In this document: piece after piece, positions 1-64,000 of the stretch
Layout: each line of letters begins with the position of its first letter
How positions within the stretch are numbered: position 1 is the first letter of the stretch
Virus record (IMG/VR): IMGVR_UViG_3300023049_000005
Span: 186,001 to 250,000 of that record
Reading direction: 5' to 3' (one strand)
Length of the DNA stretch: 64,000 nt
Position numbers and translations under genes: made by a program
Notes under the pieces: generated by a model
Seen by the model: only the letters and a program-made list of their open reading frames with translations
Databases searched by the model: none
What the model was told of the DNA's origin: nothing

Positions 1-2
1 CT

Positions 3-1397
3 AATAAACTAGAGCTATACGAAAATGGAGTATTGAACCAAAGAGCAGGTAAGAGTAAATTAGAGGCTTTAATAGAGAACTATATCGGTATCGACTATGA
101 AACATTTAAATCATTCATATCGATGTCTATAAATGATTTCAAGAACTTCATTGCACTTTCTAGTGAGGATAAAAGATTATTATTAGATAAGTTATTTAAC
201 TTAGAGGTGATTAACGTACTTAATAAAATATTAAATAAACTAATATCAGATAATAAGAAAGATCTAGAAGTTACTGATAGAGAAATTAATATCATTGAAG
301 AAAATATAGATAATATTAAAGGTAGTATTGATAAAGTTAAAAGCTCTAAAGAAGAAGATCTGTCTAATAAAATAGGATTACTTACTGAGAAAATGGAGTC
401 ACTTAAAGATCCATTCGTGGAAGTAAAAGAAAAACTAAAGAAGATCGAAGAAAAGAAAAGAACTATTAAAGAACAAGTAGATGGCGAAAGAACTACTTTA
501 ATAGAAACTAAAAGTGAGATCAAACAAATAGATAGACAGTTAGAACTTTTTGATAACGATCAATGTCCTACTTGTCAAACCGATTTATCAGGAGATTTCC
601 ACCAAGGACTAAAGAAAACTTATTTAGAGAAGAAAGAAAAATTTGAGGAAATAACCAAAGAAGTTACATCTAAGGGAAAGAAGTTGAATGAGCAGGTTAA
701 GAAGTTAGATGAATTAGCACAGAAAGGTAATACGAAATACAATGAAATGAATTCTGATCTTAAAAGCCTTAGTAGAGATAAACAAGAACTTTTAAGGAAG
801 CAAGGAGAAGAAAAAGATAATGATTTAGAAGAATTCTATGAATCAGTTAAAAAATTAGAAGCTAAAAGAGAAGACAGAAAAGATAAGAAAAGTGAATATG
901 AAGATAAGACTACTTATCATAAGTATCTAAAATCAGTATTTTCTGATAACGGTGTGAAGAAATCTATTATCAATAATATAGTAGAGCCTATTAATCATTA
1001 TATTCAAGATAATATCCAAAAGATGCACTTACCTTTTGAAGTAAACCTAGACGATAGCTTTACTGCAGAGATAACTTCCTTTGGTGAAGAAATCGATACT
1101 GAAACTCTTTCTACGGGTGAAACTAGAAAGATTAATATCGCTATTATGGTAGCTTATCTAAGGTTGATCAGAACGAAAAGACAGATTAATATCTTATTCT
1201 TAGATGAAGTGTTTTCTTCAATTGATGTAGAAAGTATCGATAGTGTGATTGCATTGTTAAGAGATCTAGCTAATGAAAGTAAGATTAATATATTCTTAGT
1301 ACACCACTCTACATTAGATTCTAATAAATTTGACAAAGTGATTAAGGTAGAAAAGAATGTCTTTACTACTTTAGAAGAAGTTGATATATCTTCTTAG
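3..1397 (+). CDS. SbcC/Rad50-like recombination ATPase (T4 gp46-like), 5'-truncated by window edge
   Basis: Frame open from position 3; long coiled coil with CPTC zinc hook, LSTGE ABC signature, LFLDE Walker B, VHH H-loop. Confidence 0.9.
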   Translation, partial: NKLELYENGVLNQRAGKSKLEALIENYIGIDYETFKSFISMSINDFKNFIALSSEDKRLLLDKLFNLEVINVLNKILNKLISDNKKDLEVTDREINIIEENIDNIKGSIDKVKSSKEEDLSNKIGLLTEKMESLKDPFVEVKEKLKKIEEKKRTIKEQVDGERTTLIETKSEIKQIDRQLELFDNDQCPTCQTDLSGDFHQGLKKTYLEKKEKFEEITKEVTSKGKKLNEQVKKLDELAQKGNTKYNEMNSDLKSLSRDKQELLRKQGEEKDNDLEEFYESVKKLEAKREDRKDKKSEYEDKTTYHKYLKSVFSDNGVKKSIINNIVEPINHYIQDNIQKMHLPFEVNLDDSFTAEITSFGEEIDTETLSTGETRKINIAIMVAYLRLIRTKRQINILFLDEVFSSIDVESIDSVIALLRDLANESKINIFLVHHSTLDSNKFDKVIKVEKNVFTTLEEVDISS

Positions 1398-1431
1398 TTT
1401 GAGGGAAACAGATTATTATAATAAATAATCT

Positions 1432-1710
1432 ATGAATCTCTACCGAATCAAAAGAAAAAGCGATAATAAGTATTATAGGAACAGATCTAGGTTTACTAAA
1501 TACGGAACTTACTTTAGATTAGAACAATTACAGAAAAATCTACATTGGGTTCTAAAGAATTATGATAAAGCAGATTTAGAAATAAAAATTTATCATATAA
1601 AAGATGGTGGTGGATTAGAGTTATCTGATCAGACTGATAAAGATGATGTATTAAAGATGATTAATAGAGATAACTTTATAGAAGAAATATTAAGAAATGA
1701 TGAAACTTGA
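1432..1710 (+). CDS. Hypothetical protein with C-terminal RDxxIxxIL tag
   Basis: 92-aa ORF ending NRDNFIEEILRNDET; overlaps next gene. Confidence 0.75.
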   Translation: MNLYRIKRKSDNKYYRNRSRFTKYGTYFRLEQLQKNLHWVLKNYDKADLEIKIYHIKDGGGLELSDQTDKDDVLKMINRDNFIEEILRNDET

Positions 1711-2458
1711 AGTAGATTATTATAAAACACTAGGTTTAAGTTTTGACTTCACACCTAAAGACCTCAAAAAGAGTTATAGAGATTTATCTAAGTTATACCA
1801 TCCTGATAAGAATTCGGGAGAAGAGGCTTCAGGTAAGTTCAAAATAATAAACGAAGGATATAAGATGTTCTCTAATGAAGAATTAAGAGAACAATATGAT
1901 AATGAAAGTAAGTTCGGAAGAAGTTATGATCCTACATTAGAACTATTGAATTTCGAATTTTCTAATTCAAATGTAGCATCCACTAACGTAGTAGATAAGA
2001 TGAATGGGTTCAAGAAAACCGAAATGCTTCATATCATTTTAGAACTAGACGAATTCAAGCCTAATTTAACATATAAAAGAAATGTAATATGTTCTAATTG
2101 TGATGGAACAGGAAATGAGGACGTTAGAGGACTGAACTTAAATTCCTCATATAATGGAGAAAATATTAAACCTTTATTCGCTCATGATGAAGAAATCCCT
2201 TGTGATATATGTGAAAAAACGGGAAGTTATAATGGTATGGAATGTCCAGGTTGTAAAGGGAACGGATATATATCCTTAGGACTATCTAAGTGTAATAATT
2301 GTAACGGTAAGGGCGTAGTTGAAAAAATCAAAAGAGTAAAAGTAAAGGAAGATGATTTCGAGGGCGGTAAATTAAAGATGATTTATTTAGGCAATCAGTC
2401 AAAGTACAACGGTAAGATGGGAAACCTTTATGTAATAATTAAAGAAGACGAAGATTAA
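1697..2458 (+). CDS. dnaJ: DnaJ-like co-chaperone (J domain + CxxCxGxG zinc finger, shortened C-terminus)
   Basis: DYYKTLG...YHPDKN J domain; CSNCDGTG, CDICEKTG, CPGCKGNG, CNNCNGKG repeats; GNLYV C-terminal motif. Confidence 0.85.
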   Translation: MMKLEVDYYKTLGLSFDFTPKDLKKSYRDLSKLYHPDKNSGEEASGKFKIINEGYKMFSNEELREQYDNESKFGRSYDPTLELLNFEFSNSNVASTNVVDKMNGFKKTEMLHIILELDEFKPNLTYKRNVICSNCDGTGNEDVRGLNLNSSYNGENIKPLFAHDEEIPCDICEKTGSYNGMECPGCKGNGYISLGLSKCNNCNGKGVVEKIKRVKVKEDDFEGGKLKMIYLGNQSKYNGKMGNLYVIIKEDED

Positions 2459-2733
2459 TTTTCAAATATATCATCAAACTCCGTTGCTTTACTATAATCA
2501 ACTCTTTTCTCTTGTAAGAATTTTATGATATCATCATAATCCTTATGTTTTTCTATCTCACCAATTTTATTAAATAGATCTTCATTGATCTCAATAATAT
2601 CTTCTGTATTAGTATACCAATACATAGCTTCATATATCTCTTCGCCATAAAGCACGGAGAGGGATACCAAAATACCTGGACCGATTCGACCAATATATTC
2701 TTTAATCGATATGTCTAATTCACCTATCTTCAT
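2455..2733 (-). CDS. Hypothetical protein
   Basis: 92-aa ORF overlapping upstream gene on same strand. Confidence 0.65.
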   Translation of the reverse strand: MKIGELDISIKEYIGRIGPGILVSLSVLYGEEIYEAMYWYTNTEDIIEINEDLFNKIGEIEKHKDYDDIIKFLQEKRVDYSKATEFDDIFEN

Positions 2734-2971
2734 TTAGTATACTATCTATTTTTTTATCTCTTTTATATGCCTTTATATAGTATTGTCGTTCTTCGTTTGT
2801 CATATTCATAATAGTTTCAAAATTAGGTAGATCTAATATATCTGACATAAAATCAAAATATACCATAATACTTTCGATTGTATGACTATTCGTATATTGG
2901 ATATCACTTACATTCTTATTTCCTATTAATATATTCGAATTAGTTAGTATATCAGTATTCGTTATCTTCAT
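2720..2971 (-). CDS. Hypothetical protein with C-terminal RDxxIxxIL tag
   Basis: Ends KRDKKIDSILNEDR. Confidence 0.75.
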   Translation of the reverse strand: MKITNTDILTNSNILIGNKNVSDIQYTNSHTIESIMVYFDFMSDILDLPNFETIMNMTNEERQYYIKAYKRDKKIDSILNEDR

Positions 2972-3022
2972 ATTATTATCTTTTATCTTTTATATATATT
3001 ATAATGAAATAAGTTTACTACT

Positions 3023-3430
3023 ATGGATAAATCAACAAGATTAAAAATGACAATATTCTCAACTATAATACTAGCAATAGTAGGAGTTATAGCTTATATT
3101 TTTGACCCCGCACACATTGATAAATATGCCTTTTATAATATAAATACCGTTATACCTCTTTTAAGTTATATCGGAGGTAGAACAATAAGAAGCGGAAACC
3201 ATGAGGGTGGCTTTGTTGTTAACAGCACAAGATATAAAGTTGCATTATATACTTTCATAGGATCACTATTAATAGGAATAGGTTGTTATATCTTTTCTCC
3301 CGAAAATATCGATAAATTAGGCTCTTATATGATGGCGGTTGTGATAACAAGCGCAGGATTTATTATAGGAAGAAGTATTAAATCAGGTAATCCACAACAA
3401 GCCGATAGTAACAAGGTTATTGAACCTTAA
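3023..3430 (+). CDS. Four-TM membrane protein built from a tandem duplication, holin-like
   Basis: Two aligned halves STR...YIF.P..IDK.....[YF]I.GR[TS]I[RK]SGN, each with two hydrophobic helices. Confidence 0.55.
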   Translation: MDKSTRLKMTIFSTIILAIVGVIAYIFDPAHIDKYAFYNINTVIPLLSYIGGRTIRSGNHEGGFVVNSTRYKVALYTFIGSLLIGIGCYIFSPENIDKLGSYMMAVVITSAGFIIGRSIKSGNPQQADSNKVIEP

Positions 3431-3454
3431 TCAAAAAAAAAGAGTATAAGAAAT

Positions 3455-3886
3455 ATGAGCGTGAGTTTAGCGAATGGTGATTTGATAAAGATGGCTAAAG
3501 AGAATGAATTTGACCTAATTGGTCATTTCTGTGATTGTGAGAAGAGATGGGATAGTAGCCTTTCTGTTAATATAAAGGAAAAGTATCCTCTTAGTTATAA
3601 CGTAGATTCAGATAGTTTCCCTATGGATCTTGGGGAGTATTCTATATGTGATGATTATTTATTTAAGATTGCTAATATCTATTTGTTTTGCATAGATCAA
3701 AATATTAAAGAAACTGTATATAAAGCTTTGAATCAAGTGTGTTTTAATATTGACCGTAAATACAGTGGCAGTAAGGTTGGGTTTTCATATGACCAACTAA
3801 TAGAAATTGGGTTAGAGTGGGAACAATCCAAGAAAATATTTATTTCGAATTTCAAATCTGCACATTTAACGATTGTTAAAAATTAA
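3455..3886 (+). CDS. Macrodomain-like protein, apparently degenerate
   Basis: GDLIKMAKENEFDLIGHFCDC start typical of phage Appr-1-p macrodomains; glycine loops replaced. Confidence 0.6.
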   Translation: MSVSLANGDLIKMAKENEFDLIGHFCDCEKRWDSSLSVNIKEKYPLSYNVDSDSFPMDLGEYSICDDYLFKIANIYLFCIDQNIKETVYKALNQVCFNIDRKYSGSKVGFSYDQLIEIGLEWEQSKKIFISNFKSAHLTIVKN

Positions 3887-4086
3887 GCTTCTTTGATATA
3901 AATTAAACTATTTGATATTATGTTTTCCGAAATGACTACATAATCACCAACTTCATCATAAAAGTCCAATTTAGTAGCCTTAGGTATTTCTGCCACAACC
4001 TTCTCATATTCGGGTTTTTCTCCTTTGTATGTTTCTGATTTTATTTCACCGAGATCTTTATTCTTAACAACTATATAAAATTCCAT
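3883..4086 (-). CDS. Hypothetical protein
   Basis: 67-aa ORF with TAATATATA upstream (4107-4115, - strand). Confidence 0.6.
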   Translation of the reverse strand: MEFYIVVKNKDLGEIKSETYKGEKPEYEKVVAEIPKATKLDFYDEVGDYVVISENIISNSLIYIKEA

Positions 4087-4122
4087 ATTATTTGTTTATT
4101 TTTGTTTATATATTACAATATT

Positions 4123-4887
4123 ATGCTTTCGAAAAGAAATATATTTTTAATAATACTTTTATTGATGCTCAATAGTAATGCGTTTAACGTATTCTTAGGG
4201 GAATATAAGTTGAGTAAATTCCTAAAATACATAGACAAATTAGATAACTATGATACTTGTGATAGAATTGGGATAATCAATAGTATTGAATTGGGTGAGA
4301 ATATATTAAACAAAGAAGAATTATTTGATCGCATAAATAATGCAGATTACAAAATATACAAAGAGGGTATACCTAGGGAAAAGGACTATTCGGGTTTATT
4401 TATACATGACAGTGACACAGATAAAGATTATATCATACTTGATACTATGGAACTATCTCCTTTTACTATTTATCATGAAATAGGACATTTAGTAAATAAA
4501 CATAGGGAATCTGAAATAGATGTACTCATCTCTGATATAAAAAAGGATACTATTAATTATGCTGATTTTTCAAAACTATATTCAGATTTCCCTAGTATAT
4601 CAATTGGAGAAGATACACTTGCATTCGGTGATATAGTGCTTGCTGAATTTCTTAGTAACGAGGATTATTATTTATCGGATAGTGAGATATACGCAAGGCT
4701 TTTTTCTTATTATTATTTTTGCGAAATGTATGATATAAAGGATATCAAAGAACTAGGAGAAAAGTTACAATTCGTTAGTAAAGGAGATAGTGAAACTGTG
4801 ATATCTTACTTACGTGACTTAGATTTTTTATACATTTTACCCATTATCAATTTCGAAAAAGAAGAAAAAATAAAACTATTATTCTAA
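4123..4887 (+). CDS. Secreted/membrane-anchored zinc metallopeptidase-like protein
   Basis: Start reassigned to ATG 4123; hydrophobic N-terminus MLSKRNIFLIILLLML; HExxH (IYHEIGH) and downstream SEIYARL third-ligand motif. Confidence 0.6.
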   Translation: MLSKRNIFLIILLLMLNSNAFNVFLGEYKLSKFLKYIDKLDNYDTCDRIGIINSIELGENILNKEELFDRINNADYKIYKEGIPREKDYSGLFIHDSDTDKDYIILDTMELSPFTIYHEIGHLVNKHRESEIDVLISDIKKDTINYADFSKLYSDFPSISIGEDTLAFGDIVLAEFLSNEDYYLSDSEIYARLFSYYYFCEMYDIKDIKELGEKLQFVSKGDSETVISYLRDLDFLYILPIINFEKEEKIKLLF

Positions 4888-4956
4888 ATTTTAAAAACTC
4901 AACTGACGTTTTTTACTATATATAATAACCCCATATATAAAAATGAAAGTTGATAC

Positions 4957-5577
4957 ATGAAAAATTTTAGAAAATATTCAGGAGAAAAGATCCCTGATAT
5001 CATCTTTTATATAAAAGAGTATATAAAGGATAAACCAAACATTTCCATTTCTGTGGGATGTGATTCGGCTGAAAAAAGACGAGGTATTCTTTATGCGGTT
5101 ACGATCATGCTTCATGATACTGAGAAAAGGGACGGGGTTCATGTAGTATTCAAAACAATATACATAAACGGTAAATTAGATACATTCACAAGATTGTATA
5201 AAGAAGCGGAATATGCGCTAGAATTAGCTGACCAAATTGAAAAGGGTCTTTCTGATTACGTTAGACAAGATATTGATGATGCATCTATACGTAAATATAA
5301 ATTACATTTAGATCAACACAAAGGAAAGAATATACTTATTGATATAGTCGAAGAAGAAAGACTTTTAACTAAAATAGCTATCACAGATGAAGATAGGAAT
5401 ATACCTTATAAGAAATGTGATATACATTTAGATTATAATCTACAAGATGGTAATGGTCAAAATAAATCTTTTAACGTGACACAATCTGCTATACCTTGGT
5501 TAAAATCAAATGGTTATAGAGTTTGGTGTAAGCCATATTCACCTGCGTCAACAAGCGCAGCAGATTCATTAGTATAA
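4957..5577 (+). CDS. RNase H-like YkuK (DUF458) family protein with central insertion
   Basis: VGCDS, RLYKEAE..LELA, IHLDYN, KP.SPASTSAAD motifs. Confidence 0.75.
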   Translation: MKNFRKYSGEKIPDIIFYIKEYIKDKPNISISVGCDSAEKRRGILYAVTIMLHDTEKRDGVHVVFKTIYINGKLDTFTRLYKEAEYALELADQIEKGLSDYVRQDIDDASIRKYKLHLDQHKGKNILIDIVEEERLLTKIAITDEDRNIPYKKCDIHLDYNLQDGNGQNKSFNVTQSAIPWLKSNGYRVWCKPYSPASTSAADSLV

Positions 5578-5605
5578 CTTTATTAATTTATATTAAACCA
5601 TTTTT

Positions 5606-5631
5606 AAACATTTTTTAATCTTTTAATATAA
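5606..5631 (+). promoter_or_regulatory. Candidate phage middle-type promoter AAAC-N17-TATAA
   Basis: AAAC 5606-5609, 17 nt, TATAA 5627-5631 just before ATG 5637; same geometry recurs at 14734, 34426, 41640(-), 58340. Confidence 0.5.
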
Positions 5632-5636
5632 CTTCC

Positions 5637-6446
5637 ATGAATGACGAAATAAAGTTTATACTTAAATCCAACAAAATACCCTTACTGAAGTCAGTGATCA
5701 ATAGCTTAGTTAAAATCGAAAAGAAATTCAAGTTTCGATTCGAAGATGATAAGCTATTGATTTATTGTTCAGAAAAAGTAGGTAATCAAACCGTAGCATT
5801 AAAGATCTATTATTTTATGATAGAAGATTTTTTCAACCTCTTATTAGAAGATGATGATTTAGAAGATGAGTTCACTGCTGAGGACGAAAAAGAAGATGAT
5901 AAATTCATGTTGAACTTTAATATAGGTGATGGTAAGATATTAAATAAAAAACTAAACTTCTTCACCGAGGAAAAACATATTAAAGGTATATTTAAAACTA
6001 GACCCATAGACGGAGAAGACTATGTTAGAAAAGTTAATATGACTGATAGTAGATTTAAAATGTCATTAACAGGAATAGAAAAGGGTGAGATATCAGACGT
6101 ATCAGTTGAAACCATGAATTCTCTCACTAATACTAATAATGCCGATTTTAAATTAGAGATACCTGTTTCGACTTTCGAAGAAGCAAAAAAAGTATCAGCT
6201 ATTGATAAAGAAGATGTGATCACCTTAGAAGTAAGAGGTGGTGGTATTTATTTCAAACAAGCAGAATGGGAATTGAAAGTGGGGCAGACAGATGTGAAAG
6301 AAAACAGAAAATTTTCATTTAAGAAGAACTACTTAAAGAGTGTTAACACCACTACGGATATAGTTGAAGTATTCGCATTCGAAACATACTTACTTTTCAA
6401 AAATGAAAATGAGTTTTTTATATTAAGTTACGAAAAGACTTATTAA
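5637..6446 (+). CDS. Probable DNA polymerase sliding clamp (gp45/PCNA-like)
   Basis: Acidic 269-aa protein with two-domain helix/strand pattern typical of clamps; T4-like replication context; no diagnostic motif. Confidence 0.55.
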   Translation: MNDEIKFILKSNKIPLLKSVINSLVKIEKKFKFRFEDDKLLIYCSEKVGNQTVALKIYYFMIEDFFNLLLEDDDLEDEFTAEDEKEDDKFMLNFNIGDGKILNKKLNFFTEEKHIKGIFKTRPIDGEDYVRKVNMTDSRFKMSLTGIEKGEISDVSVETMNSLTNTNNADFKLEIPVSTFEEAKKVSAIDKEDVITLEVRGGGIYFKQAEWELKVGQTDVKENRKFSFKKNYLKSVNTTTDIVEVFAFETYLLFKNENEFFILSYEKTY

Positions 6447-6490
6447 TATTCTTTACTTAAATCGTATCTATATAAAATAATATATAAGAT

Positions 6491-6811
6491 ATGAGAAGAC
6501 CTGAGATAAGAATAATACAACCACAACAAGAAGAAGTAACTGATCAGAGGAATCTATCAGAAGAAGAAACAAAGGCGTTTTTATATAAACATCACCCTGA
6601 GATGTATAAAAAAATGTACCCTGAACAAACAGTTCCTAAGAAAAGGGAAGCTCCTAAACAACCATTACCGCCACAAAAAAGGGAAGGTCAAGACATCCAA
6701 AAGAGTGATAATACTTATATCTATAACAAATACGGTGATGCTAAAATAGATGACCAAACAAATTTCGGTTATAATATTGAGATAAAAACTGATATGAAAT
6801 TCAAACGATAG
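6491..6811 (+). CDS. Hypothetical protein (late-type motif upstream)
   Basis: TAATATATA at 6478-6486 directly upstream. Confidence 0.65.
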   Translation: MRRPEIRIIQPQQEEVTDQRNLSEEETKAFLYKHHPEMYKKMYPEQTVPKKREAPKQPLPPQKREGQDIQKSDNTYIYNKYGDAKIDDQTNFGYNIEIKTDMKFKR

Positions 6812-6835
6812 AATAATTTTCCTTAATTTTACAAT

Positions 6836-7564
6836 ATGGGAACAAATAATTTTTCTATTGATTTGAAATTGTGGAATAGGTTTAAACAAATAGAACCTAC
6901 TTTCGAAAAAGGTGTATACTATAATAATGTACTTACTTGGGGCTTAAAAGGTTTCAGCAGCACTGAAATAGAAGATTTATCACATTATTTATTCATTCTA
7001 TCTAGGTTAACCACAGAAGAAGACTTAGAGAATAGTGGGTTAAATATCATCAGAACGTATTATTACTTATTTCACACTTCTTATTTCGATAAAGAAATAT
7101 TTAAAGGTGATGAATTTATTTCCCTTGGGTATAAAAGACCATTTGGTAATAGTTACATACAAGGTGATATAGCAGCATGTATAGATCCACAATATATGGA
7201 ATACTTGAAAGAACAGGGCATGGATATTACATATGACGATACAGAAGGAGGCGACCACTATTTAATAGAATCTCCATATCGAGAGGGTGATGAAATAAAA
7301 TATCTACAAATAGATAGTTCTAAATTAAACATAGACTTTATTATAAAAGAATATAACAAGGTGTTGATGGAGATTATACAAAAAGTTGACTTCAAATACC
7401 ATCAGTTTGAATCAACTGATTTACATACTTTTAAAAACCTCTCTAATAACGGAAAACTTTCAGATATTCAAGTTAATAATTCTGTTAATTTAGAATTTAC
7501 AGAAGTTATATTCCCATCTAGGGCATATTTAAGAGAAGAATTTATAGACAACGTTTTAAAATAA
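6836..7564 (+). CDS. Hypothetical protein with C-terminal R[DE]xxIxxVL tag
   Basis: Ends LREEFIDNVLK; YKRPFGNS motif. Confidence 0.75.
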   Translation: MGTNNFSIDLKLWNRFKQIEPTFEKGVYYNNVLTWGLKGFSSTEIEDLSHYLFILSRLTTEEDLENSGLNIIRTYYYLFHTSYFDKEIFKGDEFISLGYKRPFGNSYIQGDIAACIDPQYMEYLKEQGMDITYDDTEGGDHYLIESPYREGDEIKYLQIDSSKLNIDFIIKEYNKVLMEIIQKVDFKYHQFESTDLHTFKNLSNNGKLSDIQVNNSVNLEFTEVIFPSRAYLREEFIDNVLK

Positions 7565-7569
7565 ATGAC

Positions 7570-9069
7570 ATGAGAAAATCAACTTTATTGCTATTATCAT
7601 TTGTAGGAATCATATCCTTACTATTGATGATTAACTGTTTTAATACAACATCGGTTATATTTTTTATAATCAGTTGGGGTGTATTAATTTTAGCAGTATA
7701 TGAATCTACCCAAACGAAACACACTTTGAAACGAAATTTCCCACTATTAGCTAATTTAAGGTGGTTTTTTGAGGCTCAAAGGGATAAAATAGGTCAATAT
7801 TTCATCGAATCTGACACTAGTGGTAAACCATTCAATAAACAACAAAGGAGTATTGTTTACCAAAGATCTAAAAACCAACTAGAAACTGTTCCATTTGGAA
7901 CTATGTATGACGTATATGAAAGGGGACATCAGTTCGCAAAACATACTATGTTCCCTAAAGACTTTGAATTAAAAAGAATAAATGTAGGCAGTAAACACTG
8001 TAAAGCAAAATATGATAGTTCATTGGTTAATGTATCTGCTATGTCATATGGATCATTAAGTGGTGCTGCAGTAAGAGCATTAAATAAGGGTGCTAAGGAA
8101 GGTAACTTTGCTCAGAACACGGGAGAAGGTGGTATATCCCCACATCATCTACAAGGCGGTGATATCATTTTTCAGATAGGAACAGGATACTTTGGTGCAG
8201 GTAGGACAGAAAATGGTGTTAGGAAATTTGATACCAACAGTTTTGTAAAAAATGCAACTAGAAAAGAAGTGAAGATGATCGAGATAAAACTATCACAGGG
8301 CGCAAAACCTGGTCATGGTGGTATCCTTCCCGCAAAAAAGAACACAGAAGAGATATCGAAAATACGTGGGGTAGATCCACACACAACAGTTCATTCCCCT
8401 GCTCACCATTCAGCCTTTAGTAATTTTGAAGAAATGGTTGAGTTTATTCAGAAAGTAAGAGATCTGTCTAATGGTAAACCTGTTGGTATAAAGTTTTGTG
8501 TTACATCCCATTACGAAATAAAAGAGATGATCCGCACATTTAAAGAATTAGATAACTACCCTGATTTTATTACAATAGATGGTAGCGAAGGTGGGACGGG
8601 ATCAGCACCATTAGAGTATACTAATAACATGGGTACTCCTTTATTAGACGGTCTTAGTATTGTTAGGAAACAATTGGATATGAATTTAAACCTTAAAAAA
8701 GAAATTAAGGTATTCGCTAGTGGGAAAATAATCGATACCTTCGATATATTAAAAGTATTATCATTGGGTGCTGATGGGGTAAACATTGCTAGGGGATTTA
8801 TGTTGAGTTTGGGTTGTATCCAAGCAAGGGAGTGTAATAAAGACACTTGCCCCGTTGGTATAGCTACTCAGAATAAAGGCTTAGAAAGAGGGTTAGTAGT
8901 TGAAGAAAAATATAAAAGAGTTTTCAACTATCATAGAAATACCTTAGATAAATTTAAAGAAGTAGCGGGTTCTATTGGGGTGAGTAACATTGAAGATATA
9001 ACACCTGATTTAATCTATGAGCGAACAATAGATAGTAAATTAATTACATTTAATGAATTATATGGATAA
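7570..9069 (+). CDS. FMN-binding glutamate synthase family protein
   Basis: SAMSYGSLS, NTGEGG, QIGTGYFG, EIKLSQGAKPGHGG, DGSEGGTG, CIQARECNKDTCPVGIATQ (3Fe-4S) motifs; N-terminal TM segments. Confidence 0.92.
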   Translation: MRKSTLLLLSFVGIISLLLMINCFNTTSVIFFIISWGVLILAVYESTQTKHTLKRNFPLLANLRWFFEAQRDKIGQYFIESDTSGKPFNKQQRSIVYQRSKNQLETVPFGTMYDVYERGHQFAKHTMFPKDFELKRINVGSKHCKAKYDSSLVNVSAMSYGSLSGAAVRALNKGAKEGNFAQNTGEGGISPHHLQGGDIIFQIGTGYFGAGRTENGVRKFDTNSFVKNATRKEVKMIEIKLSQGAKPGHGGILPAKKNTEEISKIRGVDPHTTVHSPAHHSAFSNFEEMVEFIQKVRDLSNGKPVGIKFCVTSHYEIKEMIRTFKELDNYPDFITIDGSEGGTGSAPLEYTNNMGTPLLDGLSIVRKQLDMNLNLKKEIKVFASGKIIDTFDILKVLSLGADGVNIARGFMLSLGCIQARECNKDTCPVGIATQNKGLERGLVVEEKYKRVFNYHRNTLDKFKEVAGSIGVSNIEDITPDLIYERTIDSKLITFNELYG

Positions 9070-9313
9070 TTTAATTGGGAAAAAATTCATACCAAAGAAA
9101 ACTTTTTCGTTGGATAACACTATATTCTATAGTGATATATTGTATGAATTAGTAGATTACGAGGAAGGAGAGGTTTATAATCTATATTTCTTTAAAACCG
9201 AAACAGAGAAATGTATATTCGCAGAACAAAGACCTGATTGGTTTTTTGTGGATTACTTTTCGACAGTAGACCAAAACAGAGTAAAACTAATTAATACAAT
9301 ATTATACACATAA
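9053..9313 (+). CDS. Hypothetical protein with C-terminal tag variant
   Basis: Ends NRVKLINTILYT. Confidence 0.65.
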   Translation: MNYMDNLIGKKFIPKKTFSLDNTIFYSDILYELVDYEEGEVYNLYFFKTETEKCIFAEQRPDWFFVDYFSTVDQNRVKLINTILYT

Positions 9314-9331
9314 AAAATATACAAATGTGTT

Positions 9332-10003
9332 TTGATATTAGTTATAGAATATTACACTCCTTCTGATGAAAAAAGGAATAAAGAATATTTAAAATGTATT
9401 AGGGAAAATATCAAGTCTAAGTTATTCAACAATATTCATATATTCGTAGAAGAAGGAAACGATTTACCCCAAGACATTTTAGACGAGGAAGTAGTTTTCG
9501 ATCATAAAGAAGAAAGAAAGACATTACAAGACTTATTCAAGTTTTGTAATAGCTTCATAAAAGACACGATCTGTGTTGTTTCTAATACAGATATCATATT
9601 TGATAATTCTATTAAATATGTCAATACAGATAATATAGATGGTAGATTCTTGTGTCTCACACGTTGGGATATATTACCCGATAATAACATCAGGTTTTTC
9701 GATAATCAAGCAGGAATAGCACACTTTTCACAAGATAGTTGGATATTCAAAACACCTGTTCCTATTAAAAATGCGGATTTTTATATGGGCAAGCCAGGCT
9801 GTGATAACAAACTAGCTTACCTAGCAATGGAAAGTAAATTAGATGTCAGGAATCCATCCAAGGGAATCATAACTAAACATTTACACATTACCCAATATAG
9901 AACTTACGTTCCTGGGGGGAAGGAAACCGTACAAGGTCCTTGGGTTGGTGTAGAGCCTACTAATAACATAAATAGAGAATCAAAAAAGAGATTATTACAA
10001 TGA
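9332..10003 (+). CDS. Putative GT-A-fold glycosyltransferase
   Basis: SNTDIIFD DxD-like motif, SQDSWIF, GKPGCDNKLA; first gene of transferase cluster; TTG start. Confidence 0.6.
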   Translation: MILVIEYYTPSDEKRNKEYLKCIRENIKSKLFNNIHIFVEEGNDLPQDILDEEVVFDHKEERKTLQDLFKFCNSFIKDTICVVSNTDIIFDNSIKYVNTDNIDGRFLCLTRWDILPDNNIRFFDNQAGIAHFSQDSWIFKTPVPIKNADFYMGKPGCDNKLAYLAMESKLDVRNPSKGIITKHLHITQYRTYVPGGKETVQGPWVGVEPTNNINRESKKRLLQ

Positions 10004-10650
10004 AAATACTAACTTATTACACAGACGAAAACAAAAAAATGTACAAAAATTTTTTCTTACGATCATTCAATGACGTACTGAGAAAAAGTTTTAAATTAGA
10101 TGCTAAGTATCTAAACGAACCATCAGAAGATATAATGATGGATAAAATTGAATATGTTATAGATAATATAGATGTTGGATCTAAGGATTTATTAATTTTC
10201 TCAAGCTGTGGATCACAGTTTTTTAGGGATTTCCATGAAGACATTGAAGAGGAATTAGAAAATAATAATATTTTATTCCAAGGTGATATCGTAGGCGCAT
10301 CATCTAACTTTTTTGTATGTAGACAGAATGAAGAAACATTAGAGTTTTTCAATACTGTCTTATTTATGATGAAAAAACACATGACTGATAAAAGATATAA
10401 AAGAAAACTTTCTGATCAAGATGTGATTAATATTATAATCAATAATGGGAATTCAACAGGTATTGGTATTCTCCCAAAGGATAAATATTATAACGTATCT
10501 GCTTCGACAGGAGATAAACAATGGGAAGCAGATAAAGACTTTGAAGTTCCTCCCTCTATTATGGTACATAATAGTAGTTGGAGTAATGACACTAAAGATA
10601 AGATCAGATTAATGCGAGTAGTAAAAAATAAAGTCCTTGGTATATTATGA
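10000..10650 (+). CDS. Nucleotide-diphospho-sugar transferase paralog lacking DxD
   Basis: Colinear with 12192..12872, but IFSSCGSQFF replaces VFADCDIQFF. Confidence 0.65.
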   Translation: MKILTYYTDENKKMYKNFFLRSFNDVLRKSFKLDAKYLNEPSEDIMMDKIEYVIDNIDVGSKDLLIFSSCGSQFFRDFHEDIEEELENNNILFQGDIVGASSNFFVCRQNEETLEFFNTVLFMMKKHMTDKRYKRKLSDQDVINIIINNGNSTGIGILPKDKYYNVSASTGDKQWEADKDFEVPPSIMVHNSSWSNDTKDKIRLMRVVKNKVLGIL

Positions 10651-11456
10651 AGATAGTAAAACCATTTCAATACGATTTCTGTCCATATATTAAGACAGAG
10701 GAAACTATATGTGAATTGATAGAAAGAGATATAAAGGATATCAATAATAATTATAACTTTATTTATATTCCATTGGCTCATCTGATTAACACAAAGGGTA
10801 TTATAGCAACAAATCAAATATTGGATTCTATCAATGTAGACAATAGAGTATTTGTGTGTCAACACATACAATGTAAGAATTTACAATTTAGGGATAGTGA
10901 TATTATCTTCACTCCACACTCTTCTAAGAACAGAAGGTTCATTTCTATTCCACATTACGCTGTTAATTTCGATAAATATTATGGAAAACATGATAAGTAT
11001 CTATTTTCTTTTATAGGATCTATAAACACACATATTAGTAGAAGCCAAATAGTACATAGGTATCCCACTTGTTTTGATTCTAAGAAACATTGGGGATTAG
11101 ATAAAGGATTACCCGAAGAATTCAAACGAAAATATATAGAAATGATAGGGGATAGTAAGTTTTCTATTTGCCCTAGAGGAACAGGTATTTCAAGTGTTAG
11201 ATTATTTGAGTCCATGGCAATGGGTACTATACCTGTTATCATAGCTGATAATTATGACCCACCATTAAGTGATAAGTTAAATTGGGGAGATTTTAGTGTT
11301 AGTATACGAGAGAATGAAATTCATAAAATAGAACATATATTAAAGAGCTATAGTGAAGAAAAAATAAAAGAAATGAGTATAAAGGTTTTAGATATATACT
11401 ATACTTATTTCTCTAATGATAATTTACACAAAGTGTTAATAGAAAAAATAAAATAG
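10647..11456 (+). CDS. Exostosin/GT47-family glycosyltransferase
   Basis: LFSFIGS, SKFSICPRGTG..SVRLFESMAMGTIPVIIAD, LNW motifs. Confidence 0.85.
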   Translation: MKIVKPFQYDFCPYIKTEETICELIERDIKDINNNYNFIYIPLAHLINTKGIIATNQILDSINVDNRVFVCQHIQCKNLQFRDSDIIFTPHSSKNRRFISIPHYAVNFDKYYGKHDKYLFSFIGSINTHISRSQIVHRYPTCFDSKKHWGLDKGLPEEFKRKYIEMIGDSKFSICPRGTGISSVRLFESMAMGTIPVIIADNYDPPLSDKLNWGDFSVSIRENEIHKIEHILKSYSEEKIKEMSIKVLDIYYTYFSNDNLHKVLIEKIK

Positions 11457-11460
11457 AAAT

Positions 11461-12195
11461 ATGTACGTAGATAATAACGGATTAAAAGAGTGGAGATTAG
11501 ATAATAGTTACGAAGATTACTCCATAGAAACATATAAAAACTTCGGAGTATCGAAAGATAGCATTAGATATTATTCTCAACAAGATGAAGATAAATATAT
11601 TATACAGAAGATACTTAAAGATAAAATAACAGATGGTGTTTTCTTAGAACTTGGAGCATGTGATGGTATTATGTATTCTAATACTAAGACATTAGAAGAT
11701 TATTTTGGTTTCAGTGGGATCTTAATAGAACCAATAGGTCATTTTTATAATCGGCTTATTTCAAATAGACCTAATTGTGAACATCATAATTGTGTTGTTT
11801 CTACACAAGAGGGTGAGATAACGTTTGTTGGATCAGACGCAGAAGGTGGTATCAAAGAATTTATAAAAAATGGATTTAATAAAATAGAAACCACCGTAAA
11901 AAGTAGACAATTAAAAAACATTTTAAAGGAATCTCAATATAACTATATTGATATATTTATATTGGATGTAGAGGGAGCAGAATTAGATGTATTACAGTCT
12001 ATTGATTTTGATGAAATAGACATATATTGTATAATATCAGAAGCACATTCAGATGAAACAGAAAAAAATAATTTAGTAATATCCTTCTTAGAAGGAAAGG
12101 GATTTCAATTCTTCGAAAGACAAAGAGGGAATAACGTATTTCTCAGAAAGGATTCTAACAGAGCAAAATATTTTAAAAATAATTTATACACATGA
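11461..12195 (+). CDS. FkbM-family SAM methyltransferase
   Basis: YYSQQDED, FLELGACDG..SNT, GILIEP, LDVEGAE. Confidence 0.85.
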   Translation: MYVDNNGLKEWRLDNSYEDYSIETYKNFGVSKDSIRYYSQQDEDKYIIQKILKDKITDGVFLELGACDGIMYSNTKTLEDYFGFSGILIEPIGHFYNRLISNRPNCEHHNCVVSTQEGEITFVGSDAEGGIKEFIKNGFNKIETTVKSRQLKNILKESQYNYIDIFILDVEGAELDVLQSIDFDEIDIYCIISEAHSDETEKNNLVISFLEGKGFQFFERQRGNNVFLRKDSNRAKYFKNNLYT

Positions 12196-12872
12196 AATTA
12201 CTTACATTTTACAGCGATAGTCACAAAGACCTTTATGAAACTTTCTTTTTAGATAGTTTTAATAAATACTTAAAAAATAGCTTTAATTTAAAGGCAAAAC
12301 ATATTGATCAACTAAGCCCAAGTGGTGATTATGGTTCAGAGGGATTTGCCGATACTATGTTCGAGAAAATAAATCACGTAATAGATAATATTGATCTTAA
12401 TGATAACGAACCAATGGTTTTTGCTGATTGTGATATTCAATTTTTTGAAGACTTTTCTGAAACAATCAAAGCAGATCTAGGAGATAACAATATAATGTTC
12501 CAAGACGATGTTGCTTGTGTGTGCGCAGGTTTTTTCGTATGTAGACAGAATCAATTAGTATTAGACTTCTTCAATGATGTGAGAAACACGTTAGATACGG
12601 CTAGAGAGAGAAAGATAGATGATCAACAAGTGATTAATCAGTTTTTAAGTGCGAATAAGTACCCTAATCATAAAATAGGGAAATTATCGAGAGATAAGTA
12701 TTTTACTGTAGCTGCCTCGAATTTAGGTCCTCGCAGATGGGTGGGTGCTGAGTTTAACATACCTGAGCAAATATTGGTTCATCACGGAAATTGGACAGTT
12801 GGTTTAGAAAACAAATTTAAAATTATGAACTATGTTAAAGACATAGTAGAAAAAAGAAAAGAAACAGTATGA
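12192..12872 (+). CDS. Nucleotide-diphospho-sugar transferase (GT77-like)
   Basis: FADCD DxD, CAGFF, DDQQVIN, HHGNW..G...K motifs. Confidence 0.75.
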   Translation: MKLLTFYSDSHKDLYETFFLDSFNKYLKNSFNLKAKHIDQLSPSGDYGSEGFADTMFEKINHVIDNIDLNDNEPMVFADCDIQFFEDFSETIKADLGDNNIMFQDDVACVCAGFFVCRQNQLVLDFFNDVRNTLDTARERKIDDQQVINQFLSANKYPNHKIGKLSRDKYFTVAASNLGPRRWVGAEFNIPEQILVHHGNWTVGLENKFKIMNYVKDIVEKRKETV

Positions 12873-13462
12873 ATATTAAAATGCTAGGAAGTGATTATGG
12901 TGGATGGGTAGTAGATGTAGACTCTATCAACGAAGGCGATACTATAATCGGTGGTGGTGTCGGAGAAGATATCACATTTGAGGAAAGTTTATTAGAACAA
13001 AGAACAGTTAATATCATAGCAGTAGATCCTACAATCAAAAGTCATAAATTTTTAGAAAATAAAAACAATTCTAATGTCGAGTTAATTAAAAAAGCAATAG
13101 AGCAAGAAGGTCACGGAACAGTTACTATTTACAAGAACACTAACCCTAATTATGTTTCTGAGTCAGTATCTAATACACATGCTATGGTTGGCGGTGATAG
13201 TTATGAAGCCGAAACTATATCGATTAAAGAACTTAGGGAACTATATAACCCCTCTCTTATAAAAATAGATATTGAAGGTAGTGAGTATAACGTATATAGA
13301 GAGTGTATAGGCGTTAAACAAGTTTGTATCGAGTTCCACCATCATTGTATGACAGATAAGAGCTTAGATGATACCAAATCAGTTATCAAAGAGTTCGAGG
13401 ATAATGGGTACACTGTAATAGATAATAGAAACTATATAGAATTAACCTTCTTAAAAAAATAA
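12869..13462 (+). CDS. FkbM-family SAM methyltransferase
   Basis: GSDYGGW, GVGEDITFE, VDPT, KIDIEGSEY, QVCIEFH. Confidence 0.85.
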   Translation: MNIKMLGSDYGGWVVDVDSINEGDTIIGGGVGEDITFEESLLEQRTVNIIAVDPTIKSHKFLENKNNSNVELIKKAIEQEGHGTVTIYKNTNPNYVSESVSNTHAMVGGDSYEAETISIKELRELYNPSLIKIDIEGSEYNVYRECIGVKQVCIEFHHHCMTDKSLDDTKSVIKEFEDNGYTVIDNRNYIELTFLKK

Positions 13463-13471
13463 TCAAAAGAA

Positions 13472-14200
13472 ATGGAAAGATTTACTAAAGAAATAATGTT
13501 ATCACATATAGAAGAATTTAAAAAACTATATGATCAAAGACCAATAGACAATAATCAAGGAGGTATGAACTCTTCTCATATGTTACCGTTATATGTATAC
13601 TTAAAAGAAATTAAGCCTAAGTTAGTTATAGAGAGTGGCATTTGGAAAGGACAAGGGACTTGGTTAATAGAAAATAGTTGCGATGCTAAAATTATTTCAA
13701 TAGATCCGAATCTAGGAGTAAGAAAATATATTAGTAATAAGGTAATATATTTATCTACTGATCTAACAACACATAATTGGGGAGAAATATTAAAGGAGCA
13801 TGGTGTCGAACCAAGTGATGTATTAGTTTTCTTAGACGATCATCAAGACTTTGATAAAAGAATAGATTTTTTAAAAGAAAATAATTTAGTGAATATCATA
13901 CATGAAGATAATTATCCTGTTTTACGTGGAGATTGTATAAGTCCTAAAACATTACTAGATCAGAATTCTAATCTATCTACCGACCAAATAGAACACGCTA
14001 AAGAGAATATAGAAGTATATGAAGAAATTAGACCTATATTTAAAAGTAGTACAACTAGATGGGGGGATGCTTGGGATGAAGAAAATTATGCGACAAAAGA
14101 TCCTTTGTTCGAAGAAAGTGATAAAGAAAAATACCCTTTATTCTACGAAGAGCATAAAGGGTATACTTGGATTGCTAATGTTATTTTGAAGAAGGGTTAA
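13472..14200 (+). CDS. Class I SAM methyltransferase-like protein
   Basis: NQGGM, VIESGIWKGQGTW, ISIDP, FLDDHQ, EDNY. Confidence 0.6.
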   Translation: MERFTKEIMLSHIEEFKKLYDQRPIDNNQGGMNSSHMLPLYVYLKEIKPKLVIESGIWKGQGTWLIENSCDAKIISIDPNLGVRKYISNKVIYLSTDLTTHNWGEILKEHGVEPSDVLVFLDDHQDFDKRIDFLKENNLVNIIHEDNYPVLRGDCISPKTLLDQNSNLSTDQIEHAKENIEVYEEIRPIFKSSTTRWGDAWDEENYATKDPLFEESDKEKYPLFYEEHKGYTWIANVILKKG

Positions 14201-14697
14201 ATCCTTACAATAAAATCAAACCCTTCTTCTTTAGAAGGTGGTGTATATCTTTTAATCATATCTTCGATAACGTTTTCGGGAATATATTTGTTTTCTGTTT
14301 TCTCTCTTATCGAATTTCTTTTGAAGAGTTCTTCTTTATCAAAGACATCCATGATAAGTGCTATTTTAATATGATTAGGAAAATGACTCATATGATACTT
14401 TCTTCTTTTCTTACCCATATGTGTCATATCGAGAATGATATTTTCATCAGTTTTTCCAAATTCTCTCATAGTGTCTATTAACCTAAGGTCAGCTTCCTTT
14501 TGGTCAATTGTTTTAAATGCGTCTTGATACGAAAGACCTTCTCCTAATGATTCAACAATAGCATCTCGTGATATTGTTGTACAATTTTCACCGATTTCTT
14601 TAATGATGGTAGATTTACCCGATAAGGGAGGACCTACCATAAGAACTAGGTTACTTTCTGTGGTATCTAATCTCTTTTTTAACTCTTTTTTATCCAT
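14197..14697 (-). CDS. P-loop kinase (AAA_33 / polynucleotide kinase-like)
   Basis: Walker A GPPLSGKST, ISRD, ILDMT, P...EGF C-terminus. Confidence 0.85.
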   Translation of the reverse strand: MDKKELKKRLDTTESNLVLMVGPPLSGKSTIIKEIGENCTTISRDAIVESLGEGLSYQDAFKTIDQKEADLRLIDTMREFGKTDENIILDMTHMGKKRRKYHMSHFPNHIKIALIMDVFDKEELFKRNSIREKTENKYIPENVIEDMIKRYTPPSKEEGFDFIVRI

Positions 14698-14701
14698 CTC
14701 G

Positions 14702-14709
14702 CAAATATA
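14702..14709 (-). promoter_or_regulatory. Bacteroidota-type -7 promoter element TATATTTG
   Basis: TAnnTTTG 5 nt upstream of ATG 14697. Confidence 0.55.
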
Positions 14710-14733
14710 CTAAAAATAAGTACTATGTATAGT

Positions 14734-14759
14734 AAACTTTATAATATATATGAATATAA
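14734..14759 (+). promoter_or_regulatory. Candidate middle-type promoter AAAC-N17-TATAA
   Basis: Exact 17-nt spacing upstream of PPIase gene. Confidence 0.5.
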
Positions 14760-14780
14760 CTTAAAAATAATAATATTACT

Positions 14781-15233
14781 ATGAGTTATAAAGTACAAGA
14801 AGGCGATGTAGTTACAGTACACTACGTTGGATCATTAGACGATGGAAGCGAATTTGATAATAGTTATCAAACTCAAAACCCACTAACTTTTACAGTCGGT
14901 GAAAAAAAATTAATACCAGGTTTTGAAAATGCGGTATTAGAGAGAGAAAAAGGTGAAGAAGTTACCGTAAAGATTCCTAAAGAGGAAGCATATGGTGAAT
15001 ATTCTGAAAAAAATATACACGAGATTCCTAACGAGCAAATCAGTTTACCTGAGAATGCATCAGCAGGGGCGAGTATTGAAGGAACTGCTCCAAACGGAGA
15101 AAGATTTATTTGTAAAATAGTTTCAGTCAATGAATCAACTGTTACATTAGATCTTAATAGCCCATTAGCAGGTAAAGACCTAAGCTTTAAAATCGAAATC
15201 GTTGATGTTAAAGAAAAAGAAAGTGCTGAGTAA
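14781..15233 (+). CDS. FKBP-type peptidyl-prolyl isomerase (SlyD/FkpB-like)
   Basis: VTVHYVG.L.DG.EFDNS, LIPGFE, EEAYG, DLNSPLAGKDL.F. Confidence 0.92.
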   Translation: MSYKVQEGDVVTVHYVGSLDDGSEFDNSYQTQNPLTFTVGEKKLIPGFENAVLEREKGEEVTVKIPKEEAYGEYSEKNIHEIPNEQISLPENASAGASIEGTAPNGERFICKIVSVNESTVTLDLNSPLAGKDLSFKIEIVDVKEKESAE

Positions 15234-15249
15234 AAATAAAGTTTAAACT

Positions 15250-15723
15250 TTGAACTTACTTAAAGTATTTAGTTATCTAAGAAATACAAAAAATGACCAC
15301 TTTTTATTTTTCACATTAGAGAATTATAAAATATATAAATGGTTTATAAAAATCCTAGTTTTTTTTAATAAGGATTATATATCATGCACTATTTTTAGAA
15401 AACAGCACAAGTATTATAAAAATGTAGTTATAGTAGGGCTTAAATATTACGGCAGAAACGTGAAACGAAGAACCAACGGATTTGCCAAAATGTTCTTAGA
15501 AGAATTTCCTGATAAGAACTGCCCTTACTGTAATTCCAAACTTACTAAAGAAAACATTACTGCGGATCACATAATACCCGTAAGTAAAGGTGGGAATAAT
15601 AGTAAACTAAATCTCTTAGCTTGTTGTAAAAGTTGTAATGAAGAAAGAGGGGATTTAGATTTTTATCGTTACCTTTATCTCAAACAACCCAAATTTAAGA
15701 AAATCAAATTCCCTTTTATATAG
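15250..15723 (+). CDS. HNH endonuclease family protein
   Basis: CPYC...TADHIIPVSKGG.N...NL..CC.SCN..RG. Confidence 0.85.
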   Translation: MNLLKVFSYLRNTKNDHFLFFTLENYKIYKWFIKILVFFNKDYISCTIFRKQHKYYKNVVIVGLKYYGRNVKRRTNGFAKMFLEEFPDKNCPYCNSKLTKENITADHIIPVSKGGNNSKLNLLACCKSCNEERGDLDFYRYLYLKQPKFKKIKFPFI

Positions 15724-16014
15724 ATGAATAACGATCTAATCACGGTAAGAAAAATTATAGATAATCTAGATGATTATAAAATTTACACTACCTATGAAGA
15801 TCTTGTAATCATAGAAATAGACGGTGTTACAATATACTATATATCTGTTAAAGATTTTAATATAAAGGATTTAACAGCTTCTATGGTTAAATGTGCTAGG
15901 GTATTAAAACAAAGGGGTATACAAGACAGGTATGTAAAATACAGAACCACTCTACTAAAGCTTTTTTTGCCATATAGAAGGGATGAAATAATTGATGATA
16001 TATTAGAAAATTAG
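15724..16014 (+). CDS. Hypothetical protein with C-terminal RDxxIxxIL tag
   Basis: Ends RRDEIIDDILEN. Confidence 0.75.
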   Translation: MNNDLITVRKIIDNLDDYKIYTTYEDLVIIEIDGVTIYYISVKDFNIKDLTASMVKCARVLKQRGIQDRYVKYRTTLLKLFLPYRRDEIIDDILEN

Positions 16015-17672
16015 CTATTTATATTTTGTAAGATTCCATCTTTATCATCATCAGTAAGATTATTTATTTGTTCTCTTGCTGTATTGAAATCTTGGAAAGT
16101 CAGTAAAGTATAACTAAATTGATTACCGTATCTCTGATTATGTGTTTCTAGTAAATTTATAAATGAAGTCAAACCATTGCTATTCGAAAATACTTGACTA
16201 CCCTCACTCCAATTGTTTACGTCAATTCCTCCTGGGTATCCACGGTGAATATGCATACCAAACTCTCCTTCTTCTTCGAACGAATAAGTAATTCTATTAC
16301 TATCCCAATTATTATCTCTGTAAACAATTTGTTTCCCCACACTTTTCAACGCCTTGGTTTTTAAGGGTCCTTTAACGGGGAAGAATCCTAATCTATAAGA
16401 ATTTATATATTGAGCAGGTTGTAATATACCAAGACCTGTTCTGCCTACATATTTAGAATATTTTTTCATACTTATTGTTTGTCCTATGATACTAGGATCT
16501 ACCTTTTCGGTAAATTTTTTATATTCTTGTTGGGTTATTTTTATTGACGTACCAGGCATAGTAGATATCTTAAAATTCTTAATTCTCCATCGACCATCAT
16601 TATCAACATAAAACACAAATAATTTATCTGAGAATTTATTCGTGTATTGATCACCACTTTCTTGGAATCTAACACCTACTATATTCATTTTATTGGGTTC
16701 GTTATAAATAACGTATCCATTATTTATTAAACTCTGTACTAAGATGTAAACATCTTCATTTACTTCCCCGAATTCAGGAAGTTCTATTTCTTTATTAGGA
16801 TCGTTAATACCACCGTCAACTGTAGCCCCCTTTAATTCTTCTGAGGTAGTCAATTGACCATCAGGTGTGGTTTCTTTCGTTCCGTCTTTTGCTTCGTATC
16901 CTGTTGGTATATTCTCTTTAGTTAAGTTATTATCTTCTGTTGTGCTTCTCCACTTATCCCCCCTTTGTGAAATGTTAACTCTTGTTAGGTTATCAACATA
17001 TCCATTATCATTAAAATTTACGTTATGACTTAAAAACTTAGGGACTTTAAGTGCTTTATATTGTAAGATGTGTGATATGAAACCAGGGTGGGGAACAACG
17101 GGAGCTAAGAGGTTTCCGAAGAACGGTCCACCGAATTGACCTAGTAAATGATCCACAAACACATCAAACCAATCTAAGAAATTATTACCAAGAATGGCTT
17201 GTTGACTTGCATCTGCTGTGCCTATATTAACAGAACCAAAATTATCTTTAAGACCTAAATTAATACTATCTTCTGTGATATTAAATAAATTGAATTTATG
17301 ATCAATTTTCATTCCCTCAGACTCATTACTATACATCTGTGTAACATGATCAAATAATAAACTTTTCATCGATTCATAATCATCATCGGATAACGAACTT
17401 AATTTTTCTTGTAAATTAGGATTATAGTGTTCAGCATATCGGTATATAGGGTTGTATATATCACCGTTTTCAAACTCAACGGAAACCACTTTACCATTTT
17501 CGGGTAAATTACAATACTCTCCGTTATTGTCTTTGAATGGAACAGCCCAAGGTAGATCTTCAATAGCTAACCCATCAAATACATTAACTACTCTAATTCT
17601 ACATTTGTTTTCTCTATCGGGGTCTTTATTATCCTCAACTATCCCTAAAAATTTTTTACTGAAATCCTTCAT
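16011..17672 (-). CDS. Baseplate central spike protein (gp5-like OB fold) fused to a YkuD/L,D-transpeptidase-like C-terminal domain
   Basis: FLGIVEDNKDP...CRIRV...LPWAVP gp5 N-terminus; C-terminal NIVGVR, VYRDNN, GMHIHRG...NWSEGSQV. Confidence 0.7.
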   Translation of the reverse strand: MKDFSKKFLGIVEDNKDPDRENKCRIRVVNVFDGLAIEDLPWAVPFKDNNGEYCNLPENGKVVSVEFENGDIYNPIYRYAEHYNPNLQEKLSSLSDDDYESMKSLLFDHVTQMYSNESEGMKIDHKFNLFNITEDSINLGLKDNFGSVNIGTADASQQAILGNNFLDWFDVFVDHLLGQFGGPFFGNLLAPVVPHPGFISHILQYKALKVPKFLSHNVNFNDNGYVDNLTRVNISQRGDKWRSTTEDNNLTKENIPTGYEAKDGTKETTPDGQLTTSEELKGATVDGGINDPNKEIELPEFGEVNEDVYILVQSLINNGYVIYNEPNKMNIVGVRFQESGDQYTNKFSDKLFVFYVDNDGRWRIKNFKISTMPGTSIKITQQEYKKFTEKVDPSIIGQTISMKKYSKYVGRTGLGILQPAQYINSYRLGFFPVKGPLKTKALKSVGKQIVYRDNNWDSNRITYSFEEEGEFGMHIHRGYPGGIDVNNWSEGSQVFSNSNGLTSFINLLETHNQRYGNQFSYTLLTFQDFNTAREQINNLTDDDKDGILQNINS

Positions 17673-17680
17673 ATATGTAT

Positions 17681-17689
17681 TATATATTA
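17681..17689 (-). promoter_or_regulatory. Candidate late promoter TAATATATA
   Basis: 8 nt upstream of gp5-like start codon. Confidence 0.55.
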
Positions 17690-17727
17690 TTAGTATATTT
17701 GCTCATAGGTAAATAAAAATATAAGTT

Positions 17728-17888
17728 ATGGCTGATATTGTAAAATGTAATTGTTGTGATGGAGATGGTGGACATGAATACCTAATAAGTATACATGATG
17801 ACGTTACAGGTTGGACAAAGTGTACTAACTGTCTATAGCCCAAATGACAGAAGACGAAGAAAGAGATTATCGTGAAAACGATTGGTAA
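17728..17888 (+). pseudogene. Broken small CxxCxGxG zinc-finger gene (two out-of-frame fragments)
   Basis: MADIVKCNCCDGDGG...CTNCL* (17728-17838), then MTEDEERDYRENDW* in another frame (17844-17888); TATATTTG at 17694-17701. Confidence 0.45.
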
Positions 17889-17890
17889 AT

Positions 17891-19624
17891 TTATTTCTTA
17901 TATACGTTCGGTATAGTTTGTGAACCATTACTACTCAATGAACTGTTTCTGTTACTACCTGCTTCGAAGCCTTTAAGCTTTTGTGCGCCACGGTTGGCTG
18001 CATCAAATATAGAATTTTCAGCACCCTTAGATAATTGAGATAAATAACTCGCACCTCCACTAAGAGCCGTACTTAACCCTAAGTTTGAGAAATCTCCTAC
18101 TTTATCTAATACAAATTGACCAAGGTTTGTTCCTTGATATACGTTAGTAGGTGATGATATATTTCTTAATCCTGTTCTTTCTCTTATCTTAGAAGTAAGA
18201 CCTGATATTAACTGTGATCTAGCCTCTATAAATCTCGTTTGTAATTGTTGATTAGCTCTGTCGATAATAGTATTTACACCTCTTCTGAAATTAGTTTGCT
18301 GTGCTTCTATTCTTTCTTTAGCATTTCTTAGATCAATAACATCTCTACTATATTTTGGGTTTAACATAGGGAAATCAAACTCATATTGTCTTGGGTTATC
18401 AACACTATTATTAAATGTATTCATTTGAAATTTAAAATCAATAACCCTCTTAGGGAATTTATCAGCATTCGGTGCATCGGTTTGTTTATTAGCATCACTA
18501 TCAGGATCAGGATTAAGTTGATTTGTCGTAGGGTCTATTCGTTGGTTATTAATATATTTACCTTCATCTAAGAACGCCTGTGATGGATCAACAGAACCTG
18601 GATGAAAATTAAATTTCTCCATCTCGAACCCAACATATTTGTAATAAATATCCATATTAATTCCACTAGAAACCTCAGGTGCGCCTGCGCCAAAGCCTGC
18701 TTGTGTTATATTATTACCAAAACTGTAACTATTGAAATCAAATTGACAATCATATAAAGTATAGATATATCTATTTACGTTATCTTTAAAAACACGGATG
18801 GTTTCTTGATCAGAATCAGATGATATTTTAGCAGCAGCATTAGATACCCTATTGAAATTCCTAACCTCACTTATTATAACCGCCATATCAAATCGTAATA
18901 AGTTTTCAGGAATAACTTGTCTACCTGTACTCTTATCATAAATAAGATTTCTATATGTTCCTGCTAAATAACCTGAATTTAATCCAACATCTTCACTTAA
19001 ATTAATAGTTAATTTGTCTTTACCGAAATCAGCCATTTGCCTTCCACCCTCATCTCCTATGCCTGTGTGGTGAATCAATTTTTCTAAGTTCTCAACGCTA
19101 TTAATATAATGTGTTTTGAAACTATTGAATCTATTGTCTGTTCTAAAAATCCCTCTTGTTCTATCATCTACATTGAAAAACTTCGCAAATTGACTTACGA
19201 AGTCGTCATATAAATTTTGTCTATTACTCACGTGCTTTAAACTATTCTCTACACCAAATGTAAAAAAATCATCCATGTCGTTAAAAAGAGAAGATTCATT
19301 TAGTATAACAAGGTCAAATCCTAATATTGTTGGATCTTCGTCTAAATTCAATAAAGCATTATCTGTTGAACTATTATTTAAATTACTTCTTAATCCTGTT
19401 TCTAATCCATATTTAAAATTAAAGGTATCTCTATCTTTAAAGTAATCTCTTAAAACATATTCTGAGTTAAATCTTTGAAACCCATTACTCGATACACTAT
19501 TACTCTTAGAACTACCACTGAAATTTTCAGGGATCTGTGTTCTTTGATCTCTACCTATTCCCGTTGAAGGTGGTTGTATGGGTAAATTACTTAAGGCATC
19601 ATTTATAAATTTTGGGATTAACAT
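17891..19624 (-). CDS. Putative virion structural protein (baseplate/tail associated)
   Basis: 577 aa, next to gp5-like gene, TAATATATA upstream at 19646-19654, N/S/G-rich. Confidence 0.55.
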   Translation of the reverse strand: MLIPKFINDALSNLPIQPPSTGIGRDQRTQIPENFSGSSKSNSVSSNGFQRFNSEYVLRDYFKDRDTFNFKYGLETGLRSNLNNSSTDNALLNLDEDPTILGFDLVILNESSLFNDMDDFFTFGVENSLKHVSNRQNLYDDFVSQFAKFFNVDDRTRGIFRTDNRFNSFKTHYINSVENLEKLIHHTGIGDEGGRQMADFGKDKLTINLSEDVGLNSGYLAGTYRNLIYDKSTGRQVIPENLLRFDMAVIISEVRNFNRVSNAAAKISSDSDQETIRVFKDNVNRYIYTLYDCQFDFNSYSFGNNITQAGFGAGAPEVSSGINMDIYYKYVGFEMEKFNFHPGSVDPSQAFLDEGKYINNQRIDPTTNQLNPDPDSDANKQTDAPNADKFPKRVIDFKFQMNTFNNSVDNPRQYEFDFPMLNPKYSRDVIDLRNAKERIEAQQTNFRRGVNTIIDRANQQLQTRFIEARSQLISGLTSKIRERTGLRNISSPTNVYQGTNLGQFVLDKVGDFSNLGLSTALSGGASYLSQLSKGAENSIFDAANRGAQKLKGFEAGSNRNSSLSSNGSQTIPNVYKK

Positions 19625-19692
19625 CAGTGTTTATATGGTTTAATATATATATTAAAGCACTTTAATTACCATTGAATAAGTAGAATTATATT

Positions 19693-19701
19693 TAATATAT
19701 A
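19693..19701 (+). promoter_or_regulatory. Candidate late promoter TAATATATA
   Basis: Upstream of tail-fibre-like gene; a divergent copy at 19646-19654 serves the - strand gene. Confidence 0.55.
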
Positions 19702-19722
19702 GGTTAAACATAATTTAACTAT

Positions 19723-22281
19723 ATGTCTACATATTCAATAAATGACGGAACTCCATATGAATCTACCTTTTTAGGTGACCTTTCAATAAATACTGTATTA
19801 AACGAGATACCTAATAATACATCTCAATTAATCGTACCTGAGAATGTACGAAATGCCTTATTTACGCTATGGGATAATATAGCATTTAAGACAGTAGCAG
19901 CTACGGGTAGTAGTGTTTCTTATATCGGAATCGGTGGAACTATTCACACAGAAAAATACACAAATACTGCGGATGGGTTAAAGGTATTGATGGGTAAACC
20001 ACAATTAAATAACTCTGATATATTAGATAATATTTTAATTGAATATAATGATACGTTACCATATACAAACAGTGACTTCTATTTCTACAATTTTAAACCT
20101 GATGATTTTTCTGACGGATCTGCTAATAAACAATATACGAAAGTATCATTCTTAGCGGGTGATAACTCTAATGACTTATTTCAGACAGCACCTTATATAT
20201 TATCACAACAAACAGTAGGTGGTACAGCGATAGATCTTACAATTTACAACCAAGGTGGTAAATTAATAATTGATTCAGCACAAGAGCTACAAATAGGTAG
20301 TACTTCTACTAAGGTTACATTATTAACAGGAACAGGATCAACAGGTGTTAAGACACTTCCTGCGGGAAATCCTGGTGATGTGCAATTAAATTTAGACGAT
20401 TGTGTATTTGGATTCATTAATGGTGGATCTGCATCAGTTGGAGATATACTTTTAATGGGGGCAAGTAACAGCCCATATTGGGGTGATTTGAATATCAATA
20501 GTATATTCACCTTAAACCAAGTATTGAATAGTGGTAATACTACGGATGGTAAAGATATAATCGTAACAGGTACTGATAGTATTTACTTCGGTGGAACAGG
20601 TAGTACATATACTTCTATTTCTAATAACGGTACATTCACATTAATTGATAGTCCTAATGGTGAGTTTAGAATTGATACTAATTTATTAAGATTGGATATC
20701 ACAGGGGTAGGACCGAACAAGGTTCTATACACAGATGGCACGGGTTATGCGTTTTGGGCAACACAGAGTATAGTTGATCCAGGTAGTCCTCTTACTAGTA
20801 TTCAGTACAACAACAATGGTGATTTCGGTGGATCTGCATTATTGTTATGGGACAATACATCAGGAACTATGACAGTAAACGCTTCGGAAGCATCGGCTGC
20901 AATTTCAGTTGCCGCTAATAACGGAGGTGGTGTTAATATAGAAGGTAATAACCAAGATGGTTTATTTCATATTACAAACGTGGCTGCGGATTTAGTTAAA
21001 TTAACCAACAAGGAAGGAGATCTAGAAGATTATAGTTTTATATTAAACGGAAATGTGTTTACTGCGTCTGAATATATGTTATCACTTAAATCTAATATAC
21101 AAGGTGGTATTTTTGTTAATACGGATATAGAAGGTAGTGGTGCAGGTCAAAATGCTATGGTAGTTAAAAATGCGAATGCTACTTTTTTCGATATTACGGT
21201 AAATGATTTTGAAACATCAACGGTCACTATAAACGATGCTGCTTCTGAACACGCACTGAATGTTAAAGCAAACAACACAGGTGGGTTACACGTGGATTCA
21301 AATAACAGTTCAAGTGTATTATTAATAGAAAATATAGTAGGAGCAGATAAATATTTCGAGATAGACGATAGTACTAAAGAAATGATATTCGACGATAAAA
21401 ATGAATATAAATTTATATTTAGTGGTGCATCGACAGCTATAATAAATAAATTCACTTTCAGAAATGGTGGAGCAGGCGATAAGGATATAACATTATTAGC
21501 TAACGCTGCGAATGAGGAATTTAATATTGCATATAATAATGCTAGTGGGGCAAGTAATTCAGTTATTTCATTTAGTCCTGATAATAATAATGGTTTATTC
21601 TTAGGGGTTAGCAATAGTTTAGAGAGTGCATTATTCCTAGGTGATTTTGATGGGTCTAATAGAGGTAGTGTTGTTGTATACCCTAGCACAGAAAGTACAC
21701 CACCTATCTTACAGAGAGCAACAAGTAAAAGTGTTGTTATTGGTAACAGCAGTAAGACAACACAAACATTAGGAACGGTGGTTGGTACTGATGCAGATAA
21801 AAGAATGCTTGGTATTAATATAGTACCTCAGGTTGATGATCATTTAAATGGTGTATATGCAGTAAATCCTTCTAATTATATCAGTACTGGATTTACTTTG
21901 TATAGTGGGATGTATTATGCATTGAATGTATTTGATACTTCTTATCTTATGTTAGACGGTGGTGGATATACAGGACAAACATTACATAGATTGGGAGCTT
22001 TAAGCGAGGGCGGCCCCGTAGCACCATATGGTACAACAGTAAGGATATGGAATAGATCAGGTGGTAATATATCGGTTGATACTATCTACAACACTAATGA
22101 GGCTGCTAGACATAACATATTCGTACCTGCGATAAGTTCTCCTGTACAATTGACATGGGCTACGGGAACAATGTTAGAATTTGTTTATTTAGCTATTGGT
22201 GGTGATATGTCAAGTACTTTAGCTGGTCTTGGTGTTGGGGGTTTATTAGGTGAAGGTGGTGTTTGGTATAACATAAATTAA
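19723..22281 (+). CDS. Tail fibre / receptor-binding-like structural protein
   Basis: G/N/S/T-rich beta protein; TLNQVLNSGNTT and PG....IQYNNNGDFGGS fibre-type motifs. Confidence 0.6.
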   Translation: MSTYSINDGTPYESTFLGDLSINTVLNEIPNNTSQLIVPENVRNALFTLWDNIAFKTVAATGSSVSYIGIGGTIHTEKYTNTADGLKVLMGKPQLNNSDILDNILIEYNDTLPYTNSDFYFYNFKPDDFSDGSANKQYTKVSFLAGDNSNDLFQTAPYILSQQTVGGTAIDLTIYNQGGKLIIDSAQELQIGSTSTKVTLLTGTGSTGVKTLPAGNPGDVQLNLDDCVFGFINGGSASVGDILLMGASNSPYWGDLNINSIFTLNQVLNSGNTTDGKDIIVTGTDSIYFGGTGSTYTSISNNGTFTLIDSPNGEFRIDTNLLRLDITGVGPNKVLYTDGTGYAFWATQSIVDPGSPLTSIQYNNNGDFGGSALLLWDNTSGTMTVNASEASAAISVAANNGGGVNIEGNNQDGLFHITNVAADLVKLTNKEGDLEDYSFILNGNVFTASEYMLSLKSNIQGGIFVNTDIEGSGAGQNAMVVKNANATFFDITVNDFETSTVTINDAASEHALNVKANNTGGLHVDSNNSSSVLLIENIVGADKYFEIDDSTKEMIFDDKNEYKFIFSGASTAIINKFTFRNGGAGDKDITLLANAANEEFNIAYNNASGASNSVISFSPDNNNGLFLGVSNSLESALFLGDFDGSNRGSVVVYPSTESTPPILQRATSKSVVIGNSSKTTQTLGTVVGTDADKRMLGINIVPQVDDHLNGVYAVNPSNYISTGFTLYSGMYYALNVFDTSYLMLDGGGYTGQTLHRLGALSEGGPVAPYGTTVRIWNRSGGNISVDTIYNTNEAARHNIFVPAISSPVQLTWATGTMLEFVYLAIGGDMSSTLAGLGVGGLLGEGGVWYNIN

Positions 22282-22291
22282 TATATAGTAC

Positions 22292-22957
22292 ATGAAGTTA
22301 ATATTAGAATTCACAGAATTTAATCACCAAAGAATGAATAGTGATTCTGTTCCACAATCAACACATGTAGATGATCCACAATTATCTCTTGGTTCATTTA
22401 ACAGATTTCAATCTAATCTTAAAAATGCAGTTAATAAATTAAACTCTATTTATAAGAAAATGAGTATTACTACATCAGGTGTTAATCTGACTAGTGGTAA
22501 ACCTATTGAACAAAATGATATTAAGAACATCAAGATTCTTAGAATATTCCCTAGTGATGATATTTACTATAATGTTTATTTCTCTTTCGAATTAGAAGAA
22601 AACGAATATTACGGAGTCATTAAAAAAATAAACCATGACCAACCTATATTATCATCTGAAATTTTTAAAGATGTGACAGTATTTGGATCTAAAGAATGGG
22701 TAATTAGAGTGAAGGGTAATTTGGTTAAGACTATAAAAAATTGGCTTAATGTAACTAAAGGAGAATATTTATCATTAAAAGAGATTGAGGTAATTGATAA
22801 ATTAACAGGTGAGTTAATACTACTTCCTGAGAAAAGTAAAATAGAAGTTCTTGGTACGTTTGACAGTGTGATTAATATTACACATGAAGATAGAGAATAT
22901 GATCTTAAAAATGGTAATTATTATTACTTCAATTATTACTTCGAGAATTTAAACTAA
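22292..22957 (+). CDS. Putative virion protein with CTS-like N-terminus
   Basis: MKLILEFTEFN; TAATATATA at 22279-22287. Confidence 0.65.
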   Translation: MKLILEFTEFNHQRMNSDSVPQSTHVDDPQLSLGSFNRFQSNLKNAVNKLNSIYKKMSITTSGVNLTSGKPIEQNDIKNIKILRIFPSDDIYYNVYFSFELEENEYYGVIKKINHDQPILSSEIFKDVTVFGSKEWVIRVKGNLVKTIKNWLNVTKGEYLSLKEIEVIDKLTGELILLPEKSKIEVLGTFDSVINITHEDREYDLKNGNYYYFNYYFENLN

Positions 22958-23155
22958 GGAATTTATAAGCTGATCTCTTTTTTCTATAAGAGTATGAAAG
23001 TGTTCTTTTTTGTAAACTTCGACTAAACCATTATCAGATACTATTAAGTACCCATTATCCATATTAGATAATACATCATACTTCTTACCGATGGTCAAAA
23101 ATGGATACTCATCATTAATACAGTATATAGGCTGTGTTCTTTCGTTCAAATACAT
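22949..23155 (-). CDS. Small SH3-like beta protein with C-terminal RD tag
   Basis: YCIN...LTIGKKYDV...YLIVSDNG; ends KRDQLINSLV. Confidence 0.7.
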   Translation of the reverse strand: MYLNERTQPIYCINDEYPFLTIGKKYDVLSNMDNGYLIVSDNGLVEVYKKEHFHTLIEKRDQLINSLV

Positions 23156-23158
23156 CTA

Positions 23159-24064
23159 TTATATATTAAACTCAATTTCTCCATTATCTACTTTTTTCAA
23201 GAAATCAGAAACAAAATTGTTGTTAAAATAATCCCAAATATCTACATAATTATCAACAGCGAATTCTCTAAAGTATCCCGAACATAGTGTTGTACATATC
23301 CGCATCATAGACCATCTTACTGCATCCTTAGGGCTGTAATATTTCTTACCATCAAAGATGGAAGGTAATACTAAACGTTCCAATGCTATAACATAGGATT
23401 CCTCTAAAATACATTTAGCCTTCTCTTCGAATGTAAACTTGTTCCATAGATCTTTTGAACACCAAACAGAATCTGTATCGGGTTGCATCTTTTCATATAA
23501 AGGATTATCATAATGAGCTACCATTCTATGGATATCATCATGTATAAAATAATACTTAACAAAGCCTTCACTTTGTCCAAAGAATTCTTCCTTAGATTTA
23601 TTTAAACTAGGTGTCTTTAATTTACCTAATCTATCCTTTGTTTCTTCTTTGTTTATCTTAGTGATCTTCTTTAATTTATCTATACCATTAAGTTCTTTAT
23701 GTAAAAAACAATAGTCTTCTATATGCTTATTGAACTTAATAGGATAATAGATATGAGCCTTTTTAAGACTATATAAAATCTCTTTTGATCCAATTACTGT
23801 TTTACAGAAATGGTTGTCATATATATTATATAACAAAGTGAGAGCTTTCGAAGAATCGGTTATTAAGAACTCAACCATACTTCTATCAAAATTATCATTC
23901 TTTTCGATATCGAAAAAAGTTATAAGATGACCCCTATCAACTATTTTAGAGGGGGTTAATATTTTTTTGAAATATTCTACTTCTTCTAAGTTAGCGATTA
24001 AGTCTATATCAAAATAACTTCTATCTCGATAATTAGAAAGTGCTTTAGATCCTACTAGTATCAT
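23159..24064 (-). CDS. Phage protein with N-terminal nucleotidyltransferase-like motif
   Basis: LVGSKAL...FDIDLI (GS + DxD); HDDIH, EESYVIALER, ICTTL.SG.FR.FA. Confidence 0.6.
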   Translation of the reverse strand: MILVGSKALSNYRDRSYFDIDLIANLEEVEYFKKILTPSKIVDRGHLITFFDIEKNDNFDRSMVEFLITDSSKALTLLYNIYDNHFCKTVIGSKEILYSLKKAHIYYPIKFNKHIEDYCFLHKELNGIDKLKKITKINKEETKDRLGKLKTPSLNKSKEEFFGQSEGFVKYYFIHDDIHRMVAHYDNPLYEKMQPDTDSVWCSKDLWNKFTFEEKAKCILEESYVIALERLVLPSIFDGKKYYSPKDAVRWSMMRICTTLCSGYFREFAVDNYVDIWDYFNNNFVSDFLKKVDNGEIEFNI

Positions 24065-24076
24065 GGTTATAAAATA

Positions 24077-24247
24077 TTACTCATCCAAAAGAGCTTCTAA
24101 TTCACGGATTATATGTTTATTAACAAGAACTTCTTCACTCCTTGTCATTTCAGCATTTTTTGGTTGTAACCAAACTCTTTCTTCGTCAGTAGTGTGTGCT
24201 TGTCTCTTATATAATCCTTGTAATCTTCCTTTTATTTTATCTTCCAT
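24077..24247 (-). CDS. Hypothetical 56-aa protein (below ORF-track cutoff)
   Basis: MEDKIKGRLQGLYKRQAHTTDEERVWLQPKNAEMTRSEEVLVNKHIIRELEALLDE*; fills a gap in a - strand gene run. Confidence 0.55.
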   Translation of the reverse strand: MEDKIKGRLQGLYKRQAHTTDEERVWLQPKNAEMTRSEEVLVNKHIIRELEALLDE

Positions 24248-24319
24248 ATTTGTTTAATTATTATTTAATTTATCTTTTCAAGTTTACTTCTGTTTCAAAA
24301 ACGGTTCTTACGCAAACCG

Positions 24320-24589
24320 TTAATAGGAAGAAGAAGTGTCTTCGTCATATGAAGAATCTTCATAGTATTCATCAGTATAGCTAATCATCCCATCTTCGTT
24401 ATATTCTTCTACAGTACCCGTAAGAATTTTTTCAGGATCTAAATCAATTATATCAATTTTTTCACTTAATTCTTTTATATGTGTTGAAGCCCTTTCCTTA
24501 CTGATTGGATCATCTTCTCTTATATAGCTTTCTACTATATCGTTTAGCTCTTCCCAAGCCTCGTTTATGTTTTCTATCTTATTGCTCAT
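24320..24589 (-). CDS. Hypothetical acidic protein
   Basis: 89 aa with Y/S/E/D-rich tail. Confidence 0.65.
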   Translation of the reverse strand: MSNKIENINEAWEELNDIVESYIREDDPISKERASTHIKELSEKIDIIDLDPEKILTGTVEEYNEDGMISYTDEYYEDSSYDEDTSSSY

Positions 24590-24809
24590 CTTCTAAAATT
24601 TGATTGATTTTAATATCTCTTATTTCTGCTTTGTTTATGAACCTATTCACATTATAATAATGTGGTTCACCATAATCATCTTCTACTTTAATTGTATTAG
24701 TAGATTCACCTACGTCTAGACAATCGTATTCCTTTAACTTAGTTAAGTATACGTTTGCCCATATCACACAAATAACTTTACTTCCTTTCTCTATTTTACT
24801 TCCTAGCAT
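24579..24809 (-). CDS. Small SH3-like beta protein with C-terminal RD tag
   Basis: KVICV...YLTKLKEYD...IKVEDDYG...NRF; ends IRDIKINQILEDEQ; similar to 22949..23155. Confidence 0.75.
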   Translation of the reverse strand: MLGSKIEKGSKVICVIWANVYLTKLKEYDCLDVGESTNTIKVEDDYGEPHYYNVNRFINKAEIRDIKINQILEDEQ

Positions 24810-24825
24810 ATTTAATATATATTAC

Positions 24826-25206
24826 ATGAATTGGTTAGATTTCATTTTAGACAACATATCCGAATTCGGTTTATATATTACAAAGTTAGAAAAAAAATTC
24901 CTAGATAACTATTATTCTAAGGAAATAAATAAAGAACTTACGGAAAGGTACGACTTTTATAAATCGATATATGAATCAGATGTGTCTTCTTCTTTCTTAT
25001 TAGAAAACATTACTTTTACCAACGAAACAGATGTAACTGACCTAAAGTTGAATATACTATGGGATAATATTAAGGAAGATGATGCTGATAATTTTCAGAA
25101 CATTTATAATATACCTACAAGAAAATTAAACTTAGAGTGGGAAGACCTAGATGATAGATATAGAAGGGAGTTCCATTTATATTGGAAAAAATATTATAGG
25201 TTTTAA
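24826..25206 (+). CDS. Hypothetical protein
   Basis: 126 aa; TAATATATA at 24813-24821. Confidence 0.65.
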   Translation: MNWLDFILDNISEFGLYITKLEKKFLDNYYSKEINKELTERYDFYKSIYESDVSSSFLLENITFTNETDVTDLKLNILWDNIKEDDADNFQNIYNIPTRKLNLEWEDLDDRYRREFHLYWKKYYRF

Positions 25207-25216
25207 TATATAGACT

Positions 25217-26314
25217 ATGGCTCATATAAACAATTTTCAGAAATTTAACGAAAGCAAGTTTGTAGAAGAACTACCTGAATACTTCTATCTAATATTACGT
25301 GCGGGTGATAGAGATAATAGTAATACTAACACTAAACCTTAGGAAACATTAGCTACTATGGAAGCTGAGGGATTAGTAGGGATTAGTTCGACTCCTAATA
25401 TTATATCTAGTTGGATGGACGTAAGACCTATATTAGTTATGATGCCTGCTGAAGAAACTATGAGAATAAATAAGATATTCCCTGTCGATTATTACAATCC
25501 TGATCAACTTGTGTCTAATGACCTATTTTTATTAAGAAGGTTAACAGATAATTATAATAAAGGAAGTAAGGCTGATCTAAAAGACAAGGAAGACGTAGAC
25601 AGATTTGAAAGATGGGAATATGATTCTACATTAACTAAGATATTCCAAGTTAGAAAATTGAGCGTAGGTAAAAAGAAATCGTCTAGATTAGTAGGAACTT
25701 GGCACAGAGATAGAACACATTACCAACAAAAATTATTCGAAACATTTGGACACAGTGCCTTCTATTACAGAATAGGAGACCATATATCTAATGAAATACA
25801 ACAAAAGAAATTTAAGATAAATAACGTAAACGATTTAGTCAAAGTGATGGGTGAAGCTATTGTAACTAACAGAGATGAGTTAGAACATATTACTTATGGT
25901 ACACATAAACAATTCGAGTGGTTCTTTAACTACTTTGATAAATACGGAACAAAAGGATTTAAACAAGTTCTTAATTGGATGATTATAGAACTTTCTAGGG
26001 TATGGGCAGAAAAAGAAAACGAATGGATTGTGAAGAAAGATAAGTTAAGTAGTAAAAGGGAATTTAAGATCCCTAACAATTCACACTTGATTATCAAAAC
26101 TTTCCCTGGTTATGAGGACGAAGAAGCATATGCTGAGTGGAATCAGAAAAGACAAAAAGCAAATAAAGAAAATAATAGAAGAGATTTGACACAAGGACTT
26201 AGAGAAGATTATGCTAAAGAAGCAGTAAAAGATTACCATTTAGATAATATATATGATATACACTATGTAGATAATTTACATGAGGGTAAGAAAAAAGTAA
26301 ATGAAATAAAATGA
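25217..26314 (+). CDS. Putative packaged protein, possibly ADP-ribosyltransferase-like, interrupted by in-frame TAG at 25340-25342
   Basis: ATG 25217 follows TAATATATA (25204-25212), encodes CTS-like MAHINNFQKFNES and is in frame with ORF 25358..26314 across one TAG; ILRAG / ISSTPN / ENEWIV. Confidence 0.5.
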
Positions 26315-26841
26315 AATACATAAGAGAATATAATAGCAATGTTTATAACTATATAAAATCAATCATTGATACTAAGTTCAATGAGTTAAAATATGATACT
26401 GAATTTTTAAAAGAAGTATATAATATCATAGATATATGGGTTTATATAAAATTTAAAAGCGATAATTCACTATTAGAGGATACTGAAATATCTATGGAAG
26501 GCTTCGATACGAGTTATGATTTCGCAGACCAAATAGCAGGCTTAGAGACTGCCGTTCTTGAAAGTGAAATGGAGATAGAAATCGATATAGAAACTACTTC
26601 ACCTGATTATATACAACAGGATTTTAAATTTAAGCTAATAGATAAAGATAAGCTTACTAAAATGTATAATTTTTATGACAAACATTCATATATTATGAAG
26701 AAGGCAAATGAATTATTTATTAAATATAAAGACGATATGGAAATTAATTATAGATCAGACGGAAACGAGTTGGGTATAACATACACCTTTACTGTAAATA
26801 TATCTGAAATGACTAATATGATAAAAAAATTAAATAAATGA
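26311..26841 (+). CDS. Hypothetical protein with CTS-like N-terminus
   Basis: MKYIREYNS ... NMIKKLNK. Confidence 0.7.
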   Translation: MKYIREYNSNVYNYIKSIIDTKFNELKYDTEFLKEVYNIIDIWVYIKFKSDNSLLEDTEISMEGFDTSYDFADQIAGLETAVLESEMEIEIDIETTSPDYIQQDFKFKLIDKDKLTKMYNFYDKHSYIMKKANELFIKYKDDMEINYRSDGNELGITYTFTVNISEMTNMIKKLNK

Positions 26842-27389
26842 GATATATAAAAGAATATAACAGTTATATAGAAAATCAAAGTGAGTATTTTGGGGCATAT
26901 ATGGATTCATTTATTGAAAGTAATAAATGGGTATATTCTTATGTAAACGAAAGTAGAGTAAGTTTTCTGTTCTCATTTAAAGGTGATATAATTGTTTATG
27001 ATGAAAATACAGGAGAAAGAAGCTCACATATCCTAAACACTCCTTTACAAAACAATAAAGAAAGGGTACTTGATCATTTAAAAAATGATGCTTTAATATC
27101 CGCTACTATAAGAGCAGGATTAAATATTAAATTAGAAAACGTAGAATTAGTTTGTATATTAAATGTAGGATATAATAAAAGATCTGATTGGTATGATATA
27201 GAAAATATCAAATCAATAGAAGACGAATTAGACAAGAAAAAGGGGCTAGTTGAAAAATTAAAAAGATTAACTACATTTGATAAATCAGATGTTCAAATAA
27301 GCCCCAATCTAGATGCCTTTGTGCATAAAAGATATATTAATATTAACATTGATGATATGTATAACATAATGAAAAAGTTAAATAAGTAA
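26838..27389 (+). CDS. Hypothetical protein with CTS-like N-terminus
   Basis: MRYIKEYNSYIEN ... NIMKKLNK. Confidence 0.7.
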   Translation: MRYIKEYNSYIENQSEYFGAYMDSFIESNKWVYSYVNESRVSFLFSFKGDIIVYDENTGERSSHILNTPLQNNKERVLDHLKNDALISATIRAGLNIKLENVELVCILNVGYNKRSDWYDIENIKSIEDELDKKKGLVEKLKRLTTFDKSDVQISPNLDAFVHKRYININIDDMYNIMKKLNK

Positions 27390-28060
27390 TGGAAAAAGTA
27401 TTATATCATTTCATACCCGTATTTAATTTAATCTCTCTTTTAGAAGAATATAAGAGCTTGAGTAAAATATTTTTGAAATCTAATTCAGAACACATTAGCT
27501 TAACTAGGAATCCTTCTTTAACTAGTGTGGATCTTTCTTTCGATAAACATATGTGTAGGATCACATTGGATACTAAGAAGATTTATGATAGGTATAAGAT
27601 AAAACCATACGCAGATTCAACTTATACACAAGGTAGTGATGAAGAACAAGAAGAAAGAGTATATGTAAAAAAGAGGTCTAATTGGCAAAGAAACTATGAT
27701 AAGGCATTACAAATACCCACAGGCGCATATAAAATAGATATATCTGATTGTATATTACGAATAGATATTTTAACAATGGTTCATAATAAAGTGAAAGACA
27801 GACAAGCAGGATATAACTCTTGGATGTTTTCATACGATCAATTTAATCCTAAGTATTTAGATCCCAAAAATAAAAAGAATTTACCTACAATACAAAAAGA
27901 CCACGAAGGTTTAGTTCATGGTCTTTTTAATATTTTAAAACAAGTTGATTTACCGTTTAAGGTAAAACTCGTCACAAAATTTGTCGGGTATAAATATCAG
28001 GATAAATATATCGATAAATGGAATAGAAGAAGTTTTTCTTTTAATTCTTTCGGTTCATAA
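27389..28060 (+). CDS. ADP-ribosyltransferase-fold-like protein
   Basis: LYHF, ISLTRN, RITLD..KI..RYKIKP, EEQEERV (H-S-E pattern). Confidence 0.5.
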   Translation: MEKVLYHFIPVFNLISLLEEYKSLSKIFLKSNSEHISLTRNPSLTSVDLSFDKHMCRITLDTKKIYDRYKIKPYADSTYTQGSDEEQEERVYVKKRSNWQRNYDKALQIPTGAYKIDISDCILRIDILTMVHNKVKDRQAGYNSWMFSYDQFNPKYLDPKNKKNLPTIQKDHEGLVHGLFNILKQVDLPFKVKLVTKFVGYKYQDKYIDKWNRRSFSFNSFGS

Positions 28061-29168
28061 ATCCCATTCGGTTATTATTTTCTTCTTCCTCCAATTTATC
28101 ATTATAGATTTGCGCTAAAGTCATATCTTCGGTAGTTTCTTCTTTCCCAAGTTTATTTAATATTTTATTAGCTTTATCCGTTTTAAGTTTACCGAATTCG
28201 TATTTCTTTAATAGTCTTCCTTCTCGAAGGAGAGCTTTATCTAAGTTATGTACATCAGTGTTAAAAGTACATATTATTTGAAATCTTAAACAATCCCCTA
28301 ATATACCATCAGATAAATTAAGTAGATCACTCACTGCAGCACCATTTCCTGAATTTCTCGATTCTACTAATTTCTCCGCATCCTCAATCATTAATACTGA
28401 GTTGGGATAGTCCATTAAGAAGTTTAACATAGAAGGCTCTGATAAAGAAGTCCCAATATTAGGTGGTATGAATATAACACGTTTATTAACTGTTCTGATA
28501 AGGTGTCTTAAATAAGTAGTTTTTCCTGTGCCTGGATCACCGTGGAATAAGAAAAGACCTACGCTTTCTCCTTTGATTTTTTCTATTACGTCATTATGCA
28601 CATCGATAAAACCATCGTTGTAATTACTCTCTAAATCTAAATTTGCATATTTATCATCGATCCTAAAATCAGATAAACTCATATCCTTACCTTGTGTAAG
28701 CATATGGACAGAAGTGTTAATTCTGTTTTTAGATCCGTCATTTATTATATTTTTAAGTTTATCTAAAACAATATGGTCTATTTCACCTTTACTAAGGAAC
28801 TGCAGATTTTCGTAATTAGATATACTCAACACAATATTTCTTTTCTGATCAACAGATATTCTATTTATTCTATCCTCTCTTTCGTTTACCAATTCCCCTG
28901 TATAATCATCTATTGTGTTCTCAGGAGTAAATGATTCCGAACAGTAATTTACATCAAATTCAAATTCTTTCTCTATTAGTTCTCTTACTTCCTTTCGAAC
29001 CGATTTATGTATAGAATAGAAATTATAACTATAATTAGCTAGATCCTTGAAAAATTTTAAATAAATTAAACGAACCTCAGATGAATCTTGGTATTCTGAA
29101 ATTTCTACATCAGTAATATTACCTATGGTTATATCGTTTCCTTTTATTTTGCTTGTCTTCATTTCCAT
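28041..29168 (-). CDS. AAA+ ATPase (single module)
   Basis: Walker A GDPGTGKT, Walker B LMIEDAE, LLNLSDG, TFN..LDKALLREGRL second region of homology, C-terminal MGF. Confidence 0.88.
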   Translation of the reverse strand: MEMKTSKIKGNDITIGNITDVEISEYQDSSEVRLIYLKFFKDLANYSYNFYSIHKSVRKEVRELIEKEFEFDVNYCSESFTPENTIDDYTGELVNEREDRINRISVDQKRNIVLSISNYENLQFLSKGEIDHIVLDKLKNIINDGSKNRINTSVHMLTQGKDMSLSDFRIDDKYANLDLESNYNDGFIDVHNDVIEKIKGESVGLFLFHGDPGTGKTTYLRHLIRTVNKRVIFIPPNIGTSLSEPSMLNFLMDYPNSVLMIEDAEKLVESRNSGNGAAVSDLLNLSDGILGDCLRFQIICTFNTDVHNLDKALLREGRLLKKYEFGKLKTDKANKILNKLGKEETTEDMTLAQIYNDKLEEEENNNRMGFMNRKN

Positions 29169-29226
29169 ATTTATATCAAACTTTTTATAATATATGATAT
29201 TTTTTGGTATTTGTTTTAAATATTAG

Positions 29227-29234
29227 TACATTTG
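29227..29234 (+). promoter_or_regulatory. Bacteroidota-type promoter (-33 TTTG / -7 TACATTTG)
   Basis: TTTG 29203-29206, 20-nt spacer, TACATTTG, then ATG 29249. Confidence 0.6.
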
Positions 29235-29248
29235 TAAAAAATAAAGAC

Positions 29249-30184
29249 ATGAATACGAATTATAATGCTATATACGACTTTTGTAAAGTCAGAAATAACG
29301 GAGTTTCTACTAAGAATGGAACTGTTGATTATCCACCAAGAGTTAAGTTTATAATCGAACTATTAGAAAAATTAGGTATTGATTATGAAATGGATACTTA
29401 CCAAGTAGGTAAATATAAGGATAACAACTTCCATAACATTTACCTAAGAGGAACTTCAACTCGTTGGTTTATGGCACACCACGATGTTTGTAATCATAAT
29501 ATTGATAATGCTAATGATAATTCTGCTAGTGTGATCAATGCTATTATGTTGAAAAACATTAGACCTGATGTTAATATAGCATTAGTAGATGGAGAAGAAC
29601 TACCTACAATGGGATTAGGTTCGGCACATTTTTCTGACCGTGTGAACAATGGTGATTTCGGAACAGTAGAATGGGTATTGAATTTAGAACTTACGGGAAT
29701 CGGAGGAAAGAATTTCTTTATCGCTGATATGAATAATCTATTGTGTGATAAGATATTTGATAAATTCGGATGTCCACCTTTCAATCCACCATTCAGTGAT
29801 GCTACTATTATGAATAGTCGTGGAATAATGACTACAGTAATTAACCCACTCCCTTTGGTAGAAAGGGGATTTAAAATAACCAAACTTGGTGCTTTAGAAG
29901 ATGATGGGTTTAAGTTAGGGGAACTAATCTTTGCAGATGATATAAAAAAGATAAATTTGCATTATCGTGATAATGATGAATTAGAAGATGATAACATAGA
30001 TAAGTTTATGTTAGAACCTTTTGAGATATCTGAATCTGATTTCGATAAAATGCCCTCAATTGAATATATGGATACTAGTATTCTATGGAGATGTCATATG
30101 GCTGCAGATACAGTTGATAAGATCAAAACGGATGATATGAAGGAATTTGTTGAACAAGTACTTACTGTTATTGCTGATATTTAA
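29249..30184 (+). CDS. M28-family metallopeptidase
   Basis: AHHD, ANDNSASV, DGEE..GS, LNLEL.G, SDA, CH...DT; start reassigned to ATG 29249. Confidence 0.8.
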   Translation: MNTNYNAIYDFCKVRNNGVSTKNGTVDYPPRVKFIIELLEKLGIDYEMDTYQVGKYKDNNFHNIYLRGTSTRWFMAHHDVCNHNIDNANDNSASVINAIMLKNIRPDVNIALVDGEELPTMGLGSAHFSDRVNNGDFGTVEWVLNLELTGIGGKNFFIADMNNLLCDKIFDKFGCPPFNPPFSDATIMNSRGIMTTVINPLPLVERGFKITKLGALEDDGFKLGELIFADDIKKINLHYRDNDELEDDNIDKFMLEPFEISESDFDKMPSIEYMDTSILWRCHMAADTVDKIKTDDMKEFVEQVLTVIADI

Positions 30185-30447
30185 TCTTCCACAGAAGAGA
30201 AATAATAGTCATCAGATCCATAGCAATACCAAACGTCTATACCATTTGCTGTATCTACGTAGTCTAAATATGCTATACGCTGTTCTTGACATTCCATTGA
30301 GCCCCAATCCAACCCATTAGCTCTATCTATTGCGTCTTGCTGACCATTAGGAGCTTCATGACCTGATAAGATATCACCAAAGAAACATCTTTCTTTGTAA
30401 TCATGGTTTTCGGTTATATATTGATCAAATTTTTTAATACGATTCAT
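30181..30447 (-). CDS. Small protein with CTS-like N-terminus
   Basis: MNRIKKFDQYITEN. Confidence 0.7.
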   Translation of the reverse strand: MNRIKKFDQYITENHDYKERCFFGDILSGHEAPNGQQDAIDRANGLDWGSMECQEQRIAYLDYVDTANGIDVWYCYGSDDYYFSSVED

Positions 30448-30467
30448 TTCGGTTTATTATTATTTTT

Positions 30468-32273
30468 TTAACCCATAGGTTTATTAAATTCTTGTACTTT
30501 TTTAATTATATCACGATCTTGTTCACTACCTTCACCTGTTAAATATGCTTCTAAGCTTGTATCAATTGTATATTTTTCTTCTGTGTATACTTCTCTTGGT
30601 AGCATTGTATAATAAATAGAATCGCCTTCTTTTCTACTTAACATTAACATCGTTAGATCTAAGTTAACAGGATTTAAATGATCTTCTATCATAATCATAG
30701 GAGTGTCTTGTTTAGGCATTAAGTATTCTTCCCCATCAACTTCTTTCTTATTCGCTAAGAAGAAAAAATAGAAATTATCTGATTCCTTTTTAAGTCTACT
30801 ACTATCTTTTATTAATTGAGATAATAATAAAGATATAGTAATAGTATCCTCACTATTTGCGGCTTCTATTAATCTATCCCACCTTTTCTTATCATCAATA
30901 TACATTTGTCTTAATTTTTCTTTATCCGCTCTTGATGTTGCTATCTTAGTATGAGAAACTAAAATAGTAGGATCTAAATCAATTAGTTTATAAAGTTCTT
31001 CATCAGTCAATTCTACACCATCATATAAACTGTGTTTATTAGTGATCATTTCTAATTTTTGAGTAGAAGTAAGTTTAAGTGTTGCTTCTTTATAATATTC
31101 CTCTATATTACTTTCTAGTAAATCAGGATAGTTTATGATAGCATATATCTTTTGATCCATGTTTAATGATTTAGCAACGGACTCGTGTTTACATACACGA
31201 ACATCTGTCTTAATTAAATCAGTGATTTCTTCTGCCGTTAGGAAGTCTATATTATCATATAGTCTAACTAATCTTGGGTATTTCATTAAGTACTTTTTCT
31301 TATCACCATCAGATAGATCGCTAAATAAATCTCCTGCGTATTCACTCATACTTTCATTATCGGCTAAATACTTTATCTTTTGATAATCTTCTATTTCATT
31401 CCATTTTTTTAGATATTTGAAGTATCCTTCTTTTTCAAGATTACTAGCACTACTATCATCCTTATAATGTGCTATATATTTACCATCTTCGTACAAAGTA
31501 ATACCAACTTGTGATTGTACGCCCTCTTTTGTTAGATCCCAAATAAAGTATTGTACCCCTGCCTTTCCACCACGAGTAAGATAACTACTCCAATAGTTAT
31601 ACATACTATCAGATATACACCATTGTTTAGACCCTAAGTTACATGAGCCTTCTTTTGAGAAAATCATAGCAATTAAATAATCATCTTCATCAAAGTATAC
31701 TATTTGTGCATCTTGATCTTTTTTAATTTTCTCGAATATATCCTTTATATCTGCGAAACTTTTTAAGTGACCTGATAAGTAATTGAAAAAATCTTCAACA
31801 GGTCTATCCTGATACTTAGCAATCTTTTTTAAGAATACATTATTATAATCTTCGTAATCATAATCTATAATAGCATCTCTGAATCTGTTAAAGTGTTTTT
31901 TATTGGATTTCAATTTTTGTCTAAGCGGATTTGGTATCTTTTTTAAATATTTATTTGTCTTTTCGATTAGATCTACTTCTGCTAATATATCAATAACATC
32001 TTCAAACTTCTCTGCTTCTGTTACATCTATATTAAACTGTTTGAACGTGTTTTTATGATCAGTCATTTTCTTATATAAATCCTTTAATTCATCGTGATTT
32101 ATCCCTTCTTCAGAGTGTATATCAAAGAAAAGAGGAATGTATTTTTGTTCCTTTCTCAAATAATCAAACGCTTTGAGTATTTCTTGGTAAGGTATTTCCC
32201 TACCTTCCTTATCTTTATATTCTCTTTTACTTTCGAAAATAAATTGTTCTAATGTTATTATCCACTTTGCCAT
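30468..32273 (-). CDS. Large putative virion protein with WC-motif (PcfJ-like) domain; paralog of 44115..46544
   Basis: MAKWIITLEQFIFES; GSCNLGSKQWCIS...QYFIWD...SQVGIT...DG..AHYKDD; TAATATATA at 32308-32316(-). Confidence 0.7.
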   Translation of the reverse strand: MAKWIITLEQFIFESKREYKDKEGREIPYQEILKAFDYLRKEQKYIPLFFDIHSEEGINHDELKDLYKKMTDHKNTFKQFNIDVTEAEKFEDVIDILAEVDLIEKTNKYLKKIPNPLRQKLKSNKKHFNRFRDAIIDYDYEDYNNVFLKKIAKYQDRPVEDFFNYLSGHLKSFADIKDIFEKIKKDQDAQIVYFDEDDYLIAMIFSKEGSCNLGSKQWCISDSMYNYWSSYLTRGGKAGVQYFIWDLTKEGVQSQVGITLYEDGKYIAHYKDDSSASNLEKEGYFKYLKKWNEIEDYQKIKYLADNESMSEYAGDLFSDLSDGDKKKYLMKYPRLVRLYDNIDFLTAEEITDLIKTDVRVCKHESVAKSLNMDQKIYAIINYPDLLESNIEEYYKEATLKLTSTQKLEMITNKHSLYDGVELTDEELYKLIDLDPTILVSHTKIATSRADKEKLRQMYIDDKKRWDRLIEAANSEDTITISLLLSQLIKDSSRLKKESDNFYFFFLANKKEVDGEEYLMPKQDTPMIMIEDHLNPVNLDLTMLMLSRKEGDSIYYTMLPREVYTEEKYTIDTSLEAYLTGEGSEQDRDIIKKVQEFNKPMG

Positions 32274-32332
32274 AATTAAAAAAAATCTTATATTTGTTCT
32301 TTAATACTATATATTAAATAAAATAGACACAA

Positions 32333-32800
32333 ATGAAAAGTATGACACAGTTAAAATTATTTTCTCCTACACATTTCAAATTTAAGTTTGATATTGCGTT
32401 ATCTCTTATTGTCCTATATTATTTAGTACTTCTCATATTTATCGGAGAAAAAGAAGTAAGAGATTACCTAATGGAAGGGACAAATATATTCTCTAGTTTA
32501 ATTGGTGTCGTTATCTTAGTAAATGCTAAAATTGTAGACTTTTTTTCTTTTTTAGAAAACTTAAAAAAGGATTTGAGATATGATCTATGGATCAAATATA
32601 AAGATAACAAGTTATATAAGTTTATTAAGAAATCTTTTTATGGACTTATTGTGTTTAATACAATATGTTTATTGGTTTATTTGTATTTAATTTTCATTAC
32701 TGATGATATTATCGATAAAATTTTGTATTTTTGTATCTCTTTAGTTACGATAATCGTACCTGGGATTGTTATTTATAGCTCACATTTAAAAATAAAATAA
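32333..32800 (+). CDS. Membrane protein (about 4 TM)
   Basis: Four hydrophobic stretches; TTTG-N19-TATATTTG host-type promoter at 32266-32296. Confidence 0.7.
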   Translation: MKSMTQLKLFSPTHFKFKFDIALSLIVLYYLVLLIFIGEKEVRDYLMEGTNIFSSLIGVVILVNAKIVDFFSFLENLKKDLRYDLWIKYKDNKLYKFIKKSFYGLIVFNTICLLVYLYLIFITDDIIDKILYFCISLVTIIVPGIVIYSSHLKIK

Positions 32801-32801
32801 G

Positions 32802-33080
32802 ATGAAAAAATTATTACTAATATTCTCAACTCTACTGTGTGTCAGTGCTTATTCACAAGTAGATGGTAAATACGGATCGGAAGGACTTTCCTTTCACACT
32901 CCCCAAAAAGATACCTTGTTTTTACAGAAAGGTCATTTAATTACACCCGATATCATTAGGATATGGGAAACCGATAGTACTATTGAAGAAACTAAGCCTG
33001 TTATCATTACCCATACTAACATCGCTTATATTAGAGAACAAAGATTAAAACAATATGGAATTAGAAAAGAAATTCGATGA
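32802..33080 (+). CDS. Small secreted protein
   Basis: Sec signal MKKLLLIFSTLLCVSAYS/Q. Confidence 0.65.
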   Translation: MKKLLLIFSTLLCVSAYSQVDGKYGSEGLSFHTPQKDTLFLQKGHLITPDIIRIWETDSTIEETKPVIITHTNIAYIREQRLKQYGIRKEIR

Positions 33081-33585
33081 ATATTTAAAGATCTATGATA
33101 TAGAGGACATTAATAAAAATGGTGTTCATATCAAAAGACAGATCGTTTCTAGAACAAATGATAACTTAGATATATCTGTTGCAGGTACTGTATATGATAC
33201 AGAAGAAGAAGTCTTCTATCTAGTAAAACAGTATAGAGCAGGTGTAACTGACGAAGATCGTTATATGGTCGAAGTAGTTGCAGGAACTGTTGAAAGCGGT
33301 GAAAATCCATTAGAATGCTTCAAGAGAGAAGTTATGGAGGAAGTAGGTGTTAAGGTGAATAGGGTCACTGAAGTTGGTTCGTTTTATGCCTCACCAGGCT
33401 TTTCGAAGGAACAAATGTACTTGTACCACGCAGAGGGTGTTAGAGTTGCCGAAGGTGGTGGACTAGAATCAGAAAACGAAGATATCGAAATCCTTAAAGT
33501 TTCTAAAGAAGTATTAAGAGATATGCTTTATAGAAACAGAATAAAGGATCTTAAATCACTGACTTTATTGAAAGACGTTATATAG
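33055..33585 (+). CDS. Nudix hydrolase (ADP-ribose pyrophosphatase-like)
   Basis: Nudix box GTVESGENPLECFKREVMEEVG; LVKQYR, FYASPGFS.E, ENEDIE. Confidence 0.88.
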   Translation: MELEKKFDEYLKIYDIEDINKNGVHIKRQIVSRTNDNLDISVAGTVYDTEEEVFYLVKQYRAGVTDEDRYMVEVVAGTVESGENPLECFKREVMEEVGVKVNRVTEVGSFYASPGFSKEQMYLYHAEGVRVAEGGGLESENEDIEILKVSKEVLRDMLYRNRIKDLKSLTLLKDVI

Positions 33586-33589
33586 TATT

Positions 33590-33865
33590 ATGGGAATAAA
33601 TATTTTAGATAGTTTTATGGAAGAAGTTAAAGAACTTGAAAAAAGACCTGAACTTTTAGATAGTATATTAAACTATTATAATACAGAAACAAAGACATTT
33701 GATATTCCAAAAAATTGGAAGTCTAAAAATGTACGTAGGAATAAACTACCTGCAGATAACCCAAGGGATTATGTTTTCAATAAGATAGAAGAGGTTTTAT
33801 CATTTGAGGAAATGGATCAATTAATATCCGATTCTCATATGAGAATGGACAAGAAACTTACTTAA
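33590..33865 (+). CDS. Hypothetical protein
   Basis: 91-aa ORF in operon. Confidence 0.6.
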   Translation: MGINILDSFMEEVKELEKRPELLDSILNYYNTETKTFDIPKNWKSKNVRRNKLPADNPRDYVFNKIEEVLSFEEMDQLISDSHMRMDKKLT

Positions 33866-34253
33866 CATAAATAACAGGGATGTTATCTAACTTAAGCCAA
33901 TAGAAAGCTACTACTCTATGTCTGCCTTCTAATATGAATCTATCCCCATCTTCTAATTCAACGAAGATAGGATAGATTCTATTTTTTCTCTCTGATATTA
34001 GATCGAGGATATATTCACTCCTTTCTTTTTCGTCTATAAATTCATCATAAGTAGATTCCATTTCCTTTGCTTGGTCTTTGAACATTTCCATTGGTTCTGA
34101 TTTATAATAGAACTTTATGTCGTTTATGTCTTTTCTTAACCACTCACCTATGGCTTCTATGTCCGATAGCTGAGACATATCAATAGCTTCTTTAAGGCTG
34201 ATTTCTTTTAGCCCTGAAAATCCTGAATATTCGTATATGCGCTTATTTTTCAT
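33858..34253 (-). CDS. ParB/Srx-like domain protein
   Basis: PIFV...ILEGRHRVVAF......IPV; CTS-like KRIYEYSGF. Confidence 0.65.
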   Translation of the reverse strand: MKNKRIYEYSGFSGLKEISLKEAIDMSQLSDIEAIGEWLRKDINDIKFYYKSEPMEMFKDQAKEMESTYDEFIDEKERSEYILDLISERKNRIYPIFVELEDGDRFILEGRHRVVAFYWLKLDNIPVIYVK

Positions 34254-34405
34254 GATTTGCGCTCATTTTTCTTGTAGGGACAATGTTTGCACCCATTTTT
34301 ACAACAGTAGCCTCTCTTTAAATGGTATTGTTCAGTGAAAACTATATACCCTTCTTTCGTAGTATAATAATCACCCTTTTCATATTTGCTAAATTGGTCG
34401 TACAT
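34250..34405 (-). CDS. DUF5522-like small Cys-rich protein (51 aa, missed by ORF track)
   Basis: MYDQFSKYEKGDYYTTKEGYIVFTEQYHLKRGYCCKNGCKHCPYKKNERKS*; ATGA overlap with next gene; TAATATATA at 34417-34425(-). Confidence 0.75.
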   Translation of the reverse strand: MYDQFSKYEKGDYYTTKEGYIVFTEQYHLKRGYCCKNGCKHCPYKKNERKS

Positions 34406-34467
34406 AACTTTTTAAGTATATATTAAAACATATTTAAATATTATAATATAATAAAAAAAGTTTTACT

Positions 34468-35538
34468 ATGCTTAAAAATAATGAAAGAAAAATAAGAGTA
34501 GAATATATTTGGTTAGACGGTGGTACTCCACAGAAAATACGATCTAAGACCAAGGTTATGACAACTACTACTGACGATCTAATGACTATTGAATTATCTG
34601 ATTGGAATTATGACGGATCTTCAACGAAACAAGCTGTAACCAATAATTCAGAAGTTGTAATTAAACCAAAAACAAGATTTAAAGATCCCTTCGGTGGTGA
34701 CCTTTTAGTAATGTGTGATACATACAGCCCTGATGGTACACCACTTGGTGACAACAAGCGATACGAATTAGAGAAAATAATTGATATGGATCAAGAAACA
34801 TGGTATGGTTTCGAACAAGAATATACTATGATGAACCCAACTTCGGGTAAGCCATTAGGTTTCCCTAATACAGAAGGATATTTCCCTGAGCCACAAGGAA
34901 ATTATTACTGCGGAGTAGGCTATAATCATGTTAAAAATGGTAGAGAGATAGCTATGGAACATTTAGATAAATGTATAGAAGCGGGTATTAATATCAGTGG
35001 TGTCAATGCAGAAGTCATGCTAGGACAATGGGAGTATCAGGTCGGTCCTGTCCCTGCATTAGAGGGGGCAGATTCGATGTGGATGTCTAGATATATCCTT
35101 TATAGAATCGGAGAGAAATATAGTGTAGAAATGAATATCGAACCAAAACCCGTTAAAGGCGATAATTGGAACGGCTCAGGTATGCATGTTAATTTCTCTA
35201 CAGGTGCTATGAGAGATAAGAAAAACATCGAAAGTGGTGAAAGTATCAAAATTATAGAAAGAGCCTGTGAGAAACTTTCTACGAAACATTCAGAACACAT
35301 ATCAGTGTACGGTGAGGGTAATGAAGAAAGACTTACAGGAATCAACGAGACTTCTTCTTATAAAGACTTTTCTTGGGCATATGGTAGTAGAGAAGTATCT
35401 ATTAGAATACCAACTGCTGTTAAAGAAAGAAAGGTGGGATATTTAGAAGATAGAAGACCATCATCTAACGGTGATCCTTATTTAATTTGTAGAAAGTTAA
35501 TCCAAACTATCTGCAGCGAGAAAGAAGCGTATGCATAA
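34468..35538 (+). CDS. glnII: Glutamine synthetase type II
   Basis: EYIWLDG, RSKT, WNYDGSST.QA, GFEQEY, QGNYYCGVG, NAEVMLGQWEYQVG, WNGSGMHVNFS, RLTG..ET, SIRIP, YLEDRRPSSN.DPY; AAAC-N17-TATAAT at 34426-34452. Confidence 0.95.
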   Translation: MLKNNERKIRVEYIWLDGGTPQKIRSKTKVMTTTTDDLMTIELSDWNYDGSSTKQAVTNNSEVVIKPKTRFKDPFGGDLLVMCDTYSPDGTPLGDNKRYELEKIIDMDQETWYGFEQEYTMMNPTSGKPLGFPNTEGYFPEPQGNYYCGVGYNHVKNGREIAMEHLDKCIEAGINISGVNAEVMLGQWEYQVGPVPALEGADSMWMSRYILYRIGEKYSVEMNIEPKPVKGDNWNGSGMHVNFSTGAMRDKKNIESGESIKIIERACEKLSTKHSEHISVYGEGNEERLTGINETSSYKDFSWAYGSREVSIRIPTAVKERKVGYLEDRRPSSNGDPYLICRKLIQTICSEKEAYA

Positions 35539-35559
35539 TTAGTAAACTGTATTATTTTT

Positions 35560-35592
35560 AAAGAGGGAGTGATTATTCATTCCCTCTTTTTT
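35560..35592 (+). terminator. Rho-independent terminator after glnII
   Basis: AAAGAGGGAGTGA-TTAT-TCATTCCCTCTTT followed by T run. Confidence 0.75.
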
Positions 35593-35606
35593 GTTATATT
35601 TGTATT

Positions 35607-35990
35607 ATGGAAGTAGGATTCATAAAGCGAGAATTAAAATTAGCCTCTTTATCGGGAGAAAAATTAGATAAAGATCTACAGGACTTAATTGATAATTTTA
35701 AAAAAGCATTGAATTATAAGATAGTTGAACCTTTTGTTGAAATATGGTATAATCATTTAGACCAAGAAGTTTTGAAAATAGACCAACAAAATAATAGAGT
35801 TCTTGTAACATCTTCCTACATAGGGTTGTCGATATATTTTAATTCTGAGGTATATAAAACTATAATTGAATATGTTTTAGAAATAGATTTGTCCTATAAA
35901 GATTTGTCTTTTATATTTGTGGTTGATGTGGTTGATGTTGAAATGGATTACCATAAGTTTATGGATTACCATAAGTTTAATAGTCTTTAA
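35607..35990 (+). CDS. Hypothetical protein
   Basis: TATATTTG at 35595-35602; C-terminus built from micro-duplications. Confidence 0.65.
   Translation: MEVGFIKRELKLASLSGEKLDKDLQDLIDNFKKALNYKIVEPFVEIWYNHLDQEVLKIDQQNNRVLVTSSYIGLSIYFNSEVYKTIIEYVLEIDLSYKDLSFIFVVDVVDVEMDYHKFMDYHKFNSL
35943..35978 (+). repeat. Perfect 18-bp tandem duplication ATGGATTACCATAAGTTT x2
   Basis: 35943-35960 equals 35961-35978; nearby GTGGTTGAT x2 at 35919-35936. Confidence 0.9.
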
Positions 35991-36378
35991 CTATTTGTGT
36001 GAAGGTAAATTTGCTTAAATTCTCTAAGGCTTCGTTTAAATGATGTTTATCTTTTTCAAATTCATCATAAAATACTAAGATATTAAAATTGTTTTCTCCT
36101 AATATTTTCTTTAAGTTGAGTAGTTTTTCAATCGAAAATTCATCATCAAAGTTGGGTATGAAATAGATATCTTTTTTCTTTTCCATAGCCTGTTGGATCT
36201 TATTATAGATAAGTATTTTCAAATACATCTTATCTTGATCCTTTTCGACCTCTTCATCCATCAGTTTCCTGATATCTAATACGTACTTATTGCGTATCTT
36301 ATTAGTCTTGAAATACTTATCGATTTTCTTCTTTGTCTTTGCGTATACCACAAAGAAGTTTATCATATGTTCTTGCAT
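35977..36378 (-). CDS. Hypothetical protein
   Basis: 133-aa alpha/beta ORF. Confidence 0.65.
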   Translation of the reverse strand: MQEHMINFFVVYAKTKKKIDKYFKTNKIRNKYVLDIRKLMDEEVEKDQDKMYLKILIYNKIQQAMEKKKDIYFIPNFDDEFSIEKLLNLKKILGENNFNILVFYDEFEKDKHHLNEALENLSKFTFTQIVKDY

Positions 36379-36428
36379 AAAAAGAGGTCATTTTATTTTT
36401 ATAAACTATATATAAAAATACTTCCCCC

Positions 36429-36851
36429 TTAATCCAAAAACATATCAATTTTCATGTCTCGATAATCGACTTTATGTTTGTCTAATGTGTTTACTATTCT
36501 ATAGTGTGCGTCTTCACTATTTGTTACAGTGAAGATATAGTGAAGATATTCAACAAACCCCATTTTCTTTTGTAACGGAAATATCTCACCACCACCTAAA
36601 TTATAGACTATGTCAGTATTCTCACCATCCATCAGGACTTTTATGGATGTCGTATAACTCGTTATAATATCGTATTTGAGATCTTTGTCAAAACTCGTCC
36701 ATATAGGGAAGTCATATTTAGCGAGTTTATTATACTGTTTTATTGTCTTTCTTTTCTCTTTTTCTAAAAAAGATTCATACCAACCCAAATTCCCAATCTT
36801 CTTTTTTTGTTGGTGTTTATAAGCTATATGTGTGTCTGATCCTTTTTTCAT
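36429..36851 (-). CDS. Hypothetical protein with C-terminal RD tag
   Basis: Ends YRDMKIDMFLD; host-type promoter upstream. Confidence 0.75.
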   Translation of the reverse strand: MKKGSDTHIAYKHQQKKKIGNLGWYESFLEKEKRKTIKQYNKLAKYDFPIWTSFDKDLKYDIITSYTTSIKVLMDGENTDIVYNLGGGEIFPLQKKMGFVEYLHYIFTVTNSEDAHYRIVNTLDKHKVDYRDMKIDMFLD

Positions 36852-36855
36852 ATCA

Positions 36856-36873
36856 CAAATATACGTATATTTG
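36856..36873. promoter_or_regulatory. Perfect 18-bp palindrome CAAATATACGTATATTTG = back-to-back TATATTTG -7 elements
   Basis: Lies between divergent genes 36851(-) and 36891(+). Confidence 0.65.
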
Positions 36874-36890
36874 CTTAAAATATTTAATTT

Positions 36891-37328
36891 ATGACTAATT
36901 GGGATAAAAGATTTATAGATTTAGCTAATCATATAGCTACTTGGAGTAAAGATACTAACACAAAAACAGGTGCTGTTATTGTAGATAAAGACAATCGTGT
37001 AATTAGTATGGGATACAACGGCTTTCCATCGGGTGCAGTAGATACCAGGGAAGATAAGTATGAGAAACCACAAAAGTATTTTTATACCGAACACGCAGAA
37101 CGTAATGCTATTTATAATGCTGCTAAATTGGGTATAAGCACAGATGGGTGTACTATGTATATCATGTGGTTTCCTTGTGCTGATTGTGCAAGAGCTATCA
37201 TCCAAAGTGGTATTAAGAAACTTGTGTGCCACGAACCCGATCTAAACTTACCTAAATGGGGGGAACATTTCGAAAAATCCTTAGAGATGTTCAATGAAGT
37301 GAATATGAAAATCGTTTATATAGACTAA
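36891..37328 (+). CDS. dCMP deaminase
   Basis: WSKD, GYNGFP, HAERNAI, PCADCARAIIQSGI. Confidence 0.93.
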   Translation: MTNWDKRFIDLANHIATWSKDTNTKTGAVIVDKDNRVISMGYNGFPSGAVDTREDKYEKPQKYFYTEHAERNAIYNAAKLGISTDGCTMYIMWFPCADCARAIIQSGIKKLVCHEPDLNLPKWGEHFEKSLEMFNEVNMKIVYID

Positions 37329-37329
37329 T

Positions 37330-37911
37330 ATGGAAGATACTACTAATAATGAAGTTATTGATATGGAGATTAGGTATATGCACGATGAATACCTATCTTC
37401 ACGTGAAAAGCTTATAGAAAGAAGAAAAGAAGCAGTTCAAAAAGTTATTTCAAAAAAAGAATATACATATAGAATAGAGGGGATTAATTATTATTATATG
37501 TTAGAATCGGGTGTCACACTGATTGTTAGAGCAAATGATAGTGATATATCACATAGTCTCAATACGGATAGAATATTACTTAAAGAAGAGAAGAGAGATA
37601 TGTTTATCTCCTCTCTTCTAGAAGATGTTGATTCATTCACCGATAGTTTGATGAAAGACCTAAAAGAAATTGAATGGATGTATAATGAATTTCGTATGCT
37701 TAAAAATAATCTATATGAGGCTATTATAACCGAATTAAGAGATTGGGTAGATAATACCTTTGATATATCATACTTACTTCCATTGGTTATTTCTATCGGG
37801 GAAACAAAGTATATTATTACCGAAAACGAAGACCGTGGAGATGCTGCTTATAACCCTAGTGAAAATAAAACCAAAATTGATCTGAAACCATACATAGAGT
37901 ATTCACTATGA
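37330..37911 (+). CDS. Hypothetical protein with internal RD tag; paralog of next gene
   Basis: Internal KRDMFISSLLED; VISIGETKYII matches VINLGSIKYLL in 37908..38432. Confidence 0.7.
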   Translation: MEDTTNNEVIDMEIRYMHDEYLSSREKLIERRKEAVQKVISKKEYTYRIEGINYYYMLESGVTLIVRANDSDISHSLNTDRILLKEEKRDMFISSLLEDVDSFTDSLMKDLKEIEWMYNEFRMLKNNLYEAIITELRDWVDNTFDISYLLPLVISIGETKYIITENEDRGDAAYNPSENKTKIDLKPYIEYSL

Positions 37912-38432
37912 TAGAATTAGCTGAGATTTTCGAAGAAAATAAAAAGAAAATAAAGGATCTTAAAAAGTCCATAGTCGATATACTCCTATCTAATAAAGAG
38001 TTGTGTTATGAAGTGAGGTATGATCTATATACTATATTAGTAAAGGATAACCACTTAGAACACATAGAAATAATAGGGGAATCTTTATGCTCAAGATATA
38101 ATACCTTTTATAATGCTTATTTAGACCATGTAGTTAGGGATATGAAATTAAGCCTATTGACAGAAGAACATAAGGTAGAATTTGCTAATGAGGTAAATCA
38201 GATGCTAATAAATTTAGATCTATTGCTTATAGAAACACAAACTATTAATGAAGGGATAATTAGTAAAATAGTTACCCATCTTAATAGTAAATATAATACT
38301 ATTGAAACACCATATGTTATTAACTTAGGTAGTATTAAATACCTACTAACAAAAGAAGAAATACCTCTTAGTGTAGATTATGTAATTAACACTGATTACA
38401 ATTTAATTGAACATAGAGAAGAAATTATCTAA
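37908..38432 (+). CDS. Hypothetical protein with internal RD tag
   Basis: Internal VRDMKLSLLTEE. Confidence 0.7.
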   Translation: MIELAEIFEENKKKIKDLKKSIVDILLSNKELCYEVRYDLYTILVKDNHLEHIEIIGESLCSRYNTFYNAYLDHVVRDMKLSLLTEEHKVEFANEVNQMLINLDLLLIETQTINEGIISKIVTHLNSKYNTIETPYVINLGSIKYLLTKEEIPLSVDYVINTDYNLIEHREEII

Positions 38433-38474
38433 TAAGTCTCTAAACTTTTTCATAGTTCTAGACTATATCTAGTA

Positions 38475-39908
38475 ATGAAAAAGGAAGATAAGATACAAGA
38501 GTTAAAAAGGAAAATTTCTCAACTCGACCAAGAGATTGGATATTATGATGCACTTCAACAAGGATTGAAGCTCGTACTTAACGGATCATATGGTGCTTAT
38601 GCATCAAGTTACTTTGTCTTATTCGACAACAATGTTGCAGGCTCTATTACCGCTGAAGGTAGAGAGTTAACTAAAACTATGTCAGATAAAAATGAAGACT
38701 ATTGGTATAACCAATGGCACTTAGATGAAGAACTACATAAAACCCTTTATATAAAATATGTAGAACAAATTCCTAATACTAAACCCGTAAGTGTATATGG
38801 TGATACAGATTCAATTTTTGTTGGATTTGAACCTGCTATCGATAGCTGTGAATGGAAAGACAGGATATTTAACGACACATGGTTGAACAAGTGTCCTTAT
38901 CCTTATATAGTAATCAAGAAAGGAGATACATTTGACCATAATATAAAGAATGATAATTACAAAGGTGTCATTTATTTCAGAGATGAAAAATTATATATGA
39001 ACGGAGAAGAAATAGAATCTATACCTGAAATAAAACTATTAGCGATAGATGGTTCTTTAATTAAAGATTATAAGTTCATACCATATCTAAAAGAAGTTAA
39101 GAGTAAAACAATATACAATTGGGGAACTGAATTAGAATTCATGCACGGTTTAGATCATTTTAAAATAGCTGCTTATTTTAAAGATGAGTTAGACAAACAT
39201 GCCCATAGTTATGGCGTAGATAACCTAGAAGATTTTGAGTTAGAAAAGATTTCTGAATCTATTATCAACTTAGAGAAAAAGAAATATATCCAACATATTA
39301 CTTGGGAAGAAGGAATTAATTATGAAAGATTAAAATACTTCCAACCTAAGGGTGTTGAATTGATTAGATCATCTACTCCACAATTTGCGAGAGATGAAGA
39401 TATGGGTATATACAAAGTAGTTAAATATTTATTTAACCATCCTAGGGATTTCAATATACAAGAACTTACTGAAATAGTAAGAGGAATGAGAACAGAATTT
39501 GAACTTGCAGATATAAATGATATTAGTGGACAATCTTCTTGTAGTAATTATGAGAAAAAAGTACTTAATGATAAGGACGCATTAGAGTTTGTATCAGGTG
39601 CGCATTTTGGTGTTAAGGCTGCAGCATTCCATAACTACTTATTGAACCAAAGAAAAGAATTACAGACTAGATATGAATTCTTGAAATCAGGCGATAAGAT
39701 CAAGTATTATTATACTAAAGATCCGATTAATCCTATTTTTGGTTTTAAGAGAGGGGAATACCCAATTGAGTTTGGTCCTGATGTGGATTATGACACACAA
39801 TTTGATAAAGTAATTCTAAGTCCTATTAATAATATTATTAAGAAACTTGGTATGCCTGAAATTAATAAGAGGTTAAGTGTGTTAGTAGATATATTTGCTA
39901 ATCTTTAG
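38475..39908 (+). CDS. Family B DNA polymerase, C-terminal subunit of a split gene (gp43B-like)
   Basis: Begins in fingers coiled coil; motif B KLVLNGSYG, ITAEGR, motif C YGDTDS, KKKY, KGVELIRSSTP, GDKIKY; no exonuclease or motif A. Confidence 0.9.
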   Translation: MKKEDKIQELKRKISQLDQEIGYYDALQQGLKLVLNGSYGAYASSYFVLFDNNVAGSITAEGRELTKTMSDKNEDYWYNQWHLDEELHKTLYIKYVEQIPNTKPVSVYGDTDSIFVGFEPAIDSCEWKDRIFNDTWLNKCPYPYIVIKKGDTFDHNIKNDNYKGVIYFRDEKLYMNGEEIESIPEIKLLAIDGSLIKDYKFIPYLKEVKSKTIYNWGTELEFMHGLDHFKIAAYFKDELDKHAHSYGVDNLEDFELEKISESIINLEKKKYIQHITWEEGINYERLKYFQPKGVELIRSSTPQFARDEDMGIYKVVKYLFNHPRDFNIQELTEIVRGMRTEFELADINDISGQSSCSNYEKKVLNDKDALEFVSGAHFGVKAAAFHNYLLNQRKELQTRYEFLKSGDKIKYYYTKDPINPIFGFKRGEYPIEFGPDVDYDTQFDKVILSPINNIIKKLGMPEINKRLSVLVDIFANL

Positions 39909-39944
39909 ATATATTTCCAAATATATAGTAAAATATCTACTCCA

Positions 39945-40748
39945 TTAGCGTTTAACCATAAAGAAAAAATCCGAATTTGGCATACCTTTAACGGTTTCTT
40001 CTGCTTTTTCTTTCATGTTTCTTCCTTCATCTAGCATCATTTGAGAGTTATAGCTACTGTTGCCAGGAAGTTTGAAGTCATATCTACCTACCATTTCACC
40101 GATCTTCATCTTACACATACCAATAACATATTCTATGAATAAAGGATCTGCGTACAAATGCTCAGGTTCTATATTGGAATAACATTCTGCAATTAAGTCA
40201 TCTTTAACATTTGTTAAAATAGCTAAACGGTTCGCCATTTGGTTATAATCATATTTTACTGTGAAAAGGTTTAAGTGATCTAACATATCAGAGAAGTTAT
40301 CAAGGACTGTCTTATATACCCCCAATTCCCCTATTGTCGTTACATATGACGAAAGATATGGTTGGTTACTAACACCTAAGTTAATACTTAAATTTGGTGC
40401 GTTTAAACCTAATTGAAATAAAGAATCTCTGTTTATTTTAAATAACCACGTAACTGATTGTATCTCAGCAGGTAAATAGATATACTTATCTCTAGTAAAC
40501 TCTCTTGTTTCCATTAGGTTTCTATCGATATAATAATATCCTTGTTGTACTGCGTATCTGTAATTTTGGTAAAACCACGGCTGAGCTTGTGTAACTATTA
40601 CACGTTTAATAGTTCTGATAGGGAGTAATTGTGGTAAAGCACAATCAAATGTTAATTCACTGTTTACTAGGTCTACTAATTCTTCAATAGTATACGCTTT
40701 GCTGAATCCTCCTTCTAGATTCCTTGGTGATTGATTATTATAACTCAT
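39945..40748 (-). CDS. Neck/head-completion protein (T4 gp13-like)
   Basis: CKMKIGEMVGRYDFKLPGNSSYN....LDEG C-terminus resembling gp13 LPGGV motif; TAATATATA at 40753-40761(-). Confidence 0.65.
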   Translation of the reverse strand: MSYNNQSPRNLEGGFSKAYTIEELVDLVNSELTFDCALPQLLPIRTIKRVIVTQAQPWFYQNYRYAVQQGYYYIDRNLMETREFTRDKYIYLPAEIQSVTWLFKINRDSLFQLGLNAPNLSINLGVSNQPYLSSYVTTIGELGVYKTVLDNFSDMLDHLNLFTVKYDYNQMANRLAILTNVKDDLIAECYSNIEPEHLYADPLFIEYVIGMCKMKIGEMVGRYDFKLPGNSSYNSQMMLDEGRNMKEKAEETVKGMPNSDFFFMVKR

Positions 40749-40778
40749 ATACTATATATTAAAGTTATATTTTTATAT

Positions 40779-41606
40779 CTATCCCCAATAAGATCCACCC
40801 TCTGCCATGTGTGCTTTATCGTGCTTTTCTTCTGCTTTAGGATACACCCAATGTTCGTTATATAGTTTAGAAATTATACCATGTCCGTCCCATCTCTTTC
40901 CTTTTATACCAAAAAGAATTTGTACACCACCGCCTATATAAATGGCACTTTTATTCAGTTCTGTCTTAATAAAATTAACAAGTGGTAGCCCATATGCACC
41001 ACACCCCACTAAAGCGATATCAAAGTCATATTTACTAATATCGTCCTTCATTATGTTGAGTGATTCGATCCAATCCGAGTGAGGTCCTTCACCACCGATG
41101 CTCTGTACGCTTTGGTAACACATTAGATCAAACTCAGGTAATATTTTTTTATTCTGAAACAGGTTTTCTCTTTTCTTATATTGTTCTTCGATACTTTTCT
41201 TAAAAGGGTGTATAATAAGAACTTTCTTTCCTTTTAATTCTTCTGACCAAGGATTATCAAAATAAAATGGTTCGAGACTTCTATTATGTACCCTAATACT
41301 GTTAGGAGAATATTTATCAAATAAATGAGTCTGTGCTTTATTTATAAGCGGGTTATTCCATTCTATTTGTATATCAGCACAAGCTATACCTTTGGTGTAT
41401 TCTTTATGGAATTGTGGTACACAATCTCCATAGAACCCCGCAACTATTCTATTCATGTGATCTACATTGGGTGTTATAGGTTGACCTATATCTGTTAAAT
41501 ATGCGGTTAATGTTTCACCGCCTATACCGACTCTAGATACAGCGAATGGATCGCCTTGTTCTATGAGTTCTTTTATTTTATCGTTTCCTTCTTGTTCATT
41601 TAGCAT
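40779..41606 (-). CDS. GT-D-fold/DUF1792-like putative glycosyltransferase
   Basis: VSRVG..E, LEPFY..NPWS..LKGKKVLIIHPF, FDIALVGCGAYG, GGGVQILFGIKGKRWD, EGGSYW. Confidence 0.65.
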   Translation of the reverse strand: MLNEQEGNDKIKELIEQGDPFAVSRVGIGGETLTAYLTDIGQPITPNVDHMNRIVAGFYGDCVPQFHKEYTKGIACADIQIEWNNPLINKAQTHLFDKYSPNSIRVHNRSLEPFYFDNPWSEELKGKKVLIIHPFKKSIEEQYKKRENLFQNKKILPEFDLMCYQSVQSIGGEGPHSDWIESLNIMKDDISKYDFDIALVGCGAYGLPLVNFIKTELNKSAIYIGGGVQILFGIKGKRWDGHGIISKLYNEHWVYPKAEEKHDKAHMAEGGSYWG

Positions 41607-41643
41607 AATAAAAATTATATCAAAAAAGTAAAAAAAGTTTATA

Positions 41644-41958
41644 TTATCCTCTAGGGAATTTATCTTTATATATCCAAGGAAACTCCTTTTTGAGTTCTTC
41701 CTTTTCCCTTTCTCTGTATTCGTTTAATTTCTTTTTCACTTCATCGCTATCAGTAGTATCTAATACTTCAACTACCTCAACATTTTTTACTGATATAGAT
41801 CTCCAATATGACCCATCTGTTAAATATACCCTAGTATCATTTTTTAACCAATGTGTAGGAACTGCAAAATGATCATGTATAAATCCTGTTATCGGAATCT
41901 TTCTTCTGATGATAGATGTTGATCCACTGAAATTTTCTAATAGTTTAATGTATTTCAT
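41644..41958 (-). CDS. Small protein with CTS-like N-terminus
   Basis: MKYIKLLENF; TAATATATA at 41963-41971(-). Confidence 0.7.
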   Translation of the reverse strand: MKYIKLLENFSGSTSIIRRKIPITGFIHDHFAVPTHWLKNDTRVYLTDGSYWRSISVKNVEVVEVLDTTDSDEVKKKLNEYREREKEELKKEFPWIYKDKFPRG

Positions 41959-41968
41959 AACTTATATA

Positions 41969-42247
41969 TTAGTGATTAGGGTGTAATTTATAGATTATCT
42001 TTTCTAATTCTTCTTGTGTTAAAGCTATAGCCTTAGCTCCTGTTTTTTGTTCAATTTCATCTACTGTATCATTTACACCATAAATAAAATCTTCTTCATC
42101 ATCAAATTCATCTCTATGTACTTCTTCTACGCCTACTCTTTTGTCTACATCTGTAATTTCTTTACCCAAGTTATATAATACGTAGAATACTTCATTTGAT
42201 TCTTCATCTGTGTTTTCTGTTATAAATTTATCAAATTTCTTAACCAC
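41969..42247 (-). CDS. Small acidic protein with CTS-like N-terminus
   Basis: MVKKFDKFITEN (GTG start). Confidence 0.7.
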   Translation of the reverse strand: MVKKFDKFITENTDEESNEVFYVLYNLGKEITDVDKRVGVEEVHRDEFDDEEDFIYGVNDTVDEIEQKTGAKAIALTQEELEKIIYKLHPNH

Positions 42248-42261
42248 AATAGTTCTCTTTT

Positions 42262-42275
42262 TTAATATATATTAA
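42262..42275. promoter_or_regulatory. Palindromic TTAATATATATTAA: overlapping divergent late-type motifs
   Basis: Between divergent genes 42247(-) and 42293(+). Confidence 0.5.
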
Positions 42276-42292
42276 AAACCAAATACTATTAA

Positions 42293-43132
42293 ATGATTAC
42301 AGTAAAGGTATTAACTGCAGACGAATTCCGTGAGATAACTAAAGAGAAAGATAGAATAAGATATTTCGATTATGCTGATCTATCTAGGAAAAAGAAAAAA
42401 CACTTCATTACTCTTTTAGATAATAATAAAATAATAGGTGTTTGTCATATAGCAGAGTTTGAATATGATACTGATTCGGATATGTCTATTGTTTATTTTT
42501 CGATAGATCCTGAATATAGAGGAAAGGGATATACTACTTTAATGGCTGATAAGTTAATGGAACTTTGCAAAAAAGAAAATATTGTATTGGGAACATCTTC
42601 TTGGACAGTGCCTGGTTTTAACAGACTGAGATCTACTATACAAAAATATGCAAATAAACATAGAGTTAAATTTGTAGATAATAATGAGTTGTTTGATAGA
42701 CCTTGGATGTATAATTCTAAAATGAAACACACACGAGATATGACCGAAGAAGAAAAGAAAGAATATGAGAAGTTAAGGAAACTTAAATACGTAAAATCAT
42801 TTAATATTTTTGATTATAATACAGGATTGTATAAGATATATGCTACACAAACAGATTTCGATTTCAATAAAGTAGATTATTTCTATGATATAATAGATAA
42901 AGGAGAATATAGGTTCTTTTCTAATGAAGGGAAGATAGCGGGTTATTTTGTTAACAACAAGTATTATATTTCAGAAGGACACCACAGAATGTTAGCTGCG
43001 TTAAAATATTGGAAGAAACATAATGATTATTCGGTTGTAGATAAACTGATCAAGAATGGTCTTATCACACCAAAAGATAAAGTGCCTAATAACTTCTATA
43101 AAAAATTTCCTATTAAGAAGCTTTTTTCATAA
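42293..43132 (+). CDS. GNAT acetyltransferase fused to ParB/Srx-like domain
   Basis: SIDPEYRGKGY acetyl-CoA loop; YYISEGHHRMLAA; internal CTS-like LKYVKSFNIF at the junction. Confidence 0.7.
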   Translation: MITVKVLTADEFREITKEKDRIRYFDYADLSRKKKKHFITLLDNNKIIGVCHIAEFEYDTDSDMSIVYFSIDPEYRGKGYTTLMADKLMELCKKENIVLGTSSWTVPGFNRLRSTIQKYANKHRVKFVDNNELFDRPWMYNSKMKHTRDMTEEEKKEYEKLRKLKYVKSFNIFDYNTGLYKIYATQTDFDFNKVDYFYDIIDKGEYRFFSNEGKIAGYFVNNKYYISEGHHRMLAALKYWKKHNDYSVVDKLIKNGLITPKDKVPNNFYKKFPIKKLFS

Positions 43133-43160
43133 TACAAATATAAGAAATAATATATAAGGT

Positions 43161-43418
43161 ATGAAGAATTTTAAAGAGCTTAAAAAAATAGAAGACCCAA
43201 AAAATACTTTATTTTTTATGAGGTCAAGACCATTAGGATATAATACAGATGGACAAAGTTATGATAACACTTTCGAAACTATTATGGCATTAGCCAATTA
43301 TAATATTGAAACATACCCATTGGCTAAAGATGATGAAATTGTATCAGGTGATATAAAAGAAGCCTTCATGTTTATGGGGAAAGGTAGTTCAGGAAGATTT
43401 ATATTAAAAAACATTTAA
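43161..43418 (+). CDS. Hypothetical protein
   Basis: TAATATATA at 43148-43156. Confidence 0.6.
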   Translation: MKNFKELKKIEDPKNTLFFMRSRPLGYNTDGQSYDNTFETIMALANYNIETYPLAKDDEIVSGDIKEAFMFMGKGSSGRFILKNI

Positions 43419-43451
43419 GACACGACCACAATTAGGACCGTTGTCGTTATA

Positions 43452-43484
43452 GAAACCACTTATGTTCGCTACGTAAGTGGTTTC
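43452..43484. terminator. Strong hairpin between convergent genes (terminator or structured RNA)
   Basis: GAAACCACTTATGT-TCGCT-ACGTAAGTGGTTTC; no clear U tract. Confidence 0.55.
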
Positions 43485-43488
43485 ACCT

Positions 43489-43794
43489 TTAATTCAATTT
43501 AGTTATTTCACCGTGGTTATCGTAAATGAATTTATACTTTTCTGCAATTGAATAAGAACAAGTATAATTAGTGTACACCTTATCTTCCTTTACTGCTTTT
43601 TGGATATCTTCTAAAGACGCTTGACCAAATTCATCAGAACTACCATAAAAAGTGAATGTTTTATCTTCTAATTTAAACCAACCACCACCCTGTACTTTAT
43701 CTTTCTCAGTAACTAATTCATTATGATAGATACATCTTGAAAGGATTAAATTTCCTTCTTCTATAATAAATTTGGGGTTTAATTCTTCTATCAT
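43489..43794 (-). CDS. Hypothetical protein
   Basis: PKFIIE, YH.EL, GGGWF, FYGSS.EFG. Confidence 0.7.
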   Translation of the reverse strand: MIEELNPKFIIEEGNLILSRCIYHNELVTEKDKVQGGGWFKLEDKTFTFYGSSDEFGQASLEDIQKAVKEDKVYTNYTCSYSIAEKYKFIYDNHGEITKLN

Positions 43795-44069
43795 ACACCT
43801 AAATCTTCTATGAATTCATCACGACTCATCGCTTTTTTATAGGTATCGTATCCTGGAATTAAGGGAAAGTCTACATAGGTATAAACCTCTTTATACTTTG
43901 TTCCAAAGAAGTCATATATACGTATTCTACGCAAATCAACCTTTCCTTTTTTCATAGCAAAAAGAATTTTCAATACCTTATCATATGACTTCACATGATG
44001 TTTCTCTTGATGTTCTTTACCATCTTTGTCTTTGTAGATAAATACTGCGTCAAAAAATTTAGTTTCCAT
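43791..44069 (-). CDS. Hypothetical protein with C-terminal RD tag
   Basis: Ends SRDEFIEDLGV; TATATTTG at 44089-44096(-). Confidence 0.75.
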   Translation of the reverse strand: METKFFDAVFIYKDKDGKEHQEKHHVKSYDKVLKILFAMKKGKVDLRRIRIYDFFGTKYKEVYTYVDFPLIPGYDTYKKAMSRDEFIEDLGV

Positions 44070-44114
44070 ATCGTTTTAGTTTGTTTTACAAATATAATAA
44101 TAAATATATAGAGT

Positions 44115-46544
44115 ATGAAATTTATTTTACAGAAAGAAAATTTACAACAAGCAAGAAGTATATTAAAAAAATTAGATATCACAGAAGATGATGTTAGATT
44201 CAAAGACCTCAAAGAATATTACGAAGAAAGATTAGGTAATAATTGGGGGTATTTTGGTTTCTTAACTAATCTTATTTTTAAACAAGGTGAGCATTTAAGT
44301 TCAGTTAAAAAGTTAATAGATTTCATTGTTGATGATAAAGATATCATAAAGAGTTTACCAAAAAACATAATTAAATATACTAGTATAGAAAAGATATCAG
44401 ATGATATTACTATACAATTGGAATGGAGAAAATACAGACAAGAATTCGTCAATGAACTTTCGGGTAAAATAAAAACACTAGCTAAAAAAGATGAAGATCT
44501 TAAAAACGAATACATTAATAGTGATGAAAATACTAAGAAAGATATTTTACAAAATTTCATTCCTAAAATAGCTAGATATACGGACTATAGAAAATTTAAA
44601 TCAGATCTAAAATCATTTTTGAATAAAACAGATGATATCGAAACCATTATTAAAGATATTAAGAATCAAGAACACGCATATTTAGTATACAACGAAAATA
44701 ATGTTGTTATAGCGGAAATATATAAATATGAAGCATCTTGTAAATTAGGATCTAAAGCATGGTGTATATCTACGGAAAAATTCCATTGGAATGATTATGT
44801 CAGTGGTATGAATAAACAATATTTTATTTGGAATTTAAATGTTCCTAAATCAAGTAATGAAAGTCAAGTAGGTGTTACAATAAAGGAAGATGGTACAGTA
44901 AGAACTGCTCATTATAAAAATGACAAAAGAGCATCTATTGAATTATATTTAACTAAATATAATATACCCACCGAAGTACTTACTCCTATTGATATAAATA
45001 AAGATTTTAGTAAATTAGAAAAAGCAGACCGTTTAGATGAAGGCGTATTCACTAATCTGATAAAAAGTGATAACAAAGAACTTATTAAAAAATATTACGA
45101 TATTATACCAAATAGATTAAAGATTAAATATAATTTATATAATGAAGAAGAATTAAGTAAAATGAATTTATCTGATACTACTAAAGAAGTACTTAGTTCG
45201 GATAACAGTAAGATTAAAAGAATAGTTAATTATCTAAGTCTTGAAGAAATTCTTAATTCTGAGGAAAGAAAATTCGTCGATAAGATGACATTCGTCGATA
45301 AAATATATTTTCTTAAAAAAGCGATGACACTTAATTTAGACTACGGTAGTGATTTCCATGAATCTAATATAACAGAAAAGTTGTTTCCTAATACTGATGT
45401 ATATACCATAGACTTTGATGAAGAATTAATTTATGTTAAAGGGGAGGAGAAAGATCAATTTTTTGATGAATTTCTTGGTATGTATACTGAGACATACCAT
45501 CATTTAAATTCTATCACTACACATAGTAGTATGTATAGTGATACAGAGGAAATTAATTTTTGTTATAATGCTCTAACGTCTGACCAAGGGTTAGAATTTA
45601 TGGAAGTTTTAGAGTTCTTAGAAAAGAATTCATACCACGAAAAACTAAAAGAATATTTCACAAAATTTATTAAGACGTATACTGATAATAATGGGATTGA
45701 ATATTATGACGTTGAATCATTTTTCTTAAAAGTAGGTTTAAAAGAAGTGTTCGAAGTATTAGAATTATGTTCTAGTGCAATAGAAGAAGGCGCAGATCAA
45801 TATATCTCAGAAGATATGCAATTATTTTCTGACCTAGAAAATAAGTTTGATTTTGATAGTTTTAATATCGGAATAGGTATTCCAATAGATTTAATTATTG
45901 ATTCATTTGATGATAAGGAATTAACAGACGAAGGTTTTGATTATGATAATTGGGTTAATAACACTCCGTTATCTAATCAAGTTCCTGCATTTAATTCAGA
46001 AGAGGGAACTTATGAATATTATAGTATGGCTCAAGTATCAGAAGAATATAAAGAAAAAATTGATAATCAATTAGAAAAATTAACAAGTGATCTTGAATTT
46101 GAATTAGCTGAATTTTTAGAAATGAATAACGAAAAAGTACATAATGCTTTAATTGACAATGGATATGTTGGTGATACAGAAAGTGGTTGGCAATATGAAG
46201 AATTCTTTTTTTATAGAAAAACCAAAGGTGATATAGTTAGTATCATACCAATAGAAAGTATCATAGAAAACGGTAATGCCGTAATGTACATAATGGAAAC
46301 TAAAGTTTTTAAGGAAGAATTACGCATTCTTAAAAATATAAATATAGTTACTGATGGTAGTGAGGAAAAACCAAATAGATGGGGGAGTAGTGAAAAAGAG
46401 CTTAATAGTAAAAACATCAATGTTAAACAGATTAACATCTTTGATCGCTTTGAAGAAAGAACTAAAGACCCTAACCAACTTAGTCTATTTGAAGAAAAGT
46501 TAATAATTAATTTCAAAAAGTTTAAACAAAGGAAGAGTATTTAA
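44115..46544 (+). CDS. Large putative virion protein with WC-motif (PcfJ-like) domain
   Basis: ASCKLGSKAWCIS...QYFIWN...SQVGVT...DG..AHYKND shared with 30468..32273; AAATATATA at 44102-44110. Confidence 0.75.
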   Translation: MKFILQKENLQQARSILKKLDITEDDVRFKDLKEYYEERLGNNWGYFGFLTNLIFKQGEHLSSVKKLIDFIVDDKDIIKSLPKNIIKYTSIEKISDDITIQLEWRKYRQEFVNELSGKIKTLAKKDEDLKNEYINSDENTKKDILQNFIPKIARYTDYRKFKSDLKSFLNKTDDIETIIKDIKNQEHAYLVYNENNVVIAEIYKYEASCKLGSKAWCISTEKFHWNDYVSGMNKQYFIWNLNVPKSSNESQVGVTIKEDGTVRTAHYKNDKRASIELYLTKYNIPTEVLTPIDINKDFSKLEKADRLDEGVFTNLIKSDNKELIKKYYDIIPNRLKIKYNLYNEEELSKMNLSDTTKEVLSSDNSKIKRIVNYLSLEEILNSEERKFVDKMTFVDKIYFLKKAMTLNLDYGSDFHESNITEKLFPNTDVYTIDFDEELIYVKGEEKDQFFDEFLGMYTETYHHLNSITTHSSMYSDTEEINFCYNALTSDQGLEFMEVLEFLEKNSYHEKLKEYFTKFIKTYTDNNGIEYYDVESFFLKVGLKEVFEVLELCSSAIEEGADQYISEDMQLFSDLENKFDFDSFNIGIGIPIDLIIDSFDDKELTDEGFDYDNWVNNTPLSNQVPAFNSEEGTYEYYSMAQVSEEYKEKIDNQLEKLTSDLEFELAEFLEMNNEKVHNALIDNGYVGDTESGWQYEEFFFYRKTKGDIVSIIPIESIIENGNAVMYIMETKVFKEELRILKNINIVTDGSEEKPNRWGSSEKELNSKNINVKQINIFDRFEERTKDPNQLSLFEEKLIINFKKFKQRKSI

Positions 46545-46572
46545 ATATATTAACAAAAGATTTCTTCCCTTA

Positions 46573-47799
46573 ATGAAATTAGAGACCAAGGACAAAGACC
46601 TATTAAAAACATTCGAGAAATACAGTAAAAGAATTAAGAAAATCGATAAGCTTAAATTATGTACTTATCAGACCATACTTGATATAATAGGCGATAAAAG
46701 TAAAATAAAATATGGAGATATCTTTCTTAAAAAAGATTACCTCATTGATCTAGTTAATACTATTATTTATAAGACTTATGACAAAAAAGATAAAGTTGTT
46801 AGACTATCTTCTGTGTATTTAAGAAAAAAATATGGGAAACATTCGAGTAAATATACTAAATATTTAAAAGAAAAAAAGATAATAAATCATCCTAGTAATT
46901 ATTTAGTAGGTAAACAATGTAATGGATATCAATTACATTTCTCTATTATAGAGAGCAAATCGGTTTTATATACTAGTTATGATAAAACACTAATCGAAAA
47001 AACAAAGAAACGAAAGATCCAAGAGTTCATAGAATCAGTTAATTATAATTATATATCAGATAAAGTAATAAGACACGTAATCGATAGTTTCGAACACGTT
47101 GAATTAGAATACAATGGTGCATTACATTATCTGAATGAAAATGTCAAAGGAAATAAACTGACAAAAAACTTAGTACATCTTCATATGATAGATGAAAAAT
47201 TAGGTTGGTTTTCAATAGACGAAAACCAAAGGTGTCACACTCCGTTTACTACATTAAAATCAGAAGTTAGGGATAGTTATTTAACAATAGAGGGGGAAGA
47301 AACCAAAGAGATAGATATTTCTAATAGTCAACCTTTCTTTTTAACTATATTAGTTAAGAAACATTTAAAGGAATTAAAATGGATAGATCGAGATGAGTAT
47401 AGTATATTTAAAAATTTAGTTAAGTCGGGTAAATATTATCGATTTTTCGAAGAATATGCACATGGGGGAAATGTTAAGACAAAAACATTTAAAGTGTTCT
47501 TCGGTAAAAATGAATATAAGACTAAGGTTGAGAATAAATTTGAACAGACTTTCCCTACTATATACAAATTTATACTTTGGTATAAAGAAAAAGAAAAGAG
47601 ATATCAAGCATTAGCTAAAGAACTACAAAGGAGTGAATCTAATTTCATATTTAACGATGTCTTAGAAGAAGTAGTTAATTCTTTCCCAAACATAAGGTTT
47701 TTCACAGTACATGATTCGATAGTAGTCAGAGAATCGAAATATGATGAGGTAAAGGAAATATTTGATAAACATATTGATAGAATTCACCAAAAATTGTAG
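46573..47799 (+). CDS. Minimal family-A-polymerase-like palm protein
   Basis: RCHT, EIDISNSQPFFL (motif A-like), KTKTFKVFFG (motif B-like), LQRSES, TVHDSIVV (motif C-like); no exonuclease domain. Confidence 0.65.
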   Translation: MKLETKDKDLLKTFEKYSKRIKKIDKLKLCTYQTILDIIGDKSKIKYGDIFLKKDYLIDLVNTIIYKTYDKKDKVVRLSSVYLRKKYGKHSSKYTKYLKEKKIINHPSNYLVGKQCNGYQLHFSIIESKSVLYTSYDKTLIEKTKKRKIQEFIESVNYNYISDKVIRHVIDSFEHVELEYNGALHYLNENVKGNKLTKNLVHLHMIDEKLGWFSIDENQRCHTPFTTLKSEVRDSYLTIEGEETKEIDISNSQPFFLTILVKKHLKELKWIDRDEYSIFKNLVKSGKYYRFFEEYAHGGNVKTKTFKVFFGKNEYKTKVENKFEQTFPTIYKFILWYKEKEKRYQALAKELQRSESNFIFNDVLEEVVNSFPNIRFFTVHDSIVVRESKYDEVKEIFDKHIDRIHQKL

Positions 47800-47844
47800 T
47801 TGACATACTTACTTATTTAATATATAATTAAAATCGGATATTAA

Positions 47845-50800
47845 ATGAGTAACAGTATTCAAGAAACATATAGTTCAGCACTAGTAAACTATTCAGAGCC
47901 TAGAACAATTAACGGTGTACATTACACGAGGTTTTACACAGAATTCAACACTGAATTGTCTGTAGGTGATTTCGTGTATATCTTAAATGGTAATTATGAT
48001 AATACTGATTTACTTAACATCAACGAATATCAACAAGGAACAACGGGCTATGAAGTATTAGAGATCGATAGAAATTCGATAACTTTAGATATCTTATATA
48101 GAGATGAAGATCCGTGGAACGAAGACCCATTCGCTGATTATACTAAAGTATATTTAGTTGATAATATCCAAAAATTTAATTATGAAAATATAGATAACTC
48201 GTTTGGTTTCGAAGGTCAAAGTGGGGATAAATACAGTATATTTAATAACAATGTTTTCTTATCTCAAATAGAGGATATGGAATATACCCAAGAAACAGGA
48301 ACTAACCAAAGATTTTTTAAGTCTTTCTTTGATCCCGAACGTACTTTAGGTATGGTCGATATGAGAGGACAATTATTTAATGATTCCACGGAATTAAAAT
48401 TCGATCTAGAAGAACTAACCGAATATAGTTTAGTTGAGCCTAACGGGGCATCAGGTAGTACATATGCTAGGTTTTCTAGTGGGCAGAATAATATAAGAGA
48501 TTTTGATATAGTAACACAAGTTGATTATAGTACAGATGAAATAATAGAGAGATTAATATCACTTAACTCATCTAATTCAGCTACTAATACAGTCAATTTA
48601 TGGACACTTAATAAAAACACATTAGATGGTATAGGTGATGTTACACTAAGAAATAGTTTAAATACAGAAGATGTGAGTGCTAATATAGTATCCCCTTTTA
48701 TTAAAAAAGACGGATTGGGGGCATTTTCGGGTAGTCTTATTGATATTAGATTACCGAAATATTCAGGTAGTACATATAATTATATAAGTTCTCAATCAGG
48801 GGGTGCTATATTAGGTAATACTTCAAGAACTTATACACTTAGAGATATAAATCAAACAGTAATAGTGGGATATGATGATCCTACTTTTGAAAACAATTAT
48901 AGAGCATTTGGTTTTTATAATTCTTCGGATCTATTGTCTGATAAATTTATATCACCTGATTCACAGGATGATAGTTGGACAATTGCTAACGGTCAGGGAT
49001 ATATAGACGGTAATACACAGTCTACTCCATATTTTGCTTTGTCGTCAGGTTTAACAGGGTCTTATAATTATACAGGCGACTTTGTTTTCCCACAACGACA
49101 AATTGGAGGATTTAGGGTATATGGAAATATAGTACCACCATACGCAGAATATAGTGGTATAGGTAGAGCAGTTCAAATAGAAACAAATACGTGGAATAAT
49201 TCAGTAGAGGATTCTACACACCATGAGTTAGTTTTTGCGGGAACAGGACTTACATCATCAGTCGATCCATTACAAGGAGGTGCTTATTTTTATTCATATG
49301 GAGGCGTTTGGCGTGATTATGATAGTATCTATAATGGTAATAAAATGTTAGGTAATGCGTTTGAGCTTTCTAAAACAACTTTTGATGAATATAAAACAGG
49401 GAGTTGGTCACAGTCTAGTTTTAACCCATTTGGTGATTTTGATGATTACCCGTTCGCAGATTTAAAAGATATTAAATTCTTAGGATACGAGAAGAAAGAT
49501 TTTGGATTAAATATCTATTATGATAGTGCAGGTACACCTGTTAATACGTTTTCGGCTCTTACTTTTGCTTTACCTACTTTCGGTGGTATTGGTGGTGGTG
49601 AAACTTTTGCTTTACCATCGGAATTCGAATCTAATGGAGTATATTATTCTAGGTACTTAGTAATTACTGAAAGTGGTACTTCTTATATAATAAATTTATT
49701 ATTTAACAGTGTTCTTTTAGCGGTAAATACTGATTTCTTAACTGATATGCAGAATGGATTACCACAAGTACATGTAGTAATACAAGAAATAGACACTGAT
49801 CTTAGCCAACCAACAGAAATCGGAGTGCAAAGGAATTTAAACGTTTTTGATTTCCCTGAATTAATAGGGGGGGATTATCCAATTGTGTCTATATACGGAA
49901 CACATTCTTATTATGATCCTATAAGCGGAACATTTTCGGGGTTTGACTTTAGTGATATTAATATAAGTACTATTGATTTTAGTGACCAAAGATGGCTAAT
50001 AGGTAGCTCTGAACTAAGCCCAAGGTTAAGTAATTCTTCTCTTTTATCAACAGATGCAAACCAAGGTGTTTATGTTTTTGATAGATCAATAAATGATACT
50101 ACTTATGAGTTTAGTATAACAACAACTACTGAATTTGATACAGGTGATACTTTACCTTCAAACAAAATATATAAAATATTAGGAGAGGTTATAAATAATA
50201 AGAGAAGAGTTTGGGTAGCTACGAACACAGGTCTATTTATGTTTGATTATGATCTAGCATATACTTTTGATTATTATTTTAGAGTAAATTTTGATGATAA
50301 TGAAATAGAACTAGATGAATCATTATATAAGAATGACAGACTTTATGTGATGGAAGAATTCACGTATGATGGAAGATTATTCGAAAAAGATAAAATATAT
50401 CGTCATTTAAAAGACGAAAAAAGATGGGTAAGGGATACTACATACGAAAGATCGTATTTAACTAAAGCTCACATGAAAGATGGTACTATATTAGAAGGTG
50501 TCTTCAATGATGGTATCTTCGGTAATAAAAACACTGTTGCAAATTGGGAAGGGGCTACTTGGAGAAATGGGATAGTTTATAATGTGGATTGGGATAGTGG
50601 TACAATGAGTTCTAAATCTGATATTATATTAAGACAAAATTATTATGCTACGTTAGATAATAGCAAAGTTAAGATAAGTACTGATTTTACTAACAATGAA
50701 GGATATGGTTATAATTTAGTTAATTTCTCTACACTTAAAACGGGTGATGTCTTAAATGGAACAATATTAAATACAACAATTGGGTTAACTGTAAGTAGTA

Positions 50801-53800
50801 GATTATTGGATGATACGTATAATGGATTATCGTTTAGTTATAACGATTTAGAAATTGTTAGATCTAAGATAGAAAATTCTACTACGAATGCGATACAACT
50901 TGGTAATTCTATGGTTAGTAGATCAGATCTAAATTCTACTTTTGTTAATGATGCTCAATTGATTAATAATAATGTATATGATAGTATAATAAATGATGCA
51001 ACAATAGAAAACCAAGGTAATATTAAGATATTAGGATACGAAAAATGGTTTAATATCAGAACTAAAACGGAACAACAGGATATATTACAAATTCATAAAT
51101 TCTTTATTAACGAAAAGGATTTTAGTAAGTTATCATATGAAGATTGGGTAGTTTTCAATAACGTGCAGTTAAGTAATAATAACCCGTCTAACATACTCGA
51201 TAGACTGTTCTATGTCTTAGGTGGAGCTGATGGATATTACCAAGATGTATATGAAGATTTAAATAGAATATTTAATAATAAGTATAGAGAGAATAATTTT
51301 AAGATATTTATTTCTAAACGATTAGAAACACAGAATAGACAAAGAACTAATATTAGATATAATGGTGTTCAGTTAGTTGTAGATACTGCAGAGAACGAAA
51401 GTCCTATGTATTCTATTGATTTAAATATAGTAACTAATGAAATACCATATAATTCTGATTCGAGTATTTATTTAAATGCTTTAGAAAATGATGGTATACT
51501 TAAAGTAAATGCTACTAATATAAGTAAAGCGGTTTTACAGAATTACCATTTTAAAAATAGTTGGATTAATGGTGGTACTTGGTTAAATGGTTCTATGATA
51601 CAACCTGATCAGTTAAATAGTTTATATAATTATGGGTCAGTTTCTTCTACCACTAATAGTGTTACAGTTGATTTATATGATAATAATTATGAGATAAAGT
51701 CTTCTGATATACTTGATAATGAAGTTGTACATATAAATAACATATGGGATAGTAATTTCTTAACGTATAGTGGTGGTGATTTTATGATCGTATCAGGAAC
51801 AACATCAAGAGTTTTAGAACCGTATGGTGATTTCGCAACAAACGCAACACTATCTGTTCCTATGAGTCAATATACTACACTTAATTTAAATAGAATTGAC
51901 GGAGTAAATAATAATTTATCAATTGTAAGTGGTGTATTTAAGAACCAAAGTTTTTCTAATTTAAGTATACAAAACGAAGAATTAGATGTAAGAAATTTAA
52001 ATTATCAGAATATTAGAAACTTAATGGTTATAAATTCTGAAATCACAAAGAGAGATAATTTAGAGATACAAGATATATTCTTAGGATATGGACATGTCTC
52101 AAATGACTTTACTAGCAAAGAAGAATTTGGTTTAGATCTTATATCATATAAACAAACATTAACAAACGTAAATGTTTTTGATGGTATAGTTACTAAGTCT
52201 GCTTTCATATCAGGTACATTCTCTGATGGTATATTTACTAATAATCGTTACAGAGATATCAATGATTTGATTCCTATTAACAATAGAACCTATGCACCAA
52301 CACAAAGTGCTGTGATATCTTCATGGCATTTCGGTAATTTCCTAAACGGGGAAGTTTCTGATTCAACTTGGTTGAATGGTACATTCTCTAATGGAATATT
52401 CTTAAATAGTGAATTCTTAGGTGGTATTTGGTCAAATGGTGAGTTTGGTGATATATCAGGTAGACCAACTCTTAACTTATTTAGAAAGGGGTTGTGGTTA
52501 AATGGTGCTTTTAATAATGGAATATTTGGCGATGATGATAAAGAAGTTGGTACGATAAATAGTATTTATACTAATAATAAGTATATTTTAGAAAGTAATA
52601 TTTATACTAAAGAAGGAACAAATATATGGGAGAAAGGTAATTTCAACAATGGTGTTTTAACTTCTATTAATAATAATGTAACAATATGGAGAGACGGTAA
52701 ATTTAACAATGGTAAAGTAAGTGGGTCTGTTATTTGGTATGATGGTATATTTAATAACGGTAAATATAGTTCTAGATACGGTAGACAAGTAGCTAACGTA
52801 GCAGGTGAAGTGGATTTATTAAGTCTTGCGGATAGTTCATTAGCAGACGGATCGAGAACATTAAACTTAAATGGTATAACAGCTTCTTTCCCCTTCTTAG
52901 ATCAATATAGTATTGCTTCTATTAGAGATATCAATGCTAATAATCCAAACCTATTTGATAACGCAGGAACGATTGTTCTTGATACTAGTGATAATCAATT
53001 AAAGTTCGGTTATGTTTCTTCTACTACAAGTAATACAGTGCTTGATCCATTTGATACTAACTTATCTTCACATGGTTTCACTGAAAAGGCTGCTGATGAT
53101 TTCTTTACGGGTACTATATCAAATTTATATATGCAGTTCAAACCATTAGATTACGAAGCAATTGGGACAAGTGTACACCCACTTAAAAATGCTAACATAT
53201 TAGGTGCTAAGATATTCGTTCAAGATACTTCAAATGAATATATTTATGATGGATCAAGTTATGTTACTCAATCTAATTTCTTATCTGCTACAATAAGTGG
53301 CACATCGTTAACATTCAGTAGTTATTATTCTTGGAGAAATGGTGTATTCAATAACGGTGAATTTGGATTAGCGGATAATCCAAATAATATAAACCCATCA
53401 TGGGAAAACGGTACTTTCAACGGTGGTGTTTTTAATGGTAAAGTTTGGAAAAATGGAACATTCGTAAAGGGTAAATTTAATGGTTCGGGTACAAATCAGT
53501 TACAAACTAGTAGTACAAATATATTTAAGGGTTATGACCCACAAGCAAGTATAGAAGAATATATCGATGATTATAGTCTATCTTTTATAGCAGCACAAAA
53601 CCAAGGACAAGGATCATATAAAGTTATTTTAGATAAATATGATTGGTATGGTGTGTGGTTAAATGGTGAGGTTTCACCAAATATTAGTGGACTTAGTGTT
53701 GTTTTATCTAATTTAGAAAGCGCAGTATCTAACGTAACACCCAATTTAAGTTTTGGGTTAGAATCCGCATTTGCTCCTTCTGCTACTAACACATCTGTTT

Positions 53801-56800
53801 CCAATGCTCTTTCTAATAATTCAGGTTTATTGACAAACACATCAGTTCTTTCTAGTCCTGTTAGAGAAAATATACTTGTTGAATATTTCAACGAAGATAA
53901 ATATAATAGAAGAATTAATAAAAGACCCATATTCGATAAAATGATATGGGTAAACGGTATATTTAATAACGCAGACGGAGAATTTAATGAAAGTGTTTGG
54001 CTTAGTGGTACTATGAAAAACGGTACATTTAGAAATTCTATGTTCAACCCATATGTACAAAGATGGGATTTCGAAACAGGTGATTTAAATAATATAGAAT
54101 TTAAATTTGACTTAGATACTGAGAACACTATATGGGAGAACGGAACATTTGATAGTGGTATATTCTTTTTCTCTGATTGGGAGAACGGAACATTCGAAAA
54201 TGGTGTAATGATGGGTGGTAACTTTAAGGCAGGTAGAGCTAATTATATGTCTGCATATTCTTCTATTTGGGAAGGTGGTAGATTTAGAAATGGTAATTGG
54301 TTCGGGTCTAACTTTACGTTTGATAATATTTACAACGATCCATCTATACCCAATCCTTTTGAGTACTTACGTAATTATTTTGCTAATGTTCAATTTGCTC
54401 CTTTCGTAACAGATATTTTAGGTAATAATAGTAAGAGATTACAGGATGATAGATTACATATATGGAATATAATAGAAGGTGATATTACTAATAGTGTTTA
54501 TAATATAACAGGTCATAGTTTTGGTACTGATAGTGGATCACAAATAATCAATAACGGAACAGTAGATGTGAATAACACATACAGCTTTACTGATATATCA
54601 ACTAGCCCCGCATCGGGTATATATAGATTGGAATTAAGTATATCACAAACACCAATTGTTTTCTCTACATATGACTATATTGTGAATTTCACATTAGTTG
54701 ACCAAAAGAGATATGATGAAGGGGTGTACGAAATTACTTTTTATACCGATGGTAATATTTGGAGTCCTATTCCAATAGTAAACAGCACGGTGTTTGAATT
54801 ATATGCTGATATATACGAAAACGGTATATTAATCGAACCTGATGTATTACTAAAACAAATCCCAATAGGTAGTTATAAGAATGTTAGGAAAACCTTTGAG
54901 GTATTAGAAAATCAAGAATATGTACTTAAAATAGAAGCCCGAATGAGTGTAGATAATGGTACTTACACGGAGAGTTATTACTTAGCAATAGAAGAAGTAG
55001 TGGCTGAGGTTGTTTACTCAAATAAAAATAATGATCTAGAAGGGTCAATAGAATTAAATTGGGAAGGTTCATACTTAAATTCTACTGCTTCGACTGCTAG
55101 TGCTTCATTAACTTATACAAATACATTAAGTTTAGAAGATACTATTCGTTATACAGGTTTAGATGTATCTACTATAAGTATACCTACTGTATATAAAGAT
55201 TATTCAAGTGCGTATTCTCAATTTGGAAACGGTACTTTCCAATCAGGTATATTTGAAAACGGAATATGGAACAACGGATATAGGGGAACAGAATACGGTC
55301 TTTATATAATAGAAGACGGTGATGTTTATCCTGGGGCGACATTAAGTTATGTTCATTTGGGTGGTTCTTCGTCTATAGTAGAAACTAATCCATTATATAG
55401 CGATGTCCCTCAAGTTAAATATAGAACAGAACCAATTGTGTATTTTAACAGAGTACAAAGAAGCTTTAAAGTAGGAAGAAGAAGATGGAGATTCGTTTTA
55501 GAAAGTGCTTTTGATATTGATGCTGCTAATAATACAGAAGAATATAATAGATTAAGAGTAAGTGATCAAGTGTCTATTTCTAATATAATAGCAATAGATA
55601 TTAATGGTAATAGAAAATTAATTAAAGATGTATTTAGAATAATTAGAATACCAAGTAGAACTAGAATAGTAGTAGAGTATCAAGAAACTTTCCCTATCGA
55701 TAGTATCCAAATAGATAGCGATAGACACTTAATTGCGGTTAGTAAAAACGTATGGTTTAATGGTGCTTTCTTAAATGGGTATTTTAAAGGTAATATGATA
55801 AACGGATTTGTTAGAGGAAATAGAAATATCACCAAGATAGAAGACTCTCAATTAATAGACGTTGACTTCCAAGGTGGGCATTTTGTGAGTAAGAAATACA
55901 CACTTAGTAGTATATTCGATACAAGAACATCCAATTCGTTAAGTTTATCTCCACAATTCACAGAGAAATATAATAGCTTATATCATAGTGGATTAATACA
56001 AAATATGACATTCGATGATGATGTTACTTTAACCAATTATGGGTTATATTCCACAGAAGGAGTAAAAATAAACGGAAATGGGATTGGTGATCCTAAGAAT
56101 GTAACTTTTGGTGCTACGGCAGTTTCGGAAGCACTTCAATATATCTATAATAGTGACATGGATCTAGTGTATGAACCTGAATATTATAGTAGTGTATTTA
56201 ACCAAAATATTATCAATACACATGCTATAAACGAATTGGAAATTGGTGAGTTCATCCCCACTAAACTATATAACATACCTGCGGGTTATATTACTTATGA
56301 TGTATTAAATAGTGTATCTAATTTTAAATATTCGACTGAGCCAAATAACATTGAGGGGGTAATAGAATATAAATTAAGTTTAGGATCTAAATATAAAATA
56401 TTTAATGATTTATTTAATGTTGATTTTTCACAAAGTCCAAATAATGATCCTGATATAGATGCACCATCTACTTTTAATATAGTGGAATCAGCAACATATG
56501 GTATATTCAGACAAGGATCTATATCTAATGGTATCAATTTTAACCAACTAGAATCACAATTTATACACGAAGACTTTATGTATATATTTGATACTAGTAG
56601 TAATGTTACAGAAAAAATAACAGGGAACAATACGTTTAAACTTAGAAATAGATATCACTTAGTAGAAGTAGATGTAGAATTTACTAATAAAACAGTACCC
56701 AATCCTTATGTTATAACTAATACCGTTACTATAGGCACTACATATAGTTATGGTACATTCTCACTACCTAAATTAAGTATAGGGCAAGCCTATAACGAAT

Positions 56801-57417
56801 ATTTTGAAAATATTAATTTAGGTGGAACAAGTGGTTATATATCATCTTATGATAATGATATGGTCGGATTTATTGATGGGACAAAATTAAGTGAGATAAA
56901 TAATTTTGGAAATATTGGTGATACTAAACGATTAACCATGAAGTCATTTATGTATAATAACTTTGGTGGGTATAGAGATTCAGTGAGAGTTATAGAAAAG
57001 GGCTTTAATGTTGATATAGGTTCAACCAGTAGCGAATATACAGTTAATTCTCCAATTTATTATAAATTTAATCATTATGAGATAGATAAAATTCCTTTTT
57101 ATGATTATAGAAGTTATATTGATCCATTAAGTGGTGAGGTAACAGATTGGAATATGTTAGCAAACCAAGATCAAACTAGAAAAATAGATGATAGGATTAA
57201 AACACCTTTCTATGCTTCTTCTGTTCCTATTAATTATCAAGACTCTAATTTTGTATTAACTGATAATATAAATTTCTTAGGTGGTTCTAATATAACAGGT
57301 AATGTGATTATTGAAGAAGTAGATACATTATCAACAGCTACTATACAAGAATTATTAGATTTACTTGCTGCTAATAAACAATTTAATTTTGGTGGTGGTG
57401 GTCCTCAATCATTATAA
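47845..57417 (+). CDS. Giant 3190-aa structural protein with G-x-[FW]-x-[ND] pentapeptide beta-helix repeats
   Basis: Blocks of W.NG.F.NG.F repeats; N/S/T/G-rich; TAATATATA at 47818-47826. Confidence 0.75.
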   Translation: MSNSIQETYSSALVNYSEPRTINGVHYTRFYTEFNTELSVGDFVYILNGNYDNTDLLNINEYQQGTTGYEVLEIDRNSITLDILYRDEDPWNEDPFADYTKVYLVDNIQKFNYENIDNSFGFEGQSGDKYSIFNNNVFLSQIEDMEYTQETGTNQRFFKSFFDPERTLGMVDMRGQLFNDSTELKFDLEELTEYSLVEPNGASGSTYARFSSGQNNIRDFDIVTQVDYSTDEIIERLISLNSSNSATNTVNLWTLNKNTLDGIGDVTLRNSLNTEDVSANIVSPFIKKDGLGAFSGSLIDIRLPKYSGSTYNYISSQSGGAILGNTSRTYTLRDINQTVIVGYDDPTFENNYRAFGFYNSSDLLSDKFISPDSQDDSWTIANGQGYIDGNTQSTPYFALSSGLTGSYNYTGDFVFPQRQIGGFRVYGNIVPPYAEYSGIGRAVQIETNTWNNSVEDSTHHELVFAGTGLTSSVDPLQGGAYFYSYGGVWRDYDSIYNGNKMLGNAFELSKTTFDEYKTGSWSQSSFNPFGDFDDYPFADLKDIKFLGYEKKDFGLNIYYDSAGTPVNTFSALTFALPTFGGIGGGETFALPSEFESNGVYYSRYLVITESGTSYIINLLFNSVLLAVNTDFLTDMQNGLPQVHVVIQEIDTDLSQPTEIGVQRNLNVFDFPELIGGDYPIVSIYGTHSYYDPISGTFSGFDFSDINISTIDFSDQRWLIGSSELSPRLSNSSLLSTDANQGVYVFDRSINDTTYEFSITTTTEFDTGDTLPSNKIYKILGEVINNKRRVWVATNTGLFMFDYDLAYTFDYYFRVNFDDNEIELDESLYKNDRLYVMEEFTYDGRLFEKDKIYRHLKDEKRWVRDTTYERSYLTKAHMKDGTILEGVFNDGIFGNKNTVANWEGATWRNGIVYNVDWDSGTMSSKSDIILRQNYYATLDNSKVKISTDFTNNEGYGYNLVNFSTLKTGDVLNGTILNTTIGLTVSSRLLDDTYNGLSFSYNDLEIVRSKIENSTTNAIQLGNSMVSRSDLNSTFVNDAQLINNNVYDSIINDATIENQGNIKILGYEKWFNIRTKTEQQDILQIHKFFINEKDFSKLSYEDWVVFNNVQLSNNNPSNILDRLFYVLGGADGYYQDVYEDLNRIFNNKYRENNFKIFISKRLETQNRQRTNIRYNGVQLVVDTAENESPMYSIDLNIVTNEIPYNSDSSIYLNALENDGILKVNATNISKAVLQNYHFKNSWINGGTWLNGSMIQPDQLNSLYNYGSVSSTTNSVTVDLYDNNYEIKSSDILDNEVVHINNIWDSNFLTYSGGDFMIVSGTTSRVLEPYGDFATNATLSVPMSQYTTLNLNRIDGVNNNLSIVSGVFKNQSFSNLSIQNEELDVRNLNYQNIRNLMVINSEITKRDNLEIQDIFLGYGHVSNDFTSKEEFGLDLISYKQTLTNVNVFDGIVTKSAFISGTFSDGIFTNNRYRDINDLIPINNRTYAPTQSAVISSWHFGNFLNGEVSDSTWLNGTFSNGIFLNSEFLGGIWSNGEFGDISGRPTLNLFRKGLWLNGAFNNGIFGDDDKEVGTINSIYTNNKYILESNIYTKEGTNIWEKGNFNNGVLTSINNNVTIWRDGKFNNGKVSGSVIWYDGIFNNGKYSSRYGRQVANVAGEVDLLSLADSSLADGSRTLNLNGITASFPFLDQYSIASIRDINANNPNLFDNAGTIVLDTSDNQLKFGYVSSTTSNTVLDPFDTNLSSHGFTEKAADDFFTGTISNLYMQFKPLDYEAIGTSVHPLKNANILGAKIFVQDTSNEYIYDGSSYVTQSNFLSATISGTSLTFSSYYSWRNGVFNNGEFGLADNPNNINPSWENGTFNGGVFNGKVWKNGTFVKGKFNGSGTNQLQTSSTNIFKGYDPQASIEEYIDDYSLSFIAAQNQGQGSYKVILDKYDWYGVWLNGEVSPNISGLSVVLSNLESAVSNVTPNLSFGLESAFAPSATNTSVSNALSNNSGLLTNTSVLSSPVRENILVEYFNEDKYNRRINKRPIFDKMIWVNGIFNNADGEFNESVWLSGTMKNGTFRNSMFNPYVQRWDFETGDLNNIEFKFDLDTENTIWENGTFDSGIFFFSDWENGTFENGVMMGGNFKAGRANYMSAYSSIWEGGRFRNGNWFGSNFTFDNIYNDPSIPNPFEYLRNYFANVQFAPFVTDILGNNSKRLQDDRLHIWNIIEGDITNSVYNITGHSFGTDSGSQIINNGTVDVNNTYSFTDISTSPASGIYRLELSISQTPIVFSTYDYIVNFTLVDQKRYDEGVYEITFYTDGNIWSPIPIVNSTVFELYADIYENGILIEPDVLLKQIPIGSYKNVRKTFEVLENQEYVLKIEARMSVDNGTYTESYYLAIEEVVAEVVYSNKNNDLEGSIELNWEGSYLNSTASTASASLTYTNTLSLEDTIRYTGLDVSTISIPTVYKDYSSAYSQFGNGTFQSGIFENGIWNNGYRGTEYGLYIIEDGDVYPGATLSYVHLGGSSSIVETNPLYSDVPQVKYRTEPIVYFNRVQRSFKVGRRRWRFVLESAFDIDAANNTEEYNRLRVSDQVSISNIIAIDINGNRKLIKDVFRIIRIPSRTRIVVEYQETFPIDSIQIDSDRHLIAVSKNVWFNGAFLNGYFKGNMINGFVRGNRNITKIEDSQLIDVDFQGGHFVSKKYTLSSIFDTRTSNSLSLSPQFTEKYNSLYHSGLIQNMTFDDDVTLTNYGLYSTEGVKINGNGIGDPKNVTFGATAVSEALQYIYNSDMDLVYEPEYYSSVFNQNIINTHAINELEIGEFIPTKLYNIPAGYITYDVLNSVSNFKYSTEPNNIEGVIEYKLSLGSKYKIFNDLFNVDFSQSPNNDPDIDAPSTFNIVESATYGIFRQGSISNGINFNQLESQFIHEDFMYIFDTSSNVTEKITGNNTFKLRNRYHLVEVDVEFTNKTVPNPYVITNTVTIGTTYSYGTFSLPKLSIGQAYNEYFENINLGGTSGYISSYDNDMVGFIDGTKLSEINNFGNIGDTKRLTMKSFMYNNFGGYRDSVRVIEKGFNVDIGSTSSEYTVNSPIYYKFNHYEIDKIPFYDYRSYIDPLSGEVTDWNMLANQDQTRKIDDRIKTPFYASSVPINYQDSNFVLTDNINFLGGSNITGNVIIEEVDTLSTATIQELLDLLAANKQFNFGGGGPQSL

Positions 57418-57455
57418 AAAAAAAGGGGGGATAGTTAAAAACATATCCCCCCTTT
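57418..57455. terminator. Bidirectional intrinsic terminator
   Basis: A run, GGGGGGATA-GTTAAAAACA-TATCCCCCC, TTT, between convergent genes. Confidence 0.8.
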
Positions 57456-57475
57456 CAGACAAACTAAAAACTAAT

Positions 57476-58210
57476 CTATTGTTTGATAAACTGTTTCGTC
57501 AATGTCTTTCCATCTTTGTTCAACATTAATATATAATTACCTCTAGTTAAAGAAGTAACATCGATTCTGTTGTTATTTAAATTACCTTGTTTAACCATAC
57601 TACCATTGATATTAAATACACTAAAGGTAGCGTTAGAAACATCATTACTAACATTCAAATAGTCAGTAGTTGGATTAGGATAAATTGTAAAAGAAAGTGA
57701 TTCTTTCTCAAAGCTATTATCATTAATACCTGTAGTAATACTACTTACAAAAATAGTATCTACTGTGTGTATAATATCAACATCAACTTGATATCTACCT
57801 GCAAAAACAGTATTACTAATATTAAAATCTAATACATCACCTGATTTTAATATTAAACTATCTTTAACTACATTAAATAGAGACATATTATTACCACTAG
57901 TGATGGTCGTAGAATTTGTATCAATAGTGAAATTATAACCGCCTCTTATATGGGTTAAGGAAAAACTCACTTTATATGAGTTATAAGTAGTAGGTATAGT
58001 TTCACTATACAGTGTAACTGCAGCCCTCATGTTCTGAACTCCACTATTATAAGCATATAGTGTATCAACTTTAGAGCTATCTTGTGTATAGTTATTGATG
58101 TTTGTATCATTAACTACCATTTGATTTGATACATCGAAAAACACAGTATCCTGAGCGTTCAATGTCGTTGCAAATAATGCAACTATTAAGATTGAGATTA
58201 ACTTTTTCAT
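57476..58210 (-). CDS. Secreted protein with T9SS type A C-terminal sorting domain
   Basis: Sec signal MKKLISILIVALFATTLNA/Q; C-terminal IYPNPTTDYLNV...FNINGSMVKQG...IDVTSL.RGNYIL......TKQFIKQ. Confidence 0.88.
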   Translation of the reverse strand: MKKLISILIVALFATTLNAQDTVFFDVSNQMVVNDTNINNYTQDSSKVDTLYAYNSGVQNMRAAVTLYSETIPTTYNSYKVSFSLTHIRGGYNFTIDTNSTTITSGNNMSLFNVVKDSLILKSGDVLDFNISNTVFAGRYQVDVDIIHTVDTIFVSSITTGINDNSFEKESLSFTIYPNPTTDYLNVSNDVSNATFSVFNINGSMVKQGNLNNNRIDVTSLTRGNYILMLNKDGKTLTKQFIKQ

Positions 58211-58245
58211 TGTTTTTAGTTTTAGTTATTATTGTTTTGTTGGTA

Positions 58246-58253
58246 CAAATATA
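58246..58253 (-). promoter_or_regulatory. Bacteroidota-type promoter TTG-N19-TATATTTG
   Basis: Upstream of T9SS cargo gene; second TATATTTG at 58329-58336(-). Confidence 0.6.
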
Positions 58254-58370
58254 CGAATACTTTTTAAATAAACAAGCTTTTCTGTAAAAAAAATTATTCT
58301 TATATTAAATCCTTGTTTTAGTTCAGCACAAATATAAGAAAACTTTTATATACAATCAACTATAATTAAT

Positions 58371-58757
58371 ATGATATTATTTAATGAAGAATACGACTTA
58401 GAAAAAAAGAAGTCATTAATAAAAGAACATAACCAAAGGTATTATAATGCAGTTTATATAGACATACCTGATTATGTTATAAGTAAAATATTCTTTTTAA
58501 CTAATACTATAAATATCAATAATAAGGGTGTAGATAACGTAACTATGTATTCTATATCAGAATTAACAGAGGAATTTTTAAAAGATAAGATCATTTTTTT
58601 CAATAAATTAACACTTGAGCCATTTAATTATCATATAAATAATGATCCTGTTGTATTACATGGTAATATTTATAATAGAAGTCAATATATGGATTTACCC
58701 ATTTATCAAAAATATTTAGTAGAGAAGAGAGAACTTTATATTAAAGATTGTCTTTAA
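58371..58757 (+). CDS. Hypothetical protein with C-terminal tag variant
   Basis: Ends KRELYIKDCL; AAAC-N17-TATAAT at 58340-58366. Confidence 0.65.
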   Translation: MILFNEEYDLEKKKSLIKEHNQRYYNAVYIDIPDYVISKIFFLTNTININNKGVDNVTMYSISELTEEFLKDKIIFFNKLTLEPFNYHINNDPVVLHGNIYNRSQYMDLPIYQKYLVEKRELYIKDCL

Positions 58758-59280
58758 TATAAAGTTCTATTATAGCTTCTTTTTCTTTATCTGTATTAGA
58801 AATATTCCATTGCCAAGCATAGCTACATTCGATGAAATCTATACTAGCTTTTATTTTATTGATTTTTTCTTTAATTAAATTAGTATCATCTTCTTTGAAC
58901 TCAAAGTCAATCTTCAAATCATTACATATTAGATATAATGATAGTATATCATTGTTTTTATAGTGTTCACTTGCTCTAAGATAATATTCAGAAAGATCTT
59001 CTGTTACATCAGGGTGTGTTTTCTTAGCTATTTTACGAAATACATCTTTTGCTTTTTGGTCAATATTCTTCTTTAGTTTAAGTTTGCCTAGATCTATTCT
59101 TTTATTAGTAGAACTATCATCCGCTATCCTAATATCTTCTCTTTGTTCGATTGTTTTCCCTATCTGTTGAATGAATTTTTGATTCGCTTCATCCATACAC
59201 TCTTGTTTATATTCTAAATCAGCATTCAAATAGTCTAATTCTTTAAACAGTTTGTTTACTTCTAGGGTTTTCTTGTCCAT
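58741..59280 (-). CDS. J-domain-like protein (central HPD)
   Basis: KDVFRKIAKKTHPDV flanked by coiled coils. Confidence 0.65.
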   Translation of the reverse strand: MDKKTLEVNKLFKELDYLNADLEYKQECMDEANQKFIQQIGKTIEQREDIRIADDSSTNKRIDLGKLKLKKNIDQKAKDVFRKIAKKTHPDVTEDLSEYYLRASEHYKNNDILSLYLICNDLKIDFEFKEDDTNLIKEKINKIKASIDFIECSYAWQWNISNTDKEKEAIIELYIKDNL

Positions 59281-59315
59281 TAAAATGAGATATATTTATT
59301 AATATATATAATAAT

Positions 59316-59759
59316 ATGAAACGTACTATAAATAATTTCGAAAATTGGGTAACAATAAATGAAGAAGGCGGTGCTGCAGGTGGTGGCGCAGGCGCAGGAG
59401 CAGCAGGTGGTGGAACAGGTGCAGGAGTAGCATCAGGTTCAGGATCAGGTGATGCTTCGGCAGGAACGACTCCTGTATCAACAGGTGGGGTAGCTTACTT
59501 CAACCAAGGATCTGTTGATGGAATGGGTGCTGTTAAAAATTCAACAGTTTCTCCCGTACCAGGCTCACCAAAAGAGAGTGAAGCAGGATCAGGTGATGTA
59601 TCATTACCCGCATTTACTTTTACTAAAGACACAGGTATAACAGGAAATAAGTTCCACAAAATGGGTAAAGTAAAAGTTGATATGGGTACAATCAAAAAGA
59701 TAAAAGATAAAGTAGGTCTAGGTAAAGTTAAATCTTTCGAAGACTTCTTAAATAAATAA
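59316..59759 (+). CDS. Gly-rich low-complexity protein with CTS-like motifs at both ends
   Basis: MKRTINNFENWVTINEE ... KVKSFEDFLNK; TAATATATA at 59300-59308. Confidence 0.7.
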   Translation: MKRTINNFENWVTINEEGGAAGGGAGAGAAGGGTGAGVASGSGSGDASAGTTPVSTGGVAYFNQGSVDGMGAVKNSTVSPVPGSPKESEAGSGDVSLPAFTFTKDTGITGNKFHKMGKVKVDMGTIKKIKDKVGLGKVKSFEDFLNK

Positions 59760-59769
59760 TTAAAGTAAT

Positions 59770-60534
59770 ATGAGATTTGTAAAAAAATATGATAAATTCT
59801 TAGAAAGTTATTCAGAAGATATCGATGAAGTAATGGATGATAAAGATAACGAATACGTTCTAATAGAAAATGGTGAAGTAAACTCAGCGTTTGAAACAGT
59901 AGAAACAGCATTCGAATACTTAGCTGATATGTTAGAAGACAAAAAGCAATTAGATATTGATCAAAAAGAAGAATTTTTAGAAATCACTAAAGAAGAATTG
60001 GGTAAACTAGATTCTGAAATCATATTACAAGAAGAGATAGATTTCGTATTAAACTTCATATTAGATCGTTTTAATATAGTAGAACCTTTTGAAATCAAAG
60101 CTAGAATAGAAATAGAAGATACTCCAATAGATGATACTATCGATACAGAACTAGAAGAACTATTAGGAGAAAGTAAAGAATATTTAATATTCTCATCTGA
60201 TGGGAAAGAATTAGATGGTTTTGATAGTAAAGAAGAAGCAGATGATTTTAAAGAAGAATATGATAAAGTCTATAACAGTTGTAAAGTAGTTCATAAAGAT
60301 GATATGATTAAAGAATCTGTTTTATCCGAGAGAGGTTGTGATTGTGAAGATTGTGAATGCCATAAAACAGGATTGTGTTCATGTGGATCAGATTGTAGTT
60401 GTACTAAATGTAAGTTAATTAAAGTACATATGCGTCATTGTAACCAAGGAGATTTTGAAGATTCTTGTAAGTATGGTGATCCTAATTGCCCTATGTTAAA
60501 CCAAGAGCAAGAAGAAGATACTTTTTCAAAGTAA
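59770..60534 (+). CDS. Acidic CTS-bearing protein with metallothionein-like Cys cluster
   Basis: MRFVKKYDKFLES; CDCEDCECHKTGLCSCGSDCSCTKC...HC......CKYGDPNCP. Confidence 0.7.
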   Translation: MRFVKKYDKFLESYSEDIDEVMDDKDNEYVLIENGEVNSAFETVETAFEYLADMLEDKKQLDIDQKEEFLEITKEELGKLDSEIILQEEIDFVLNFILDRFNIVEPFEIKARIEIEDTPIDDTIDTELEELLGESKEYLIFSSDGKELDGFDSKEEADDFKEEYDKVYNSCKVVHKDDMIKESVLSERGCDCEDCECHKTGLCSCGSDCSCTKCKLIKVHMRHCNQGDFEDSCKYGDPNCPMLNQEQEEDTFSK

Positions 60535-61464
60535 TTCGTAACTATTATTCTTACCGTCAATTAAATAAGAGACACATTCTTTATTCTCTGCATATTTATA
60601 CCCCGCTTCCCACCATTTTTCGGATAACTCTTTATCAAATATTAAAGCATTATTAGTAAGTCTTTTATTTAAGTAATGAAAGTTTATTTGTATTTTCTTA
60701 GTAGCATGATGTGCTAAATACCCTATGTCAATTTGATGATCTTTAATTTTATTCATCATTAGTAATAGTAATTTTATCTGATAATGTAATATATTTCTAA
60801 TATGCTCAATAGCCCAATCTGTTTTTTCTTTATCTAGTACGATTACATCTATTATATCATTCTTATCCAAGATAGCTTGTTTAATTGGAACTTGTGTTGA
60901 AACACCACCATCAGTATAATGACATCCGTTTATTTCAGGTAAACTCATAAAAGGAGGCGCACAAGTAGATGCCCACATCCAATCACAAAATTCTTCATAG
61001 GTATAATCCTTTAAATCCTTTTCTTCAGGCATACCTGTTGACATATTAGTAACTACGATCAATATTTTTTTACCACTGTTGATCAGATCAATATAATTAT
61101 CTTTTGTGAAAAATTTAGGAATTGTGTGTGTCCTTAACTTTGTAGTATCCCCCAAAGCAATCTGTTTATTGATAATAATATTCTTAAATATATTCCAATA
61201 GTTTACACCATAGATATAAATACCATTACTTTGTTTTTCGATTTTAAACGGATTAATTGAGAATATATCATCCATTGTAATAGATGAAAACGCTGTCTTT
61301 AATTTGTTGTAATTATTAGTAGCCGCAAAAGGAATTAAAAGAGATCCTATAGATGAACCATATAAATTATCATAAGTTATTCCGTTTCTAATATAATATT
61401 CTATAATCCCACCTGCGTAAGCTCCCTTAGACCCACCGACACTTATAACTAGACCTCTCTTCAT
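60526..61464 (-). CDS. Patatin-like phospholipase
   Basis: LVISVGGSKGAY oxyanion loop, GSSIG nucleophile elbow, WASTCAP, YTDGG. Confidence 0.88.
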   Translation of the reverse strand: MKRGLVISVGGSKGAYAGGIIEYYIRNGITYDNLYGSSIGSLLIPFAATNNYNKLKTAFSSITMDDIFSINPFKIEKQSNGIYIYGVNYWNIFKNIIINKQIALGDTTKLRTHTIPKFFTKDNYIDLINSGKKILIVVTNMSTGMPEEKDLKDYTYEEFCDWMWASTCAPPFMSLPEINGCHYTDGGVSTQVPIKQAILDKNDIIDVIVLDKEKTDWAIEHIRNILHYQIKLLLLMMNKIKDHQIDIGYLAHHATKKIQINFHYLNKRLTNNALIFDKELSEKWWEAGYKYAENKECVSYLIDGKNNSYELL

Positions 61465-61505
61465 TAATTTATATATAAATTAATGTTTAGTTTGTCTGAT
61501 AAACA

Positions 61506-62288
61506 TTAAATAAAAACCATATTCCCGTTCTTATAATGAACAAATTCTTTACCTAACATCTCAGCCCATTCTTCCTTAGTGGCAGTCTGTTTTCCAAAGA
61601 CTGTTGTGTTATCTGCACACCACTCACATAGGTCTTCTAAATTATCAAACACAGGGGATTTAGGAGAACCCTCACTTGTTGTTTCCCATAATTGAAATCC
61701 TTCACCCTTTGGTGGATCAGTTGATTCCCATTCTTCGTATAAGTTTTTAGATTCTTCACTATCCCATACTACACCTTCACCATCACAAATTTCACATAGT
61801 CCATATACTCCAATGTCCTTAGCTCTCGCCTTCACACAAATATGCATATTAATACCATCATGTCCCATTCCTTCTCTGTTCCATTTATTTACTTCATCAG
61901 GCGTAGGTATATATCCATTGTTATAAGGAAGCCAACTGTTACCACCGTTTTTTACCTTTTCTTCTACCTCTTTCTTTTGTTCCTCATTTAAAGGAACTCT
62001 TGTGAAGTCCATTAACCTACCTGATTCTAATAGAGCATTAATTTCAACTTCCGTGATATTATTAGAATGTGCTAATTTATTATACCTTCTACCATTACCA
62101 AGATATTCCCAATCTTGTTCATCGAATGAATACCATTCTTCTGATATCTTTTTAGTTTCTTTATTATATCCCGATTGGTCACAAGATATACAATCCACGG
62201 CTGTATATAGTGGATTTAAATATCCTTTCCATTTTTTACCTAATTCCCAATCGAAATCCATTGGTACTCTTTTTAATTCTCTACCCAT
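61506..62288 (-). CDS. Hypothetical phage protein with split CxxC zinc finger
   Basis: Start reassigned to MGRELKRVP (ATG 62288); CISCDQSG, CEICDGEG, GEGFQLWETTSEGSP.SPVF. Confidence 0.7.
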   Translation of the reverse strand: MGRELKRVPMDFDWELGKKWKGYLNPLYTAVDCISCDQSGYNKETKKISEEWYSFDEQDWEYLGNGRRYNKLAHSNNITEVEINALLESGRLMDFTRVPLNEEQKKEVEEKVKNGGNSWLPYNNGYIPTPDEVNKWNREGMGHDGINMHICVKARAKDIGVYGLCEICDGEGVVWDSEESKNLYEEWESTDPPKGEGFQLWETTSEGSPKSPVFDNLEDLCEWCADNTTVFGKQTATKEEWAEMLGKEFVHYKNGNMVFI

Positions 62289-62289
62289 T

Positions 62290-62739
62290 TTAGTTGTGTT
62301 TAATATCTCTTTCTGCTTGTCGATCAATGTCTTTACTTTTAATAGAATCTTTCTTATCATATAATTTCTTACCCTTACCAACCCCAATTTCTAATTTAGC
62401 CCAATTGTTAACGATCAGTAATTTAATAGGAATTAATGAATATCCTTTTTCTTCTATTTTTTTAGTTATCTTCTTAATCTCTTGTTTAGTAAGTAATAGT
62501 TTCCTCTCTCTTGTTTCATCGTGTTTTTCACCAAACTTATACTCTTTGATATACATATTCTTAACATATATTTCCCCGTCATTAATTATACAGAAAGACT
62601 CTTTGATAGAGCATGATCCTTCCCTAACACTTTTTATTTCAGTACCTAATATTCTAAGACCTGCAACAAAAGTTTCCCCTATCTCATAATTGAAATAAGC
62701 TTTCTTATTGTTTACTATTGTTTCTATTTTCTTTGACAT
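62290..62739 (-). CDS. smpB: SsrA-binding protein SmpB
   Basis: NKKAYFNYEI, AGL.I.GTEIKSVR, RERKLLL.KQEI, LIPIK, AKLEIGVGKGKKLYDKK; start reassigned to ATG 62739. Confidence 0.93.
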   Translation of the reverse strand: MSKKIETIVNNKKAYFNYEIGETFVAGLRILGTEIKSVREGSCSIKESFCIINDGEIYVKNMYIKEYKFGEKHDETRERKLLLTKQEIKKITKKIEEKGYSLIPIKLLIVNNWAKLEIGVGKGKKLYDKKDSIKSKDIDRQAERDIKHN

Positions 62740-62749
62740 ATTAATATAG

Positions 62750-63070
62750 TTAAATGCTATCAATAAGTTTATCTCTGAGTTCAGCTTTAATTAAGTTTAC
62801 TATTTTTTCTTTATTTCTTCTATATAAGTAAACAGTAATAGTTTCTAATTTGAAATCATTCAGATCTAATTTTTCTAAATCTAATATGATATAACGCAAA
62901 AATCCATCAGGTGATACTCTCCTTTCATGATAAGCATTACCCTTTAATAAAGATCTATCTTGATATAATAATTTCTTCATTAGTTTTTCATTACCAATAG
63001 AATTACCTTCCTTGTCTTTTAATATACTAGGATTATTTAGTAAATCTCTTATTACTATAAAGTCGCTCAT
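62750..63070 (-). CDS. Hypothetical protein with C-terminal RD tag; paralog of next gene
   Basis: FIVIRDLLNNPSILK...; ends ELRDKLIDSI. Confidence 0.75.
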   Translation of the reverse strand: MSDFIVIRDLLNNPSILKDKEGNSIGNEKLMKKLLYQDRSLLKGNAYHERRVSPDGFLRYIILDLEKLDLNDFKLETITVYLYRRNKEKIVNLIKAELRDKLIDSI

Positions 63071-63384
63071 AAGCTATCAATAAAAGAATCCCTCAATTCA
63101 ATAGTAACCATCTTCTTTATTTCTTCATTGTCTATAAAGATATAATCAATTATATCAATATCAGACATCATAATAAATTTTTGATTTAAATCGATAACTA
63201 AGTATTTATTTATATAATATTCAATAATTTGACCATGTTTTATAACATCATCAATACCGAAATGAGTTCCGCTATCATATTGAATTAATCTCTTTATAAA
63301 ATCAATATTACCCCTATTCTCATTGTTTTTATACTTAACAATAGTTGGGTTATTATATATATCCTTAATCAGAATAAAATTCAT
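63067..63384 (-). CDS. Hypothetical protein with C-terminal RD tag
   Basis: FILIKDIYNNPTIVK...; ends ELRDSFIDSL; TATCTTTG at 63389-63396(-). Confidence 0.75.
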   Translation of the reverse strand: MNFILIKDIYNNPTIVKYKNNENRGNIDFIKRLIQYDSGTHFGIDDVIKHGQIIEYYINKYLVIDLNQKFIMMSDIDIIDYIFIDNEEIKKMVTIELRDSFIDSL

Positions 63385-63402
63385 AATACAAAGATAAGAA
63401 AA

Positions 63403-63999
63403 TTATATCATATTATCAGCTTTTAACTCTCTGTATAATTCTTCTTCTGTTTTACAATTAGAATAATTTAACTTATAATGTTTTTTCATTTTTCGAATAA
63501 CTCCTTTGATTCCCTTATGGTCTTTTAATAAAGCTTTAAATTCTTCATCACTTTCCCAAGTATCATCTTTCCCAATAGTAGTAGTGATTTCTTGGTCGAA
63601 TTCAAATTGGTATAATTCGTCTATTTTAGTTATCCAATTTATTTTAGTATAATAAATATGGTCATCTATATTTAAAGCTATATTACCTTCCTTATCTATA
63701 GATAGGGGGGTATATGCTTTATTTTTATCGTGTTCGGGATAATCATGGATATATTCTACATATATCTTCTTTCCGTCCATTATAAGCTCTGCTATTTCTT
63801 CCTCTGCTACTGATTCTAATTTCATTAGGTTAGGAATTAAATCGACATGATATCTCGATCCTAATTTAATTATAGTTGGGATAATAACAATTGAAGCGGG
63901 TAATACTAATAATGTGCTTATACCTAATAATTTTAAGATATCAAGAACTTGATCTCTAAAATAGTTTACTTCTTCTTGTGATATTGGTATTCTGTTCAG
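63403..63999 (-). CDS. Hypothetical protein, 5'-truncated by window edge, with LETM1-like hydrophobic segment
   Basis: Frame is open upstream of ATG 63825 to the window end: ...EEVNYFRDQVLDILKLLGISTLLVLPASIVIIPTIIKLG...LIP. Confidence 0.6.
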   Translation of the reverse strand: MNRIPISQEEVNYFRDQVLDILKLLGISTLLVLPASIVIIPTIIKLGSRYHVDLIPNLMKLESVAEEEIAELIMDGKKIYVEYIHDYPEHDKNKAYTPLSIDKEGNIALNIDDHIYYTKINWITKIDELYQFEFDQEITTTIGKDDTWESDEEFKALLKDHKGIKGVIRKMKKHYKLNYSNCKTEEELYRELKADNMI

Positions 64000-64000
64000 A

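What the first reader, a model, noticed from the sequence alone, without database searches (positions are those of the whole stretch)
1432..63384. Dispersed C-terminal 'RDxxIDxIL' peptide tag on at least 12 mostly unrelated small proteins: candidate undescribed docking/targeting system
Seen directly: twelve ORFs scattered over both strands end in the same amphipathic helix. They are NRDNFIEEIL (1432), KRDKKIDSIL (2720), LREEFIDNVL (6836), NRVKLINTIL (9053), RRDEIIDDIL (15724), KRDQLINSLV (22949), IRDIKINQIL (24579), YRDMKIDMFL (36429), SRDEFIEDLG (43791), KRELYIKDCL (58371), LRDKLIDSI (62750) and LRDSFIDSL (63067). Internal copies KRDMFISSLL and VRDMKLSLL sit in 37330 and 37908. Consensus R-[DE]-x-x-[IL]-[DNES]-x-[ILV]-L, within 0-5 residues of the stop. 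The N-terminal bodies are unrelated apart from two paralog pairs. None of the recognised enzymes or CTS-bearing late proteins carries it. Several sit behind host-type TAnnTTTG (36851, 44069, 63384) or AAAC-N17-TATAA (58371) motifs. Inference: a modular address label letting many early accessory proteins dock on one hub, such as a phage or host scaffold, an AAA+ unfoldase/degron reader (e.g. 28041..29168), or a hetero-oligomerisation helix. I know of no functional description of it.
Basis: partly seen in the sequence, partly recalled or inferred. Interest (0 to 1): 0.88.

Follow-up and report, generated by a model that had tools for sequence, protein, structure and literature searches.

The report
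Shared C-terminal tag in huge phages
About one in seven genes of this large Bacteroidota-type phage, and hundreds of otherwise unrelated small proteins in its huge-phage relatives, end in the same short helix (R-D-x-K/hydrophobic-I-D/N-x-I-L), which behaves like an undescribed address label whose reader is still unknown.

Summary
A scoring matrix trained only on a different genome finds 12 tagged gene ends in the window against 0.1 expected. It rejects 9053 and the internal copy in 37908, and it adds 32802-33080. Codon usage shows that selection acts on the peptide, not on the DNA. The window is part of a 271-kb IMG/VR contig related to the 635-735 kb 'Mahaphage' genomes. In LR745206.1, 163 of 945 called genes (17%) carry the tag on bodies with no detectable similarity to each other. 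Dozens of other large viral contigs are tag-rich, and cellular genomes are not. Orthologues keep the tag while their bodies diverge. Genomes have their own tag 'dialects'. The motif also occurs at N-termini and between domains. The only bodies of recognisable origin are fragments of the major head protein. Best reading: a portable docking helix read in trans by one conserved partner, with the prohead/capsid as leading but unproven destination. The AAA+ protein proposed as hub is not supported. No matching family or paper was found.

The parts
1432..1710 (+). 92-aa ORFan ending ...NRDNFIEEILRNDET. Tag peptide at 1663-1692. Its last codons overlap the start of the DnaJ-like gene 1697-2458.
   Evidence: 10.1 bits
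2720..2971 (-). 83-aa protein ending ...KAYKRDKKIDSILNEDR. Tag at 2764-2735. It overlaps the next gene, 2455-2733. It is a positional counterpart of a conserved tagged gene in LR745206.1 (292789-293016).
   Evidence: (26.7 bits)
6836..7564 (+). 242-aa protein with the core GYKRPFGNSY, ending ...LREEFIDNVLK. Tag at 7529-7558.
   Evidence: 19.7 bits. 12 of 13 full-length homologues at 29-48% identity also end in the tag.
15724..16014 (+). 96-aa ORFan ending ...YRRDEIIDDILEN. Tag at 15976-16005.
   Evidence: 22.7 bits. The orthologue in L081 keeps the tag.
22949..23155 (-). 68-aa protein with a DUF6501-like small barrel body, ending ...EKRDQLINSLV. Tag at 22981-22952.
   Evidence: 15.3 bits. The Pfam profile ends before the tag. 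Orthologues in L081 and LR745206.1 keep a tag.
24579..24809 (-). 76-aa protein ending ...AEIRDIKINQILEDEQ. Tag at 24623-24594.
   Evidence: 29.5 bits. The PHROG 4927 profile ends where the tag begins.
32802..33080 (+). 92-aa protein ending ...AYIREQRLKQYGIRKEIR. Tag at about 33030-33059. It is the '...GI' variant of the tag.
   Evidence: 15.0 bits. The orthologue in L081 ends ...IREQRFKQYGIREEVR.
36429..36851 (-). 140-aa ORFan ending ...DYRDMKIDMFLD. Tag at 36464-36435.
   Evidence: 8.6 bits; no homologues beyond itself
43791..44069 (-). 92-aa ORFan ending ...MSRDEFIEDLGV. Tag at 43826-43797.
   Evidence: 10.1 bits
62750..63070 (-). 106-aa protein ending ...AELRDKLIDSI. Tag at 62779-62753. Paralogue of 63067-63384.
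   Evidence: (18.6 bits). A low-confidence AlphaFold model puts the tag in a helix spanning residues 84-105.
63067..63384 (-). 105-aa protein ending ...IELRDSFIDSL. Tag at 63096-63070. A third paralogue lies just outside the window (L086:6876-7277, ending ...ELRDCLIDKLI).
   Evidence: (13.1 bits)
37330..37911 (+). 193-aa protein with an internal copy, ...EEKRDMFISSLLEDV, at 37591-37620, followed by about 95 more residues.
   Evidence: 14.9 bits. About 30 comparable internal or N-terminal copies occur in LR745206.1.
58371..58757 (+). Doubtful member: 128-aa protein ending ...KRELYIKDCL. Its end is shaped by a perfect 18-bp hairpin at 58730-58768, shared with the convergent gene 58741-59280, which ends ...ELYIKDNL.
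   Evidence: (8.6 bits)
9053..9313 (+).
   Evidence: 1.1 bits, within the background

Best explanation
The motif is a portable, self-contained short helix. Its consensus is K-[S/Q]-x-x-R-[D/E]-x-[K or hydrophobic]-[I/L]-[N/D/K]-x-[I/L/V]-[L or G-I], usually 0-2 residues from the stop. It has been attached to, and then stably kept on, very many unrelated small cytoplasmic phage proteins. It is most likely read in trans by one conserved partner, so it would work as an address label or docking peptide. Shown: it exists, it is selected at the protein level, it is portable, it is conserved beyond the bodies that carry it, it is specific to a virus clade, and it is very abundant. Inferred: that a single reader binds the face formed by R0, K3, I4, I7 and L8. 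Leading guess for the destination, which is inference only: the prohead or capsid. On that guess the tag would load a large and fast-changing set of small proteins into the very large head, or onto it. That would be comparable in logic to encapsulin cargo-loading peptides or the T4 capsid-targeting sequence. Head-protein-derived carriers of the motif might serve as anchors.
For: The enrichment is real. The window has 12 tagged tails against 0.1 expected. LR745206.1 has 163 of 945 genes against about 3 expected.

Selection is on the protein. Codon choice at tag positions equals genome usage, and same-residue codon identity between tags is 0.58 against 0.545 expected, or 0.49 against 0.52 in the window.

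The bodies are unrelated. The best BLASTP E-value among 111 bodies is 0.014. Only 4/111 match Pfam and 10/111 match PHROGs, each a different family. Profiles for DUF6501 and PHROG 4927 end where the tag starts.

The tag is portable. About 30 copies are N-terminal or internal and are followed by a G/N/D cap.

The tag is constrained. In distant orthologue pairs it is 59% identical against 38% for the body (p = 1e-4). 12 of 13 homologues of 6836 keep it at 29-48% identity. A tagged protein has an untagged homologue in a sister lineage.

The tag shifts in concert within genomes. A hydrophobic residue at +3 occurs in 8/12 window tags against 24/162 (p = 2e-4). The '...LGI' ending occurs in 11/18 tags of L129 against 26/162 (p = 8e-5).

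Conserved polar residues (R, D, K, N) on a helix attached to unrelated bodies are hard to explain by packing in cis.

The tag is specific to viruses. 29 of 52 IMG/VR pattern hits are tag-rich loci, against 1 of 120 in cellular genomes.

The capsid link rests on two clade-wide families derived from the gp23-type major head protein. One is the N-terminal 110 residues with an inserted RD helix. The other is the C-terminal half with a C-terminal RD tag that is kept down to 27% identity. The next gene after the latter is a conserved 72-74-aa tagged protein.
Against: No reader has been identified, and no binding, localisation or virion data exist. The two AlphaFold models were too poor (pLDDT 57 and 48) to show whether the helix is free or packed on its body. 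Hidden ancient paralogy of all carriers cannot be excluded, and it could also produce the genome dialects.

Against the capsid guess in particular: only a few of about 190 carrier families are head-derived. Many tagged genes sit in arrays of small genes that look like early or accessory regions. Expression timing is unknown. Seventeen per cent of all genes is a lot for packaged cargo.
Confidence: 0.55

Rival explanations
1. Degron or adaptor tether. The helix binds an unfoldase or protease, either host ClpX/ClpA/Lon/FtsH or a phage AAA+ protein. In one version, tagged accessory proteins are cleared on schedule. In the other, they act as exchangeable substrate receptors that deliver host targets to one degradation machine, which is the logic of SspB's ClpX-binding tail or of poxvirus ANK-PRANC families.
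For: The carriers are small, fast-evolving and mostly ORFans, as expected of arms-race proteins. The position is terminal. The phage encodes proteostasis genes: DnaJ-like, FKBP, AAA, M28-like peptidase and SmpB. A conserved docking helix joined to variable bodies fits an adaptor family.
Against: The window's AAA protein has no conserved N-domain, and its ATPase domain is shared with unrelated jumbo phages. The DnaJ-like gene also occurs in Lak and LR756501 genomes, whose sampled regions showed no tag. The last residues are variable and 0-11 residues may follow the motif, unlike free-carboxylate degrons. This reading does not explain the head-protein-derived carriers.
Confidence: 0.15
2. Homotypic zipper. 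RD helices pair with each other, so tagged proteins form mixed oligomers, and the two head-protein fragments (N-piece and C-half) are rejoined or anchored through their RD helices.
For: Both complementary fragments of a head-protein paralogue carry the motif. Some proteins carry two copies. Tagged genes are clustered, with 59 adjacent pairs against 28 expected.
Against: The conserved part is only about 9-13 residues, or 1.5 heptads. It has an Arg on its hydrophobic stripe and a low hydrophobic moment. That is weak for a stable coiled coil. Indiscriminate pairing among 160 proteins would seem harmful.
Confidence: 0.1
3. Cis structural element of one hugely diverged superfamily. All carriers descend from one small protein whose C-terminal helix is the only part still recognisable, and the helix simply completes the fold.
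For: Within families the tag is inherited vertically. Up to 10% of bodies share an SH3-like G-K-x-Y-x-V signature. No long flexible linker precedes the helix.
Against: Carriers range from 41 to 731 residues. Their bodies include a zinc-ribbon-like body, Cse60-like, HTH-like and head-protein-derived bodies. No position upstream of -4 is conserved. The motif also occurs at N-termini and between domains. Invariant R and conserved D/K/N are not what generic packing requires.
Confidence: 0.1
4. Sliding-clamp (PIP-box / T4 gp45-type) binding peptide that tethers the proteins to phage DNA.
For: The spacing D1-I4-I7-L8 equals the PIP-box spacing Q1-h4-a7-a8 (consensus from memory). T4-type clamp clients carry hydrophobic-acidic C-terminal tails. 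The phage has a T4-like replication module.
Against: The tag has no Gln and no aromatic pair. The polymerase's own conserved tail (...KRLSVLVDIFANL) is not among the 26 best-scoring window tails. That tail is equally conserved in L003, which lacks the tag. More than 100 clamp clients would be implausible.
Confidence: 0.05
5. A DNA or RNA element at gene ends (coupling signal, promoter or recombination cassette) that only incidentally encodes a peptide.
For: Tagged genes overlap the next gene more often: 61% against 38% in LR745206.1, and 6/7 against 1/11 in the window.
Against: Synonymous codons are used at genome frequencies, and tags are no more alike in DNA than their residues require. Many tags lie at convergent gene ends or inside proteins.
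Confidence: 0.02

Closest known systems
Encapsulin cargo-loading peptides and bacterial-microcompartment encapsulation peptides
   Same: A short terminal peptide, usually C-terminal and often helical, on unrelated proteins addresses them to one protein shell. Encapsulin shells share the HK97 fold with phage heads. Here the motif is also carried by head-protein-derived proteins.
   Different: There is no sequence resemblance. No shell binding has been shown. The scale is far larger (17% of genes). The carriers are tiny ORFans rather than enzymes.
T4 capsid-targeting sequence (N-terminal, about 10 residues, on internal proteins and Alt)
   Same: It is a phage-encoded address peptide shared by unrelated proteins in a T4-like phage, and the proteins it targets are injected accessory proteins.
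   Different: The T4 signal is N-terminal and is cleaved by the prohead protease. The RD motif is mostly C-terminal. An h-x-E cleavage-type site precedes it in only 15/163 cases.
SspB C-terminal ClpX-binding tail; ESCRT-III MIM helices binding the MIT domain of Vps4
   Same: Very short C-terminal peptides or helices dock many small proteins on the N-domain of an AAA+ machine.
   Different: The consensus sequences (recalled from memory) do not match. No conserved AAA+ N-domain accompanies the tag.
Poxvirus and giant-virus multigene families with a shared C-terminal hub-docking module (ANK-PRANC/F-box)
   Same: A large fraction of the viral genes combines variable, fast-evolving bodies with one conserved C-terminal docking element.
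   Different: Those modules are about 30-50 residues long, the bodies are repeats of one kind, and the hub (a cullin ligase) is eukaryotic.
PIP-box / T4 gp45 clamp-binding tails
   Same: C-terminal position and the i, i+3, i+6, i+7 spacing of key residues.
   Different: The key residue types differ, and the polymerase tail does not score as a tag.

Membership tests
PIP-box / T4-type sliding-clamp-binding peptide | Consensus Q-x-x-[ILM]-x-x-[FY]-[FY], or the hydrophobic-acidic aromatic tail of T4 clamp clients (consensus from memory) | tested here: not met
   The logo of 111 tags has D/E rather than Q, I/L rather than an aromatic pair, and an invariant R and frequent K not required by PIP.
PIP-box / T4-type sliding-clamp-binding peptide | The phage's own polymerase C-terminal tail belongs to the same motif class | tested here: not met
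   The polymerase 38475-39908 ends ...KRLSVLVDIFANL. It is absent from the 26 best window tails, so it scores below -7.9 bits. The same tail is conserved in tag-free L003.
ESCRT-III MIM / MIT-domain AAA ATPase docking | An AAA ATPase with a conserved N-terminal reader domain co-occurring with the motif | tested here: not met
   Only residues about 160-370 of 28041-29168 have relatives. The N-domain has no Pfam match and no counterpart in LR745206.1 or GenBank phages. The fold of the N-domain was not modelled.
ssrA / SspB-type C-terminal degron or ClpX tether | Fixed extreme C-terminal residues read together with the free carboxylate | tested here: not met
   0 to 11 variable residues follow the motif, and the motif also occurs internally and at N-termini.
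Capsid / shell cargo-loading peptide (encapsulin CLP, T4 CTS) | A short terminal peptide shared by otherwise unrelated cargo proteins | tested here: met
   163 carriers with no mutual BLASTP similarity.
Capsid / shell cargo-loading peptide (encapsulin CLP, T4 CTS) | Sequence consensus of the known signals | tested here: not met
   The RD logo bears no resemblance to either signal as recalled from memory. A profile search of PDB sequences gave only chance hits.
Capsid / shell cargo-loading peptide (encapsulin CLP, T4 CTS) | Physical association of carriers with the shell or virion | not testable with these tools
   Only indirect evidence exists: two clade-wide families derived from the gp23-type head protein carry the motif.
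Type IX secretion C-terminal domain (Por_Secre_tail) | A C-terminal beta-sandwich domain of about 75 residues matching PF18962 | tested here: not met
Among the window proteins scanned against Pfam, only 57476-58210 matches PF18962. 62750, 63067 and the newly added 32802 were not in that scan. In any case the tag is only 9-13 residues long.
Protein-kinase catalytic loop (H-R-D-L-K-x-x-N-I-L) | The motif embedded in a kinase domain | tested here: not met
   The resemblance is at chance level (E about 0.5). The carriers have no kinase domain.

The most novel reading that the evidence does not exclude
Huge Bacteroidota phages of the Mahaphage group have a proteome-scale cargo-loading system. The RD helix is a capsid (prohead) address. 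It loads more than a hundred different, rapidly evolving small effector proteins into the giant head. These would be delivered with the DNA as a pre-made host-takeover or anti-defence arsenal. Head-protein-derived RD proteins would act as the anchors, and sister lineages would use other tags (for example ...KYNL).
Probability: 0.25. Interest if true: 0.95.

Novelty: categorically new. Interest (0 to 1): 0.88.

Why it matters
Huge phages are full of small genes that nobody can annotate. A single 9-13-residue label shared by about 17% of the genes of a 635-kb phage, and by up to half the genes in some loci, puts hundreds of these orphans into one functional class. It also gives a direct experimental handle: one peptide, one presumed reader. 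It could also yield a compact tag for directing proteins to that machine. The logic of an address label is familiar. However, no known signal, reader or pathway matches this one, and neither the founding huge-phage paper nor two generic full-text searches mention it.

Tried and rejected
DNA-level explanation: rejected by codon analyses.

tmRNA idea (a phage SmpB, with the tag added by trans-translation): no tmRNA was found in the window or in LR745206.1, and the tags are encoded in frame.

AAA+ 28041-29168, the DnaJ-like protein 1697-2458 and the conserved 133-aa protein 35977-36378 as readers: their distribution among phages does not follow the tag.

Clamp-binding: the polymerase tail does not score as a tag.

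T4-type late promoter TATAAATA: at chance level and not upstream of tagged genes.

Cleavage-site idea (h-x-E before the tag): present in only 15/163 cases.

Structure prediction of two carriers: pLDDT 57 and 48, so uninformative about packing, and fold searches were therefore not run.

Profile search of PDB sequences with the tag: only chance matches to kinase catalytic loops.

Homologue searches for 24579 and 36429: only near-identical sequences. tblastn of 24579 and 22949 against GenBank phages: nothing.

Looking for a cultured tag-positive phage: Flavobacterium phage MaF61 (50-100 kb region) has none. Lak-C1, LR756500 and LR756501 samples also have none.

PDB sequence search of the LR745206.1 head protein found nothing. 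Its identity rests on annotated tblastn hits and a PHROG match.

Literature searches found no description.

Full report
**Check of the observation.** The twelve terminal ones end 0-5 residues before the stop.

I called 81 genes with a simple non-overlapping ORF rule. The pattern R[DE]xx[IL][DNES]x[ILVF] occurs in the last 16 residues of 10 of them. It occurs at only 4 of roughly 19,000 internal positions, and residue shuffling gives 0.06 tail hits.

That pattern was derived from the same data, so I repeated the test with a position matrix built only from another genome, LR745206.1. Twelve window genes score at least 8 bits in their tails, and the next best scores 2.0. Shuffled proteins give a mean of 0.1 and a maximum of 2, and reversed sequences give none.

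The 58371 case has another cause. A perfect 18-bp hairpin at 58730-58768 spans the overlapping ends of two convergent genes and makes both end in ELYIKD[C/N]L.

**Protein or nucleic acid?** At the tag positions the window uses AGA, AGG, CGT and CGA for Arg and several codons for Ile and Leu. In LR745206.1 the codon frequencies at each tag position equal the genome-wide ones. Pairs of tags that share a residue share the codon no more often than codon usage predicts: 0.58 against 0.545, and 0.49 against 0.52 in the window. The conserved object is therefore the peptide.

Tagged genes do overlap the next gene more often. This explains the variable few residues after the motif, because they hold the next start codon. 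It does not explain the motif itself.

**Where the window comes from.** The polymerase gene matches IMGVR_UViG_3300023049_000005, a 270,756-bp contig, at 100%. Near-identical and roughly 77-89% identical relatives exist in ENA and Logan assemblies, and they keep the tags.

The window has T4-like replication and baseplate genes, many sugar- and methyl-transferases, and a protein with a type IX secretion sorting domain. It also has a set of proteostasis genes: DnaJ-like, FKBP, AAA, M28-like peptidase and SmpB.

The nearest GenBank polymerases belong to the 635-735 kb 'uncultured phage' genomes LR745206, LR756502, LR756504 and LR756501, followed by Lak phages. These are the Mahaphage clade, predicted to infect Bacteroidetes (PMC7162821).

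**The tag is a clade-wide, proteome-scale feature.** I fetched all of LR745206.1. Of 945 called genes, 111 match the simple pattern near the C-terminus, against 1.8 in shuffles. With the matrix, 163 genes (17%) score at least 8 bits, against about 3 expected from the internal rate.

- **The carriers.** The median length is 110 residues. They have no membrane segments and an ordinary isoelectric point. They are clustered, with 59 adjacent pairs against 28 expected.
- **The bodies.** With the tag removed, no two of 111 bodies are similar by BLASTP (best E-value 0.014). Only 4 match Pfam and 10 match PHROGs, each a different family.
- **The logo.** It reads K(-4), S/Q(-3), R (invariant in the 111 pattern-selected tags, where R is imposed by the pattern), D/E, x, K (69%), I/L, N/K/D, x, I/L/V, then L or the variant G-I. 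Mostly one or two residues follow before the stop.
- **Other positions.** About thirty further copies lie near N-termini or between domains, followed by a G/N/D cap.

LR756502 also has the tag. Samples of LR756501, LR756500, Lak-C1 and Flavobacterium phage MaF61 do not.

A DNA pattern for the commonest codons found 52 places in IMG/VR. Of these, 42 lie within 20 codons of an in-frame stop, and 29 loci hold two or more tags. Some loci reach 19 of 40 genes, on contigs of 17-476 kb with 21-35% G+C. The same pattern in 120 places of bacterial and archaeal genomes gave one tag-rich locus, a 4-kb phage-like MAG contig. Many of the viral loci share genes with LR745206.1 and the window, so this is one broad phage group.

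**Evidence that it is a functional module.**

- **Retention in orthologues.** Orthologue pairs between LR745206.1, LR756502 and the window keep the tag. Tag identity is 59% against 38% for the bodies (p = 1e-4).
- **Retention in a whole family.** An exhaustive search with the 242-residue carrier 6836 found a family with the core GYKRPFGNSY. In it, 12 of 13 full-length members at 29-48% identity end in a tag.
- **Presence and absence.** A tagged LR745206.1 protein has a 35%-identical untagged homologue in the sister contig L003. The Pfam and PHROG profiles that match two window carriers stop where the tag begins.
- **Genome dialects.** The window phage prefers a hydrophobic residue at +3, in 8/12 tags against 24/162. 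L129 prefers the ...LGI ending, in 11/18 against 26/162. These counts use non-paralogous carriers only.
- **Helix geometry.** On a helix, R0, K3, I4, I7 and L8, with D1 and N5 beside them, cover about 200 degrees. Only positions 2, 6 and 9 are free to vary, and the hydrophobic moment is low. That is what a helix held in a partner's groove would look like, rather than a generic amphipathic cap.

**What it might dock to.** Only its ATPase domain has relatives, and these occur in unrelated jumbo phages too. Its N-domain matches nothing. The DnaJ-like protein and a well-conserved 133-residue protein also occur in genomes whose sampled regions showed no tag.

The only carriers whose bodies have a recognisable origin are derived from the gp23-type major head protein of these phages. 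That protein is LR745206.1 200752-202434. It was identified by annotated tblastn hits and a PHROG 138 match. Two families are involved:

- **N-terminal piece (128-165 residues).** It is the first 110 or so residues of the head protein, with a 45-residue insertion holding the motif...ENRDRKIDSI....
- **C-terminal half (about 245 residues).** It corresponds to head-protein residues 340-530 or so, with a C-terminal ...QRDIKIDNILDG.... This family is found on at least two dozen large contigs, and it keeps the tag down to 27% identity.

The gene after the C-terminal-half family is a conserved 72-74-residue carrier. This is why I rank the prohead or capsid first as a destination. It remains an inference from a few families. 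Timing data are lacking, and the two structure predictions were too poor to use.

**Comparison with known systems.** The logic is that of terminal address peptides: encapsulin cargo-loading peptides, microcompartment encapsulation peptides, the T4 capsid-targeting sequence, SspB's ClpX tail, ESCRT-III MIM helices, PIP boxes, and the C-terminal PRANC module of poxvirus gene families. None of their defining sequence features is met (see the membership table). A profile search of all PDB sequences returned only chance matches to the kinase catalytic loop. No Pfam model covers the tag. I found no paper describing it.

**Verdict.** The finding is real and larger than reported, and to my knowledge it is undescribed. 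What is shown is a portable, protein-level, strongly selected terminal helix. It is carried by hundreds of unrelated small proteins in a clade of huge phages. What is inferred is a single trans-acting reader, with the capsid as my leading guess at roughly one chance in four. The rivals are a degradation-machine tether, a homotypic zipper, and a cis structural remnant of one ancient family.

Noticed in passing
L003 (IMGVR_UViG_3300024262_000020), genes at 95-460, 460-1011, 1011-1772, 2702-3343, 17141-17470 and 17470-17967: This sister lineage has a polymerase 40% identical to the window's. It has no RD tag in the 21 kb fetched. Instead, six BLASTP-unrelated proteins end in KYN[L/M/I] at the very C-terminus, and most begin MKxLKxFE, which resembles the T4 capsid-targeting sequence as I recall it. 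This may be a different terminal label playing the same role.
   Followed up: partly
window 58730-58768: A perfect 18-bp hairpin (-22.8 kcal/mol, z = -5.6) lies across the overlapping ends of convergent genes 58371-58757 (+) and 58741-59280 (-). It acts as a terminator-like element in both directions, and it forces both proteins to end in ELYIKD[C/N]L.
   Followed up: yes
LR745206.1 291407-291880 (L094:41407-41880); L119:5372-5830; L109:12119-12871: This is a family of mini-proteins equal to the N-terminal 110 or so residues of the gp23-type major head protein. They carry a 45-residue insertion holding the RD motif and a conserved ...hE[D/E]HPDY... stretch, and they end in a basic tail. One member has two copies of the insertion.
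   Followed up: partly
LR745206.1 207176-207907 (L093:7176-7907); L117:170-910; L289-L312: This is a 'half head protein' family: the C-terminal half of the major head protein plus a C-terminal RD tag. It is conserved on many contigs of up to 483 kb. It is followed by a conserved 72-74-residue tagged gene.
   Followed up: partly
window 62290-62763 (-), 1697-2458 (+), 14781-15233 (+), 28041-29168 (-), 29249-30184 (+): The phage encodes SmpB, a DnaJ-like protein with a zinc-finger region, an FKBP-type isomerase, a classic-clade AAA ATPase and an M28-like peptidase. ARAGORN found no tmRNA in the window or in LR745206.1, so the partner of the phage SmpB is unclear.
   Followed up: partly
window 6836-7564 and homologues P0004-P0019: This protein family of about 225-250 residues has an invariant-looking core, GYKRPFGNSY(V/I)xGD. 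It has no Pfam or PHROG match, and almost all members carry the tag.
   Followed up: partly
window tagged genes 1432, 2720, 24579, 43791, 63067 and others: The few residues after the tag are mostly the overlap with the next gene's start codon. Tagged genes overlap their downstream neighbour far more often than untagged small genes do: 6/7 against 1/11 in the window, and 61% against 38% in LR745206.1.
   Followed up: yes
L129 (IMGVR_UViG_3300010365_001539), 2945-13628: This array has 19 of 40 small genes carrying the tag, mostly in the ...R[D/E]xKLNxLGI form. Several bodies share an SH3-like signature (xCIKx...LTIGKxYEV), similar to window 22949 and the Pfam family DUF6501.
   Followed up: partly
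window 57476-58210 (-): This phage protein has a type IX secretion C-terminal sorting domain (PF18962, E = 1e-13). That is consistent with a Bacteroidota host.
   Followed up: no
tag consensus against the PDB: The tag resembles the protein-kinase catalytic loop (Y/H-R-D-L-K-x-x-N-I-L) closely enough that this was the top PDB hit, but the match is at chance level (E about 0.5).
   Followed up: yes

What the first reader, a model, noticed from the sequence alone, without database searches (positions are those of the whole stretch)
5606..62770. Candidate phage-specific middle promoter AAAC-N17/18-TATA[AT] ahead of replication and metabolism genes
Seen directly: AAAC, exactly 17 nt, then TATAA occurs before the clamp (5606), PPIase (14734), glnII (34426), GT-D (41640-) and 58371 (58340) genes. 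An 18-nt spacing with TATAT occurs before YkuK (4895), DNA polymerase (38442) and smpB (62770-). The fixed -35/-10-like geometry differs from the Bacteroidota TTTG/TAnnTTTG consensus. Inference: it is read by a phage-encoded sigma factor or activator encoded outside this window.
Basis: partly seen in the sequence, partly recalled or inferred. Interest (0 to 1): 0.6.

Follow-up and report, generated by a model that had tools for sequence, protein, structure and literature searches.

The report
Phage sigma-factor promoter for replication genes
A two-part promoter signal (AAAC, 17-18 bases, TATAA) sits in front of the replication, nucleotide-metabolism, tRNA and regulator genes of an uncultured 270-kb lake phage. 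It is most likely read by an ECF-type sigma factor that the phage itself encodes, giving a three-step early/middle/late gene programme.

Summary
Across the 270,756-bp phage contig, AAAC-Nx-TATAA with the TATAA in non-coding DNA occurs 20 times at x=17 and 15 times at x=18, against 0-4 at every other spacing. Dinucleotide shuffles of the intergenic DNA give 4.3±2.0 against 32 observed. Eighty-six percent of sites point at a gene start within 100 nt, and three more precede tRNA genes.

Of the N18/TATAT sites, the DNA polymerase site is plausible, smpB is weak, and YkuK is not supported.

Downstream genes are replication, recombination, nucleotide-metabolism, translation and regulator genes. Two other promoter classes exist:
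- Host-type (Bacteroidota) TAnnTTTG.
- A very common -10-only TTTAATATATA before capsid, sheath and baseplate genes (late).

The genome, outside the window, encodes one ECF-type sigma factor and a T4 gp55-like late sigma. No RNA polymerase, MotA or credible AsiA was found. The motif's -35 (AAACTT) matches the ECF hallmark. It precedes the sigma gene itself in seven relatives and the gp55-like gene in three of four.

Best reading: middle promoters read by host core polymerase plus the phage ECF sigma. No RNA data exist, so start sites, timing and the sigma-promoter pairing remain inferred.

The parts
5606..5631 (+). M3 promoter (AAAC-N17-TATAA), 5 nt before the ATG of gene 5637-6446
   Evidence: exact match; 18.7 bits, -35 TTTAAACATTTT, -10 TAATATAACTT, non-coding, pointing at the gene.
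5637..6446 (+). 269-aa gene driven by the 5606 promoter.
   Evidence: No Pfam, PHROG or PDB sequence hit.
14734..14759 (+). M3 promoter (N17), 21 nt before gene 14781-15233
   Evidence: 19.4 bits.
14781..15233 (+). FKBP-type peptidyl-prolyl isomerase gene
   Evidence: PF00254, E=1e-22.
34426..34451 (+). M3 promoter (N17), 16 nt before gene 34468-35538
   Evidence: 19.3 bits.
34468..35538 (+). Glutamine-synthetase-like gene
   Evidence: PF00120 Gln-synt_C, E=2e-17.
41615..41640 (-). M3 promoter (N17), 8 nt before gene 40779-41606(-)
   Evidence: 20.3 bits, -35 TATAAACTTTTT, -10 TGATATAATTT.
40779..41606 (-). GT-D-fold glycosyltransferase-like gene
   Evidence: PF22882, E=9e-9.
58340..58365 (+). 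M3 promoter (N17), 5 nt before gene 58371-58757 (128 aa, function unknown)
   Evidence: 17.1 bits.
2990..3016 (-).
   Evidence: 21.3 bits, -35 AGTAAACTTATT, -10 ATATATAAAAG.
38442..38468 (+). Probable M3 variant (AAAC-N18-TATATC), 6 nt before the polymerase half of a split family-B DNA polymerase (38475-39908)
   Evidence: 14.6 bits with a perfect -35 (TCTAAACTTTTT). The same TATATC -10 occurs at the late-sigma promoter of relative L036. Gene: PF00136.
62744..62770 (-). Weak M3-like site (AAAC-N18-TATAT), 4 nt before the ATG (62739) of smpB (62290-62739, minus strand)
   Evidence: 11.9 bits, which is in the false-positive zone. SmpB: PF01668, E=4e-51. The phage tmRNA gene elsewhere also has an M3-like site.
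4895..4921 (+). Not supported as an M3 promoter.
   Evidence: Below 11 bits. Its -35 flank lacks the T-tract. The N18/TATAT pattern is not enriched.
1..1397 (+). 3' part of an SbcC/Rad50-like gene. Its M3 promoter lies about 300 nt before the window start (contig 185677-185703).
   Evidence: 16.2 bits. SMC_N / SbcC Walker B.
47819..47826 (+). Example of the separate late class M1 (TTTAATATATA), 18 nt before the 3190-aa ORF 47845-57417. Listed for contrast, not as part of M3.
   Evidence: M1 precedes head protease, major head, sheath and baseplate genes.
35595..35602 (+). Example of the separate host-type class (TATATTTG = TAnnTTTG), 4 nt before gene 35607-35990. Listed for contrast.

Best explanation
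The motif, consensus (a/t)nTAAAC(T/A)TTtT - 9/10 nt - (t/c)nA-TATAA(t/g), is a bipartite -35/-10 promoter class of a T4-like jumbo phage of a Bacteroidota host. I call it M3.

Host core RNA polymerase, carrying the phage's own ECF-type sigma factor (286 aa, contig 68723-69583, 117 kb before the window), binds AAAC(TT) through sigma domain 4 and TATAA through domain 2. It starts transcription a few bases after the TATAA, often at or next to the ATG, which would give leaderless mRNA.

The proposed cascade:
- Early: the sigma gene is first transcribed by read-through from host-type TAnnTTTG promoters.
- Middle: the sigma then amplifies itself from its own M3 promoter and switches on replication, recombination, nucleotide-metabolism, tRNA/tmRNA and SmpB genes, plus the gp55-like late sigma gene.
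- Late: the gp55-like sigma reads the -10-only TTTAATATATA promoters of structural genes.

Shown here: the motif, its spacing, orientation, gene set and conservation, and the presence and fold class of the sigma. Inferred: that this sigma reads this motif, the timing, and the start sites.
For: Motif reality:
- Spacing- and word-specific enrichment.
- 41 of 47 matrix hits fall in the 8.5% of the genome that is non-coding.
- 30 of 35 exact sites point at an ORF start within 100 nt, against 53% of all intergenic TATAA (Fisher P=5e-5). Three of the other five precede tRNA genes.

Gene set: FolD, Dam methylase, UvsW, both halves of a split PolB, a DinG-like helicase, adenylosuccinate synthetase, gp32, IMPDH/GMP reductase, NADAR, RecA/UvsX-like, SbcC-like, FKBP, a GlnA-like protein, GT-D, SmpB, the ECF sigma and the gp55-like sigma. 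None is structural. The separate TTTAATATATA class precedes prohead protease, major head, tail sheath and baseplate hub genes.

The reader of the motif:
- One ECF-type sigma in the genome. Its best PDB sequence hit is SigW, E=3e-8.
- The AlphaFold model has pLDDT 83, and all top Foldseek hits are ECF sigmas: AlgU, sigmaE, SigW, SigL, SigH.
- No RNAP beta or beta', T7-type RNAP or MotA was found, and only a noise-level AsiA hit.
- The -35 AAACTT shares AACTT with the sigmaE consensus GGAACTT (PMC6648896).

Conservation:
- (A/C)AAC-TTT..-N17/18-TA(T/C)AA(T/G) stands before the sigma gene in G000 and in 7 relatives of 38-87% protein identity, while the spacer varies. Autoregulation is typical of ECF sigmas (general knowledge).
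- The motif also precedes the gp55-like gene in G000 and in 3 of 4 relatives, and the DinG-like helicase in 4 of 6.
- No terminator-like hairpin lies between the host-type promoters at contig 64135/64991 and the sigma gene.
Against: - No transcript data exist: only DNA metagenome runs hold the phage.
- The -10 TATAA(T/G) is unlike the GTC/CGT-type -10 of characterised ECF sigmas. It resembles the -10 of primary sigmas and overlaps in sequence with the late TAATATATAA element; 3-4 of the N18 sites could be late promoters with a chance AAAC.
- Sigma region 4 scores below Pfam's cut-off (18.1 against 25.7 bits). Its helix-turn-helix is interrupted by an 80-residue beta domain, so normal -35 reading is not assured.
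- The contig is about 89% complete; another factor could be encoded in the missing part.
- In relatives the pooled N17/18 peak is modest: 8+8 against about 3 per other spacing.
- Gene calls are home-made.
Confidence: 0.6

Rival explanations
1. Sigma appropriation or activator model. The TATAA is read by the host primary sigma (whose -7 element TAnnTTTG begins TAnnT). AAAC at about -30/-35 is the box of a phage DNA-binding activator that replaces the host -33 contact, as MotA/AsiA do at T4 middle promoters.
For: - The phage is T4-like in its core genes: gp32, UvsW, UvsX-like, gp46-like, gp55-like, gp23-like head, sheath.
- A fixed 17/18-nt distance is equally expected for an activator box.
- The -10 looks like a primary-sigma -10 rather than an ECF -10.
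Against: - No MotA C-terminal domain was found, and the only AsiA hit is at noise level (12.9 bits, E=0.025, similar to hits in unrelated control genomes).
- An ECF sigma with a matching AAC-type -35 preference is present and carries the motif on its own gene in 8 of 8 genomes of this phage group with sigma identity of 38% or more.
- Many phage ORFs are unannotated, so an unrecognised activator cannot be excluded.
Confidence: 0.12
2. The motif is read by a host alternative or ECF sigma factor (Bacteroidota carry many), which the phage exploits. The phage sigma would have another, smaller regulon.
For: - The AAC-type -35 is generic to ECF sigmas (PMC6648896).
- The host is Bacteroidota, judged from the TAnnTTTG promoters and a T9SS C-terminal sorting domain on a phage gene.
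Against: - About 45 sites drive the phage's essential replication genes, which would make infection depend on a stress sigma.
- The motif is conserved in front of the phage sigma gene itself across relatives, the classic signature of a sigma's own autoregulated promoter.
- No host genome is available to test this.
Confidence: 0.1
3. M3 is not a separate class but a strengthened subset of the late promoters. The gp55-like sigma reads (A)ATATAA, and the upstream AAAC/T-tract is an UP-like or enhancer element.
For: - The -10 of M3 (aATATAAt, or TATATAA at N18) resembles the late element TAATATATAA.
- Seven genes score for both classes.
Against: - The late motif as a class shows no conserved -35.
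- M3 genes are replication, metabolism and regulator genes, including the gp55-like gene itself. Late-motif genes are structural.
- A minimal gp55-type sigma has no domain 4 with which to read a -35 at a fixed distance (general knowledge of T4 gp55).
Confidence: 0.06
4. It is not a promoter. It could be a compositional artefact of AT-rich intergenic DNA, or a site for something else such as replication or packaging.
For: The intergenic DNA is about 75% A+T, and TATA-rich words are common.
Against: - Dinucleotide shuffles, all other spacings and permuted words give 4-6 against 32 observed.
- There is a strong orientation bias toward gene starts.
- The two blocks are conserved, with a variable spacer, in relatives.
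Confidence: 0.02

Closest known systems
ECF (group 4) sigma-dependent promoters, e.g. E. coli sigmaE (GGAACTT ... GTC) and B. subtilis SigW (TGAAAC-N16-CGTA)
   Same: - Bipartite promoter with a rigid spacer.
- The -35 is built on AAC followed by T's (AAACTT against GGAACTT; PMC6648896 for sigmaE, SigW consensus from my own knowledge).
- The sigma has only domains 2 and 4.
- The sigma's own gene carries the motif.
   Different: - The -10 is TATAA(T/G), not GTC/CGT.
- The sigma is phage-encoded.
- Its domain-4 helix-turn-helix carries an all-beta insertion of about 80 residues.
- No anti-sigma was identified.
- The regulon is a phage replication and metabolism programme, not an envelope-stress response.
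Phage phiEco32 gp36 (divergent sigma) with gp79, middle and late promoters
   Same: A phage-encoded sigma directs host core RNAP to post-early phage promoters; early genes use the host primary sigma (PMC12276001).
   Different: - phiEco32 promoters have a single conserved AATGTA element centred at -11.5, and one sigma serves both middle and late genes (PMC12276001).
- Here the middle class is bipartite, and a second, gp55-like sigma probably serves late genes.
- No gp79 homologue was sought.
Bacillus phage SPO1 sigma cascade (gp28 middle, gp33/34 late)
   Same: Sequential replacement of sigma gives early, middle and late classes, with bipartite middle promoters read by a phage sigma. The essentiality of gp28/gp34 is noted in PMC9429907; the promoter details are my own knowledge.
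   Different: The host phylum, sigma family and consensus sequences differ. Here the late step uses a T4 gp55-type minimal sigma instead.
T4 middle promoters (MotA box at -30 plus sigma70 -10, with AsiA)
   Same: - A T4-like gene set.
- The promoter class serves replication and nucleotide-metabolism genes and the late-sigma gene.
- A TAnnnT-like -10 combined with a phage-specific upstream element.
   Different: - The upstream element is AAAC(TT), not (a/t)(a/t)TGCTT(t/c)A.
- No MotA and no credible AsiA were found.
- An ECF sigma is present instead.
Group 2 (T4-like) jumbo phages with a 'minimal' and a 'more complete' sigma factor (Iyer et al. 2021, PMC7824862)
   Same: No phage RNAP. The genome has a gp23-type capsid, family-B polymerase and UvsW, plus both a minimal (gp55-like) sigma and a fuller sigma.
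   Different: That survey does not give the promoters read by the fuller sigma. Here a specific motif and regulon are proposed, and the fuller sigma is ECF-like rather than RpoD-like.

Membership tests
Sigma-70-family bipartite (-35/-10) promoter | Two conserved blocks at a fixed 16-18 bp spacing | tested here: met
   Only N17 and N18 are enriched (20 and 15 against 0-4). Block consensus.
Sigma-70-family bipartite (-35/-10) promoter | Located upstream of genes and oriented toward them | tested here: met
   30 of 35 sites are within 100 nt of a same-strand start, against a 53% background (P=5e-5). Three more precede tRNA genes.
Sigma-70-family bipartite (-35/-10) promoter | Transcription starts about 5-9 nt downstream of the -10 | not testable with these tools
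   No RNA run holds the phage. Indirect only: in 11 sites the ATG lies 3-8 nt after TATAA, so any start must fall within that gap.
ECF-sigma-dependent promoter | -35 element containing the AAC core | tested here: met
   AAAC is invariant by construction. In relatives the element is (A/C)AAC with a conserved TTT after it. sigmaE consensus GGAACTT: PMC6648896.
ECF-sigma-dependent promoter | -10 element of the GTC/CGT type | tested here: not met
   The -10 is TATAA(T/G). This lowers 'typical ECF promoter', not 'read by this ECF-like sigma'.
ECF-sigma-dependent promoter | The sigma gene is preceded by its own promoter (autoregulation) | tested here: met
   23.1-bit site 46 nt before the sigma gene, conserved in 7 relatives. 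Function is not shown.
ECF-sigma-dependent promoter | Cognate anti-sigma factor encoded next to the sigma | not tested
   Neighbours are a PRPP synthetase (upstream) and a conserved 588-aa protein with no family hit (downstream). No anti-sigma domain was searched for.
ECF (group 4) sigma factor protein (the 286-aa ORF) | Sigma domain 2 present | tested here: met
   PF04542: 44.5-47.4 bits against a cut-off of 24.
ECF (group 4) sigma factor protein (the 286-aa ORF) | Sigma domain 4 present; no domain 1.1 or 3 | tested here: inconclusive
   PF08281 scores 18.1 bits, below the 25.7 cut-off. The SigW alignment covers both halves of domain 4, split by residues about 171-254. The AF2 model has helices 122-173 and 256-285 plus a beta insert, and all top Foldseek hits are ECF sigmas.
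T4-type middle promoter (MotA/AsiA sigma appropriation) | MotA and AsiA encoded by the phage; MotA box TGCTT at -30 | tested here: not met
   PF09158 gives no hit. PF09010 gives only 12.9 bits, E=0.025. The upstream block is AAAC(T)n.
Bacteroidota primary-sigma promoter (TTTG at -33, TAnnTTTG at -7) | TAnnTTTG element close to the start | tested here: not met
   M3 sites have TATAA without TTTG. TAnnTTTG forms its own class of 45 gene-proximal sites. Two tRNA-array promoters carry both elements.
T4-type late promoter (gp55, -10-only) | Single extended -10 element with no -35 requirement, before late structural genes | tested here: not met
   M3 has a -35 block and non-structural genes. The TTTAATATATA class meets this definition instead.

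The most novel reading that the evidence does not exclude
A lineage of uncultured T4-like jumbo phages of freshwater and marine Bacteroidota has replaced the MotA/AsiA middle-gene switch with its own autoregulated ECF-type sigma factor.

Features that set it apart:
- The sigma's -35-reading helix-turn-helix is split by a conserved 80-residue beta domain.
- It reads AAAC(TT)-N17/18-TATAA promoters, many of them giving leaderless mRNAs.
- Its regulon includes the phage tRNA arrays, tmRNA and SmpB, and the gp55-like late sigma.
- The three key genes (ECF sigma, late sigma, gp32) additionally share a conserved AUAGCA-repeat leader that may be a translational operator.

Together this would be a previously undescribed three-tier circuit.
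Probability: 0.45. Interest if true: 0.6.

Novelty: new variant of a known kind. Interest (0 to 1): 0.5.

Why it matters
Promoters of Bacteroidota phages are almost unmapped, and the host's unusual primary sigma makes standard promoter finders useless there.

A clean three-class promoter grammar lets every gene of this 270-kb genome, and of its relatives, be assigned a probable expression time from sequence alone:
- Host-type TAnnTTTG.
- Phage ECF-type AAAC-N17/18-TATAA.
- gp55-type TTTAATATATA.

It also shows a T4-like phage solving the early-to-middle switch with an ECF sigma rather than by sigma appropriation.

ECF sigma and promoter pairs are valued as orthogonal switches. A phage pair with an AT-rich -10 and an insertion in domain 4 would be a new, directly testable one.

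Tried and rejected
- Nucleotide search of 20 kb of the window against 50,697 phage records: no match. A protein search with the 852-aa ORF found only two uncultured megaphage records at about 40% identity over 20%. No named relative or published transcription map is available.
- Sequencing runs: 8 lake-water metagenome DNA studies hold the phage and none is RNA. I therefore did not use read laying, and start sites could not be examined.
- Single-protein search of IMG/VR with the sigma found only a second copy of the same phage. The alignment-based search gave few useful loci. Relatives came instead from the search for homologous proteins plus look-up of encoding contigs.
- The G000-trained weight matrix finds few sites in relatives, because their -35 is often CAAC and their -10 varies. 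Reading the upstream regions directly was more informative.
- The canonical E. coli-type TTGACA-N17-TATAAT scan is not enriched (26 against 34.8 expected). I rejected it as a description of any class here.
- The N18/TATAT pattern as a class is rejected as not enriched.
- The 43118-43143(+) site scores 18.2 bits but has AAGC instead of AAAC, and a late element sits 4 nt before the ATG. I left it out.
- Literature searches for a described Bacteroidota-phage late or ECF promoter found nothing specific.
- No alternative genetic code was needed.

Full report
**Context.** The window is bases 186001-250000 of a single 270,756-bp, 29.8% G+C IMG/VR virus contig (classed linear; CheckV completeness about 89%). 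It has no close relative among 50,697 deposited phage genomes. It occurs in lake-water metagenomes from 8 studies, with no RNA runs. Its gene content is T4-like:
- gp32, UvsW, a RecA/UvsX-like protein, an SbcC/gp46-like protein and a split family-B DNA polymerase.
- A gp23-type major head protein, prohead protease, tail sheath and baseplate hub.
- A gp55-like late sigma.

A phage gene carries a T9SS C-terminal sorting domain, and TAnnTTTG elements are abundant. Both point to a Bacteroidota host.

**Step 1: the observation.**
- In the window, AAAC-N17-TATAA occurs 12 times against 3.8±1.6 in shuffles.
- AAAC-N18-TATAT is not enriched (7 against 4.0).
- I called genes with a codon-usage-scored greedy ORF picker (310 genes, 91.5% coding) and moved to the whole contig.
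- With the TATAA in non-coding DNA, the count is 20 at N17, 15 at N18 and 0-4 at every other spacing from 8 to 27.
- A hypothesis-free scan of all 256 four-mers at 36 offsets upstream of the 366 intergenic TATAA ranks AAAC at N17 first (P about 1e-9) and AAAC at N18 fourth.
- Dinucleotide-preserving shuffles of the intergenic DNA give 4.3±2.0 (maximum 11 in 500) against 32 observed. Permuted or complementary words give 4-6.

**Step 2: anatomy.**
- Aligned sites show T before AAAC and a W/T tract after it (TAAAC[T/A]TTtT). The -10 is aATATAAt at N17 or TATATAA at N18.
- A two-block matrix finds 47 sites of at least 14 bits, 41 of them in the 8.5% of the genome that is non-coding.
- 30 of 35 exact intergenic sites point at a same-strand ORF start within 100 nt, against 53% for intergenic TATAA in general (P=5e-5).
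- Three of the remaining five precede tRNA genes: arrays at contig 72732-73762 and 162261-164003, and tRNA-Leu at 157959. A matrix hit sits 20 nt before the phage tmRNA.
- The distance from TATAA to the ATG has a sharp mode at 5 nt (11 sites at 3-8 nt) and a second group at 16-27 nt. The first mode implies leaderless or nearly leaderless mRNAs. The same geometry (an 8-mer, then 4 nt, then ATG) holds for the other two promoter classes.

**Three promoter classes.**
- M1, TTTAATATATA(A/G). There are 91 gene-proximal copies, 42 of them exactly 4 nt before the ATG, with no conserved -35. It precedes prohead protease, major head protein, tail sheath and baseplate hub genes. This is the analogue of the T4 late promoter.
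- H, TAnnTTTG (mostly TATATTTG). There are 45 gene-proximal copies. They precede mostly small or unannotated genes, plus an RNA ligase, an M28 peptidase and the T9SS-tagged protein. This is the host primary-sigma type.
Pfam-annotated M3 genes are FolD, Dam methylase, UvsW, the PolB exonuclease half (contig 53092) and polymerase half (window 38475), a DinG-like helicase, adenylosuccinate synthetase, gp32, IMPDH/GMP reductase, NADAR, RecA-like, SbcC-like, FKBP, GlnA-like, GT-D and SmpB, plus both sigma genes. None is structural.

**Step 3: who reads it.**
- Searches of the contig with Pfam models find no RNAP beta or beta', no T7-type RNAP, no MotA and only a noise-level AsiA hit. They find exactly two sigma-like genes.
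- The 286-aa ORF at contig 68723-69583 has Sigma70_r2 (44.5 bits) and a sub-threshold r4_2, and belongs to PHROG 1740. Its best PDB sequence match is the ECF sigma SigW (E=3e-8).
- An AlphaFold model built on 23 homologues has pLDDT 83. It shows domain 2 (residues 5-98), a disordered linker, and domain 4 (122-173 plus 256-285), with a confident all-beta insert (175-253) inside the helix-turn-helix turn.
- Every significant Foldseek PDB hit is an ECF sigma: AlgU, sigmaE, SigW, SigL, SigH.
- ECF sigmas read -35 elements built on AAC. For sigmaE the consensus is GGAACTT (PMC6648896), and M3 has AAACTT.
- The 122-aa ORF at contig 88183-88551 matches PHROG 234 'late sigma transcription factor' (E=3e-6). 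Its top, weak PDB hit is T4 gp55.
- A domain-2-plus-4 sigma fits a bipartite promoter. A minimal gp55-type sigma fits the -10-only M1.

**Conservation.**
- The sigma has homologues of 38-87% identity on contigs up to 451 kb from marine and freshwater metagenomes, in conserved synteny: helicase, PRPP synthetase, sigma, then a protein of about 600 aa.
- In G000 and seven relatives, the 60-110 nt before the sigma gene contain (A/C)AAC-TTT(T/A)T, a variable spacer, then TA(T/C)AA(T/G) at N17 or N18.
- The same motif stands before the gp55-like gene in G000 and in three of four relatives (81%, 73% and 64% identity). One of them has the TATATC -10 also seen at the window's polymerase site.
- Orthologous helicase, PolB-exonuclease and clamp-loader genes carry it in some relatives but not all.
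- Pooled over 140 kb of relatives, the AAC-Nx-TATAA profile in non-coding DNA peaks modestly at 17/18 (8+8 against about 3).

**Cascade model.**
- The sigma gene lies at the end of a plus-strand run of genes that begins with host-type promoters at contig 64135 and 64991. No terminator-like hairpin lies between them.
- The most economical model is that the host sigma makes the first sigma transcripts. The ECF sigma then amplifies itself and turns on M3 genes, including the gp55-like gene. The gp55-like sigma then turns on M1 genes.
- That M3 is 'middle' is inferred from its gene set and from its position upstream of the late sigma. It is not measured.

**Rivals.** These are listed with weights in the report sections: a MotA-like activator working with the host sigma; a host ECF sigma; M3 as an enhanced subset of late promoters; and artefact. 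The main weaknesses of the preferred model are the non-ECF-like -10, the sub-threshold and interrupted domain 4, and the total absence of transcript data.

**Comparison with known systems.**
- Sigma cascades in phages are established: SPO1 gp28 and gp33/34, T4 gp55, phiEco32 gp36 (PMC9429907, PMC12276001).
- T4-like jumbo phages with both a minimal and a fuller sigma have been noted (PMC7824862).
- What is new here is the concrete promoter grammar, the ECF type of the middle sigma in a T4-like Bacteroidota phage without MotA/AsiA, its domain-4 insertion, and a regulon that takes in tRNAs and tmRNA/SmpB.
- I rate this a new variant of a known kind.

**Verdict on individual sites.**

| Site | Gene | Score (bits) | Verdict |
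|---|---|---|---|
| 5606 | 5637-6446 ('clamp', unconfirmed) | 18.7 | Confirmed M3 |
| 14734 | FKBP PPIase | 19.4 | Confirmed M3 |
| 34426 | GlnA-like | 19.3 | Confirmed M3 |
| 41640(-) | GT-D-like | 20.3 | Confirmed M3 |
| 58340 | 58371-58757 | 17.1 | Confirmed M3 |
| 38442 | DNA polymerase half | 14.6 | Probable variant |
| 62770(-) | smpB | 11.9 | Weak |
| 4895 | YkuK | below 11 | Not supported |

**Limits.**
- Gene calls are home-made.
- Pfam may miss very divergent RNAPs or activators.
- The contig is incomplete.
- For relatives, only up to about 20 kb of any one record was fetched and examined.

Noticed in passing
Window, e.g. 47819-47826(+), 19694-19701(+), 44103-44110(+), 40753-40760(-), 22280-22287(+); genome-wide: The dominant upstream motif is TTTAATATATA(A/G). 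There are 91 gene-proximal copies, 42 of them exactly 4 nt before the ATG, with no conserved -35. It precedes prohead protease, major head, tail sheath and baseplate hub genes and the giant ORFs, so it is probably the gp55-type late promoter.
   Followed up: partly
Window 35595-35602(+), 36856-36863(-), 36866-36873(+), 14702-14709(-), 44089-44096(-), 58246-58253(-): Host-type Bacteroidota TAnnTTTG elements (mostly TATATTTG) form a third class: 45 gene-proximal copies, 13 of them exactly 4 nt before the ATG. These are presumed early promoters.
   Followed up: partly
Genome-wide; window examples 5627-5639 and 58361-58373: All three promoter classes often end 4-5 nt before the start codon. This implies many leaderless or near-leaderless mRNAs.
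   Followed up: no
Contig 68687-68715(+), 88107-88135(+), 81345-81310(-) = loci L007:14687, L008:16107, L008:9345: The only non-coding clusters of (A)TAGCA repeats in the genome are the 5' leaders of three M3-driven genes: the ECF sigma (3 copies), the gp55-like sigma (2 copies plus 2 near-copies) and gp32 (4 copies). The repeats are conserved in the sigma and late-sigma leaders of relatives. They may be a translational operator or protein-binding site.
   Followed up: partly
L009:15538-15913(-) (contig 105538-105913); window 62290-62739(-): The phage encodes a full-length tmRNA (Rfam 59.3 bits) and SmpB, both with M3-like sites upstream. ARAGORN's predicted tag (...GELVLAV) is atypical and unverified.
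   Followed up: partly
Contig 72545-72575(+) and 161947-161977(+) (L008:545, L012:17947): Two near-identical promoter regions, AATAAACTTTATTATATTTGCA..CTATAAG, combine the M3 -35/-10 with an embedded host-type TATATTTG. They lie 165-290 nt upstream of the two tRNA arrays, so the tRNAs may have dual early plus middle promoters.
   Followed up: no
Window 38475-39908(+) and contig 53092-54600(+): The family-B DNA polymerase is split into an exonuclease-domain gene and a polymerase-domain gene 170 kb apart, each with its own M3 promoter.
   Followed up: no
L007:14723-15583 (contig 68723-69583), residues 175-253: The ECF sigma carries a confidently modelled all-beta domain of about 80 residues inserted in the turn of the domain-4 helix-turn-helix. 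It is conserved across the 23 aligned homologues, and its fold was not identified.
   Followed up: partly
Window 57476-58210(-): A 244-aa phage protein has a type IX secretion C-terminal sorting domain (Por_Secre_tail, E=1e-13) behind a host-type promoter. This supports a Bacteroidota host and suggests a phage protein exported by the host T9SS.
   Followed up: no
Window 47845-57417(+); contig 165059-176905(+), 36587-44653(+), 133127-139447(-): There are four giant ORFs (3190, 3948, 2688 and 2106 aa). The 3190-aa one has no PHROG hit at E<=1e-5. The others were not searched.
   Followed up: no
Contig 101831-103453(+) and 121923-123647(+): Two paralogous 540/574-aa homing/HNH-endonuclease-like genes (PHROG 3339, E about 1e-120) sit directly after the major head and tail sheath genes. 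Each has both late and host-type promoter elements.
   Followed up: no
Contig 11056(-) and 80123(-): Two unrelated genes share the promoter start TTTAAACAAAAGTGT..., which suggests a duplicated promoter cassette.
   Followed up: no
The name rests on context only.
   Followed up: partly

What the first reader, a model, noticed from the sequence alone, without database searches (positions are those of the whole stretch)
57476..58210. Phage-encoded cargo for the host type IX secretion system
A Sec signal plus an intact T9SS type A CTD (YPNP...G.Y......T.KFIK) flank a ~150-aa beta-rich domain of unknown function. The gene has its own host-type early promoter and terminator. Inference: the phage uses the host T9SS to display or secrete a protein, for example for superinfection exclusion, receptor masking, or competitive jamming of T9SS/gliding.
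Basis: partly seen in the sequence, partly recalled or inferred. Interest (0 to 1): 0.68.

Follow-up and report, generated by a model that had tools for sequence, protein, structure and literature searches.

The report
Jumbo-phage gene for T9SS-exported protein
A 270-kb phage of an uncultured Flavobacteriales-type bacterium carries a small stand-alone gene whose product has all the sequence and fold signals for export by the host's type IX secretion system; the same idea has been proposed for other phages and never tested, and what the exported beta-sandwich does is unknown.

Summary
ORF 57476-58210 (-) encodes 244 aa in three parts. There is a Sec signal peptide that exposes Gln20, as the Bacteroidetes Q-rule predicts. 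A 140-aa jelly-roll domain matches no Pfam, NCBIfam, PHROG or PADLOC family. The C-terminal domain scores 47.6 bits on TIGR04183 (cut-off 23). Its model superposes on the Flavobacterium NucA CTD bound to the T9SS translocon (Z 12.2, rmsd 1.4 A).

The window lies in a 270,756-bp IMG/VR virus record, and this is the record's only CTD gene. A T9SS-CTD gene sits in the same slot, convergent with a giant 3190-aa gene, in five further related phage contigs. All six share a TATATTTG promoter box, while the proteins fall to 33% identity or carry a different cargo domain.

The cargo family is rare: 15 clusters among 1.84 billion representatives. It also occurs in bacteria, including Flavobacteriales-like contigs. 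Twice it lies beside AbiH with an HTH gene and a zinc-ribbon gene. Phage and bacterial copies interleave in the tree. dN/dS is 0.18, so the gene is maintained.

T9SS export is well supported but inferred. Superinfection exclusion or receptor masking remains a guess, and "early" is unsupported. Phage-encoded T9SS cargo was described before (Bellas 2020; de Jonge 2019), so this is a new member of a known kind.

The parts
57476..58210 (-). Whole ORF (244 aa plus TAA stop) for the signal peptide + jelly roll + T9SS CTD protein (P0001)
   Evidence: Homologues at 98%, 80%, 59% and 53% identity. dN/dS 0.18 against the L002 orthologue.
58154..58210 (-). Sec (SPase I) signal peptide, aa 1-19. Predicted cleavage is A19|Q20, which would expose an N-terminal Gln (Bacteroidetes Q-rule).
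   Evidence: Sequence inspection and a crude hydrophobicity scan. The Gln at +1 is conserved in the family alignments. Q-rule: PMC5837995. No dedicated signal-peptide predictor was available.
57734..58153 (-). Cargo domain, aa 20-159: an all-beta jelly-roll sandwich of an uncharacterised family. Conserved motifs are DTL, P..Y..Y, DTN and HTVDT.F.
   Evidence: Model pLDDT 90.2, pTM 0.75. Only generic fold matches: C5 CUB Z 10.6, phage KP1 baseplate cup Z 9.6, lambda gpJ, KHP40 cement protein, C1q, CBM6/35/36. No Pfam, NCBIfam, PHROG, PADLOC or PDB sequence match. 15 representative clusters in 1.84 billion proteins.
57695..57733 (-). Flexible linker, aa 160-172, where CTD cleavage by the host sortase PorU would be expected
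   Evidence: pLDDT below 50 for residues 160-170. The cleavage site itself is inferred, not shown.
57479..57694 (-). T9SS type A C-terminal sorting domain, aa 173-244
   Evidence: TIGR04183 47.6 bits (cut-off 23) and PF18962 51.6 bits (cut-off 27). Z 12.2, rmsd 1.4 A over 71 of 75 residues to the NucA CTD in the F. johnsoniae T9SS substrate complex 8glk_D. Also matches FspA, mirolase and RgpB CTDs. It is the only CTD hit in the 270-kb record.
58246..58275 (-). Bacteroidota sigma-A-type promoter candidate: TTG, 19 nt, TATATTTG. It ends 35 nt before the ATG.
   Evidence: The -7 box is conserved upstream of the syntenic gene in L011, L002, L008, L014 and L016, and is absent upstream of the bacterial homologues. 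Not significant on its own. A second TATATTTG lies at 58329-58336.
57416..57456 (.). G/C-rich hairpin with a U-run between the two convergent genes. It is the intrinsic terminator for the T9SS gene. Read in the other direction it follows the giant gene but has a poorer T-run.
   Evidence: -24.6 kcal/mol, z -4.7. The same hairpin is in L002. A different hairpin sits at the same place in L008 and L014.
47845..57417 (+). Context rather than part of the gene: a giant 3190-aa ORF convergent with the T9SS gene. This neighbour is constant in every related phage contig found.
   Evidence: It has 86%, 59%, 56% and 56% identical homologues in L002, L014, L008 and L016. No Pfam or PHROG match.

Best explanation
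This is a phage-borne, independently transcribed ('moron'-like) gene for a small exported protein.

Proposed route, step by step:
1. It is transcribed from a host-type TTG-N19-TATATTTG promoter and stops at its own hairpin.
2. The precursor crosses the inner membrane through Sec. Signal peptidase I cuts at A19|Q20, leaving a Gln that the host cyclises.
3. The C-terminal type A CTD is recognised by the T9SS translocon (SprA/PorV) of the Flavobacteriales-type host.
4. The 140-aa jelly-roll cargo is carried across the outer membrane. The CTD is removed in the flexible linker, and the cargo is either released or anchored on the cell surface.

The cargo has a binding-type fold, not an enzyme fold. 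It belongs to a rare family shared and exchanged between these jumbo phages and their hosts.

My preferred role is remodelling of the infected cell's surface: occupying or masking a surface structure so that further phages adsorb less (superinfection exclusion, or protection of progeny from debris).

Shown here: the gene structure, the signals, the folds, the phage context, the conserved slot and purifying selection. Inferred: the export itself (about 0.75) and the surface-masking role (about 0.3).
For: Export signals:
- CTD above the curated cut-offs.
- CTD model superposes on solved CTDs caught in the Flavobacterium T9SS translocon (Z 12.2, rmsd 1.4 A).
- Signal peptide with a conserved Q at +1.

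Phage identity:
- 270,756-bp IMG/VR virus record, CheckV completeness 89%.
- PolB, baseplate hub and head-tail adaptor genes.

Conserved slot:
- A CTD gene sits convergent with the giant gene in L002, L011, L008, L014 and L016 as well as the window.
- The -7 promoter box is conserved, and hairpins lie downstream in window, L002, L008 and L014, not in L016.

Selection:
- dN/dS is 0.18 against L002. The CTD (0.14) is more constrained than the cargo (0.20). dN is among the highest in the gene block.

Host and family:
- Bacterial relatives at 53% and 49% identity lie on contigs that also carry other CTD proteins.
- One of these contigs is Flavobacteriales/Vicingaceae-like.
- In the family tree, phage and bacterial copies interleave in two clades, each supported 95/99.

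Function hints:
- Fold matches are binding or oligomerising jelly rolls only.
- Two bacterial members sit next to AbiH.
- Flavobacterial phage susceptibility depends on gliding genes (PMC9804748).
Against: - There is no expression or secretion data.
- The host is unknown, so possession of a T9SS is inferred.
- CTDs can be species-specific (PMC11285876), so compatibility with the real host is assumed.
- The promoter motif is not statistically above chance on its own.
- The cargo fold is generic, with a flat list from Z 10.6 down to 7.6. It gives no ligand or function.
- The family is absent from PADLOC.
- The AbiH association rests on two contigs.
- The cluster of differences between near-identical strains is significant per nucleotide (p = 3e-4) but not when adjacent changes are counted as one event (p = 0.14).
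Confidence: 0.6

Rival explanations
1. Host-benefit accessory gene. The exported jelly roll is a lectin-like or adhesin module. It would bind a polysaccharide or a surface and alter attachment, nutrient capture or aggregation of the infected cell. It would have no role in phage-phage or phage-host conflict.
For: Foldseek lists CBM6, CBM35, CBM36 and a porphyran-binding CBM among the matches. The conserved Asp/Thr/Asn motifs (DTN, VDT) resemble the metal or sugar sites of such modules; this is inference only. The same phage carries other metabolic accessory genes: a glutamate synthase domain, a glutamine synthetase-like gene, SmpB and a patatin. Some bacterial members lie in ordinary chromosomal contexts.
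Against: The CBM matches are weak (TM 0.3-0.44, high rmsd) and no better than the matches to viral and complement jelly rolls. No CBM Pfam model matches. The fast divergence and cargo replacement at a fixed phage slot fit conflict better than a metabolic role.
Confidence: 0.2
2. The product works with the phage particle rather than on the host surface. It could be a secreted partner, decoy or decoration for the neighbouring giant protein or the tail, released with or before lysis.
For: It is adjacent to the giant gene in all six phage contigs. The cargo fold resembles phage receptor-binding and baseplate or cement jelly rolls: KP1 baseplate cup Z 9.6, lambda gpJ, KHP40 cement, and Uroviricota clusters in the Atlas. 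The few differences from the near-identical strain L011 fall in this gene and in the 3' end of the giant gene.
Against: The giant protein has no signal peptide, so the two proteins are made in different compartments. Bacterial family members exist without any giant gene. The complex prediction gave no answer, which is not evidence either way. The giant C-terminus is well conserved (57-63%), unlike a hypervariable receptor-binding tip.
Confidence: 0.08
3. Passenger gene. It is a recently captured host gene with no function for the phage, or the CTD-like Ig domain and hydrophobic N-terminus are not used for secretion.
For: The family is of the host type, and phage and bacterial copies interleave in the tree. 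Only one CTD gene occurs in 270 kb.
Against: The reading frame is intact, with signal peptide, Q+1 and CTD, in every phage relative, down to those with 56% giant-protein identity. dN/dS is 0.18. A phage-specific promoter box is conserved, and it is absent upstream of the bacterial copies.
Confidence: 0.07

Closest known systems
Phage-encoded T9SS cargo genes of 'Cryophage' (Bellas et al. 2020, Nat Commun, PMC7468147)
   Same: These are genes in a phage genome that end in a T9SS type A sorting domain and are more variable than the rest of the genome. The authors proposed that they hijack the host T9SS, possibly for inter-strain competition or superinfection effects.
   Different: Their cargoes are recognisable domains (endoglucanase, GH39, PA14). 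Here the cargo is an unannotated jelly-roll family. Here there is one gene per genome, in a fixed slot beside a giant gene of a ~270-kb jumbo phage, with a conserved promoter box. Neither case has been tested experimentally.
T9SS sorting-domain proteins on crAss-like phage contigs (de Jonge et al. 2019, PMC6949934)
   Same: T9SS sorting-domain ORFs were noted in genomes of phages of Bacteroidetes.
   Different: They are in gut crAss-like phages and are associated with BACON repeats near head genes. No signal-peptide, fold or synteny analysis was given, and the cargo is unrelated.
Type A CTD cargo of Flavobacterium johnsoniae (NucA, FspA) and P. gingivalis/T. forsythia (RgpB, mirolase)
   Same: The same C-terminal Ig-like sandwich (Z 12.2, 11.0, 10.3 and 8.2; 22-28% identity), the same position at the very C-terminus, and an N-terminal Sec signal.
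   Different: Those are chromosomal bacterial enzymes or adhesins with shown secretion. This one is phage-borne, has a non-enzymatic cargo, and its secretion is not shown.
Phage 'morons' and exported superinfection-exclusion proteins (for example T5 Llp, phi80/N15 Cor; from general knowledge, not tested here)
   Same: A stand-alone promoter-ORF-terminator unit in a phage, encoding a small exported envelope protein. A role in blocking further adsorption is the proposed analogy.
   Different: Those are lipoproteins or outer-membrane proteins of Enterobacteria exported by Sec/Lol, with known receptor targets. There is no sequence or fold relation. Here the route would be the T9SS and the target is unknown.

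Membership tests
T9SS type A CTD cargo (TIGR04183 / PF18962) | C-terminal domain matches the curated HMM above its cut-off | tested here: met
   TIGR04183 47.6 bits (cut-off 23), aa 176-244, profile positions 1-72 of 72. PF18962 51.6 bits (cut-off 27). Confirmed on the DNA.
T9SS type A CTD cargo (TIGR04183 / PF18962) | Ig-like beta-sandwich fold like solved CTDs, located at the extreme C-terminus | tested here: met
   Predicted model, aa 173-244: Z 12.2, rmsd 1.4 A, 71 of 75 residues to 8glk_D (NucA CTD in the translocon). Also 8glj_D, 8qb1_A and 5ag9_B. This rests on a predicted, not a solved, structure.
T9SS type A CTD cargo (TIGR04183 / PF18962) | N-terminal Sec signal peptide, needed to reach the periplasm first | tested here: met
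   MKK, then a 14-residue hydrophobic core, then LNA|Q. Passes a crude hydrophobicity filter. Q+1 is conserved across the family. No SignalP-type tool was available.
T9SS type A CTD cargo (TIGR04183 / PF18962) | Conserved Gly in the beta3-beta4 loop region and Lys in the last strand (motifs shown to matter in P. gingivalis, PMC11285876) | tested here: inconclusive
   G203 and G209 are nearly invariant. K239 and K243 are invariant among the close homologues. Their equivalence to the P. gingivalis motif positions was not checked on coordinates.
T9SS type A CTD cargo (TIGR04183 / PF18962) | The producing cell has a T9SS, and secretion depends on it | not testable with these tools
   The host is unknown. 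Indirect support: the nearest bacterial homologues lie on Flavobacteriales-like contigs that carry other CTD proteins.
Phage-encoded T9SS cargo (as in Bellas 2020) | The gene lies within a phage genome, not in flanking host DNA | tested here: met
   IMG/VR virus record of 270,756 bp. Phage genes lie on both sides. The same neighbours occur in L002 at 80-96% identity.
Phage-encoded T9SS cargo (as in Bellas 2020) | More variable than the surrounding phage genes | tested here: met
   80% identity against 86-96% for five of six neighbours in L002; one neighbour, the 128-aa gene, is also at 80%. 33% against 56% for the giant gene in L008. A different cargo in L016. The strain-level hot spot is suggestive only.
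T9SS-dependent surface endonuclease, AS87_RS02955 family (NF052644) | Whole-protein score above the equivalog cut-off (260 bits) | tested here: not met
   35.5 bits. The cargo domain alone gives no NCBIfam hit, and relatives match only through the CTD.
C1q/TNF-like or CBM-type jelly-roll binding domains | A specific sequence or fold match standing above unrelated jelly rolls | tested here: inconclusive
   The match list is flat (Z 10.6-7.6, TM 0.55 or less). It mixes CUB, C1q, CBM, phage receptor-binding and capsid proteins. No Pfam match.
Target gene of a diversity-generating retroelement | A template repeat of the variable region elsewhere in the genome | tested here: not met
   No repeat of any part of the ORF longer than 21 nt in the 270-kb record.
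Known anti-phage defence proteins (PADLOC-DB) | Match to a defence-system model | tested here: not met
   No hit for P0001, P0008, P0016 or the zinc-ribbon partner proteins.

The most novel reading that the evidence does not exclude
The slot beside the giant gene is an exchangeable 'surface cassette'. These jumbo phages and their Flavobacteriales hosts trade it. Its T9SS-exported jelly roll would be a cell-surface anti-adsorption factor. In bacteria it would work as part of an AbiH-linked island, together with an HTH regulator and a triple zinc-ribbon protein. Phages would have co-opted it for superinfection exclusion. That would make it the first T9SS-delivered phage-exclusion protein.
Probability: 0.15. 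Interest if true: 0.75.

Novelty: new member of a known kind. Interest (0 to 1): 0.45.

Why it matters
Phage use of the Bacteroidota-specific T9SS has been proposed from sequence twice and never tested. In flavobacteria, susceptibility to phages is tied to gliding motility genes (PMC9804748). This gene is a compact test case of 244 aa, with clear signals and a confident model. It has orthologues in a fixed slot of a whole group of jumbo phages, and bacterial relatives in defence-island-like settings. Showing T9SS-dependent export and an effect on adsorption would establish a new route by which phages rewrite the surface of marine and aquatic Bacteroidota. It would also give a function to an unannotated protein family.

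Tried and rejected
- Endonuclease lead. The weak full-length NF052644 'T9SS DNase' hit (35.5 bits against 260) comes from the signal peptide and CTD only. The cargo alone has no hit. Rejected.
- DGR-type hypermutation as the cause of the clustered strain differences. There is no template repeat. Rejected.
- Binding of the cargo to the C-terminal 400 aa of the giant protein. Complex prediction gave no answer (ipSAE 0.00, controls not run). This is not evidence either way.
- More family members in reference genomes and IMG/VR. The known-phage collection gave only one CTD-only hit, in the 634-kb uncultured phage LR745206.1, and no DNA match.
- Promoter statistics. The full motif is not enriched, and TAnnTTTG is no more enriched upstream of ORFs than its reverse complement. 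Only the cross-phage conservation supports the promoter.
- Hits of the cargo to two giant proteins, P0020 and P0021. These are a ~30-residue motif shared with cadherin-like repeats. P0020 is unrelated to the window's giant protein. Rejected as uninformative.
- Sequence-profile searches of the cargo against PDB and Pfam gave nothing significant. PLM-feature search of the ESM Atlas gave no usable hit.
- Strain-level hot spot. p = 3e-4 per nucleotide, but p = 0.14 if adjacent changes count as single events. Kept only as a hint.
Full report
THE OBSERVATION

The ORF lies exactly at 57476-58210 on the minus strand and encodes 244 aa. It has three parts.

(i) Signal peptide, residues 1-19. There is an MKK n-region, a 14-residue hydrophobic core, and the sequence LNA followed by Gln20. 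A crude hydrophobicity filter over the whole genome keeps this ORF among only 11 candidates. The Gln directly after the hydrophobic segment is conserved in nearly all relatives. The Bacteroidetes Q-rule predicts exactly this for signal peptidase I substrates (PMC5837995). The same feature has been noted in phages of Porphyromonas (PMC10367356).

(ii) Cargo domain, residues 20-159. It folds as an all-beta jelly roll. The pLDDT is above 90 in most of the domain in the full-length model and 90.2, with pTM 0.75, when folded alone.

(iii) Linker and CTD. A low-confidence linker spans 160-172. Residues 173-244 then match TIGR04183 at 47.6 bits (cut-off 23) and PF18962 at 51.6 bits (cut-off 27), over the full profile and up to the C-terminus. 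The modelled CTD superposes on the NucA CTD bound in the Flavobacterium johnsoniae T9SS translocon (8glk_D: Z 12.2, rmsd 1.4 A, 71 of 75 residues, 28% identity). It also superposes on the FspA, mirolase and RgpB CTDs.

TRANSCRIPTION SIGNALS

Downstream, on the gene's strand, a 13-bp G/C-rich hairpin followed by nine U's lies at about 57416-57456. Its free energy is -24.6 kcal/mol, z = -4.7, and none of 200 shuffles folds as well. The simple scanner missed it.

Upstream, TTG-N19-TATATTTG lies at 58246-58275 and ends 35 nt before the ATG. By my own recollection this is the form of Bacteroidota/Flavobacterium sigma-A promoters. Statistically it proves nothing on its own. There are three matches in the window against 1.6 expected. 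Genome-wide, TAnnTTTG is no more enriched upstream of ORFs than its reverse complement.

What does support it is conservation. The same box, preceded by TTCG or TTAG, lies 35-85 nt upstream of the annotated start of the syntenic gene in L011, L002, L008, L014 and L016. In L014 an in-frame ATG 36 nt further upstream is the likelier start. The proteins themselves fall to 33% identity or carry a different cargo. No such box precedes the bacterial homologues. Hairpins also follow the gene in L002 (the same one) and in L008 and L014 (a different sequence). The unit of promoter, ORF and terminator is therefore real and conserved. Nothing says it is 'early'.

CONTEXT

The window is bases 186001-250000 of a 270,756-bp IMG/VR virus record, with CheckV completeness 89% and 29.8% G+C. 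The window holds:
- a family B DNA polymerase;
- a gp5/VgrG-like baseplate hub;
- a head-tail adaptor-like gene.

The T9SS gene is convergent with a 3190-aa ORF (47845-57417) that matches no Pfam or PHROG family. It is the only CTD-bearing ORF in the whole record.

RELATIVES OF THE GENE

Two large searches define a small family.
- The word-index search found five full-length relatives at 98-53% identity.
- An exhaustive HMMER search with the cargo domain alone found 15 clusters at E <= 0.001 among 1.84 billion representatives.
- Thirteen of these 15 are real members. They are either 190-270 aa (signal peptide, one cargo domain, CTD) or about 376-394 aa with the cargo domain duplicated.
- The other two are giant proteins that share only a ~30-residue motif.
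- None comes from a named isolate.
- The cargo matches no Pfam, NCBIfam, PHROG or PADLOC model and no PDB sequence.

WHERE THE RELATIVES SIT

Phage contigs:
- L002 is a 124-kb contig. Its neighbours are 80-96% identical and its giant gene 86% identical.
- L011 is 99.5% identical in DNA.
- L008 and L014 have giant genes 56% and 59% identical.
- In all four, the family member is convergent with the giant gene.
- L016 is a 152-kb IMG/VR contig found through the giant protein's C-terminus (56% identity). A convergent 312-aa gene with a signal peptide and CTD (PF18962, 41 bits) lies in the same slot. Its cargo does not match the family profile.
- L013 looks phage-like. It has SSB, two tail-fibre genes with PTL_trimer and Peptidase_S74 domains, and a further CTD protein.

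Bacterial contigs:
- L003/L004 carry ordinary metabolic genes. A tandem paralogue and another CTD protein lie nearby. A housekeeping nucleoside phosphorylase on the contig is 64-67% identical to those of Flavobacteriales and Vicingaceae MAGs.
- L007 and L017 are chromosomal.
- The P0009 contig has ribosomal protein L31 and a YefM/YoeB pair.
- L006 and L015 share a cassette: an XRE-type HTH gene, a ~120-aa protein with three CxxC...C...H.W repeats, the T9SS jelly roll, and AbiH next door. L006 also has Gad2, SocA/Panacea and IS1595 genes.
- The zinc-ribbon partner also precedes the gene in L013. It has no homologue in the phage genome.

EVOLUTION

A maximum-likelihood tree splits the family into two clades, each supported 95/99.
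- The window's group (P0001-P0004) sits with bacterial P0005, P0008 and P0009.
- The syntenic genes of phages L008 and L014 sit in the other clade, with bacterial P0016 and P0018 and with L013.

The window's copy is thus closer to bacterial copies (53% and 49%) than to the copy in the same slot of related phages (33%). Gene flow between phage and host, or replacement at a fixed slot, has happened more than once. The direction cannot be told without a root.

Against L002 the gene has dN/dS of 0.18: cargo 0.20 and CTD 0.14. Its dN (0.114) is among the highest in the block. The neighbours range from 0.02 to 0.119, and the giant gene is at 0.081. It is maintained by selection but evolves fast.

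Against the near-identical L011, 9 of the 19 differences over 4,030 nt fall in this ORF. All are in the cargo or linker, with about 7.5 non-synonymous changes to 1.5 synonymous. Seven more fall in the 3' end of the giant gene. Only two fall in the remaining 1.9 kb. Per nucleotide this gives p = 3e-4. The changes form three tight clusters, though, and counted as events the excess is not significant (p = 0.14). No template repeat exists, so a DGR does not explain it.

WHAT THE CARGO IS

Structure searches with the domain-only model give a flat list of jelly-roll sandwiches:
- complement C5 CUB (Z 10.6);
- phage KP1 baseplate cup (Z 9.6);
- Ena3A, lambda gpJ and YomS (Z 9.0);
- KHP40 cement protein (Z 8.9; Foldseek TM 0.54);
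- C1q heads (Z about 8);
- CBM6, CBM35 and CBM36 in Foldseek.

In the ESM Atlas the nearest clusters are mostly Uroviricota hypothetical proteins and GpJ C-terminal receptor-binding domains, with TM 0.51-0.64. This identifies a common binding or oligomerising architecture and no enzyme fold. It does not identify a ligand.

The weak full-length NF052644 'T9SS DNase' hit comes from the signal peptide and CTD only.

MECHANISM

The best-supported reading is Sec export, cleavage before Gln20, recognition of the CTD by the host T9SS, and delivery of a 140-aa binding-type domain to the cell surface or the medium. The gene is expressed as an autonomous unit of the phage.

The export route rests on strong sequence and fold evidence and on knowledge of T9SS cargo. 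It is still an inference, which I put at about 0.75.

The purpose is open. I favour surface remodelling that lowers further phage adsorption, at about 0.3, for these reasons:
- the fold is non-enzymatic;
- divergence is fast and the cargo is replaced at a fixed slot;
- the family is exchanged with hosts;
- two bacterial members sit beside AbiH;
- flavobacterial phage susceptibility depends on gliding genes (PMC9804748).

The rivals are:
- a lectin or adhesin-type accessory gene that helps the host (0.2);
- a secreted partner of the virion or of the giant protein (0.08; the complex prediction gave no answer);
- a functionless passenger gene (0.07; contradicted by conservation and dN/dS).

COMPARISON WITH WHAT IS KNOWN

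Membership in the type A CTD class is met on every feature that can be tested in silico.

The concept of phage-encoded T9SS cargo is already published.
- Bellas et al. 2020 described three variable CTD genes in 'Cryophage'. They proposed hijack of the host T9SS, with possible roles in competition or superinfection (PMC7468147).
- de Jonge et al. 2019 noted T9SS sorting-domain ORFs on crAss-like contigs (PMC6949934).

New here are:
- the unannotated cargo family;
- the fixed, promoter-bearing slot beside the giant gene across a group of jumbo phages;
- the interleaving with bacterial copies;
- the HTH / zinc-ribbon / AbiH neighbourhood in bacteria.

I therefore rate it a new member of a known kind, of moderate interest.

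LIMITS

- No read or RNA data could be obtained.
- The host is unknown.
- All structures are predictions.
- Bacterial contexts are few and come from metagenomic contigs.

Noticed in passing
L016:5233-6919 (IMG/VR UViG_3300035698_019747, a 152-kb viral contig related through the giant protein): A CRISPR-like array of about 26 units (period 66 nt: a 36-nt repeat starting GTTGTGATTCCC plus ~30-nt spacers). It lies between the giant gene and the T9SS-CTD gene of a related phage. No cas genes were looked for and no spacer targets were searched.
   Followed up: partly
window 47845-57417 (+): A 3190-aa ORF with many W.NG.F.NG-type repeats and no Pfam or PHROG match. It is conserved at 56-86% identity in every related phage contig, and a T9SS-CTD gene always follows it convergently. 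Its function is unknown.
   Followed up: partly
window 62293-62763 (-); genome C1:105540-105913 (outside the window): The phage encodes a full SmpB (172.8 bits). ARAGORN calls a tmRNA with an unusual tag elsewhere in the same genome, plus 19 tRNAs in two clusters. The related contig L002 also has SmpB, a CCA/polyA polymerase-type gene and CinA. The tmRNA call was not checked with Rfam.
   Followed up: no
L006:9351-11928 and L015:885-3404; also L013:2117-3653: A conserved bacterial neighbourhood: an XRE-type HTH gene, a ~120-aa protein with three CxxC...C...H.W zinc-ribbon-like repeats, the T9SS jelly-roll gene, and AbiH adjacent in two of three cases. Neither the jelly roll nor the zinc-ribbon protein is in PADLOC.
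   Followed up: partly
window 7570-9069 (+) and 34468-35538 (+): Nitrogen-metabolism-like accessory genes in the phage: a glutamate synthase domain protein (PF01645, 269.9 bits) and a glutamine synthetase catalytic-domain-like protein (PF00120, 63.6 bits).
   Followed up: no
window 60526-61464 (-): A patatin-like phospholipase (PF01734, 69.9 bits), 96% identical in the related phage L002 and the most conserved gene of the block (dN/dS 0.03).
   Followed up: no
L013:7724-11653: On a phage-like contig, two tail-fibre genes (PTL_trimer + Peptidase_S74) are followed directly by a 623-aa protein that ends in a T9SS CTD (50.6 bits). It lies a few kb from a family member with a duplicated cargo domain.
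   Followed up: no
LR745206.1:298396-298647 (uncultured phage, 634,780 bp): This is the only hit of the protein in the deposited-phage collection. It is a CTD-only match (aa 154-243, 40% identity, E 9e-6) in an unannotated 'megaphage' record. It suggests CTD-bearing genes in other very large phages.
   Followed up: no
window 1697-2458 (+); 59316-59759 (+); 59770-60534 (+): A DnaJ-domain protein. Just beyond the T9SS gene lie a 147-aa protein with a long Gly/Ala/Ser-rich low-complexity stretch and a very acidic 254-aa protein with a Cys-rich C-terminus. Both are conserved in L002.
   Followed up: no
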